Made by a program: the position numbers and the translations under genes
NCBI GenBank assembly: GCA_031425655.1
Contig: JANPJS010000037.1
Location: 1 to 41,368, forward strand
Source: Abditibacteriaceae bacterium
Lineage (GTDB): Bacteria; Armatimonadota; Abditibacteriia; Abditibacteriales; Abditibacteriaceae
Length of the DNA stretch: 41,368 nt
Direction of reading: 5' to 3'
Notes under the pieces: generated by a model
Databases searched by the model: none
What the model saw: only the letters and a program-made list of their open reading frames with translations
What the model was told of the DNA's origin: nothing
In this document: piece by piece, positions 1 to 41,368 of the stretch
Position numbering within the stretch: position 1 is the first letter of the stretch
Layout: the number at the start of each line of letters is the position of its first letter

Positions 1-783
1 GGCTCCGCCGGCTGCGAGCATCTCCTTCATCAATGGGATATTGGACAGGAGTTTCTCGACCATCGCCGCCTGCTCGGTGCCCTGCTGGGCGAAATCCGCC
101 AGACCGCGCGGTGTGGCATTGGCCAGCAGTGCGGCCTTGATTAATTTTGCATCCAAGTCGGTTTTCGACAGCAACGGGGCCACATTCGTCAGGAGAAACT
201 TGGAGGCGGTGAGTTCATTGGTTCGGGCCTCGGCCAGTGCTTTTTGCGCCGCTTGATTGGCCGTCGCCAACTTCGGTTCGTCCACTTTGGCCTTGTCCAG
301 CACTTCTTGGCGTTCTTTCAGAGCTTTCAGCCCGTCTTCTTTGTTCGCCTGCCACTTGGCCAGCTCTTTTTGGGCGGCGTCGCGTTCGGCATCCGTGGTC
401 GCTTTTTTGAGCGCCGCCTCCGCCTGCGCGATGCCTTTTTCGGCGCCGCCAATCCACTTGCCCTTGGCGTGATCCACCAAAGCTTTGGCCTCGTGAACCT
501 TGCCGAGAGCTTGTTGAGCCGCTTTGGCTTGCGCCTCGGCCACCTTGACCGCGTCACGGGCTTTCTGAAGGGCGATAACATTCTGCTCGTCTATTTTGGG
601 CAGCGCCTTTTCGATTTCCGCCCGCAGGGCCTTGAGCTGCTCCGCGTATTGCGTTTCGAGCTTCTGCCCCGTTTGCGTGAGCGGGGTTTCTGCCGGTTTT
701 GGCGCTGCCGCCGATGTGGTGGTGATGCCGAAAGCCGTTGCCGCCAGCAATGGCAATAGTGCGCACAATGATTTCTTGTTCAT
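1..783 (-). CDS. Secreted hypothetical protein with long Ala/Lys/Glu-rich coiled-coil N-terminal region (3' part runs off the window)
   Basis: Absent from the ORF track because it is open at the edge. My translation from CAT at 781-783 gives MNKKSLCALLPLLAATAFGITTTSAAAPKPAETPLTQTGQKLETQYAEQLKALRAEIEK..., 261 codons with no stop, a signal-peptide-like start and heptad-like helical composition. Confidence 0.8.
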   Translation of the reverse strand, partial: MNKKSLCALLPLLAATAFGITTTSAAAPKPAETPLTQTGQKLETQYAEQLKALRAEIEKALPKIDEQNVIALQKARDAVKVAEAQAKAAQQALGKVHEAKALVDHAKGKWIGGAEKGIAQAEAALKKATTDAERDAAQKELAKWQANKEDGLKALKERQEVLDKAKVDEPKLATANQAAQKALAEARTNELTASKFLLTNVAPLLSKTDLDAKLIKAALLANATPRGLADFAQQGTEQAAMVEKLLSNIPLMKEMLAAGGA

Positions 784-958
784 AATGTCGTGTCCTGGGT
801 TGCCGCGAAACGGCTTGGTTTGTGAAGGAGATGCTGCTTTTGACTCACTAATAGTTGGCTAAGTGTGTAATCGTTAAAGAAATTTTCGTCCAAGAGTGCG
901 TCTGCGGCTATGGAGAAAAGCGTGCCGCCTATGTGTTTTTCCGTTGTCAAAGGGTTTC

Positions 959-1903
959 ATGGATAACGCATGGCTTCTGGAGTGGCCCGATATTAACGCC
1001 TTGTCCGGCACGTTTTTGGGCCGTTTGGAGGTGCGTGTTCTCCTCGCCGATGTCAACGAAATTACGCCCGAAAGCTGGTCGCTACAGTTGGGCACCACGC
1101 ATTGGCGGCTTTATCAGCACGACGCGCCCGGCAGCTATTTGGAAGGTGAATCTTACGAAGCGGGCACTGCCGCGCCACGCTGGGAATTGTTGCCGCGCCG
1201 TGTGTATCTCATTCCGTCCGGCTGCGTGTTGCAAAGTCGCTGCACGGCGCCGCTGCGCCATTTTTACTTGCAATTCGATTTGCCGGATTTCGCGGTGCAA
1301 AGCGTGCAGCGCGAGCTTTTTTCCGGCCCGGTTGAGGTGCCGCCGTGCGAAGGTTTCGAGGCCAGCGTTATGGCGCTCGCCGATGTTATCGCCGCTGAAG
1401 CCGGTGCCTTGCGCGACATCAGTTGCATCAGTCCGGCGCGCGAATGCTGGGTGCGCGGCGTGATTTGCGAAGCGCTGGGGCGTTATCTTTCGGCGGTGCC
1501 AACAGAAAATCTGACGCGCTATCGCGGACGCCTGCTCGAATTGCGTCCGTTTTTGCCTGCACTGGCGCACATCAACGCGCATCTGGGCGAAGTGCTTTGC
1601 AACCGCGACCTCGCGGCGCTTTGCAACATGAGCGAGGATTATTTTATTCGTCGCTTTCGCATGGCTGCCGGCGTGCCGCCCGCGCGATACATAGCGCAGC
1701 GCCGCATCGCCCGCGCCACCGAACTGCTGCTGACCACTGATTTTGGCATCGAACTCATCGCCGAAACCACGGGGTTTTGCGACCGCCACTATTTCACGCG
1801 CGCCTTCGCCCGCGCCACGGGCCGCACTCCCGCCGCGTTGCGGCGCGACGATGGCTGGTCGCTCAGGACTGAACTTGCCCCTATAAAACAGACAGGTAAA
1901 TAG
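959..1903 (+). CDS. AraC-family transcriptional regulator
   Basis: C-terminal double HTH (LAALCNMSEDYFIRRFR...IAETTGFCDRHYFTRAFARATGRTP) and a cupin-like N-terminus. ATG at 959 after AAAGGG is preferred over the GTG at 896. Confidence 0.92.
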   Translation: MDNAWLLEWPDINALSGTFLGRLEVRVLLADVNEITPESWSLQLGTTHWRLYQHDAPGSYLEGESYEAGTAAPRWELLPRRVYLIPSGCVLQSRCTAPLRHFYLQFDLPDFAVQSVQRELFSGPVEVPPCEGFEASVMALADVIAAEAGALRDISCISPARECWVRGVICEALGRYLSAVPTENLTRYRGRLLELRPFLPALAHINAHLGEVLCNRDLAALCNMSEDYFIRRFRMAAGVPPARYIAQRRIARATELLLTTDFGIELIAETTGFCDRHYFTRAFARATGRTPAALRRDDGWSLRTELAPIKQTGK

Positions 1904-1977
1904 GAGCTGTTGTGTATTGGCCTGACACGCCAGCTCCAAAGCAATTGGGCATTTGTTGCGCAATGTGCCACGATCTC

Positions 1978-2007
1978 TTGACAGGCTCGGCTTCGTCGTC
2001 TTATATT
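1978..2007 (+). promoter_or_regulatory. sigma70-type promoter for the LacI gene/operon
   Basis: TTGACA at 1978-1983, 18-bp spacer, TATATT at 2002-2007. Confidence 0.65.
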
Positions 2008-2032
2008 TGACACGTGCCACTAACACGAGTCA
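2008..2032. promoter_or_regulatory. Tandem putative LacI-family operators
   Basis: Two CG-centred quasi-palindromes, TGACACGTGCCA (2008-2019) and TAACACGAGTCA (2021-2032), directly after the -10 box. A central CG is typical of LacI-family operators. Confidence 0.55.
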
Positions 2033-3078
2033 ACGAATTAATTGCAGATGAAAACAGGCACGCTAATCGGCCTGTCAGTTCGGCGGATGTGGCGCGCGAA
2101 GCGGGTGTTTCGCGCACCACGGTTTCATATGTGCTGAATGGGCGAACAGATTTAGCGATTCCCGAAAAGACGCGCAAACGGGTTTTGGAAGCCGCCGCGC
2201 AACTTGGCTATCGCAATCATCCGATTGCGCGAGCTTTGAAAACGGGGCGCACGCATTTAATCGGCTTATGGCTGGCGCAATTGCACACGCCGTGGGTGGG
2301 TTTGTTGCAGCGCACTTTTTATCATGTGCTGCGCCACGACGGTTACACGCCAGTGGCGCTGGATTTAGGGGTTCAGCACGAGGAACAAGTCGCTGGCGAG
2401 GAAACGCTGGCACGTTTGCCGTTGGATGGCGCCTTTGTCAACGCTTACAGCGCTTTGGCGCAGCGCAGCGGCGAGGGATTGCTGCCGTTAGTCGCCATTG
2501 GTGCGGAGCCGGAGCATCAACTGCCGTTGGATAGCGTGGGGCTGGATTTTGGGCCGGGTGTGCAGACGGCCTTAGAACATCTCATAGCCGCCGGGCGGAA
2601 GCGAGTCGCTTATTTGTTCAATGGCGAACGTCCATTTTATGATGTGCGTGGCGGGACTTATGAAACGATGCTACGTGAAGCCGGACAAGCGCCGTGTTTG
2701 ATGTCGGCAAAAGCTAATTCGCGCGCCGATGCTTACGAGGCTCTGACCGTTGCATGGCGACGCGGCGAGCGGCCCGATGCGGTGTTTTGCTACAACGACG
2801 AACTGGCAATCGGCGCGCAAGCAGCGCTTTTCGATTCGGGTGTGCGCGTGCCCGACGATGTGGCCCTCATCGGCTGCGACGGCGTGCCCGAAGGTGAATT
2901 TTTGCGTCCCCGTTTGCAGTCGGTGGCGATTCCCACCGAAGAACTTTGCGCGCAGGCGTGGCAGTTTTTGCAGGAGCGCATCGCCGACCCCAAACGCCCG
3001 CTGCAACAAGCCATGCTGACACCGCGTTTTGTGCTGCACAATACTAAAAAGGATACCCCCATTTTCAAAGAACCATGA
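2014..3078 (+). CDS. LacI-family transcriptional regulator
   Basis: SSADVAREAGVSRTTVSYVLN HTH, ARAL hinge helix, and sugar-binding domain motifs (DAVFCYNDELAIG, VRVPDDVALIGCD). Confidence 0.95.
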   Translation: MPLTRVNELIADENRHANRPVSSADVAREAGVSRTTVSYVLNGRTDLAIPEKTRKRVLEAAAQLGYRNHPIARALKTGRTHLIGLWLAQLHTPWVGLLQRTFYHVLRHDGYTPVALDLGVQHEEQVAGEETLARLPLDGAFVNAYSALAQRSGEGLLPLVAIGAEPEHQLPLDSVGLDFGPGVQTALEHLIAAGRKRVAYLFNGERPFYDVRGGTYETMLREAGQAPCLMSAKANSRADAYEALTVAWRRGERPDAVFCYNDELAIGAQAALFDSGVRVPDDVALIGCDGVPEGEFLRPRLQSVAIPTEELCAQAWQFLQERIADPKRPLQQAMLTPRFVLHNTKKDTPIFKEP

Positions 3079-4817
3079 AACCGACCTTTAGTTTGCTGTG
3101 CGGATTTCTCTTGACGGTGTTGTGCCCGTCGTTCAGTTCACGGGCTGCGACTGAGCCGGCATTCCCTACGCCGCCGGAACTCTGGAAGGACTTCGACCCC
3201 GACAAAGGCGATTTCAAAGAAGAAATCGTCGCCGAGCAAACCAAGAACGGCGCTTACTCCCGCGACAGCTACATCAGCGCCTATGTGCTTGGCGAGGAAA
3301 TTCGCGTCTTCTGCAAATATGCGGTCAAGGCGGGTGCTCAAAACGCGCCCGGCTTGCTCAATGTGCATGGTTGGATGGCAACTGCCAACATTGACCAGAG
3401 CTATGTGGATGACGGCTGGGCCGAGATGTCCTTCGATTATTGCGGCAAATCAGGCAATCGCGAGCAGTTCACCAAATACCCGGACAAGATGGACTACGGG
3501 CAAATGGAAGGCAAGGTTATCCACTCCAAGCTGCCTGATGGAAAGGATATTACCGACCCCAAACAAACATCGCATTATCTGTGGTTCGCCATTCAGCGCC
3601 GCGTTTTGAGCTACCTACTGGCGCAAAAAGAGGTGGACAAGACGCGCATTGGCGCGAAGGGCTATTCCTACGGCGGCACTCTGATGTGGAATCTCGGCAT
3701 GGATGCGAGGGTGAAGGCGATTGTCTCCTACTTTGGCATCGGTTGGATTGAATACTATCGCAATCGCGCGGTTTGGATGTATAAGCAGCCCAATCAAGAG
3801 CCGCCCATGACGCCGGGAGAAAAGCTGTTTCTGGCGACGGTCGAATCGCAGTCACACGCGCCCTACATCACGGCGGCGACTTTGTGGCTGAACGGCTCCA
3901 ACGATCATCATGGTGGCCACGAACGCGGCGAACAATCCTTCAAGATGTTCAAGCCGAATGTGCCGTGGTCATTTGCCATTCAAGCGCGCGGACATCATAA
4001 CACCGAAAAGCTCGGCGGCGACTGCAAACTCTGGCTCGACAAATATGTTCTTGGCAAAGACATCGCTTGGCCCGCGCGACCAAAATCGGAAATCGTGCTG
4101 GACAAAGATGGCGTGCCAGAACTGCGTGTGACGCCAACTTCGCCAGAGCGTATTCAGGAGTTGAAGATGTATTACGCGCTCAAAGAGCCGACCAACTTCG
4201 CCCGCTCGTGGCGCGATGCGCAAGCCGTCCAAGTTGGCAACGTGTGGACAGCAAAAATGCCGGTTCTCAATGTGGACGACTACGTTTTCGGCTACGCGAA
4301 CATTCGCTACGACAACAACATCGTCTTATCGTCCGACTTCAACGCGGCGATTCCTTCAAAACTCGGCAAGGCGATGGCCACCGACAAACCAACTGATCTT
4401 ATTTCCCAAGGTGCGGGCGCTTGGACGGAGGTAGTTCCGGTGGAAGGCGTGGGCGGTGTTCAAGGATTTCGCGCCCTCAACAACGCGCAGGGCACTCAAA
4501 ACGACCAGTTCGCCGACCCGAAGTGGAAAGCGCCCATCAACGCACAATTGTCATTGCGCTTCTACTGCACCGAGCCACAAAAGCTAACTCTGGTGGCAAA
4601 CGGCCGATATGAAATGCCACTCAACATCACCGCTTCGGACGAGTGGCAAAGCCTTGTCATCGCGGCAGTCAAGCTGACCAACCAACAAAACCAACAGCCC
4701 TTGCCCGATTGGTCGAATGTTCTGGAGGTGCGGATCAAGCCCCAGAAAGGTTCGGACATCACCAAGGTCATCTTTGCCCAGTTCAAATGGGTGTCGCCGC
4801 CAGCCAAACAGCCATGA
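3075..4817 (+). CDS. Secreted alpha/beta-hydrolase (dienelactone hydrolase / acetyl-esterase-like) with C-terminal beta-sandwich domain
   Basis: Signal peptide, PGLLNVHGW oxyanion region, GYSYGG nucleophile elbow, downstream Asp (GSNDHH) and His (RGHHN). ATGA overlap with the LacI gene. Confidence 0.8.
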   Translation: MKPTFSLLCGFLLTVLCPSFSSRAATEPAFPTPPELWKDFDPDKGDFKEEIVAEQTKNGAYSRDSYISAYVLGEEIRVFCKYAVKAGAQNAPGLLNVHGWMATANIDQSYVDDGWAEMSFDYCGKSGNREQFTKYPDKMDYGQMEGKVIHSKLPDGKDITDPKQTSHYLWFAIQRRVLSYLLAQKEVDKTRIGAKGYSYGGTLMWNLGMDARVKAIVSYFGIGWIEYYRNRAVWMYKQPNQEPPMTPGEKLFLATVESQSHAPYITAATLWLNGSNDHHGGHERGEQSFKMFKPNVPWSFAIQARGHHNTEKLGGDCKLWLDKYVLGKDIAWPARPKSEIVLDKDGVPELRVTPTSPERIQELKMYYALKEPTNFARSWRDAQAVQVGNVWTAKMPVLNVDDYVFGYANIRYDNNIVLSSDFNAAIPSKLGKAMATDKPTDLISQGAGAWTEVVPVEGVGGVQGFRALNNAQGTQNDQFADPKWKAPINAQLSLRFYCTEPQKLTLVANGRYEMPLNITASDEWQSLVIAAVKLTNQQNQQPLPDWSNVLEVRIKPQKGSDITKVIFAQFKWVSPPAKQP

Positions 4818-7762
4818 GAAATCTTGTTTTTTGCGCCATTTTTACCGCTGTCAACGCGATAAATGTCCACGCCGCGCCCGCCATGCTTTCTACCGACACT
4901 TTTCAATTGCACTTTGCCTCCGATGGCAAACCGGCCTCGCTGCGCGCGGGCACCGACGAACTGCTGAACGTCGCCAATCCCGGCATCGGGTTTTCGCTGT
5001 CTCTCAAAAACGCGCAGGTGCCGCTGACCGATCTTTCGCTGCAAGGCGACAAGCTCATCGCACGCTCGGCCAACGGCACGCAGAGCGTGACTTTTGCGGT
5101 GCATCGCGGCACGCAATATTTGGCGTTTCGCCTCGTGGAACTCAAAGGCGTGCCCGCTTCCAGCCCACTGGCGCTGCAATTTGAGATGAACGCCTCGCCA
5201 CGCGCCCGCGTGCTGGAACTCGATTACATGACGCAAGCGCGCAGCGACGGCGACGGGCCGCGCGTGATGTGGAATTACCTCTTGCACCTCGAAAACAACA
5301 AGGTGCAAGGCGGCTTTGCGCTTTATGTGCGCCAAACCGAAGACGACGAAGACGACGAAGACGACACGCTGCTGCACATCTGGGCCGAAGAAAAACTTCC
5401 GCATCCCAACGTGCCCGGCGAATGGACTTACGAACGCGCCCGCCAATGGATGAAAGAGTGGCAGACGCTTTTCGCCGACCGCAGCCAGATGATTCTCGAA
5501 GGGCAAAGCGTGGCCGAACTGCGCGAGGCAATTCCCTTTGCCGAGCGTGCGCAAATCAAAGAAATCTATCTGTTCACCAACACCTGGCGCACCGACGCCT
5601 TCTGGCCGCGCACCGACACGTCGTGGGGCGTCAATCGCAAGGTTTTCCCGCGCGGCGAAGACGATCTCAAAGCTTTCTCCGATGAACTGCGCGCGAAGGG
5701 CATCCGCCTCAATTTGCATTACGTCAGCGGCGGCATCGGCCCGTTCGACCCGCTTTACGTCGCCGCCAAACCCGACCGCCGCCTCGCCAGTTGGGGCAGC
5801 GGCACCGTGGACGCGACCGACGAAAAAGCCAAGGACTTGGTGTTTCGTCCCGCGCCCGGCGTGGAGTTGCCCTATAAAGGCGATATTTTGGGCCGCCCGC
5901 CCGAAGTGCCGCATTTTTTTGAATTCAACTATTTGCGCCTCGAAAACGAACTGCTGCGTGTTGGCGAATTCGCGCCGCAAAACGACGGCACTTGGCTGCT
6001 GAAAAACTGCACGCGCGGCTTGTTCAACACCAAAGCCATAGCGCACGCGGCGGGTGCCAGCGCCGCCGGGTTGTTTTCGGCCTACGGCCAGAACTTCGTG
6101 CCCGACAACGAGAGCACGCTGCTTAACGAAGTGGCAGGCAACTACGCCGATTTGCTGAACCGCTGCGGCATCGCGCACACCGAATACGATGGCGGCGAGA
6201 TTCACTGTTACAGCGGCGGCTGGGGCTTTGAAAAGTTCGCCACGTTGGTCTACGAAAAGCTCGATCACCCCGTCACTTCGCACACCAGTGGCGGTCGTGC
6301 CCCGCGTTGCCACTTCGAATACCGTCTGAACTCCACGCAGCGCTTGATGCGTGGCAACAACCGCTTCACGCATGGCAACTACGCCGTGCCGCTGCAACTG
6401 GCCGGCAATGCGCGCGTGGCCAGCACGATTTTGGATGCCAATTTCACGCTCAGTCAAGGCAACCTCGGCGGCGCACTCGGCATTAGCAAGCCCGAACCGA
6501 TGTTCGGCATCAACGCGCAAACGCTGCGTGCCCACGGCCTCACCGAGCGATTCATTCAAACCCTGCTCGACTGGAAAGCCATCAGCCGCACGCTGACCGA
6601 CGCGCAGCGCACGCAATTGAACAGTTGGTTCACGCGAACCACCAGCCGGATGCCGGAACATAGCAACCATCCGGTTTCGCCAATTGTGCCGGTGGCGCGA
6701 CGCACGGCCAACAGCGGCTACGAGATTGTGCCGACGCGCGTGCTGACGCGCAAAAGCGGCAACATCGCGTGGCAGCAAGGCCAGGAACACGGCCCGGTTT
6801 CGCCGCGCCATTTCATCAAGCCCGGCGAAGAATTGCTCCTGCAAAATCCCGACGCGCCGCAAACGCCGCATTTCATCGTGCGCGTCGGCTGGGCGCTGGA
6901 TGCCAAAGCGCCCTCGGTGCTACCCGGCAGCGCCACGCCCGCGCCGGTTTCAGCGACCGAACGCCTGAATGACAGCTTCACCGCCGGAAACGTGACCGCC
7001 GCCGTCGTGAATCCGGCCAATGCGGCACCGAACTTTTGGCTGCAACCCACAGCGGCCACGCTGCGCGCTTCGGGCGACACGCGCGCCACTTTTGAGGGCA
7101 ACGCCTTGCGCCTCTCGCAAAACAACGCGCGCGACACCGAACGATGGGAAACCAAACTTTTGCCGTATTGGAACCCCCAACTGGACATGAGCCGCCACCG
7201 CGCGCTTGGCCTCGACATCAGCGGCGATGGCAGCGGTGCCACGCTGCTCTTGCAAATCAACGGGCGCGACTACGTGGTGCCGCTCGACTTCAAAGGCCGC
7301 CGCCACGTGGAAATCCCGCACGGCGAAGCCGCGTGGTCATCCGGCGCGTGGGGCTGGCGTATGGACACCAAACACGCCGATTACACCCGCGTGAGCACCC
7401 TGAAAATCGGCTTCGGCTTCGTGCCGCCGCGCACCAATGCGTCAGTGCTGGTGGAGAATCTGCAAGCGCTCCGCGAAGCGCCCACCACGCTGCAAAACCC
7501 GATTTTTCGCTGCAACGGCGGCACGCTTAGCGTGCAAGGCACCATCGCCAGCGGCCAGTATTTAGAATATTCCGGCGGCGAGCGCGCCACGCTCTACGAT
7601 GAAAACTGGCAGAAAATCCAAGACCTGCCCGTGACGCTGAATAATTTCACCGCGCCCACCGGCGAAGTGAAAATCGCCGTGACGAGCACGCAAACCACGC
7701 CGCTGCCGTGGCTGGAAACGCAGTTTTTGACAGAGGGCACGCCGCTAAAGGTGGGCGGGTGA
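4814..7762 (+). CDS. Large secreted putative glycoside hydrolase (TIM-barrel-like core, family uncertain), 982 aa
   Basis: ATG at 4814 overlaps the upstream stop (ATGA) and gives a signal peptide (MRNLVFCAIFTAVNAINVHA). FPRGEDDLKAFSDELRAKGIRLNLHY and HTEYDGGE resemble clan-D-like (GH27/36-type) barrel motifs. CBM-like C-terminal region. Confidence 0.6.
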   Translation: MRNLVFCAIFTAVNAINVHAAPAMLSTDTFQLHFASDGKPASLRAGTDELLNVANPGIGFSLSLKNAQVPLTDLSLQGDKLIARSANGTQSVTFAVHRGTQYLAFRLVELKGVPASSPLALQFEMNASPRARVLELDYMTQARSDGDGPRVMWNYLLHLENNKVQGGFALYVRQTEDDEDDEDDTLLHIWAEEKLPHPNVPGEWTYERARQWMKEWQTLFADRSQMILEGQSVAELREAIPFAERAQIKEIYLFTNTWRTDAFWPRTDTSWGVNRKVFPRGEDDLKAFSDELRAKGIRLNLHYVSGGIGPFDPLYVAAKPDRRLASWGSGTVDATDEKAKDLVFRPAPGVELPYKGDILGRPPEVPHFFEFNYLRLENELLRVGEFAPQNDGTWLLKNCTRGLFNTKAIAHAAGASAAGLFSAYGQNFVPDNESTLLNEVAGNYADLLNRCGIAHTEYDGGEIHCYSGGWGFEKFATLVYEKLDHPVTSHTSGGRAPRCHFEYRLNSTQRLMRGNNRFTHGNYAVPLQLAGNARVASTILDANFTLSQGNLGGALGISKPEPMFGINAQTLRAHGLTERFIQTLLDWKAISRTLTDAQRTQLNSWFTRTTSRMPEHSNHPVSPIVPVARRTANSGYEIVPTRVLTRKSGNIAWQQGQEHGPVSPRHFIKPGEELLLQNPDAPQTPHFIVRVGWALDAKAPSVLPGSATPAPVSATERLNDSFTAGNVTAAVVNPANAAPNFWLQPTAATLRASGDTRATFEGNALRLSQNNARDTERWETKLLPYWNPQLDMSRHRALGLDISGDGSGATLLLQINGRDYVVPLDFKGRRHVEIPHGEAAWSSGAWGWRMDTKHADYTRVSTLKIGFGFVPPRTNASVLVENLQALREAPTTLQNPIFRCNGGTLSVQGTIASGQYLEYSGGERATLYDENWQKIQDLPVTLNNFTAPTGEVKIAVTSTQTTPLPWLETQFLTEGTPLKVGG
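5339..5365 (+). repeat. In-frame 9-bp tandem repeat (GAAGACGAC)x3 encoding EDDEDDEDD
   Basis: Read directly from the sequence. Confidence 0.9.
7708..7762 (+). repeat. Copy 1 of duplicated 3' end of the 982-aa gene (WLETQFLTEGTPLKVGG*)
   Basis: The first 21 bp (GTGGCTGGAAACGCAGTTTTT) are identical to 9793-9813; the remainder differs mostly at third codon positions. Confidence 0.93.
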
Positions 7763-7796
7763 TGGCGAATTCGTGAACCCGGCGCTTTGTATTTTA

Positions 7797-7815
7797 AGCT
7801 GGAAGCCTGCGCTAC
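7797..7815 (-). repeat. Partial GTAG-type REP element
   Basis: The minus strand reads GTAGCGCAGGCTTCCAGCT, a GTAG tetranucleotide plus one arm of a GCAGGCTTCCAGCCTGC-type hairpin. Confidence 0.45.
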
Positions 7816-7841
7816 AGGATTCGCAGACAATATCAACTTGC

Positions 7842-9614
7842 CTATTCGATAGGCTTAAAGAAGGGTTGGTTCTCCTGCTTCAAGTCGCCAAGGTCTTTCA
7901 CTTCGGACACGCGAGGGACATGCCTAATATCAACTCCACGAATACCCGAATCTTCCTCGCAAACAACAAATATTGGACACCAAACCACATAATAATCATA
8001 ACCCTTAGCATTTTTTGGATCCTCAAACCTTAACTCAGTTTCTTTTTGGACCACATACAAATTCGCTCTATTTGTATCAGCTATCACGCCCATGAGATCA
8101 TCAAGATGATTTGGCGCTCTCCTTGTAAAATCTACCATCCAATATCCTCCGGCTGCCGACGACGGGACGAGAGGCACCTTGTGTTCAATACCATTGAGTA
8201 AAACATTGCCCCACTTGGTCCCATAACCTTTTTGCTTAGTGGAAAGCGATATAGCGGAGGTGAAGGTTGTGCAATTAAACGTCTTTGCACGAAAAGACTC
8301 ATCTGTATTATCCATTGAACCAAACTTCACATCTCTACCGCAATAAGGAGCCAGCAAAAACATTTGCTCCTCAAGATCATTTTTAAAAGTTTTACCAGAG
8401 GTATCGGGACAAAATTGACCTGCTTTTTTAAGGAAGTTCCCATTCAATAGTTCTCTGAATTTATCAGGAAGCACTATCTTGGCACTTCCATCACCAACCC
8501 ATGGCATAATTTGCACTGGTGAGGGGTTAAATGGGAAGCGAGAGGTGACCTTTGCAGGGTCTATATCAGACCTGAGATTACTGAATACATAAGTTACTTT
8601 AGCTTCGATGACCCGTCCCTTACGTTCATGAAGTCCAAGGTCTGGCATTTCAATCCAGATATTGCCATTACCTATATCAAATCGAGCTTTACCAGTAACC
8701 GGTTTGCCGTCACAAGTCAGTTCATATTTTATGGGCACCTGTAACCCTTCGATGGTCGGAGGCACAATCGCATTAACGGAGCGAACTTCTCTGAAAAATC
8801 CTCTCTTGCTATTTGGGTCTTTTTTCGGTTGCTGAAACTGCTGCCAATCCTCATCGGTGAATTTCTTGGTGTCCACTGCAAAAGTCATTTGCTTGACACG
8901 ATATTCACGAATCGGATCCCTGTCGCGATAAAGCTCCTTAGGGTCTTTACACTGTGCAATTTTCGCTAACAGATCCGGTGTCCACGTTATTTCTCGATTG
9001 AAGAGGTCGTCTGGCAGCCCGTTTCGATAGACAGGGCGCTGTTTTGGGGTGCTGCTTGCGCTTTGTGATCCTTGGTTATTCGCCGTGCCAGCAGTCGGAG
9101 GCTGTTCCGTCTGCGTCTGCGGCTGTTGAAGCTGAATAGCGAGGGCTTGAAACTGCCCGTCCTGCCCGTTTTCGCCCAGCACGGCGATGCCGGTGTTGGG
9201 GACAAATTGCGCCTGCGCTAAAACCACCTTTTGCCCGTTTGCCACAATGAGAATATCGGGGCGAGCCAGCTCTACGTTTTTAGGGCGCGGTGGCGCAATG
9301 GCCGACGTGCGCCCGGCGGCATTCGTGAAACTGGCGGCTAAGAAAACCAATGTCGCACCACGGCGCTCCTGAACGGTGCCACGCAACAACAATTGTTGCG
9401 CGGTGCGCGGCACGAACGCCGCCGCAAAGTCGCGCGGCAGCGCATCATTTGTGGCAGACAGTGGGGCAGGTTCCGCGCCCAATTGCGACTGAACCGGAGC
9501 AGCAAACGCCAGCAAACAAGCGCCAATCAACATGGGCACCAGAGCCGCGAGAAAACTCCAACGAGCGCAGAAACGAAGTGTGTTTTTTGTCATGGTTGTC
9601 ACCGCTGGCGTCAT
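7842..9614 (-). CDS. Secreted protein with GC-rich N-terminal domain, Q/T/S linker and AT-rich C-terminal transglutaminase-like (Cys-His-Asp) domain
   Basis: 590-aa ORF with a hydrophobic signal region. Motifs KTFNCTTFTSAI / GIEHKVPLV / GGYWMVDFT match the order and spacing of the transglutaminase-like triad. The start could be 9593. Confidence 0.6.
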   Translation of the reverse strand: MTPAVTTMTKNTLRFCARWSFLAALVPMLIGACLLAFAAPVQSQLGAEPAPLSATNDALPRDFAAAFVPRTAQQLLLRGTVQERRGATLVFLAASFTNAAGRTSAIAPPRPKNVELARPDILIVANGQKVVLAQAQFVPNTGIAVLGENGQDGQFQALAIQLQQPQTQTEQPPTAGTANNQGSQSASSTPKQRPVYRNGLPDDLFNREITWTPDLLAKIAQCKDPKELYRDRDPIREYRVKQMTFAVDTKKFTDEDWQQFQQPKKDPNSKRGFFREVRSVNAIVPPTIEGLQVPIKYELTCDGKPVTGKARFDIGNGNIWIEMPDLGLHERKGRVIEAKVTYVFSNLRSDIDPAKVTSRFPFNPSPVQIMPWVGDGSAKIVLPDKFRELLNGNFLKKAGQFCPDTSGKTFKNDLEEQMFLLAPYCGRDVKFGSMDNTDESFRAKTFNCTTFTSAISLSTKQKGYGTKWGNVLLNGIEHKVPLVPSSAAGGYWMVDFTRRAPNHLDDLMGVIADTNRANLYVVQKETELRFEDPKNAKGYDYYVVWCPIFVVCEEDSGIRGVDIRHVPRVSEVKDLGDLKQENQPFFKPIE

Positions 9615-9792
9615 CGCCCAGCCGAGATGATTTTATCCGCCAACCGACAGAGCCGCAAAAGCCAGCGACGTTTCAGGCGTTGTCGAAGGTAACGGTGTAG
9701 TGGACGCGGTAAAATGTGTGAGGCGAATCTCCGTGAAGTTTGGCATAGCAGTCGTTTTGGAGAAAAACAAGAAATTAAGCACCCCAACAATT

Positions 9793-9847
9793 GTGGCTGG
9801 AAACGCAGTTTTTAACGCAAGGCACGCCGCTGAAAGTGGGACGGTAA
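9793..9847 (+). pseudogene. Stranded second copy of the 3' end of the 982-aa gene (WLETQFLTQGTPLKVGR*)
   Basis: 55-bp diverged direct repeat of 7708-7762, ending in TAA, then GGA and the ATG of the next gene at 9864. Confidence 0.9.
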
Positions 9848-9863
9848 GGACGAACTTGCACCA

Positions 9864-11837
9864 ATGAAATTACTTTTCAAACTCGCTGGAGTATTGCTTT
9901 TGATGAGTGCCAATAATGCATACGCCGAAACCTTGCCGCCGCTGGAAGCCGGCAAAACGCCGCAGAATTTTGATGAAATGTGGGCGGGCTTCGACCCGCG
10001 CCGCGAGCCGCTGGAAACCGAGGTTCTCAAAGAATGGGAACAAGACGGTGTGGTCTGCCGCGTGGTGCGCTTCCATGTGGGCGAATTCAAAGGCGCACCG
10101 GCCAAAGTCGCGGCGTTTTATGCGTTTCCCAAAGGCGCCCAAAAGGTGCCGGGGCTGTTGCAACTGCACGGCGGCGGGCAGTCGGCCAGCTTTGACAGCG
10201 TGTTTGCCAACGCCAAAAACGGCTACGCGGCGCTGTCGCTGAACTGGGGCGGCAATAAAATGAGCTTCGGGCGCACGGGGCAAACTTACGACGGGCCGCA
10301 AACCGACTGGGGCAAGTTAGACGCGACGCACCCGCCGCAGCGCAGCAAAAACAATCACTTCGCCGGTTCGCTGGCACCCGACGAATACACGCTGGACAGC
10401 GTAACCTCGCCGCGCAATAGCAACTGGTTCTTAGTGCTTATCGCCGCGCGGCGTGCTTTAACCTTTCTGGAACAACAAAGCGAAGTGGACGGCGCGCGCC
10501 TCGGCGTTTACGGGCATAGCATGGGCGGCAAGCTCACCACCAATTTGGCGGGCATTGATAGGCGCGTGCGCGCCGCCGTGCCGTCGTGCGGTGGTTCGGG
10601 CGATGGCCCCGACTCGAAAGCCGCGCCGCTGGAACTCGCCTGCGTCTCGGATAACGCCTACATTCCGCGCATTACTTGCCCGACGCTGTGGCTTTCGCCG
10701 ACCAACGATTTTCACGCCAACATTTACAACATGGCGAAAAATTGGCGCGATTTGCCGGATGCGCGATTGCGCTTCAGCATTGCTCCGCATTTTAATCATC
10801 GCCACACCAATGAACATGCGCTGACGCAGCATTTGTGGTTTGAAGAGCACCTCAAAGGTGCCTTCAAAATGCCGCAAACGCCAAAAATCACGCTGCATTT
10901 GAACACGCCGGACGGCGTTCCGCAAGTCGTCGTCACGCCCGACACATCACTGCCGGTGCAGCGCGTGGACGTTTATTATTCGATTGATCCGCACAACCTC
11001 ACCGCCTTCTGGCGCGATGCCGGAGCCGCGAAACAAGGCGAACTCTGGACGGCGCGCTGCCGGTTGATGAGCTTGGAGCAGCCGCTTTACGCTTACGCCG
11101 ATGTGATTTACGAGACGCCCGAAGCCTACCGCAACATCGCCAATCCGCCGGGCCAAGGCAATTCGCCGGTTTTCGTGCTGAGTTCGCGCGTGCAAGTTGT
11201 TACCAGCACGCAGTTGCAGGCGGCGGGCGTCAAAGCCACCGACCAAGCCGAGCGGCTGATTGATAACGGCGCGCGCGGCTGGCACGATTGGTATCTGCTG
11301 AACTGGGCACATCCGCCGCTCTGGACCGCCACGACCCGCAAACTGAAGGACCCCAAATGGCGCGGCCCGGACGGCGCGCGGCTGGTTTTTGAAGTAAAAA
11401 CCACCACTGATAACACGCTGGTCGTCACCGTCAACACCAACGCGTGGGGCGCTTTTTCCAACAAACCCGCCGTGGATTACGTGGTCGCCAAGCCGCTCAA
11501 AGCTTCGCCGGAATGGCAGAGCGTCAGCGTGAGTTTGGACGAACTTGCCGCCAACGACCCAAAAATCACCGCGCCGCTGTCGAATTGGCGCACGGTGACC
11601 GAGTTCAGCCTCTGCCCCAGCGGCGAAGTAGTGAAAGACGGCCAAAAAGTCAAAGTCGGCGGCAAAGCGTGGGATGGTCCGCGCGAGATTCGCAACCTGC
11701 GCTGGGAAGGCGGCGAATATGCGGCAGTGCAGGCCGCAACCGGCACGCTGAGCGCTGCCGAGCGCGAGAAGGCGTTCAACGAAGCGATTAAGAAATCACT
11801 GGAACAGGAGAAAGGCGATGCAAAGCCCAAGTCATGA
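9864..11837 (+). CDS. Secreted alpha/beta-hydrolase (dienelactone hydrolase / acetyl-esterase-like), paralog of 3075-4817
   Basis: Signal peptide, PGLLQLHGGG, GHSMGG nucleophile elbow, PTNDFH, HFNHRH. Shares W..FDP and DPKW..P blocks with the 580-aa protein. Confidence 0.82.
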   Translation: MKLLFKLAGVLLLMSANNAYAETLPPLEAGKTPQNFDEMWAGFDPRREPLETEVLKEWEQDGVVCRVVRFHVGEFKGAPAKVAAFYAFPKGAQKVPGLLQLHGGGQSASFDSVFANAKNGYAALSLNWGGNKMSFGRTGQTYDGPQTDWGKLDATHPPQRSKNNHFAGSLAPDEYTLDSVTSPRNSNWFLVLIAARRALTFLEQQSEVDGARLGVYGHSMGGKLTTNLAGIDRRVRAAVPSCGGSGDGPDSKAAPLELACVSDNAYIPRITCPTLWLSPTNDFHANIYNMAKNWRDLPDARLRFSIAPHFNHRHTNEHALTQHLWFEEHLKGAFKMPQTPKITLHLNTPDGVPQVVVTPDTSLPVQRVDVYYSIDPHNLTAFWRDAGAAKQGELWTARCRLMSLEQPLYAYADVIYETPEAYRNIANPPGQGNSPVFVLSSRVQVVTSTQLQAAGVKATDQAERLIDNGARGWHDWYLLNWAHPPLWTATTRKLKDPKWRGPDGARLVFEVKTTTDNTLVVTVNTNAWGAFSNKPAVDYVVAKPLKASPEWQSVSVSLDELAANDPKITAPLSNWRTVTEFSLCPSGEVVKDGQKVKVGGKAWDGPREIRNLRWEGGEYAAVQAATGTLSAAEREKAFNEAIKKSLEQEKGDAKPKS

Positions 11838-14800
11838 AGCTCATTCGGTCACTTCTCACCTCTTTTATCGCGCTCGTTGCGTCCCTGGCGCCCTTGGTCG
11901 TCTGCGCGCAAAACGCCGTAGACCCGGACCCGAACGGCGTTTTGCTGAGGCCGATTCCCGACAAGCTGGTGGTGCTGACTTTCGACGATGCTCCGGCCAG
12001 TCATGCGACGGTGGTCGCACCGATTCTCAAGGAAATGGGTTTCGGCGGCACGATTTACGTTTGCGACTTCGATTCGTTCAAAACGCGCAAGGACTGGTAT
12101 TTGACTTATCGCGAGATGAACGCCATGCACGCGGATGGTCTGGAGATCGGCAATCACAGTTTGGGTCACCATTCTGGATACGGGCCGATGGTGGCCATGG
12201 AAGATCAGGTTCTGGCCCACGGCGGCCCACGAATGACCACGTTGTGCTGGCCGATTTACAACGTGAACTGGAACGACTGCCCGAAGCTCGCCGCGCACGG
12301 CTACACCTTCGGGCGCGGTGGTCACGAGCGGCCTTATCGGCCTACGGTGGACAATCCTTTTGATGTGCCGTCCTTTTCGATCCACGATGGCGTTCCGGTC
12401 GAGAATTTCATCAAGCAAGTTCAGCAGGCCTGTCAGGGCAGGGTAGTGGTGCTGACGTTTCACGGGGTGCCGGACATGGAGCATCCGCCGGTGAGTCTGG
12501 AACCGGCGACTTTCAGGGCGATGATGCAGTATCTAAAGGAGAACCGCTACCGCTGCATCGCCATGCGCGACATGGCTCACTATATTGATACGGCCAAGGC
12601 CGCGACGCTGCCGCGCACCGCCAACGATGCCAAAGGCGCGCCGCCCTTTGAGCGTATCAAGGACGAAAAGCCCTTCGTCGCCCCGCCTGCAAGCGATCTG
12701 CGCGAATTTCGTTTTCCCGACCTGCCGCCGGCAAGCATCGCCAAAAACAGCGTGCGCCTTACCGTTCCGTATGCCACCGATGTGACGGCGCTCGCGCCGA
12801 AAATCATTGTATCCGCCGATGCCACCGTCGCCCCGGCGTCCGGCACCGCGCGCGATTTTTCCACGCCGCAAACTTACACCGTCACCGCGCGCGATGGCTC
12901 GGCCAAAACCTACGTCGTGACGGTGCAAAAAACCGCCATCAGCGACGCCAAGGAACTGCTGGCTTTCACGCTGCCGGGCGCGCGTTCCATGGCCCTGTCG
13001 CGCAACCGCATCGCCGTAAGCGTGCCGACGACCACGGATGTGACGGCGCTGGCTCCCACGTTTACGCTGTCGCCTTTCGCCACGGCGGTTCCGGCTTCGG
13101 GAACGGCGCGCGATTTCACCGCGCCGCAGAATTACACCGTCACGGCGCAGGATAAATCGTCGCAGACAGTCACCGTGGCCGTGGTGAAAAGCGACAAGCC
13201 AAACGCCTTTGTGTGGAGCAAAGCCGAAAACGGCAACTGGAGCGATGCCACCAAATGGTCGGCTGGCGAAAGCGCGCCAGCGAGCGCCGGTCAGCCGGAT
13301 TATATTGTGAGCTTCAACCAAGGCGGTGCCTGCACGACAAAGAACGATTTGAACGCCGGATTTGTGCTGAACCAACTCGTGCTGGGAGACCGCTCCGGCG
13401 GATTGATTGTGACTGGCAACGGCCTGAGCTTCGGCCAGGAGCCAACGACCAACATTCCGCCGATGATTCATGCGGGCAAATGCCAGCGGGTGGACATCAA
13501 CGTGCCGGTCACGCTCCTGGATGATCTCACTGTGCAAACCGCCGCCGACAAAGACCCCAATTGCTTTCTCAGTTTCAACGAAGTCATCTCCGGGCCGCGT
13601 GCGTTTAGGCTGCAAAGTTCCGGCGATGCCAACGTCGCCGGTATCAACTTCCACGATGTGCATTTTGGCATTCTGCAACTCAACAACGTCAACACCTACA
13701 GCGGCGGCACCTTTATAAGTGGTGGCAAAATCAACGTCAGAAAAACCGGTGGCCTTGGCACAGGGCCGGTGACGCTGGACAGGTTCGGCACTTTGTCCAA
13801 TGAGCGCGAACTCGCCAACCCCATCGTCATCAATCAGGGCACGCTGTTTCATAGCACGCTGAGCGGCCCCGTTACGCTCAACGGCATCGCGAATCTGATC
13901 GGCAATTGCACGTTTTCCGGCACCCTGAGCGGAAACGGCGGTTTTACGATGCGGGGCACCAACGGAACCTACCTGAGCATGGTGCCGGGCGGCACCGTGA
14001 CGCTGCTGGGCGCAAGCACCTACACCGGGCCGACCACTGTTTTTCCGGGCACGCTGGTCATAAAAAAAGCGGCGGGCCTTTACAATGGCGACGCCGCGCA
14101 ATGGACGGCGGCAAACCTCACCATCCATAAGGCCGCGACGCTGCGCCTCAATGTCGGCGGCCCCGGCGAGTTCAGCGGCGAACAAATCGGCACGCTGCTG
14201 GAAAACCTCACGCGCGCGGCCAACGACAACGGCCTGATGGGCGGTGCGTTTTTGTCGCTCGACACCGCTAGCGCCACGCAACCCGTCACTATTTCGGCGA
14301 GCATCGCGGATTCCAAAGGCCCCGGCGGCGGCGCGTTTCTTTTCAAAAAATGCGGCAGCGGCGCGCTGCGTCTTGCGGGAAACAATACTTACACAGGCCC
14401 AACGGTTCTAGAAAACGGCAGCCTGATTGTCGCGTCGCTCAACAGCTACGCCAAAGGCAAGGGCAAAGCCAGCAGCAGCCTCGGAGCGCCGACCGACATC
14501 GAAAGCGGCGAAATCGTGATCGGCGAGGAAGGCAGGGACGGCGATTGCGCCATCATTTATACCGGAAGCGGCGAAAGCTCCGACCGCGTGCTGAACCTTG
14601 CAGGAAAAAACGCCACCGTGACGCTCGACCACTCAGGCACCGGCCTGCTGAAACTCACCAGCGACCTCCTGATTTCCGGCTACGGCGCCAACAAAAAAAT
14701 CGCGTTCAAAGGCGACACGGCGAGCAGCGGCGAATTCGCCGGTGCCATCAACAACCCGCACGACCGCGCGGGCAAAGCCACCACCGCCATCACCAAAAGC

Positions 14801-15073
14801 GGCACCGGCCAATGGACACTCTCCGGTGCAAACGCCTTCAGCGGCCCCGTCACCATCACCGGCGGCACCCTTGCCATCGCCAGCGAGCGCAGCCTTGGCC
14901 CGAAGAGCGAAGTAACTATCAGCAACGGCGCGAGCCTCGAATTGAACTTCCAGAGCCAACTCAAAGTTCATAGGCTCACTCTCGATGGCAAAGAACAGCC
15001 TGCGGGAGTGTATTCCTCGGCCAACGCCGCCGGTTTTATCAAAGGAACCGGCTCGCTAAGCGTCTTGCCTTGA
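11834..15073 (+). CDS. Polysaccharide deacetylase (NodB/CE4-like) + two Ig-like repeats + autotransporter-associated beta-strand repeats; no visible beta-barrel
   Basis: VVLTFDD, EIGNHSLGH and VLTFHGV deacetylase motifs; two VP..TDVTALAP...PASGTARDF..PQ.YTVTA.D repeats; several K.G.G.L.L.G.NTY.G.T....G.L repeats. Confidence 0.88.
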   Translation: MKLIRSLLTSFIALVASLAPLVVCAQNAVDPDPNGVLLRPIPDKLVVLTFDDAPASHATVVAPILKEMGFGGTIYVCDFDSFKTRKDWYLTYREMNAMHADGLEIGNHSLGHHSGYGPMVAMEDQVLAHGGPRMTTLCWPIYNVNWNDCPKLAAHGYTFGRGGHERPYRPTVDNPFDVPSFSIHDGVPVENFIKQVQQACQGRVVVLTFHGVPDMEHPPVSLEPATFRAMMQYLKENRYRCIAMRDMAHYIDTAKAATLPRTANDAKGAPPFERIKDEKPFVAPPASDLREFRFPDLPPASIAKNSVRLTVPYATDVTALAPKIIVSADATVAPASGTARDFSTPQTYTVTARDGSAKTYVVTVQKTAISDAKELLAFTLPGARSMALSRNRIAVSVPTTTDVTALAPTFTLSPFATAVPASGTARDFTAPQNYTVTAQDKSSQTVTVAVVKSDKPNAFVWSKAENGNWSDATKWSAGESAPASAGQPDYIVSFNQGGACTTKNDLNAGFVLNQLVLGDRSGGLIVTGNGLSFGQEPTTNIPPMIHAGKCQRVDINVPVTLLDDLTVQTAADKDPNCFLSFNEVISGPRAFRLQSSGDANVAGINFHDVHFGILQLNNVNTYSGGTFISGGKINVRKTGGLGTGPVTLDRFGTLSNERELANPIVINQGTLFHSTLSGPVTLNGIANLIGNCTFSGTLSGNGGFTMRGTNGTYLSMVPGGTVTLLGASTYTGPTTVFPGTLVIKKAAGLYNGDAAQWTAANLTIHKAATLRLNVGGPGEFSGEQIGTLLENLTRAANDNGLMGGAFLSLDTASATQPVTISASIADSKGPGGGAFLFKKCGSGALRLAGNNTYTGPTVLENGSLIVASLNSYAKGKGKASSSLGAPTDIESGEIVIGEEGRDGDCAIIYTGSGESSDRVLNLAGKNATVTLDHSGTGLLKLTSDLLISGYGANKKIAFKGDTASSGEFAGAINNPHDRAGKATTAITKSGTGQWTLSGANAFSGPVTITGGTLAIASERSLGPKSEVTISNGASLELNFQSQLKVHRLTLDGKEQPAGVYSSANAAGFIKGTGSLSVLP

Positions 15074-15109
15074 AGGAGAAACCGCCCCCTTTGGCGCGAA
15101 ACTCATTCC

Positions 15110-15208
15110 CCTCTGGCGGACGGGAATCTCTGGAACAAAGAAGGACTGCCCGCTGCGCCGTTTCGCAGCGATACCAAGTCCGCGCCGCAGAAACTTCCCA
15201 AGCAATAA
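15110..15208 (+). pseudogene. Orphan 3' end of a sialate O-acetylesterase-family gene
   Basis: My translation from 15110 is PLADGNLWNKEGLPAAPFRSDTKSAPQKLPKQ*, matching the family's terminal NL.N..GLPA.PFR.D motif. Confidence 0.72.
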
Positions 15209-15232
15209 TCCCGCTGCCGAGCAATAAACTTT

Positions 15233-18200
15233 ATGAAATTCAACACATCACTTGCCATTCTAATTGCCTGCGCTCTCTCCTCAGTCGCGTGGGCCGATGT
15301 CGTTTCGACTGCCGACAAGGACGGTGACTTTATGGCGGCGGCCAATTGGGGCGGGATTGATCCCAAGTCCAAGCCGGAGGAGACCTTTGTGGTGTCTGCG
15401 GGCCACAAGCTGTTGCTCAAGACGGGCAGCAAGGATTCGAGATGGCCGGTCAAGACCGTGGTGGTCAGTAAGGGCGCAGTGCTGGGCGTGGAGGCAAATC
15501 CCGCGTTCGATTGCTCTGGCAAAACCGTGGTGCTGGATGGCGGCGAACTGAACATGGAGCGCGGATTAGTCAAGAACTTGACGTTGGAAGTCCGCGCTGG
15601 CTCGCTGCGTGCGGCTTTGGGCGGCTTCGATGGTGGCAAAGTCGTGGGCAAAGGCGCGCTGGAAATCGTGCGCGGGCCGGGAAACGTCCGCACGCTGACG
15701 CTGCATGATGTGGATTTTGGCGGCTATGCGGGAAAAATCGTGGTGGGCGAGAACATGAAAGGCACCACCACGCTCCTGCTTACGGGCAGCAGCCGGAATC
15801 TGCACGCCGCCCAAATGGAAATCAGTCCGCCGAACCGTCAGGGTTTCAGGGTTCACTTTGCCGATGGCGTCAATATGCTCGGTTCGTTCGTGAACAAAAG
15901 CCGCTTTGTCAGGCTGAATCTGGGCAACAGCGCCTGCACTTTCGCAAATGGCTCATCGCTGGGGCCACAGGCGGCGGTGTTATTGCCGGGCGTCTATACG
16001 CCAGCTTCGACCTCCGACTACTCGCAGATTCCGCTGCTCAAAGGCGGCTTTGCCGATCTCAAAGAGACGTTTGAACCGGAATCCCTCGAAGGTTCCACCA
16101 TCACCATTTTGCCGCCAGCGGAGCAGAAGCCGCTCTATCGCATTGACGCGGGCAGCACGCTCACGCTGAAGGAGGGCGTCAGCGATTTTTCCGCCGCCGG
16201 TTCCGAACTGTTGCTGAACGGCGGCGTGCTCCAAGCCTCTGGCAAACGCAGCATCACGGGCCGGGTTCAGCTTTTGAACCACTCCGTTGTCATCAGCGAC
16301 GAGGAGTTGGTTTTTGCCAAAGGAGCGCTGAGCGGCTCTGGCAACCTTCGTCTGGCGGGCAAAGGGGGGCGGATTGTCTTCGAGAAAGAGTTCAATCTGC
16401 AAGGCTTCGTCGGCACGATCATCACCGAGGGACTGGCGGGGCCGACAGAACTTATCTTTCGCAGCGGCGGCTGGGGCAGCGCCAAGCTCTTGCTCAACGG
16501 CAAGACACCGGTGCTGGTGAGTGGCGGCGATTCGTTGCAAACCCTGGGCAGCTTCGCCATCGCCAGCGACAAGGCAAAATTCGATCTCGGCAAAGGCACG
16601 GCGGTCGTCGCGGCGGGCAGCCGTGTCGGCGACAAAACGCTGGCTGCGGGCCTTTACACTGCCGCCAACAGCGAAGGCTTCAAAAAAGTGCCCGTGACGT
16701 GGAGCGAGCGCGTAAACAAAGCCGATGTTTTTCGCAGCGGCACGATTGATTTGAGTCCGCATCTCGCAGGCAACGCGTCGGCGACTTCGGCAACGCTGGC
16801 AGTGGTGGAATTACAACGCGTCGTCTCGACGGCAACAGCGGGCAGCATCGGCAGTCCCGGCAGTTGGGGCGGTTTGAATCCCAATTTGCTGACGGCCACG
16901 CAGTATGAAATCGCCAGTGGGCATACGCTCAACGTGGGCACCGAGAATTGGCAAGCAAGCGAACTGGCGATAGCCAAAAACGGCGCACTTTCGCTGGATA
17001 ACGACCTTGCTCTGGGTGGCCGCAGCCTCGCTTTTCATGGCGGCACGTTGCAATGCGAAGCGGCGCAGGCGCGCACGATTGACGGCGACCTGCTGATTTT
17101 CGACGACCATCTTCTAAAGGACGAATACCACGGCACGCTGCTGCTCAATGGCGGCGACGTGACCGTGAAAGGCTGCGTGGTCGGCGCTCGCAACAAGCAG
17201 TCCGCGCTCGACATTCGCCGCACCAAACCCGGCGCGATAAGGCTGACCATCGCTGGCGACATGGCCAAAGTCGCGCCGACCGGCGTGGGCTACGATGTGA
17301 CGGTCACTGACTTTGCCGGCCACCTCGACTTGGTGTGGAGCCAAGGCGCGCTCAACGAAGGCTACGTGGTGTTTCAGCCGAAATCGGGCACCGTCAGTTC
17401 CAGCAAAGGCTTCAATTCACCGCGTGGCACGCTGCGTTTGCCTGCCAACAACGCGGTGAAGCTGGACCTAAAAAACGCGACGAACACCTTTCAAATCGGC
17501 ACTGCCGTCGGTGGCGTTTTCATCGAACGCGGCCTGTGGAATGAGGCCAATACCGCCGGTTTCACGCAGGTGCCGGAGTGCAACACCAGCCGCAAAGTGG
17601 ACATCACGCCGTATCTTCTGAACACCAAAGGCGCCGCCCTTGCGATCAGCAATCCCAGTGCTGGCGTGACTGGCAAAGAAGACGACTTCGACATGGATCA
17701 AATCTTCGCGCCGGAAGTGGCTTTCAATCCCGAAACGCTCCAGCAGCTTCGTGGGCAGTTCACCGAAGAGTTGGTCGCGCCTTATCGCAAGGCCCTGCAA
17801 ACCAAGACCCCGTATCACATGGTCATGGGCAAGGTGTTTTCGCACTCGGATTTCACCTACGGTATGTTCACCCACACGGTGTTCAACACGTATACCGCCT
17901 ACCGAATCCTCGACAACGACCCCGTGGTGTTTGAACGGATGATGGTGCTGGCCGATTACCTGCAACAACTGCTCACTCTCGATCGCATGGCCACCAGTTC
18001 CGAGGGCGAGCGCAAAGCAGGCTGGCCTGCTCCCGCCGAGCAATTTACCTGCGCCAGCTTCACCAGCATGACCGTGTGCGCCTTGGAAATTTGGCGCAAG
18101 GAGCTGGCACGTCCCGGTTCCGTTGACAAAAAGCTGATGGCCAAAGCCGATGCTTATCTCGATTTTGCGTGGAACCTCAACGAGCCGCAGAACCCGATGG

Positions 18201-18952
18201 CCGGCCTGAAAAAATACCTCTACTTCGACGGCAAACTTGATCCCGCCACCGGCGCTCCTCTGTGCGTGGTGCAACAAGGCGACTGGTTCACCTGGAACAG
18301 CGCCTCCGGCATTTGGCTGGCCGCCGCGCCGCTGCTCGAAGCCATCCGCGTGCGCAAGCTGGCGACCGGCAAAACCGATTGGGACAAAGCCCACGATGTC
18401 GCCGCGAAAGGCCTGACGTATTACATGGATTTTTTCTTTCGCGACAACACCGTGGGCGCAATAGACGGCAAAAACTACGTTTGGTGGGCTTACAACACGG
18501 GTAGCAACGGGCAAAAAGCCTTCGTGGGCAACGGCCCCGGCTGGAAAGACGGACTTTATAAAGGCATGAAAATCATCAAGGTGGGCGAAGATCAGGCCCA
18601 CGCCAAAGCCGAGTTATTCGGCTTCCACTGGCTGCATTTCATCAGTCCCAACGCCTATCATCTCACCGACGAGCGCATGGAACGCATCGCCAACGGCGCG
18701 TTTAACTGGCTGGGCTGCTCGCCCTACGGCGGCCTGCGCAATATGTTCAATCCCTACCGCTTCGAGCTTGGCGACACCATCGCCCCCGAAGCCGGGCCGC
18801 AAGGCGCAGCCTACTACGCGAGTCAAAGCGTTTTCAGTTCACCGCGCACCTATCGCCACATCGTCTTTAACGGCTACAAGCAAAACAAAGGCCTCCAAGG
18901 CCGACTGGACTGGCTATGGGTGAAATGGCTCTACCAGACCAAATTAAGATAG
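15233..18952 (+). CDS. 1239-aa secreted protein: three passenger-like beta-solenoid modules plus a ~420-aa aromatic, helix-rich C-terminal domain of unknown function
   Basis: Signal peptide, repeated V.ST...G......WGG and G.YT.A....F..VP blocks, and an abrupt compositional shift near 17680. Confidence 0.7.
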   Translation: MKFNTSLAILIACALSSVAWADVVSTADKDGDFMAAANWGGIDPKSKPEETFVVSAGHKLLLKTGSKDSRWPVKTVVVSKGAVLGVEANPAFDCSGKTVVLDGGELNMERGLVKNLTLEVRAGSLRAALGGFDGGKVVGKGALEIVRGPGNVRTLTLHDVDFGGYAGKIVVGENMKGTTTLLLTGSSRNLHAAQMEISPPNRQGFRVHFADGVNMLGSFVNKSRFVRLNLGNSACTFANGSSLGPQAAVLLPGVYTPASTSDYSQIPLLKGGFADLKETFEPESLEGSTITILPPAEQKPLYRIDAGSTLTLKEGVSDFSAAGSELLLNGGVLQASGKRSITGRVQLLNHSVVISDEELVFAKGALSGSGNLRLAGKGGRIVFEKEFNLQGFVGTIITEGLAGPTELIFRSGGWGSAKLLLNGKTPVLVSGGDSLQTLGSFAIASDKAKFDLGKGTAVVAAGSRVGDKTLAAGLYTAANSEGFKKVPVTWSERVNKADVFRSGTIDLSPHLAGNASATSATLAVVELQRVVSTATAGSIGSPGSWGGLNPNLLTATQYEIASGHTLNVGTENWQASELAIAKNGALSLDNDLALGGRSLAFHGGTLQCEAAQARTIDGDLLIFDDHLLKDEYHGTLLLNGGDVTVKGCVVGARNKQSALDIRRTKPGAIRLTIAGDMAKVAPTGVGYDVTVTDFAGHLDLVWSQGALNEGYVVFQPKSGTVSSSKGFNSPRGTLRLPANNAVKLDLKNATNTFQIGTAVGGVFIERGLWNEANTAGFTQVPECNTSRKVDITPYLLNTKGAALAISNPSAGVTGKEDDFDMDQIFAPEVAFNPETLQQLRGQFTEELVAPYRKALQTKTPYHMVMGKVFSHSDFTYGMFTHTVFNTYTAYRILDNDPVVFERMMVLADYLQQLLTLDRMATSSEGERKAGWPAPAEQFTCASFTSMTVCALEIWRKELARPGSVDKKLMAKADAYLDFAWNLNEPQNPMAGLKKYLYFDGKLDPATGAPLCVVQQGDWFTWNSASGIWLAAAPLLEAIRVRKLATGKTDWDKAHDVAAKGLTYYMDFFFRDNTVGAIDGKNYVWWAYNTGSNGQKAFVGNGPGWKDGLYKGMKIIKVGEDQAHAKAELFGFHWLHFISPNAYHLTDERMERIANGAFNWLGCSPYGGLRNMFNPYRFELGDTIAPEAGPQGAAYYASQSVFSSPRTYRHIVFNGYKQNKGLQGRLDWLWVKWLYQTKLR

Positions 18953-19025
18953 AGAAGCAGTAGACAGCACCTTCACAGTTGCCAGACGCTCTTCGAAATC
19001 AGTTTGTCAGGCTGTGGGCTTTTTT

Positions 19026-19637
19026 ATGACTGCATCCTCCGCGCCGCCTCGCACATTGCCTTCGCTCGCCCTTGCGGTGAGCGTGCTGGCGGTTTCCTCT
19101 GGCTCGATTTTCGTGCGATTGTCCGACGCGCCGCCGCTGGTCACGGCGGCGTGGCGACTGACGCTGGCCACCGCGCTGCTGCTGCCTTTTGAAGTAAAAA
19201 CCCCAACCGATAACACGCTGGTCGTCACCGTCAACACCAACGCGTGGGGCGCTTTTTCCAACAAGCCCGCTGTGGATTACGTGGTCGCCAAGCCTCTCAA
19301 AGGCTCGCCCGATTGGCAAACCGTAAACGTGGATTTGGCCGAACTGGCCGCCAACGACCCGAAAACCACCGCGCCGCTGCAAAATTGGCGCACGGTGACC
19401 GAGTTCAGCCTCTGCCCCAGCGGAGAAATCGTTCAAGACGGCCAAAAAGTCAAAGTTGGCGGCAAAGCATGGGACGGTCCACGTGAGATTCGCAACCTAC
19501 GTTGGGAAGGCGGCGAATACGCGCCTGTGGTCACGACAAATGCGGCGCTGAGCGCGGCAGATCAGCAAAAGGCGTTTAACGACGCCATCAAAAAATCGCT
19601 GGAACAGGAAAAAGCTGACGCCAAACCAAAACCCTGA
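19026..19637 (+). pseudogene. In-frame chimera: 5' fragment of an EamA/DMT-type transporter fused to a second copy of the hydrolase 3' end
   Basis: LALAVSVLAVSSGSIFVRLSDAPPLVTAAWRLTLATALLLPF is EamA-like. 19187-19637 aligns without gaps to 11387-11837 (offset 7800). Confidence 0.85.
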
Positions 19638-19654
19638 AACAAACAATTCCTCGG

Positions 19655-19861
19655 CTCGCGGCGCTCTGCAACATGAGTGAGGACTATTTTATTCGTCGCT
19701 TTCGCACTGACGCCGAAACCACGGGGTTTTGCGACCGCCACTATTTCACACGCGCCTTTACTCGCGCCACGGGCCAGACCCCAGCCGCATTCCGGCGCGG
19801 CGATGGACGGTCACTCAGAACATCCCGCCCCATAATAAGCAAAGATAATGCGGTTCTTTGA
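19655..19861 (+). pseudogene. Stranded, internally deleted copy of the AraC gene 3' end
   Basis: Aligns to ~1610-1885, lacking 1661-1735 (75 nt) and 1741-1758 (18 nt). ORF 19673-19861 reads MSEDYFIRRFR-TD-AETTGFCDRHYFTRAF. Confidence 0.9.
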
Positions 19862-19865
19862 TTGG

Positions 19866-21245
19866 TCATTCTTCTTGCCATAATCCCTCACCGTATTCCC
19901 AGCCTTTCCTTACCGGCTCCTTGATGAAGGCATTCAATTCCGGGTGGTTGGTGATGCGACCGGCTTTGGCGTCCCATTCGATGCGGGTGTTGAAGCGCTG
20001 GGCCAGCACGCCGAGGAGAATGATTTCGGTCAACTTGGCCGAGTAGGTGAAATTCGATCCCGGCTCCGGGCCGGTTTCTTTAATCGCGCCCAGCCACTCG
20101 CGGAACGGGCCGCCTGCGACGCGAGGAATGGTGGCAGCTGGCGGATTGGCCTGCCATTCTTTGCGCAGTTCCACGGGCAAAATGACCGGCGGGCCAGCGT
20201 GTGTGCCGCAACCGATCATGCCTTTGGTGCCGACCATCCAGCAGGCTTGGCTAAGATGCGCGGCGTGGTCGGCGCCGAACTTGTCAATGCGCCCGACTTT
20301 CGTCCAATCCTGCGGGCCGTCGAACCAGTAGAGCGTCACCGGGCCGCGTTTAGCATTGGCCGGAAAAGAATATTTGATACGGCTGCCCGCCGGAATGAGG
20401 CCATTGAGCGAGTCTTTGCGCTCTAAACACTCCACCACGCTGGGCGGATCGAGGTCGAGCGTCCATACGGGCGTATCGAAGGTGTGGCATCCCCAGTCGC
20501 CGAGCATTCCCGAACCGAAGTCGTAGAACGCCCGCCACTTGTAGGGCAAGTAGTCGCGGTAGAATTCGCGCTTGGCGGCGGGGCCGAGCCACAAATCCCA
20601 CGCCAGCCCGTCGGGAAGCGGTGACGACGGCGGCGGCATGGTAGCCGGATTGGCGAAATGCTCGCCGCCCATCTGCGGCCCGCTGTTGCGCGCGAAAACC
20701 TCGCTGACTTCGCCAATCAATCCGGCCCGGTAGGCTTCCACTGATTTGCGAATGCCGTCGCCCGCGTGGCCTTGGTTGCCCATCTGCGTGACGACTTTGT
20801 AGCGTTCTTTGGCTTTCACCAGAGTTCTGGCCTGCCAGACATTGTGCGTCAGCGGTTTCTGCGTATAGACGTGGATGCCGCGCTCCATGGCCGCGAGTGT
20901 GGCAGGAAAGTGCGAGTGATCGGGCGTAGAGATGACTACGGCATCAATCTCCTTGTGCATCTTGTCGAGCATCACGCGGTAGTCCTCGAAAAACGGCTGA
21001 TTGGTGCGCCAGTTTTTCATGTTCTCCGCGCAGTGGTCGCGGTCAACATCGCAAAAGGCGACGAGGTTTTCCTCGCTGCAACCTTGTTCATAGGGCTGTC
21101 GCGCAATCCAACCGCCGGAGCCGATGAAGGCGATATTCAACTTGCCGTTGGCCGAGCGGCCCGGCTTGCCGATGGCAAAACGCGGAAACACGGTGCTGGC
21201 GGCCAAGGTGCCGGCGGTGGTGGAAAGAAAAGTTCTTCTGTTCAT
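19866..21245 (-). CDS. Tat-exported Gfo/Idh/MocA-family oxidoreductase
   Basis: NRRTFL twin-arginine signal, IAFIGSGG Rossmann motif, DAVVISTPDHSH, HVYTQKP, WDLWLGPA, GMLGDWGCH. Confidence 0.93.
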   Translation of the reverse strand: MNRRTFLSTTAGTLAASTVFPRFAIGKPGRSANGKLNIAFIGSGGWIARQPYEQGCSEENLVAFCDVDRDHCAENMKNWRTNQPFFEDYRVMLDKMHKEIDAVVISTPDHSHFPATLAAMERGIHVYTQKPLTHNVWQARTLVKAKERYKVVTQMGNQGHAGDGIRKSVEAYRAGLIGEVSEVFARNSGPQMGGEHFANPATMPPPSSPLPDGLAWDLWLGPAAKREFYRDYLPYKWRAFYDFGSGMLGDWGCHTFDTPVWTLDLDPPSVVECLERKDSLNGLIPAGSRIKYSFPANAKRGPVTLYWFDGPQDWTKVGRIDKFGADHAAHLSQACWMVGTKGMIGCGTHAGPPVILPVELRKEWQANPPAATIPRVAGGPFREWLGAIKETGPEPGSNFTYSAKLTEIILLGVLAQRFNTRIEWDAKAGRITNHPELNAFIKEPVRKGWEYGEGLWQEE

Positions 21246-21544
21246 GGTGTGTGTCGAAGGCGAGCACAGATATTCAAATAATTGGCTTCGTCATTGCCTC
21301 GGCGAACCGAAATCCGAATCAGCGTCAGCGAGCGCCTCGCGCCTGTGAAGCGTTCCCTGGTAGTTCACCTGCTAAGTTCATTCCGGCTTTATGGGATGTA
21401 ACGCAGCGGGAGTGAACTTAATTATGCGGCATTTGAGCGCGCTTCCTCTGCATTTTCACGCCAATTAACACCAAGAATTTGCCGGATGAACCACTAAATG
21501 CTTTAACCGGCGCGCAACGCAACAGCACAGACAAGCTTTAAACT

Positions 21545-22861
21545 TCAACTGGCAAACGGTGCCAGCGTGAGCCAACCTTCTAAATTCTGGTCTTGTGTTT
21601 TGTTGGCGAAGCGCAAAATTTTGCCGCCTTTTAGCGGGTTGATGGCACGCACCAGTAAAACGTAATTTCCCCTGGGCAATGTGGTTTCAAAAGACCACTT
21701 TTGCGCTGCGCCGGGCAGCAGACGGGATAGTTTCCAATCCGTAGTCCAACGCGCTTTGATTTTGTTTTCGCCGTCAACGGCGGCCAATTCCAGCGGCCAA
21801 TCGTAATAAAACGGTGCCACACCCTTGTTGATCAGCGAGAGTTCGATGTGCAGCTTGTCGTTTTGTTTTTCGATGGTTGCTGAACGCACCGAGAACTCGT
21901 AACCCAAGCGGCGCGCTCCGGCGATGGCGCGTTGTTTTTGGGCTTCAGTGAGCGCGCCGAATTGGCCTTGACTGAGCATCCATGATGCGTGTGTCACATC
22001 GACACAACGGTCGAACTCCTGACCGGGCGGCACGCAGTTTTCGTTGGCTTCGTTCCACATACACTTTTGCACTTCGGGCCGCACTTCGCCGCCAATCGGC
22101 TGCGTTTTCCAGATGTCGGTTAGGCCCGCTTTTTCAACTTTCGGCCAGAAATGCCAACTCGTCGGGCCGAGCGTTTGATAGGCGAAAGAATCGTCGTGAA
22201 AACCGAGAGCGCGTTTTTCAATATGGATGTTGTCTTTGGGTTCGCGCAGCAACAATTTAGTCGTATGAAACGCGCCTTCAAAGGAGTCCAACACTTCGTT
22301 TTGCACTTCGGCGGATGCCATAAAACTATCGCCTGCTTTGATGTGCGGAAAAGTGTGCCACTCGCCCCAAAAACCCAGCAAACCAACGGTGATAAAACCA
22401 ATGCGTGCATCGCCATCGTAGCGCTTGCCCAGTGCGGCAATGAAATTTTTTAAGGCGCGGCGCAAATCGGGGTTTTCATAATCCGGTGAGAAACTAACGC
22501 GCTGCGGGTTTTGGTCGTTGCCATATTCGCTGTAAGCACGTTTGGGCACATGATTCAAAAACTCCGGCACGCCGTAAGGCTGCTGCGGGTAATCAAGGTA
22601 AACGCGAAAAACCGCCTGATGACCGCGCGCGGCGATGGCATCAAACTTCTTATCCAGCGGCCCCCAATCGAAGACTTCATAATCTTTTTGCAAGTCTTTG
22701 AGAGGCAGATAAAACCACTCCATGCTATGCGGGAAATCGTAGGTGCCTTCATACGGCATGAAGCCTTTAAGCGGATTATCGGCAGGTGCCGGAGCCGCTT
22801 CCAAGTCCACGGCGCGCGCCGGAAGGATGCAAAGTAGCAAAGCCAACAAAAGAAATTTCAT
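21545..22861 (-). CDS. Secreted DUF4832-type putative glycoside hydrolase (clan-A-like barrel)
   Basis: DNPLKGF, RYDGDARI..I.VGLLGFWGEWH, GFHDDSF, PIGGE, RRLGY, N.GVAPFYYDW. Confidence 0.75.
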   Translation of the reverse strand: MKFLLLALLLCILPARAVDLEAAPAPADNPLKGFMPYEGTYDFPHSMEWFYLPLKDLQKDYEVFDWGPLDKKFDAIAARGHQAVFRVYLDYPQQPYGVPEFLNHVPKRAYSEYGNDQNPQRVSFSPDYENPDLRRALKNFIAALGKRYDGDARIGFITVGLLGFWGEWHTFPHIKAGDSFMASAEVQNEVLDSFEGAFHTTKLLLREPKDNIHIEKRALGFHDDSFAYQTLGPTSWHFWPKVEKAGLTDIWKTQPIGGEVRPEVQKCMWNEANENCVPPGQEFDRCVDVTHASWMLSQGQFGALTEAQKQRAIAGARRLGYEFSVRSATIEKQNDKLHIELSLINKGVAPFYYDWPLELAAVDGENKIKARWTTDWKLSRLLPGAAQKWSFETTLPRGNYVLLVRAINPLKGGKILRFANKTQDQNLEGWLTLAPFAS

Positions 22862-22950
22862 GATTCATCCTCCATAAAATGCCAAATGGAGCTCTGACCC
22901 GCAAGGCTTGGTGTCTGAACTTGAACGGGAGCCACTTTCGGTTGGCGCTA

Positions 22951-24564
22951 CTACTTCGCCGGGGTCGCCAACTCCTGCCGGGTGGCAATCGGCACATAGC
23001 CGATTTCAAAGCCTTTGGGCGGCGTCATGATGAGCGCCGCGTCGAGTTCGGCCAAGGTGCCGATGGTGGGCGGGGCCAGATATTCGCGCTCTTTAGTCCA
23101 CGCGCGGTGGATTTTTTCTACTTTCAGTTGCATGGCTTCGCGCTCTGCTTTGGTGAGGTCGGCGTTCAGCAGCGCCGGTTGGTCGGCGAAGCGATACCAG
23201 TAATACGTCACTACGCTGCCGTCGCCGGGGTAGGCCTTGAACGGCCCCGCCACGGGGCCGGGTTTCTTGAAAGAGCTTTCGGGCGTTTCGGGCGTGACGT
23301 AGGCGCCTTCGGACTGCTCTTTGGGCCGCTCGAATTTAAATTCGGCGAGGCCTGTGGCGGCGGGCACCTCGGCGGGTTTGGCGACGACCCACTGTTTTTT
23401 GGGGGCGTCCTGCAACTTGAAATACTCCGGCAGCACCACGCGCGAAGCGTTGGGCGTCGGTGCTTTGCGGGTTAGCTCTTCGTTCCACTTGTAGCCGTAG
23501 GTTGTTGGGTCGGGCGCGATGGGCGTGGCGAACGATTTCCAATCCATCGTCTGTTTTTGCTCTTTGGGCGTTTTGTCGTCGTAGATTTTCCACGTCGAGC
23601 CGCCCGCCGGTCGAAAGGTCTGCACGTGCGAAGCCGCCTGATTCAAGCCGTTCACGGCGGGGCCACCGGCGAACCACGCTTGGACGCCGTCCCACAGCGC
23701 GCTTTTTTTATACGAAGTCAGGCGATGCAGCACTACGGTGTTGCCGTCTGGCCCGATGGGAAACGAAGTCGGCGCAATGCGCGCGAAGGTCTCGCCTTGC
23801 TCACCCGTAGCCAGCGCAGCCGGGACGTATTGCGTTTCCATCTGAAACGCCTTGTTGGGATTGGAGGGCCGTGAATCGAGCAGCAGCCCGGCGTAGGCAG
23901 GATTTTGTTCGGCGGATTGCGACCAAAAATAGGGCGTAAAAAAGCAGAGCGGGCCTTTGAAATTTTTGGTATTGAGAAACAACGTCCACGATTGGTCGCC
24001 GGTGGGCACCGGTTTGCCGCCCGTAGTCGGTTTCGCTTCGGTGAGCGGCAGCGGCAGGTAGCCGTAGCCAAACAACTCGCCGCTGGTGCCTTGTTTCAGG
24101 TTCAAGCCATCCGGCGGCCACAGCACCCACGGACTGAGCTGCGCGATGCCGTATTTGCCCTGAGGCTTGTCCCAGTCGCGGCCTTTGCCCGCGCCGGGGC
24201 CATTGGCCCACTGGCTGAAATTCACCGCCACGCCGCCCATGATGAACTTGGGCGTTTCGGTGGCAAAGCGCGTGTCGCGCCACCAGCCGAGGCCGCCTTC
24301 GATGTCGGAATACATTTTTTCCGGCGCCTTGCCCTCGAATTGAGCGAACATCCATGTGCCGGCCAGTCCGGTTTGAAAACGGTTGCCCGGATATTTTTCG
24401 AGCAGCGGGTAGGCGGCGGCGTAGAGCGAAAAGCCCGCATTGAACTCTTCGGGCACTTTGTCTACGGCAATCAACAGATAACCGGCCATTTCGCCTTTTT
24501 TGACTTCGGCAACGGCGGGCAGAGCAAACGTCAGCAGAGTGAGCACTGGGGCAATGAATTTCAT
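22951..24564 (-). CDS. Secreted Trp/Pro/Gly-rich hypothetical protein, 537 aa
   Basis: ATG at 24564 after AAAGGA gives a signal peptide (MKFIAPVLTLLTFALPAVA). Long ORF with typical codon bias; no motif I can assign. Confidence 0.75.
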   Translation of the reverse strand: MKFIAPVLTLLTFALPAVAEVKKGEMAGYLLIAVDKVPEEFNAGFSLYAAAYPLLEKYPGNRFQTGLAGTWMFAQFEGKAPEKMYSDIEGGLGWWRDTRFATETPKFIMGGVAVNFSQWANGPGAGKGRDWDKPQGKYGIAQLSPWVLWPPDGLNLKQGTSGELFGYGYLPLPLTEAKPTTGGKPVPTGDQSWTLFLNTKNFKGPLCFFTPYFWSQSAEQNPAYAGLLLDSRPSNPNKAFQMETQYVPAALATGEQGETFARIAPTSFPIGPDGNTVVLHRLTSYKKSALWDGVQAWFAGGPAVNGLNQAASHVQTFRPAGGSTWKIYDDKTPKEQKQTMDWKSFATPIAPDPTTYGYKWNEELTRKAPTPNASRVVLPEYFKLQDAPKKQWVVAKPAEVPAATGLAEFKFERPKEQSEGAYVTPETPESSFKKPGPVAGPFKAYPGDGSVVTYYWYRFADQPALLNADLTKAEREAMQLKVEKIHRAWTKEREYLAPPTIGTLAELDAALIMTPPKGFEIGYVPIATRQELATPAK

Positions 24565-24729
24565 GCGGGTTTCCTTTTTCGAGGCTATAAAAATCCTCGC
24601 CGACGAGGTCACGGCTCGTCTTAAGCGACGCGGCGACCAGAATAGTCGAAGATTAGCACAAAAGCACATTCATAGCGGCGGAATATGCCGAAAACCGCTA
24701 AAAATCGGCGCGCAACGAGTTTTTCGCGC

Positions 24730-26208
24730 TCAAAGCTTGTTAACCTGCGATTCGCGCGGGACATTGTTGGGGTTGGGGCCGGGGAACTGTTTCCAGAAAC
24801 GCTCTTTGAACGGATTCACTTTCGGCCCGATGGCGTTTTCGTTGACCATCAAGGGCAGCACCTCCTGCCACCACTGGTCGTAAGCGGCATTCAGTTTCTG
24901 GATGACAGCGGGATGTGCTGCTGCAACATCGTTTTTCTGGCCGATGTCCTGCGCGATGTCATAAAGTTCCCAGCCTTTGGCTTCGCTCTGGCGAACCATG
25001 TGCCACTTGTCCCAGCGCACGGCGCATTTGTCATATTTCGCTTGCGCGGCCTCGCCTTTTTTCCAGCGGCCAACGTGCGTGAAAACCATGCGATCAGGCC
25101 AATTGGTTTTTTGGTTTTTGAGCAGCGGCAGCAAAGTGAAGCCATCTATAAGCGGGCTGGGGCGCGTTCCGGCTAAAGCGGCCAAAGTCGGGTAGAAATC
25201 GAGATGGGCCGTTAATTCACTCACCGTGCGCGGCTCGAAAACGCCGGGCCAGTGCCAGAAATTCATGGCGCGGATGCCGCCTAAATACGGCGTGCCTTTC
25301 TGGGCGCGCATTCCGGCGTTGTAAAGCCGCGCGCCCGTGGCGCCACCGTTGTCGTTGAGAAAAATCAGAACGGTATCGCGTTCGATGCCCAGTTTTTGCA
25401 GGGCCGCGCGCAACTTGCCGATGTTGTCGTCAATGTTGGTAATCATGCCCAGAAATTTGGCGACGTTTTCCGGTGCTTTGCCTTTATAAAGTGCTTCGTA
25501 AGATTCCGGCACTTGCAACGGCTCGTGCGGCGCGTTGGTGGCGATATAAGCGAAAAAAGGGCCTTTGTTTTTGGCGCCGCTGATCCATTTGATAGCCTCA
25601 TCGAAAAAGATGTCGGTGCAGTAACCGCGCGTTTTAACGAACTTATCGTTGTGCCAGAGGGCCGGATCGAAATAAGTGTTGCCGGGCGCATCGCCGCAAC
25701 TGCCTTCGTAGCTTTGACCAATGCCGCCTCCGCCGTGAATAAACACTTCATCGAAGCCGCGCCGGTTGGGTTGATATTCGTCTTCATCGCCCAGATGCCA
25801 CTTGCCAAAAATGCCGGTCTGGTAGCCCGCTTTTTGTAAAACCTGCGCGATGGTTGTCGCTTGCAAACTGAGCCGTTCGCGCTCGAAGATGGTGTGCGTC
25901 ACGCCATTTTTAAATTCATGGCGCCCTGTCATGAGGCAAGCGCGCGTGGGCGAACAAGTCGGGCTGACTAAAAAGTTATCGAATCGCACGCTCTGGTCAT
26001 GCAAGCGGTCAAGATGCGGCGTTTGAATAAGAGGATGCCCGTGCCGCGCCAGATCGCCGTAACCCTGATCGTCGGTTATCACTAAGATGATGTTTGGTCG
26101 CGTCGGCGCGTTTTGGGCTTGGCTGTTCATAGCATTAAGCGCGAGAAACCCGGCTCCCATTCCTCCTAAAAATTCGCGGCGGTTCAACGACGATTTTTGA
26201 TTCGACAT
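24730..26208 (-). CDS. Tat-exported arylsulfatase (formylglycine-dependent, Cys-type)
   Basis: NRREFL signal, PNIILVITDDQGYGD, CSPTRACLMTGR, GKWHLG. AAAAGGAG RBS precedes ATG 26208. Confidence 0.95.
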   Translation of the reverse strand: MSNQKSSLNRREFLGGMGAGFLALNAMNSQAQNAPTRPNIILVITDDQGYGDLARHGHPLIQTPHLDRLHDQSVRFDNFLVSPTCSPTRACLMTGRHEFKNGVTHTIFERERLSLQATTIAQVLQKAGYQTGIFGKWHLGDEDEYQPNRRGFDEVFIHGGGGIGQSYEGSCGDAPGNTYFDPALWHNDKFVKTRGYCTDIFFDEAIKWISGAKNKGPFFAYIATNAPHEPLQVPESYEALYKGKAPENVAKFLGMITNIDDNIGKLRAALQKLGIERDTVLIFLNDNGGATGARLYNAGMRAQKGTPYLGGIRAMNFWHWPGVFEPRTVSELTAHLDFYPTLAALAGTRPSPLIDGFTLLPLLKNQKTNWPDRMVFTHVGRWKKGEAAQAKYDKCAVRWDKWHMVRQSEAKGWELYDIAQDIGQKNDVAAAHPAVIQKLNAAYDQWWQEVLPLMVNENAIGPKVNPFKERFWKQFPGPNPNNVPRESQVNKL

Positions 26209-26222
26209 CTGGCTCCTTTTAC

Positions 26223-28067
26223 TCAATCCACTGGTGTGAGATGCAAGGCGTGCAAGCGGATGCCGCTGCCTTTGACGGCTTCGGCGGGTTTAAGCGTGAG
26301 CGTTTGCGACCCGGCGGCGCTGAAAGTGATGATGCCCTGGCGCACCACGAGAAAGCGAGGCCGCAGTTTTTCGCCGGTGGTTTCGGTGAGGTAGGCGCGC
26401 AGTGTGCTGCCTTTTTCGGCGACCAAATCCCACGGCGAATCGGCGTCGGGCTTGGGGGCATTATATTCGTAGTCCACGAAGTAGCGGCCCGGCTTGTGCA
26501 GGTTGATCGTCCACTGCGCGCTGCTTTGCAAATCTTTCCAGTCGCCGATTTTGGTGACGTGCTTCCACTCGCCGAACTTTTCCATCCACGAATCTTTGCC
26601 CGCTTTGGCACCGCTGGCCGTGGCGAAGTCGCTCAGCAAAACCGTGGTGCGCTGCGGATCAATGCCATAGGCGGCGCTATCCACTTGCGGGGCGCCGTCC
26701 AAGGTAACGGCGATGACAGGCACGATTTCGCCCGCGCGTTGCAGCGGCAGTTGCAGGCGCGTCCAACCGTCTTTGCCTTGTGTGAACTCGATTTTTTGCG
26801 GTTTGGCACCGCCTAAGGTGGCGCTGACAATTTTGTTTTTCAAGCCGGGCAGATACAATTCGCCGCCCGCTTGCCAGTCGAAAACGTGCAGATATAGCGT
26901 GCTATTTTGCACGGTGCAATCGCCCCACGGCAGTTGGCGCTGCCAGGGTGAAGGCTTCGCGCCGTAAATCGCTTTGCCGTAGCGCTTTAGCCACGGCCCG
27001 GCGCCTTCGAGGAACTTGGCGCAGGTTTCGGGAATGGTGCCATCGCCGCGCGGCCCGATGTTCAGCATATAGTTGCCGCCGCGCGCGGTAACGCGAATCA
27101 GGCGACGCAGCACTTCGCCGGTGTCTTTCCAGTTTTCGTCATACCACGCGTAGCCCCACGAATCGTTGGTGGTGTCCACCGCTTCCCAGAGGCCATCCAC
27201 GTTGCGCGGCGGGATTTCGTGGTCGCCGTAGGTTGAATAATCCCCTACTCCGTTGCCGATGCGGCTGTTAATCAGCGCTTGCGGCTGGCGTTTGCGAATC
27301 AGGTCTACCAAAGCCTGCGACTGCTCGCGCGTCATGTTGCCCGGCGTGTCGAACCAAATCATGGCCAGCGGGCCATAGTTGGTGCACAGCTCGTCCACCT
27401 GCGGCAGGATTTTTTGCTGGAACATTTGCTCGAACGAGACTTTGGGCAAGTCTTTGTCCCAGTCGTTAATTTCGTGCCAGTCCTGAAACTGCGAATAGTA
27501 GAAACCAAGTTGCAAGCCTTCGGCGCGGCAGGCGTCGGCCAGTTCTTTCATCGGGTCACGCTTGAAGGGCGTGGCATCCACGATGTTAAAGGGATGCGCC
27601 GACTTGAACATGGCAAAGCCCTCATGGTGCTTGGCGGTGATGACGATGTAGCGAAACCCAGCGGCTTTGGCAAAACGCACCCACGCCTTGGCGTCGAACT
27701 TCGTGGGGTTAAAGTCCTTGGCGGTGGCGTCGTAATCTTTCACCGGCACGCGCATTTGGCGCGTCAGCCATTCGCCGATGCCATAAAGCGTCTTGCCATC
27801 CCAGCGATTGGCGTGGTTGGAAAACAGGCTCCAGTGGATGAACAGCGCGTATTTCGAGGCTTTGAACCATTCGGCCCGCGCGCCTTGCTTGAGTGGCTGC
27901 ACCGCTGTGTCGCCCCACATTTCGTTCATTTCGGCTTTGGTTTCGGTTTTAATATCCGGTTTGGTCATAGGCTTGGAAGGTGCTGCAAAGGCAGCACAGG
28001 TCAACGTCGTGGTTGCAGCGGCAACGGCACCGCAGCGCAGGAAAGCGAAAGTGCTGGATTTTTTCAT
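26223..28067 (-). CDS. alpha-L-fucosidase (GH29)
   Basis: LFIHW, FNPTKFDAKAW, ITAKHHEGF, IWFD nucleophile, NSRIG, RGGNYMLNIGP. Confidence 0.95.
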   Translation of the reverse strand: MKKSSTFAFLRCGAVAAATTTLTCAAFAAPSKPMTKPDIKTETKAEMNEMWGDTAVQPLKQGARAEWFKASKYALFIHWSLFSNHANRWDGKTLYGIGEWLTRQMRVPVKDYDATAKDFNPTKFDAKAWVRFAKAAGFRYIVITAKHHEGFAMFKSAHPFNIVDATPFKRDPMKELADACRAEGLQLGFYYSQFQDWHEINDWDKDLPKVSFEQMFQQKILPQVDELCTNYGPLAMIWFDTPGNMTREQSQALVDLIRKRQPQALINSRIGNGVGDYSTYGDHEIPPRNVDGLWEAVDTTNDSWGYAWYDENWKDTGEVLRRLIRVTARGGNYMLNIGPRGDGTIPETCAKFLEGAGPWLKRYGKAIYGAKPSPWQRQLPWGDCTVQNSTLYLHVFDWQAGGELYLPGLKNKIVSATLGGAKPQKIEFTQGKDGWTRLQLPLQRAGEIVPVIAVTLDGAPQVDSAAYGIDPQRTTVLLSDFATASGAKAGKDSWMEKFGEWKHVTKIGDWKDLQSSAQWTINLHKPGRYFVDYEYNAPKPDADSPWDLVAEKGSTLRAYLTETTGEKLRPRFLVVRQGIITFSAAGSQTLTLKPAEAVKGSGIRLHALHLTPVD

Positions 28068-28156
28068 AGAAAGTTCCGGGGGACAACGCGCCTAAAGCAT
28101 TTTAACCCCTCGCGCCCAGCGTGTGGCGCTTGCGATGAGACAAGGCAATCGCATGA

Positions 28157-28288
28157 GCCTTGTGCCACCCGGTCATAAATAACCGAGCTGAAACATAAAG
28201 CCCCTTCGGGGCGGCGAGAAGGCCTCGGAATAGCCTTGGAGAGGCTTCGTATTTCAGCCCGGTCATTTATGACCGGGTGGCACAAGGC
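28157..28288. repeat. Inverted pair of 37-bp palindromic REP-like elements (second family)
   Basis: GCCTTGTGCCACCCGGTCATAAATAACCGAGCTGAAA (28157-28193) and its near-perfect reverse complement (28252-28288), with an inner GCCCCTTCGGGGC hairpin. Confidence 0.8.
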
Positions 28289-28303
28289 ATTTTTGTGTCT
28301 CCT

Positions 28304-28345
28304 GCGTTCGCGACGCGATGAGATGCGTTCGCGACGCGATGAGAT
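28304..28345 (+). repeat. 21-bp tandem duplication GCGTTCGCGACGCGATGAGAT x2
   Basis: Read directly from the sequence. Confidence 0.85.
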
Positions 28346-28428
28346 ACGGTTGCAGGCACCGGAGACGCATTTGCGGCCACCTGAGAAGCGTCCGCGACGA
28401 CCTAAAACCTCATCGCACCGCTGGCTCG

Positions 28429-29631
28429 CTATGCTTCGCTGTCCACCGCAAAAGCGCGGTGCAGCAGCGTTTGAAACAGGTGTTCGGCCTGACGCTCCGC
28501 CTCGATTTGCCCCGCCCGCAGTCGCTCGAAACGCTGCACGATGACGGCGAATTCGCGTTGCTTTTCGATGGGGGGCATGAGAACTTCAATTCTCTGTAGC
28601 CCATCTTGGTTAATGCCTGAAATGGTTGAGCGCGTCACATAAGGCAAAACCCGTTTGGGCCTTCCAACCTCGCTCGCCAAATAACAATACAGGTAAATGG
28701 GAAGCAACTTATCTTGATCGGGGGTAATGCGAATCATGGATGATTCACAAACCAGTGGGTCAAGCGAAGACGGAATTAAACAAGGCTTTGCTGCCCCTTC
28801 ATAATTGAGCGAACGCCGTGCTACAAGCAGATCATTAGGAGTCAGATAATATTTTTCCAGCCCCTTAAATCCACTTCTAACTCTCTTGAGGTTACCCCTT
28901 ACAACAACGTCGTAAAAAAGGTCAGACATGTGAACCATTTCTACGCCATCTACTTCACTACCTCTAACATAATCTTCGGCGGGGACATATAAACCATTCT
29001 GTGGTGCCTTTTGGAGAACGTCCCCCAATCTTTCCATCTCCCACCCCATCGGATTCGTCACCGGGTCGCCGAACATCTGCAAAAACACGCTTTGCAAAAA
29101 CGTGTCGCTCATCTGGCGCGCGAAACGGCGGGTGCGGCGCAAATGGTCGGCGCGTTCCAAAATCGCGGCGATGCGACGCTGTTCGGACAGAGGCGGCAGG
29201 GGGATTCGCACATCCTCCATAATCTCTTTTGTAACCTCGGCGAATGTCGCCCCACGCCCCATTGAGATAATTTGCGGAGTGAAATGGCGCAGAGCATAGT
29301 AGCCGTAAAGAGAAAATAACCTTTGATTAGGAATCAAGCTTTTAAAGCCTTGGTTGGTGCAAATTGGTGTTGAAACGACGGCACAATGGCCGATTGGCGC
29401 ACGGCTGCTAAATAAAATAGCACCTTCCGGTAACATCCGAGCGGAGCAGTTTTTCAAGCCCGCTTCTGTGATTTTGCGGACTTGGCCTTTGAAGTAAGGG
29501 CTATGCCAATTTGTTAAATCCGCCGGAGTAATCCACGGAATGCTACCATTCCAATACTCTTTTACATCCGTTTTGGGCGTTGCTCCCGAAACTATAGTCC
29601 CCAGTTCGCCCAAAGGCACCAATTCACTCAC
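28429..29631 (-). CDS. hsdS: Type I restriction-modification specificity subunit
   Basis: SGATPK..YWNGSIPWIT, FSSRAPIG, TNQGF, IPLPPLSEQRRIAAIL, FGDPVTNPMGW, PPIEKQREF. Two AT-rich TRDs alternate with GC-rich conserved regions. GTG start at 29631 after AAAAGGGG. Confidence 0.95.
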   Translation of the reverse strand: MSELVPLGELGTIVSGATPKTDVKEYWNGSIPWITPADLTNWHSPYFKGQVRKITEAGLKNCSARMLPEGAILFSSRAPIGHCAVVSTPICTNQGFKSLIPNQRLFSLYGYYALRHFTPQIISMGRGATFAEVTKEIMEDVRIPLPPLSEQRRIAAILERADHLRRTRRFARQMSDTFLQSVFLQMFGDPVTNPMGWEMERLGDVLQKAPQNGLYVPAEDYVRGSEVDGVEMVHMSDLFYDVVVRGNLKRVRSGFKGLEKYYLTPNDLLVARRSLNYEGAAKPCLIPSSLDPLVCESSMIRITPDQDKLLPIYLYCYLASEVGRPKRVLPYVTRSTISGINQDGLQRIEVLMPPIEKQREFAVIVQRFERLRAGQIEAERQAEHLFQTLLHRAFAVDSEA

Positions 29632-29703
29632 GCTAACAACCCCTTTTCTGCTTGGCACTGGCCCACTATGGTCGCCGCGCAAGGCCGAAAGGCGCGCGTT
29701 TTT

Positions 29704-30094
29704 GGAGTGCGGCGGCTTGCCGCCGCTTTGCACAGCCGGTTTACCGGCGTCAGGCGCAGCGCATCGGAGTTAACGGCGGCAAGCCGCCTGCGAAAGCGAG
29801 AGCAAGCTCTCGCACTCCATAGGTGCATTCGCGATTGATTTGGAGTGCGGGGGCTTGCCGCCGCTTTGCACAGCCGGTTTACCGGCGTCAGGCGCGGCGC
29901 ATCGGAGCTAACGGCGGCAAGCCGCCTGCGAAAGCGAGAGCAAGCTCCCGCACTCCATAGGTGCATTCGCGATTGATTTGGAGTGCGGGGGCTTGCCGCC
30001 GCTTTACGCAGCCGGTTCACCGGCGTCAGGCGCGGCGTATCGGAGTTGACGGCGGCAAGCCGCCTGCAAAAGCGAGAGCAAACTCTCGCACTCC
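29704..30094. repeat. BIME/REPIN-like array: three tandem units at 138-bp period, each an inverted pair of GGAG-REPs
   Basis: GGAGTGCGG.GGCTTGCCGCCGCTTT at 29704, 29842 and 29980. Each unit is closed by AAAGCGAGAGCAA.CTC.CGCACTCC, with inner palindromes GCCGGTT.ACCGGC and GGCGGCAAGCCGCC. Confidence 0.92.
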
Positions 30095-30104
30095 AAAGGC
30101 GCAA

Positions 30105-30629
30105 TTAAAAATCGTCCGGCACGTTCAGCCGGTCTATGGGGAAACTTTCTAACGTGCGCACGAAAGAGGTCGCCGCTGTTTTTTCAAACCAACTCGCCGA
30201 GCAAAAGCGGTAGTCGCGCGCGTCTGTCACCAAACCGTGGCGCACCGGGTTTTGATGTGTATAGCGCAAGCGGGCTAAATACGACTTCTCGTAGGTCAGC
30301 CTCGTATCCCAACTTTGATACCACACCTGTCGGCCTGCGCAATCATCCAGACGATTTAGCTGCCGTGCCGTATTGCCATGCAGATGGCCTAAAAAGCGTC
30401 CCAGATTCTGTGGTGCCGCGACACAGCGAGCCACGAAGTGGTAATGGTTCGAGAAAATCGCCCATGCTTCGAGTTGCCACTGATATTGCTCTGCCAGAGT
30501 GAACAGTTCATGCTGCACGATTTCCAGACGCCCGTCATCTTGGAAGAGGTGCCGCTTATACAGCGTTGCACTCGTAACCATAAAAATGGTGGCGCCATCA
30601 AAGCGATGAACTGGCGCGTGTGGCCACAT
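30105..30629 (-). mobile_element. REP-associated tyrosine (HUH/Y1) transposase, RAYT/TnpA(REP), 174 aa
   Basis: FMVT, AWAIFSNHYH (HUH), VWYQSWD, RYTHQNPVRHGLV (catalytic Tyr), Y.FCSA. Flanked on both sides by GGAG-REPs. Confidence 0.92.
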
Positions 30630-30644
30630 AGTTTCGCCTTTTTT

Positions 30645-30761
30645 GGAGTGCGGGAGATTGCTCCCGCTTTCAAGAGCCGCCTTGGCGGCTTCGGACTCCC
30701 GCGTCTCACACCTGACGGCGATAAGTCGCCTGTTCAAAGCGGGAGCAAGCTTCCGCACTCC
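30645..30761. repeat. Inverted GGAG-REP pair upstream of the RAYT
   Basis: GGAGTGCGGGAGATTGCTCCCGCTTT ... AAAGCGGGAGCAAGCTTCCGCACTCC with inner palindromes. Confidence 0.9.
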
Positions 30762-30768
30762 ACAGAAG

Positions 30769-33516
30769 TTATGCCGCTAATCTCCCTGCTAAATCAATCA
30801 ACTGCGCGATGTCGTTATTGGTAAAAAGGCGCTCGGCGGCATTGAGGCCAAAGGCGGTGAACGGCTCGTCGTGGAGGTCGGCTTCCTGAAGTTTGCGCCG
30901 CTCCACAAAGGTATTCTGCGCGGCGCGCAAAAACCGAATCTGGTCGCCGTTATAGCTGCGCTGTTGAATATGCTGGTCGAAAGCGGCTTTCACGATGCTT
31001 TCGTAATCCGGCAGGCCGTCCAGTTCCAAAAGCAGGCGCACAAAGGTCAGAAAATCTTTCACTTTCCAGCCGAAAGCTTTGGCGATATTGCTGCGCGTGA
31101 GATACAAATCTTCGCCTAAAGCCTGATGCAAAGCGCGTTCCAGATCGAGCAAAGCGGCGTTATCCACCGGCACACCGTTGCGAATGGCTTTTATCGCCGG
31201 GTGCGCCGCGATGATTTCCATAGCGCGCTTCTCGACTTTTTCGCGATAAACCGCAACGTGCACCTGCTCGCCACCTTCGCCCAACGAAATAAAACCGCGA
31301 CTGGCGATTTTATCGGCCAAATCAATCACGATGAAGGAGTTTTCTTTTTCGCGCCGCTTTTTCATTTGCGGCCCCAGTGCGCGCCCCACCTGCGCTATCG
31401 TGCCTAAATCGGCCTCCACCAATTCACCGTTCAGACATTTCTCGACGAGTGGTGCTAATTGGGGGTCGTTGGCGACAAATTCCGGTAAGCGCGCCACATC
31501 TTCGGCGATGCTGTTGGCGATTTCGCTGCCGTCTTTTTGAGTGAGCCGCGCCAGTTTCAAACGCTCGGTTTTGTTGATAAACGTGGCTTCCTGCACGTCC
31601 ACATTTACGGCATAGCGCAAAAACGGGCCAACTTTGAGCTTTAGGAAGCTGATTTTATCGGCGGTGATGAATTTCCAAAACTCGTCTTTCCAAACCGTCT
31701 CGATTTCCGGCCACACGCGCTTCACCGCGAAAGCATCGGTCGGAATCTGCGCCACCATGCCACGCAATGCCGCCACCGTTTCGGCATAATCGGGCGAAGT
31801 GCGTTTGGCTTGTAAGGCACTCAGAATTTTTAGGCGGTTGTTCCAGATGGAAACCAAAACCGGCACCGGCTCGACCACTTTGTCATCGGCGTCTTTTTTG
31901 AAATCGTTGTCCCAAAAGTCGATAATCTGAAAGCCGCTCTTTTTGCCGTCCGGCAAGCGGTCGAAGAAACGGCAGGCGTCGTTGCTGCGCGTGCCGCGCC
32001 CGATCATTTGCCACAGCTTAATGCGCGACTGCACCGGCCTCATAAAAACGAGGTTCACCACTTCGGGCACGTCCACGCCGGTATCCAGCATATCCACCGA
32101 CACCGCAATGCGCGGCAGGTCGTTTTTCTTAAATTTGCTAATCAGCCCGTCGCCATAAGAGCCGTCGTGCACGCGCTCGGTTTTCGAGGTAATCACCTGA
32201 ATCATGCCCACATATTGCGGGAACATTTTTTCAAACACGTCGCGAATGCGGCCTGCGTGCGCCATTGTCATGGCAAAAACCAAAGTTTTGCCCGGCAACT
32301 GCCCACCCTGATCGCGCAGCGCCACGTCCATGATTTCCGTCCATTGGCGGCGCAAGGTATCCACGTTGGAAACCTCTTTTTCCAGTTCACTCCCTTCAAA
32401 ATCAATCTCGTCGGGGTCAAATCCTTGTTCAATCAGGGCGTTTTTGTCTTCTTCGGAAAGCTCCGCGCCTTTAATGCCGTCGCGCTGAAAGCCGGTCTGC
32501 GCTTTATAAAGCGAAAAATCCACCAGATACTTTTCGTCTACCGCCTGCTGATAGGTATAGTTGAAGGTCGGCGCTTTATCTTCGCAGCCGAACACATTAA
32601 AAGTATTGCGCGCCACTAAGTCGGCGGGCGTGGCCGTGAGGCCAATAAAGCGCGCATCGAAGTAATCCAGCACCGACGAAAAGCGATTGAAAATCGAGCG
32701 ATGCGATTCGTCCAGCACAATCGCATCAAAAAAACCCGGCGAAAACTTATCGTAGCACAAGCTCATGGTCTGTTCGGTAGCCACATAAAGGCGCTGATCG
32801 GTTTGCACATCGTAGGTGTAAATGCGCCTGCGCGGCTCGTGCGGCAAATGGGCCTTAAAGCCATCGGTAAGCGCTTGCTCCACAAGCGTTTCGCGGTCGG
32901 CCAAAAACAAAACATTCTGCACCTGCCTCGCCTTCAAAAACAGGTCGATCATGCCCATGGTCGTGCGCGTTTTGCCGGTGCCGGTCGCCATTACCACCAA
33001 GGCGCGGCGCTTTCCTTGGCTAAATGCCTCCGCCACGCGTCGAATCGCTTCGTGCTGGTAAGGGCGATCTACAATCGTGGAATTAATGGCAATTTCCAAA
33101 TGAGGAATGCTGTTTTGCCGCAAAAACAACAAGCGCTCCAAATCGGCCAGCGTAAAGAAGCCACTCACCAGACGCGGATTGGTTAACCCCACTTCCCAGA
33201 AATGCACATCCAGCCCGTTGGTCATAAATCCAAACGGCGCGAACTCCTGCTGCTTGGCGATTTCCGTAACGTAATGGCGCAACTGCTCATCGGCATCGCG
33301 GGCATTGCGCGCGCGTTTTTTCGCTTCGACCACGGCAATAATGCGCCCGGCATCGTCGTGTAAAACGTAATCGGTGATGCCGTTCCACGGCTCGGCATTG
33401 TAGCCATCCACCGGCACTTCGATGCCCACGCGCGCTGGGTTATCCACATTCCAACCGGCGCGCAGCAACATAGGGTCGATAAATTCTTTGCGAGTCACAC
33501 CTTCGTTTTTTTGCAT
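30769..33516 (-). CDS. hsdR: Type I restriction endonuclease subunit R (EcoEI/EcoAI-like)
   Basis: Nuclease motif TDYVL...VVEAKK and QLRHY, MATGTGKT, DESH, GLTATP, DMLDTGVDVP, QMIGRGTR, EcoEI-like C-terminus. ATG at 33516 preferred. Confidence 0.95.
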   Translation of the reverse strand: MQKNEGVTRKEFIDPMLLRAGWNVDNPARVGIEVPVDGYNAEPWNGITDYVLHDDAGRIIAVVEAKKRARNARDADEQLRHYVTEIAKQQEFAPFGFMTNGLDVHFWEVGLTNPRLVSGFFTLADLERLLFLRQNSIPHLEIAINSTIVDRPYQHEAIRRVAEAFSQGKRRALVVMATGTGKTRTTMGMIDLFLKARQVQNVLFLADRETLVEQALTDGFKAHLPHEPRRRIYTYDVQTDQRLYVATEQTMSLCYDKFSPGFFDAIVLDESHRSIFNRFSSVLDYFDARFIGLTATPADLVARNTFNVFGCEDKAPTFNYTYQQAVDEKYLVDFSLYKAQTGFQRDGIKGAELSEEDKNALIEQGFDPDEIDFEGSELEKEVSNVDTLRRQWTEIMDVALRDQGGQLPGKTLVFAMTMAHAGRIRDVFEKMFPQYVGMIQVITSKTERVHDGSYGDGLISKFKKNDLPRIAVSVDMLDTGVDVPEVVNLVFMRPVQSRIKLWQMIGRGTRSNDACRFFDRLPDGKKSGFQIIDFWDNDFKKDADDKVVEPVPVLVSIWNNRLKILSALQAKRTSPDYAETVAALRGMVAQIPTDAFAVKRVWPEIETVWKDEFWKFITADKISFLKLKVGPFLRYAVNVDVQEATFINKTERLKLARLTQKDGSEIANSIAEDVARLPEFVANDPQLAPLVEKCLNGELVEADLGTIAQVGRALGPQMKKRREKENSFIVIDLADKIASRGFISLGEGGEQVHVAVYREKVEKRAMEIIAAHPAIKAIRNGVPVDNAALLDLERALHQALGEDLYLTRSNIAKAFGWKVKDFLTFVRLLLELDGLPDYESIVKAAFDQHIQQRSYNGDQIRFLRAAQNTFVERRKLQEADLHDEPFTAFGLNAAERLFTNNDIAQLIDLAGRLAA

Positions 33517-33577
33517 GGAAAATATATTTTTCACTATTTTGCCGATTACATAAGCGGGCGGGAGCAATTTTTGGCAC

Positions 33578-34312
33578 TTAGCGGGGGGCTTGCACCAGAG
33601 AAATGCCGTAAAAGCGCACGGCGTTTTCGTGAAAAACCTTGGCGCCAGCTCGTGGCCCTTTGCCGTCGAAATACTCCGTAGTCAGATTAAGCACCGAGGT
33701 GTAATCGCCCGACAACTCCGTCACGGGCCAATCGCTGCCGTAGAGGAGGCAGTCTTCGCCAAAGCACTCGAAAACCAGATCGAGCACCGGCTTGTAAAAG
33801 GCGATGTCGCGCGGTGCGGGCTGTTGCTTCACACGGCCATAGAGAGCGGAGACTTTGCAAAACACGTTCGAAAATTGGGCCACGGCGCGCAGCTTTGCCA
33901 CCCATTCGGCATCAAGAGGCTGCTCATTGAGTTGCACATTGCCAAAGTGATTGAGGATGATTTTTAGCTTCGGCACTCGCTTGGCGATGGTGGTCACATC
34001 GTCCAAGCTGTAGGCACCCGCGAGAATGTCGAGGGTTTTTCCTTTGGCGGCGGTGAGTTCCAAATCTCGAAAAAAGGCCTCGGTCAGCTTTTCCTGATAG
34101 CGCCCCGAAAGCCGATAGCCGACGTAGCGTTCGTCGCGGCAAAGCGTTTCGAAGAGCGGCTGAAATTCATCGGTGCCGATCACTTTCGAGAGGTTGCCCA
34201 CCACGCCCCGATAGAGCTGCTTGTTCTGTGCAGTGATGTCGAGGTTCCACTGATTGTCCGGCAAACTCTGCCCCGCTCGAATGTCGGCACCGCGCGCGGC
34301 GTAGTCGCCGGG
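33578..34312 (-). pseudogene. 5'-truncated amidohydrolase-2 (sugar lactonase-like)
   Basis: ILNHFG, NVFCKVSAL and FGEDCLLYGSDWPV are present. The N-terminal D.H.H metal motif is absent, and only PGDY...AGQSLPDN survives upstream. Confidence 0.75.
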
Positions 34313-34530
34313 GTCTCGGCGTCCTTTTTCACGGTGAGTGCAACGCGTGTTGCATGGGCATCATCGCCCAAAGTCACGCCTTTGGCTGTGGCCGCGCGCC
34401 GAATCTCCCCGGCGGCAAACTTCCCCGCCCCGCCCGTTGCCGGATCATTTGCCAACTCCACATTTGCGGCCATCGCAGGAACTGATAGCGCGACGAACAG
34501 GGCGGTGAAAAGTGTGAGGATGGGTTTCAT
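34313..34530 (-). pseudogene. 5' fragment of a secreted protein (MKPILTLFTALF..., FAAGEIRRA), joined out of frame to the amidohydrolase remnant
   Basis: A signal peptide and ~50 plausible residues, after which the frame runs into the amidohydrolase sequence and stops at 34180. Confidence 0.6.
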
Positions 34531-34613
34531 TGTTTGTCCTTGCAGAGCGGGGTTCGGCAGCGTCGGAATAGCGGCGTTTCGGGGGCAGCGCAATGGCGTT
34601 GTTTTGGAGGTGC

Positions 34614-36518
34614 TTAAGGCTTGATTTCACCGTTCTCAACCTTGATGTTATTGGCCTTGAGCAGCGCCTTTGCCTCTTCGATTCGCCGCTTCCGGTCATC
34701 GGCCTGCAAGGCCAAGATCAGCTCTCTGTGTTCTGCGGCATCAAGGAGATCGGGCGTCCTGGTTTTCTTGCCGGTGTAGATTTCATATATCTCGGCGAGC
34801 GTCCATGTGTCATTGCGCTGCGTGTCGAAGGGCAGGCCTGTGTTGTCGGTGGATTTTAGGTTCTCCAGGGGGTTTCTGGCCCAGGCGTAGCGGAAAAAGA
34901 GCGGTTCCGTCACCAAGGGACTGCTGAGCACGATTGTGGTGCGCTCCCAATTCGGGGCGCTGTTGCCAGCATTTTTGTCGAGCCACTGCGCCCTGGCCGG
35001 TTGGAACCGCCCGTCTTTTCCGGCAATGGCGAAACCTTGAATTGGGCCATCGTTGAACGGGCCTGCCCATGTGTCGAGCTGCAAGATGATTTTTCCGTCG
35101 CCGGTTTTCACTTCCTTAAGCTGTGGAGGAAGCCAGCGAACCGGCTTGGCATATTGCGTTGCCAGGGCCCAGGCAGCGATGCGTTCGCCCACAGGAACCT
35201 TGATTTGCGGATGATACCAGGCGCGGTGCTGATCGAAACTACTGGCGTAGCCGATGGTTTTGTCGCCCGCCTTGCGCAGGTTAAAGAACGTCTGCAAGTG
35301 CGCTTCGCGGACGTAGATTCCTTCATCCGCCATTTTCGGCAGAAAGTTGTCGAGGGTCTGCGGTTCGCCTTCGGTCTCCTGAGTAAGGATCCCGAACGGC
35401 ATGGTCGGATCATTGAAGGCTCCGCGCCACGCCTTGATCATTTCAGGAAAAACCCGCGCATACAATTTGTGGCCATTGGGCTGGGCGGACTCGTTGTAGC
35501 CCTGATGCCAGATGGCGCCCTTGATTGAAAGTCCGGCCACGGGCGCGAGCATGGACGCGAACATATTGCCGGGCCGGTTCATATCCAGCGCCGGGCCGAG
35601 TTGCATATCGGTCGGCACTGTGCGGTCAGCCGGAATAGGTTTGCCATCGGCCTTCATGCGGGCGGCCCAGTCGTTGAATTGCTTGACCCGATTTTCGAGG
35701 TCTTTCTGGGGACTATACTCGGCGACTTTTTTGTCCCATTCGGCGAGCGTGCCTTTGACCTCTGATGTGTCAAGGGTCTTTAAAACTTCCGTGGGTGTCC
35801 AGCTTACCAAGCTTGTCCCGCCACGCGACACGTCCACAACCCCGATTGGAATTTGCGTCGCCATGTGAAGGCGTCGCGCAAAGACATAGCCGATGCCCGA
35901 CATTTCGCCCACCGTTTCTGGCGAGCAGACATCCCAGTAACCCTGCCGGAAGTGTTGGCCGAAAAATGCGATCCATTGATATTGACGAGGAAACGAGTTC
36001 TTGATCTCTGGGCCGTTTTGCTGCGGCACGCTAAAAAGCCGGATGTCCTTGAAGTTGGCGGAGGCGATTTCGAGAGGGCCGCCTTCGACTTTGTGAATCT
36101 CAAACTCCATATTGCTCTGGCCGCCAAGCAACCAGAGGTCGCCAACAAGAATGTTTTCCAGTTCGATTTTTTTGTCCGCGCCCTGAACCACCATCGTTCG
36201 CGGCTCTGAACTGGCAGGCGGGGCCGGCAGTTCCACTTTCCACGACCTGTCGGCGGCGGCGGTGCCGGATTGCGTTTTTTCGCCAAAGGTGACCGTGACC
36301 TTCTCCCCCGGCGCAGCCCAACCCCAAACTCGGATCGGCTTGTCGCGCTGAATAACCATGTTCGACTGGAACAAATTGTGAACACACAAGCCACTACCGA
36401 TGGCGGGAGTGTCAATGCGGTCTTTGCCGCGCTCCAGTTTTTCCGCTGCATGAAGGGTGGCGGTGAGGCTGCAAGTCAGCAGGCTAAAGGCGAGGAGTTT
36501 CACGAGGATTGATTTCAT
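34614..36518 (-). CDS. Sialate O-acetylesterase family (SGNH) protein
   Basis: FQSNMVIQRD, VGDLWLLGGQSNMEF, GAIWHQG, HPQIKVPVGER, GFAIAG, RYAW. Confidence 0.92.
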   Translation of the reverse strand: MKSILVKLLAFSLLTCSLTATLHAAEKLERGKDRIDTPAIGSGLCVHNLFQSNMVIQRDKPIRVWGWAAPGEKVTVTFGEKTQSGTAAADRSWKVELPAPPASSEPRTMVVQGADKKIELENILVGDLWLLGGQSNMEFEIHKVEGGPLEIASANFKDIRLFSVPQQNGPEIKNSFPRQYQWIAFFGQHFRQGYWDVCSPETVGEMSGIGYVFARRLHMATQIPIGVVDVSRGGTSLVSWTPTEVLKTLDTSEVKGTLAEWDKKVAEYSPQKDLENRVKQFNDWAARMKADGKPIPADRTVPTDMQLGPALDMNRPGNMFASMLAPVAGLSIKGAIWHQGYNESAQPNGHKLYARVFPEMIKAWRGAFNDPTMPFGILTQETEGEPQTLDNFLPKMADEGIYVREAHLQTFFNLRKAGDKTIGYASSFDQHRAWYHPQIKVPVGERIAAWALATQYAKPVRWLPPQLKEVKTGDGKIILQLDTWAGPFNDGPIQGFAIAGKDGRFQPARAQWLDKNAGNSAPNWERTTIVLSSPLVTEPLFFRYAWARNPLENLKSTDNTGLPFDTQRNDTWTLAEIYEIYTGKKTRTPDLLDAAEHRELILALQADDRKRRIEEAKALLKANNIKVENGEIKP

Positions 36519-37846
36519 TGTGCACCGGGCGATTTCTTTGAGCGAATGAGTGGTGAGGTGGCTTCGGAGAGAATCTCAGCAATCTTTTGTGCTTCTCTCG
36601 CGCTGAGAGCTTTTGTGTTGGGGTCCACGCCGATGTTTGCGACAACGACTGAAGACCGGGCGGAGGTCATCACGTGTTTGTCGGGCAGCGCGAGCACGAT
36701 TTTAACCGTGGGATTCTTGGCGCGCAGCGAGGCGATGACCGCGTTGACGTTTTGGGCGTTGTCTTCGGCTCCGAGTTGGAGCACGGCGATATCGGGGGTG
36801 TTTTTTTCCAGGAGGCGGGGCATGTTTTTCGCGAACCAGGCGAAATTCTTTCCCGAATGGCCTTCGTGATCAGGGTCAAACTGGTAGCTGTCGGCCTCGG
36901 TCGTGTCGTCATTGTGTTTGTTTCGGCTGCCAACAAAATCTATGAGGTGGCCTTTCTTGCGCAGCATGCCATCCACATGGCATCGGTAGGAACGGACGGA
37001 ATCGGTGCCCTCGGTCGCCGAGCCGCCGACAAACATGATTTTCACCGGGGTGAGCGGTGGGGCTTTCCTGAACTCGTCAAGCTTGGCTGCGAGGCCCTGC
37101 GCCCATGTTTGGTATCCCTCCGCGCTCAGGTGGAGGCCGTCGGTGAAAAGTGATTTGTTGATGGTGCCATCGGGCAGGAGAAAGCTGTCTTGCAGGTTGA
37201 TGAAGGCGACTTCATCGGAATTTCTATTGACGGCGGCTTGGATGGCGTTGACTTGCTGGCACTTCTCCCACTTGGTGCGATCGGCGACGGGAAACAGGGC
37301 CATCATAATGAGGCGTGTTTGCGGCAATCTGCGGCGGAACACTTGCGCGATTGCTCTCTGCCCGTCGGCGATGTCCTGCGGCGGGCAGGTGGTGCCCAGT
37401 ACCCACTTTTCTTTGCCACCGGCGCTTGTGGTGACGCCGAAGTTGTTGATTCCGCAAAGTAACACCGCGACTTTGGGCTGCTGGCCTGCGGGGAATTCGA
37501 GATTGCCGCGAGTCACGCGATGCAGCATGACCGGGGTGATGTCGCCGGAGTTGCCCATGTTGATTGGGTTGTAAGGGGCGAACTGTTTTTCCCAGATCGC
37601 TTTGCCGGTGGCGGGGCCAAGCGACCATGACCAGGTGATGGAATCGCCGAAAAAGACCAACTGGCAGTCTTTTGCGGCAGCTACTTCGCGATTGACCCTA
37701 AGAAACTGGCCGTTCCAGTAATCATCACGAACTTCCGGCGGCCGCGTGGTGCTCGGTGAAACGGGTATCGCATCCCAGAAGTTTTCCGCCGCCTGCGCTG
37801 AGATCAGCGGCACCAGCAGCGTGGCGAGTGTAAGAATCGGTTTCAT
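36515..37846 (-). CDS. GDSL/SGNH hydrolase with a second, degenerate SGNH domain
   Basis: First domain FFGDSIT, CGINN, DGLH. The second starts IMFVGGSATEG and has DFVGS...HEGHSG but lacks a terminal DxxH. Confidence 0.88.
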   Translation of the reverse strand: MKPILTLATLLVPLISAQAAENFWDAIPVSPSTTRPPEVRDDYWNGQFLRVNREVAAAKDCQLVFFGDSITWSWSLGPATGKAIWEKQFAPYNPINMGNSGDITPVMLHRVTRGNLEFPAGQQPKVAVLLCGINNFGVTTSAGGKEKWVLGTTCPPQDIADGQRAIAQVFRRRLPQTRLIMMALFPVADRTKWEKCQQVNAIQAAVNRNSDEVAFINLQDSFLLPDGTINKSLFTDGLHLSAEGYQTWAQGLAAKLDEFRKAPPLTPVKIMFVGGSATEGTDSVRSYRCHVDGMLRKKGHLIDFVGSRNKHNDDTTEADSYQFDPDHEGHSGKNFAWFAKNMPRLLEKNTPDIAVLQLGAEDNAQNVNAVIASLRAKNPTVKIVLALPDKHVMTSARSSVVVANIGVDPNTKALSAREAQKIAEILSEATSPLIRSKKSPGAQ

Positions 37847-39420
37847 GGTTTGGAAGCAGCACCCGGCCTAAAAATCAGCCCGTCCACGAACTCGTTGGTT
37901 TTGAAAAACGCCGCATCGCGCACCGGCTTTCCGGCGACGGTGAGGTTTTCAAAAATCAGGTTGCGAATGCGAGCGTCGGCGCTTCCCCACAGCAGTTGCG
38001 GCTCGCCTAAAACGCTGGGCGCGGCGATGGAAATGTTCTGAAAAAGAATGCCCGACAGGTCGCCGGCTTTGCGCGCTTCGGCGTTTTTGGAATAGGGCGG
38101 CGGCATGGTCATGCAAACGAAGAACTGCTGCAACGTCGGGCGGGGGTCTTCGATGTTAATGTTGCGAAATATCACCCCGGCGCCGCCTGCGCCGCCGCCT
38201 TCGCCGCGCATGTTAAACACCCGTCCGCCGCTCCAGTGGTGCCATTTGGCGCGCGCATAAATCACATCGCAATCTTCCACCACCAGTGGGCGGTCGGCGC
38301 GCTGCGACACGCTGCTCAGCACAAAAGACGAGCCGTTGGCGTAGTTCCACAGCACGCAGCGGCGAATGCCGAGGCCGTTTACATACAGCGAATCATCTTG
38401 CGTGCGGATGAAGCAGTCCTCGATCAGCGTGTTGCCAAACGGATTGATGCCGTCGCCGTTCGCGCGCCATGTAAAGATTTTCGTCCACTTCACTTCGTTG
38501 GGATGCCCCGCTTTGTAAGGACTCACCAGCATGAGCTAGTGGTTGGCCGAGTCGGCGATGGTGATGCCTTCCACGCGCGTGTCGGTGGTGCCGACCAGCT
38601 CAATCGGGCGGTAGCGTCCGTGTTCCTTTGCCGGCGGCTCTTCATACTCCGGGTGCTTGGTGCGCGCCCCCGACAGTGTGCCGAGGCCGAAGATGCGGAT
38701 GTGATGGCCGTCGGCCCACTTCGTGTTGGAAAGCGTGCCGTAAACCATGGCATCGCCGGGAATGTAATATTGGCGGTTCGCGCGCAGCGGAAATGCCAGC
38801 CCCACATCATGAACACCCGGCAGAAAATAAAGCGTCGTCCACGGCCCGTCCGAGGGCGGTGTTTCGCCGGGTTTCACCGTCAACACGCCGGGCGCATCGG
38901 GCCTGGGTTTGCCGGCCAAAGGCGGGTTGACAAAAATCGAAATGGTGTGAATCGGCGGGCCTTTGTAGCCTTTGCCGGTGTCCTGCCCATCCATCTGGCC
39001 GTCAATATCCACGGCTACGAGACATGGCTTGTCCAGCCGCACAAACGCCTTGCCGCCTTCGACTTTGCACGCGGACGCTTTGCGCTGCGGATGCACCGCA
39101 GCGGTGCGAATCGGCTGGCCGTTGGCGCGGGCGATTTCGATCTCCACGACACCGGCGGTTTCAAAATTGACGTAGGTGTGCGTCCAGCCCGCGAGTGTGT
39201 CAAAGTAGGCGTCCGTCTTCTTTTCGACGGTTTTGCAGGCGGTGATCCAGGCGAAGGCGCTTTGCCACGCGCTGCCGGGCTTGGCCGAGCGCACGCGCAC
39301 TTTGAAATGCTCCGAGGCGGCAAGGCCCGGCACCGGCGGATACACGACCACTTCGTCGGCGGCACGCGCTGCGGGCTGCGATGCCAGGAGCAGCAGAGTC
39401 AGGAAAAAGTGAGGTCTCAT
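37843..39420 (-). pseudogene. Beta-helix glycoside hydrolase-like gene (GH28/GH49-like) interrupted by a single in-frame TAG
   Basis: ORFs 38536-39420 and 37843-38532 are in the same frame: ...IADSANH-TAG-LMLV... Motifs LYFLPGVH, YIPGDAMVYG, G.GTLSG, WRANGDGI, FIRTQDDSLY. Confidence 0.82.
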
Positions 39421-41000
39421 GATTTTGGTTTTTTCGCTATCGGTTTGGACGAAGACGCATTGGCGGGAAATCGGCGGACTTGGACATCGTTCTTCTGTGC
39501 CGTGCCAGGGGTGCTACGCCCGTCGGTGATGAGTTTCGCTAACAACGCTTTCATTTCGGCGACGAGTTCGGGCTTTTCACCGGCGAGGTTCTTCGTTTCG
39601 CCGATGTCGTCGGCGAGATTGTAAAGCCCCGGTTTTATTCCGGGGATGAACTTCCAGTCGCCCCGGCGCACCCCCGGCGTGCCAGCCCCGGCGCAACTGA
39701 CGGCGTGCGGGCGAATCGGCTTGTCAACGCCTTTTAGAAGCGGCAAGAAACTATAGCTGTCTTCACCGGCATTGTCGGGAAGTTTTGCGCCAAAGATGTC
39801 GGCCAGCGTGCGCAAGATGTCGGCTTGATGCACCAATTGACCGCACACGCTGCCGGGTTTCACCACGCCGGGCCAACGGACGATGAACGGAACGCGATGG
39901 CCGCCTTCCCAGACGTCAAACTTATAGCCGCGCAGCGGGCCGCTGGGATAATGCCCCTGCTTTTCGAGGTCAGCCGCGCCGGCGTATGGGGCAAAGCCGT
40001 TGTCGCTGGTGAACAGCACGAGAGTCTCTTCGGCAACACCGTTTTTCTCCAGCGCTTCGAGCACGCGGCCCACCGTCGCGTCGGTTTCCATGATGAGATC
40101 GGCGACGTCCGAGTTAAGGCCACTTTTGCCGCGCCACGGTTCGTTAACCGACAGCGGCGTGTGCGGCGTCGTCAGCGGAAGGTAGAGCAGGAAGCTCTGT
40201 TCCGCCTTGGCCTGGCGAGTGATGAAGTCGCAGGCGCGGTCGCCCAGAGCGGGCAAAATGCCCTCCAGTTTCCAGTCTTTTAGCGCCGGGCCTATCCGGC
40301 TGGCGAGATTGTTTCCTACCAGCTTGCGCGGCAGCAGTTCGCTGGGGAGGCCCTGCGTGCGGTCATTTTCGATGAAACAAAAAGGAGGCCAGTTCGGCAC
40401 ATCGGTGCCGAAATACTCATCGAATCCTCGTGTCGTCGGGCCGTTGGCGATTGATTTGGAAAAGACATCGCGCCATGCCGCCGCGCGCTCATCCGCCAAT
40501 GCCGCTTCGGGCGCTTCGTCGTCACCTGTGGTGAGTCGAAAAAAGTGGCTTTGTGCGGCGGGAATAGGCCAGTCCCAGCCGAGGTGCCATTTGCCAACGG
40601 CAGCGGTGCGGTAGCCCTGTTGTTTGGCAAGCGTGCCGAGGGTCATGCGCTCCGGCGCGATCAGCGGCTCGCCGAAGACGCCAACGATGCCACTCTGCAA
40701 CCGCGTGCGCCAATGATAGCGGCCCGTCAGCAGCGTATAGCGCGACGGCGTGCAGACGCCCGACGACGAATGACCGTCGGTGAACTTCATGCCCTGCGCG
40801 GCGAGCCGGTCAATGTTTGGCGTGGGGACTTTGCCCCGTTGCGCGTTGTAACACTGCACGTCCCCGTAGCCGAGATCGTCGGCCAAGATGATAAGGAGGT
40901 TTGGCTTTTTTGCTGGTGTTTCGGCAGCGTGGAGTGAACCCAGCGGCGCGAGTAGCAGGGCGGGGAAAAGGGCGGCGAGGAGCGTGAGGATGGGTTTCAT
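39417..41000 (-). CDS. Secreted arylsulfatase (formylglycine-dependent, Cys-type)
   Basis: PNLLIILADDLGYGD, CTPSRYTLLTGR, GKWHLG, FTSDNG, WEGGHRVPFIVRWP. The start could be 41024. Confidence 0.95.
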   Translation of the reverse strand: MKPILTLLAALFPALLLAPLGSLHAAETPAKKPNLLIILADDLGYGDVQCYNAQRGKVPTPNIDRLAAQGMKFTDGHSSSGVCTPSRYTLLTGRYHWRTRLQSGIVGVFGEPLIAPERMTLGTLAKQQGYRTAAVGKWHLGWDWPIPAAQSHFFRLTTGDDEAPEAALADERAAAWRDVFSKSIANGPTTRGFDEYFGTDVPNWPPFCFIENDRTQGLPSELLPRKLVGNNLASRIGPALKDWKLEGILPALGDRACDFITRQAKAEQSFLLYLPLTTPHTPLSVNEPWRGKSGLNSDVADLIMETDATVGRVLEALEKNGVAEETLVLFTSDNGFAPYAGAADLEKQGHYPSGPLRGYKFDVWEGGHRVPFIVRWPGVVKPGSVCGQLVHQADILRTLADIFGAKLPDNAGEDSYSFLPLLKGVDKPIRPHAVSCAGAGTPGVRRGDWKFIPGIKPGLYNLADDIGETKNLAGEKPELVAEMKALLAKLITDGRSTPGTAQKNDVQVRRFPANASSSKPIAKKPKS

Positions 41001-41090
41001 GGTGAGTGCGGTCTTTGGTTCCATAATTCCAAGCGATTTTCGAACTTTTCGCAGTTAAAATCAAGGCTCAATCCCGGTGCTTCAGTTAAT

Positions 41091-41223
41091 TGAGGGGTCG
41101 CGGAGTTTTTCACGCTTGATTTGACAAGGAAAATGGCCTTCTCCAAATTCTCGGATTTTCGGATGAGCCAAGAATGCTTGTCATTGCACGAGAGAAACCC
41201 AGAAAAAACTCCGCGACCCCTCA
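41091..41223. mobile_element. MITE-like element, 133 bp with 20-bp perfect terminal inverted repeats
   Basis: TGAGGGGTCGCGGAGTTTTT (41091-41110) and AAAAACTCCGCGACCCCTCA (41204-41223) flank a non-coding interior. Confidence 0.75.
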
Positions 41224-41228
41224 GTTGA

Positions 41229-41368
41229 CTCACCTTACGCGGTCAGGCTGTGATAGAGGCCGCTGCGTGGTTGGATTTGAGTTCGTTGAGTTGTCGAAAG
41301 GCGGTTTGGAGGGCCGCTTGATAAAGTTTGGCTTTGAGTGCGAAGTGATTGAGATGGGTTGCGATGCG
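41229..41368 (-). mobile_element. 3' end of an IS701-family-like transposase with terminal repeat (partial)
   Basis: My translation of 41368-41243 is RIATHLNHFALKAKLYQAALQTAFRQLNELKSNHAAASITA*. From memory, LNHFALK.KLY is an IS701-like C-terminus. GCGTAAGGTGAG follows the stop as the probable element end. Confidence 0.65.

Follow-up and report, generated by a model that had tools for sequence, protein, structure and literature searches.

Stranded 3' gene ends bracket nested inserts at one locus and recur across an Abditibacteriaceae genome, suggesting gene capture without an integrase

The window analysed here is a stretch of 41,368 nucleotides (contig JANPJS010000037.1) from an Abditibacteriaceae genome (GCA_031425655.1, here G000); the source organism is a sediment bacterium. 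Its first feature of interest is an intact AraC-family regulator, anchor 1 (896–1903, + strand; Pfam HTH_18/HTH_AraC), whose 3' end, containing the repeat 1610–1869, is read as incoming. It is followed by the cargo of the AraC event, beginning with a LacI-family regulator (2014–3078, +; Pfam LacI, Peripla_BP_3), and by a 580-aa alpha/beta-hydrolase-like protein (3075–4817, +; weak Peptidase_S9/DLH), a distant paralogue (31%) of the 657-aa hydrolase described below. Anchor 2 encodes a 982-aa protein (4814–7762, +), is intact and has its incoming 3' end at 7708–7769. This protein had no match in Pfam, NCBIfam or PDB, and its Atlas clusters are unnamed (0.98–0.99). The cargo of the second event (7770–9792, − strand; insert of 2,085 bp) is absent from a relative's contig and consists of one 590-aa ORFan (7842–9614), the C-terminal half of which is low in GC (0.42–0.45); a homologue search among 8,000 candidates returned this ORFan alone. 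The old 3' end of the 982-aa gene (9793–9854, +; 82% to anchor 2) lies stranded where it originally stood, immediately ahead of the hydrolase start.

Anchor 3 is the intact 657-aa AXE1-like hydrolase (9864–11837, +; weak AXE1/DLH), with its incoming 3' end at 11387–11837. The cargo of this third event comprises a 1,079-aa polysaccharide deacetylase with DUF5018 and PATR repeats (11834–15073, +; Pfam), a 1,239-aa protein without a Pfam or NCBIfam family match (15233–18952, +) and the truncated 5' start of an EamA/DMT transporter gene (19026–19191, +; 85% to the intact gene of the relative G002), which would be the end of the donor fragment. No second copy of the EamA gene was found in G000. The EamA start is joined in frame to the old 3' end of the hydrolase (19187–19637, +; 150 codons, open frame). 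The old 3' end of AraC (19655–19845, +) lies 17 bp past this stub and has two internal deletions, ~1660–1734 and ~1741–1758 of the anchor being absent. The right flank of the nested insert is a Gfo/Idh/MocA oxidoreductase gene (19866–21245, −; Pfam; 90% DNA identity in G002), the original convergent neighbour of AraC.

Self-BLAST of the window recovered the three 3'-end pairs of the original prediction, all on the + strand: 1610–1661/19655–19706 (94%) plus 1749–1869/19702–19821 (85%) for AraC, 7708–7769/9793–9854 (82%, E 2e-10) for the 982-aa gene, and 11371–11838/19170–19638 (84%, E 1e-141) for the hydrolase. The offsets are 2,085, 7,800 and 18,045 bp, and the repeats are 62–471 bp long. The pairs do not cross, as had been noted: those of the 982-aa gene and the hydrolase lie side by side, both inside the AraC pair. 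All three anchors are complete, in line with the claim that the anchor gene stays intact. Most differences are synonymous (hydrolase, dN 0.087, dS 0.618, dN/dS 0.14; 982-aa gene, dN 0.055, dS 0.70; AraC, 14 of 18 differences at third codon positions), which agrees with the proposal that the copies are alleles that diverged while functional.

The lack of an integrase, transposase or reverse transcriptase noted originally was confirmed with Pfam and NCBIfam for the 9 main ORFs of 896–19637. A REP-associated tyrosine transposase (30105–30758) was considered as the agent and rejected; it lies 10 kb outside the locus, has its own repeats and is unlinked. The description as a carbohydrate locus stands for the AXE1-like/S9 hydrolases, the polysaccharide deacetylase and the LacI/AraC regulators, but not for the 982-, 1239- and 590-aa proteins, which are without family matches.

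At the hydrolase joint the EamA gene is cut at a 4-bp microhomology, TTTG (19188–19191; 11388–11391 in the hydrolase). Microhomology was found at both joints with a visible donor continuation (TTTG and TGGA; 2 of 51 joints), this continuation being taken from the copy in a relative or from a sister copy, not from the donor. The incoming DNA has homology at one end only, since its cargo end is the mid-gene EamA cut, which has no recipient homology. In G002 the EamA gene sits after a hydrolase homologue, so that the cargo represents donor context.

Empty sites were seen for two of the three window events, both as predicted; none was seen for the hydrolase event in the relatives' contigs. Runs X5 and X6, with small shares, are left out of this comparison. 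The X3 contig joins 7707 to 9793, so that the 982-aa gene is followed by the hydrolase and exactly the 2,085-bp insert is lacking. There is no recipient deletion at this event: the empty state differs by the insert alone, and the recipient end was kept and duplicated. In the X2 and X3 contigs the AraC end is of the intact type and adjoins Gfo/Idh (X2 contig, 19711–19955), and at the AraC stub region the relatives' contigs run on upstream with intact AraC letters. G002 does not provide the AraC empty state; it has the Gfo/Idh orthologue, but with a different neighbour. Elsewhere, one anchor–neighbour gap is 86 bp in G003 vs 655 bp in G000. A metagenome scan with the hydrolase for conspecific empty sites gave 80 loci with 53–70% aa identity and no shared synteny. 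Genomes of the same genus are only 77–90% identical, and donor and recipient alleles are therefore not assignable.

The architecture is a genome-wide signature of this Abditibacteriaceae genome and not a property of one locus. A downstream 3'-end stub was found at 45 of 3,745 genes (1.2%, about 1 in 80) and an upstream one at 3; inverted stubs numbered 1 + 1, and comparison DNA showed the signature in 2 of 1,759 genes. These 45 cases bear out the predicted recurrence of the route. That it is peculiar to a carbohydrate locus was not upheld: the anchors include prfA, secA, pyrG, glnA and lepA, and cargo elsewhere includes PIN toxin–antitoxin genes and methylases. For 48 short pairs (identity 70–98%) the pooled dN/dS was 0.16 (0.23 with a transition bias of 4). 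Synonymous changes made up 207 of 342 differences, against at most 42% expected under duplication followed by decay (P 6e-12); this bias marks the donors as relatives with working alleles. Cargo GC was below anchor GC in 38 of the 45 cases, and the cargo summed to ~110 kb with nested cargo counted twice. The median stub length was 73 bp, and one gene is trailed by up to 4 stubs. At glnA each stub follows its own species' allele and the start points differ, so the events are independent; those in two species carry related cargo.

None of the 6 tyrosine recombinases in the genome lies inside an insert, and no common joint motif was evident by eye. Among 75 prfA loci of other genomes there was 1 weak case of a stub. 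One congener, with a genome only 79% complete, had 0 scars in 760 kb and no comM match. A mirror class was also found, in which a 5' copy lies upstream (23 genes, dN/dS 0.25–0.34), over a high background of genes whose 5' copy lies downstream (16 genes, dN/dS 0.43–0.56). The existence of this class, high background included, makes a mechanism restricted to 3' ends, for instance reverse transcription, less likely. An identical run of at least 20 bp occurs in 34 of 48 pairs, and such runs lie mostly in the 5' two thirds (40/48). In what is a weak test, the longest identical run was 29.3 compared with 25.9 by permutation, with 28 of 48 pairs above.

The genes recA, comEC, dprA and comM are present in this genome. 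Competence genes were also found in most control genomes and are therefore weak evidence. Loss of RecJ, MutS or MutL was considered as a cause of the high rate and rejected, all three being present. Ku was not found in the genome, so that Ku-type end joining is unsupported, a point against the circle model set out below.

Given the dN/dS values, the empty states, the microhomology joint and the 45 cases, the original proposal, in which relatives' DNA brought in cargo together with a replacement 3' end and left the old one stranded, is supported. We put the probability at about 0.88 that an allele from a relative entered through one homologous end and one illegitimate joint, with no integrase. 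The order of the product is anchor with new end, cargo, joint, and old end in its original context. Its likeliest version, at slightly better than even odds, is a circle inserted by a single crossover. A fragment from a close relative would consist of the 3' part of a shared gene and whatever follows it in the donor. Its two broken ends would be joined at a few bases of microhomology, and RecA would insert the resulting circle by a single crossover within the shared gene end, a step with a precedent in E. coli (PMC3240628). The observed anchor, cargo and directly oriented partial copy of the anchor, without loss of recipient DNA, have the form of a single-crossover insertion-duplication.

Under selection the survivors would be events whose cargo ends right after a complete gene. 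Since no recipient DNA is lost, essential genes tolerate the insertion, and genes of an earlier insert can act as the next anchor, giving the nesting seen here. The nested arrivals would have been ~8.2 kb at AraC, 7.8 kb at the hydrolase and 2.1 kb at the 982-aa gene. Of the sizes first proposed (~2, ~7.3 and ~18 kb) the last is thus revised, the 18-kb AraC insert having probably arrived as ~8.2 kb and grown later. The E. coli study, based on conjugation and an engineered plasmid, found a duplication in 56 of 60 one-sided recombinants (109–950 bp in the 14 sequenced), derived from a recircularised molecule (PMC3240628). No circle back-joint appeared among the listed contigs of four runs, which drop rare forms, and no donor sequence was seen, so that the crossover point is not mappable. 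The 73-bp median stub is short for RecA at ~90% identity with MutS and MutL present; the stubs may have been trimmed later, and hence some joints may be secondary.

The original prediction had named homology-facilitated illegitimate recombination (HFIR) as the mechanism. In its published form this fits poorly: its products are summarised as insertions coupled with a ~1-kb recipient deletion (PMC3240628, PMC2884548), and the anchor duplication came from a single crossover of a recircularised fragment (PMC3240628). A linear variant is a tenable second choice, less probable than not. The incoming single strand would pair with the anchor up to the stop codon, and its foreign end would be joined by microhomology, within the gene and not downstream of it, to the resident strand that had been displaced; such in-gene joints would delete nothing and hence survive selection. 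The final layout would be identical, and the long homology upstream of the joint would be used, with no need for a crossover in a 70-bp repeat. It is also favoured by the competence genes, by the 4-bp microhomology within the 3–10 bp reported for HFIR, and by the suggestion that competent species may favour linear HFIR (PMC3240628); HFIR has already been proposed for T6SS module displacement. Of 7 informative sites in the 982-aa stub, 6 agree with the outgroup, which is what a stub of entirely resident origin would show; its match to the G002 remnant is 46/55, against 41/55 for the new end. The ~1-kb deletions of published HFIR products speak against it, and at sites 19759, 19760 and 19762, in the 5' part of the AraC stub, relatives match the anchor and not the stub, a weak hint of a non-resident part.

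It is improbable that the insert came with a fresh long target duplication, made by break repair or by a trans-acting element, and that the spare copy then decayed neutrally. The published class shares the layout, lacks mobility genes and often has repeats over start or stop codons; some G000 pairs are 96–98% identical, and two cargos have methylases and one an HNH nuclease. However, dN/dS is 0.11 even in pairs at least 90% identical. Similarity ends at the stop codon, and where stubs have a stop at the same position the codon differs in 20 of 35, which a copied target would not give. Annotated cargo is mostly not restriction–modification (2 methylases and 1 HNH nuclease among 38 scanned ORFs outside the window; no such genes in the window inserts). 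The synonymous bias largely refutes this explanation. Tandem duplication of the whole island, or a merodiploid, with decay to stubs is very improbable still: transformation can produce tandem duplications between repeats (PMC3784515) and the AraC stub did decay through deletions, but in a tandem copy the AraC stub would come before the hydrolase stub; the opposite order is observed, which refutes the explanation here. G000 has no second cargo copy, and relatives with two complete tandem islands, the state named in the original prediction as contrary to it, were not seen.

Least credible is a chimeric assembly of two strains, for although the metagenome assembly is fragmented (327 contigs, N50 28 kb) and, among the pieces listed, none spans the whole stretch or covers the joints at 19187 and 19655, source-run piece depth is 12.6–13.9 throughout, one unitig (1768–10255) contains both 982-aa copies, another (11594–19173) connects the end of the hydrolase with the EamA start, 1613–1977 is also present, with 3 differences, in a run from another study, contamination is 0.45%, and a k-mer assembler cannot join across a 4-bp overlap without reads. 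With even depth and one unitig across a whole pair, the assembly looks sound, and the chimera named as a danger to the prediction did not appear in the pieces listed.

Many chromosomal accessory genes have no adjacent mobile element, and their route of addition is poorly documented. The additions described here leave a countable, directional scar, even at essential genes. The scan is simple and usable on any genome collection, making the share of one-sided homologous capture in gene gain measurable; together with strain data it could separate the circle from the linear model. Rather speculatively, and on balance doubtfully, an integrase-free cassette cycle may operate, in which RecA excises bracketed cargo as a gene-end-tagged circle that relatives reinsert at the same gene. 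If so, any conserved gene end would act as an attachment site, and the lineage would use the route ~10-fold more than relatives, possibly by way of a competence-linked step joining the displaced strand. The runs of up to 4 stubs per gene, the glnA events and the comM-lacking congener with 0 scars are consistent with this cycle but leave it unproven.

The basic architecture has already been described under the names 'insertion with long target duplication' and rhs C-terminal displacement; what is new here is that the cases are counted across a whole genome, that the copies are allelic in origin and that the events are nested. No genome-wide census at housekeeping genes was found in the open-access literature, most subscription papers lying outside it. 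HFIR shares with the present case one homologous end, one microhomology joint and a RecA and competence context; a ~1-kb recipient deletion is typical there, whereas here recipient DNA is retained and partly duplicated. The E. coli insertion-duplication (Amarir-Bouhram et al. 2011, PMC3240628) has in common one-sided homology, added foreign DNA, no integrase and partial anchor duplication (109–950 bp there), but arose in laboratory conjugation with identical homology at 4e-9. The present events are natural, involve diverged alleles at 45 loci, and would pass through a presumed intermediate.

Insertion with long target duplication, as defined by Furuta, Abe, Kobayashi 2010 (PMC2853133), has inserts <20 kb, repeats >30 bp often at a start or stop codon, an empty site in relatives, no mobility genes, occasional gene fusion and mostly competent species; it also has restriction–modification cargo, ascribed to RM activity, and near-identical repeats (44–47 of 46–47 bp). 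The window has the same layout in insert size, repeat length, empty site and lack of a mobility gene, but here the copies are alleles that diverged under selection, and genes of other kinds make up most of the cargo. An earlier description of that class is reportedly Nobusato 2000. In rhs C-terminal displacement (Jackson et al. 2009, PMC2935791) and Vibrio cholerae T6SS module displacement (Kirchberger et al. 2017, PMC5361080), the old 3' end is likewise pushed downstream by a new one, stranded ends accumulate in arrays (up to 4 here), and circle or HFIR models were proposed; there a non-homologous toxin tip is exchanged at a dedicated locus. Here the anchors are not polymorphic toxins with a variable tip and an immunity gene but regulators, enzymes and housekeeping genes, and the ends are homologous alleles, so that an equivalent allele of an ordinary gene is exchanged and the gain is the cargo. 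Integrase-driven elements (e14 at icd/icdC, tRNA islands) also replace a gene's 3' end and displace the old one, but need an integrase and a fixed site; the present inserts, without an integrase, lie at 45 different genes and have variable joints, as the differing glnA stubs illustrate.

Three + strand genes in the window are each followed by a direct copy of their own 3' end, at the places where the original prediction had put them. The gene carrying the incoming end is called here the anchor, the stranded old end the stub, the DNA between them the cargo and the cargo/stub junction the joint. The AraC-family regulator (896..1903) matches its stub at 1610-1869 versus 19655-19821 (94% and 85% identity in two pieces; the stub has two internal deletions), the 982-aa protein gene (4814..7762) at 7708-7769 versus 9793-9854 (82%), and the 657-aa AXE1-like hydrolase gene (9864..11837) at 11371-11838 versus 19170-19638 (84%). 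The repeat offsets are 18,045, 2,085 and 7,800 bp, respectively. As had been claimed, the other two pairs lie inside the AraC pair, and the main ORFs of the interval gave no integrase, transposase or RT when scanned against Pfam and NCBIfam. The gene-end copies are a real feature of the window. It may be noted that a 590-aa ORFan (7842-9614) has a GC content of 0.61 in its N-terminal third and 0.42-0.45 in the rest; it is possibly itself a chimera.

The copies had been proposed to have diverged while functional, and their low dN/dS bears this out (dN 0.087, dS 0.618 for the hydrolase pair; dN 0.055, dS 0.70 for the 982-aa pair). The hydrolase stub also retains an open reading frame across 150 codons. 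Fresh duplication followed by decay, which beside a functional partner would be expected to give a ratio of about 0.5 or more, is unlikely; so is a tandem duplication of the whole island. By their substitutions, anchor and stub copies are alleles. The 982-aa stub directly precedes the hydrolase start, where a remnant also lies in the congener G002, and it matches that remnant better (46/55) than the anchor's present end does (41/55); hence the stub would be the resident end and the anchor would carry the newcomer. In G002 (L013:13592-16944, on G002:C66) the remnant and the hydrolase start are present twice, flanking a WD40 gene. Another species carries the same type of scar at this locus.

The source genome (G000) is an Abditibacteriaceae assembly, judged by its best prfA relatives; it totals 5.98 Mb over 327 contigs, with 97% completeness and 0.45% contamination. 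Four sequencing runs were compared with the window, as contigs throughout, at 88% likeness. In the probable source run, where depth was 12.6-13.9 among the pieces listed, one unitig (1768-10255) contains both 982-aa copies plus the cargo, and another (11594-19173) begins at the hydrolase end and stops 13 bases short of the EamA joint; none of the source-run pieces listed spans the joints at 19187 and 19655. Misassembly is unlikely as the source of the layout. Contig C122 ends (11533-11673) in the same 141 bases with which the window begins, and the two contigs probably join.

An empty state of the 982-aa event was seen in X3, a run of the same study: a 727-bp contig (~94% identity) joins 7707 to 9793, with exactly 2,085 bp absent. 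In two other X3 contigs the match to the AraC stub starts at 19711, and upstream of it stand the intact AraC letters missing from the stub; an X2 contig, also starting at 19711, extends into the Gfo/Idh oxidoreductase gene (19866..21245, - strand). These adjacent pieces suggest that relatives in X2 and X3 carry AraC adjoining Gfo/Idh. For the hydrolase event, no empty state was seen among the contigs of the four runs. X4, from another study, has 1613-1977 with 3 differences, which is the filled state. Low-depth X3 pieces cover the hydrolase cargo and lack the 2,085-bp insert, a hint that this insert is the youngest of the three. One further anchor has an empty site in the congener G003.

A genome-wide scan for the signature had been proposed, and the signature does recur. 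Genes were called in G000 with a simple codon model and contigs were self-compared by BLAST one by one; repeats overlapping a gene of at least 150 aa were retained from 35 bp and 45 bits upward, and palindromic repeats and partners inside a gene of similar length were excluded. A downstream, directly oriented 3'-end copy was found for 45/3,745 genes (51 stubs), against 3 genes with an upstream copy and 1 and 1 in the inverted classes (P 1e-10). An earlier filter that also discarded multi-copy repeats retained 121/242 candidates and gave 43 versus 3. The mirror class, genes with a 5' copy upstream, numbers 23, and its background class 16. Median stub length is 73 bp and median cargo 972 bp, and similarity stops at or near the stop codon. 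For the 48 stubs under 200 bp, pooled, 207/342 differences are synonymous (dN/dS 0.16-0.23). GC is 0.53 in cargo, 0.58 in anchors and 0.56 in random downstream DNA. The 24 annotated anchors include prfA, secA, lepA, pyrG, glnA, carB, recG, hflX, phosphohexomutase, Mrp and glycosidases; the 38 annotated cargo ORFs include three PIN genes, two methylases, an HNH nuclease, a rhamnosidase and sulfatases, and no integrase or transposase. Four anchors are followed by 2-4 stubs each, and another nested case occurs.

Some other loci were observed. SecA at L127:1801-8574 (G000:C306) has 2,257 aa, its domains interrupted by long inserts that we guess to be inteins. Window 28429-33567 holds type I restriction hsdS and hsdR, with no hsdM among the ORFs scanned; between them lies a REP-associated tyrosine transposase-like gene (30105-30758, match just under the cut-off), beside about four 130-bp palindromic repeats (29699-30103 and 30640-30765).

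The same scan gave 0/570 genes in G003, 1/272 in G002, 0/241 and 1/231 in the relatives G012 and G005, and 0/445 in metagenome loci that overlap one another. Pooled, this is 2/1,759 (odds ratio about 11), from 0.36-0.76 Mb samples rather than whole genomes, the G002 contigs being partly chosen through hits. The glnA stub of the relative G001 is 95% like its own glnA and starts elsewhere than the G000 stubs, which are 96-98% like G000's glnA; hence these are independent events at one anchor, with donors close to each host. A whole-genome search of G003 (79% complete; 0 scars in 760 kb) found no match to full comM, and at this completeness the absence is a lead only. G012, of another genus, has about 20 3'-only comM fragments, 68-87% identical to its single full comM (G012:C1:57000-296000, 6259000-6260200 and 6584000-6586700; L333-L341). 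They lie in both orientations, mostly far from full comM, among transposases, a recombinase zinc-ribbon gene, TIR/NB-ARC and GH2 genes, and look like remains of comM-targeting elements, distinct from the gene-end scars.

Microhomology was examined at 2/51 joints. An EamA/DMT gene has left its first 54 codons just before the hydrolase stub. They are 85% identical to a gene that is intact in G002, one gene downstream from a hydrolase homologue, and have no other copy in G000. TTTG is common to EamA and hydrolase at the join. At the second joint, with an uncut sister gene nearby, both sides share TGGA. Both joins are in frame, which may be chance at 2/2: window 19026-19637 is a 203-aa fusion ORF of EamA start and old hydrolase end, and the second joint (G000:C267, about 43770-44010) is likewise an in-frame fusion. 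For 33/51 stubs the joint falls close to the stop of a same-strand ORF, no more than 50 bases past it or 15 short of it, versus 16% of random cargo positions; selection for complete cargo genes, or later trimming of junk, would give this. Behind a GH4 gene (L109, G000:C70:21226-24203) lie four stubs, two with the same start base, which suggests a preferred joint. One joint (G000:C24:13963 region) cuts a multi-copy palindromic repeat family; on C211 and C103 this family clusters between small genes.

Layout, allelic origin, empty sites, microhomology and inserts without an integrase being observed, we infer how the joint ends up inside the anchor. A recircularised fragment entering by a single crossover within the anchor end is ranked first (probability about 0.52), since 56/60 one-sided E. 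coli recombinants carried a duplication through a trimmed, recircularised molecule and a single crossover (PMC3240628), and displacement of an rhs tip without deletion is argued to need a circle (PMC2935791). Short stubs and intact MutS/MutL count against crossover within the repeat. Homology-facilitated illegitimate recombination (HFIR), as originally proposed, agrees with the microhomology joint; it normally deletes about 1 kb where it inserts (PMC3240628), so a linear variant of it is ranked second, a possibility at appreciably less than even odds. Two features discriminate weakly between circle and linear DNA: anchor/stub identical runs are slightly longer than by permutation, mostly in the 5' two thirds, and AraC at three sites hints at a non-resident 5' part in the stub. 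G000 has recA, comEC, dprA, comM and recJ; Ku was not found there.

In the open-access literature searched, no census across a whole genome at housekeeping genes was found. Insertion with long target duplication is defined for restriction-modification genes in PMC2853133, which notes repeats at start or stop codons as well as competent hosts; PMC5361080 invokes HFIR for T6SS displacement. The window scars work like the published systems (see also PMC2884548 and PMC3784515), and depart from them by cargo type, repeat identity or deletion.
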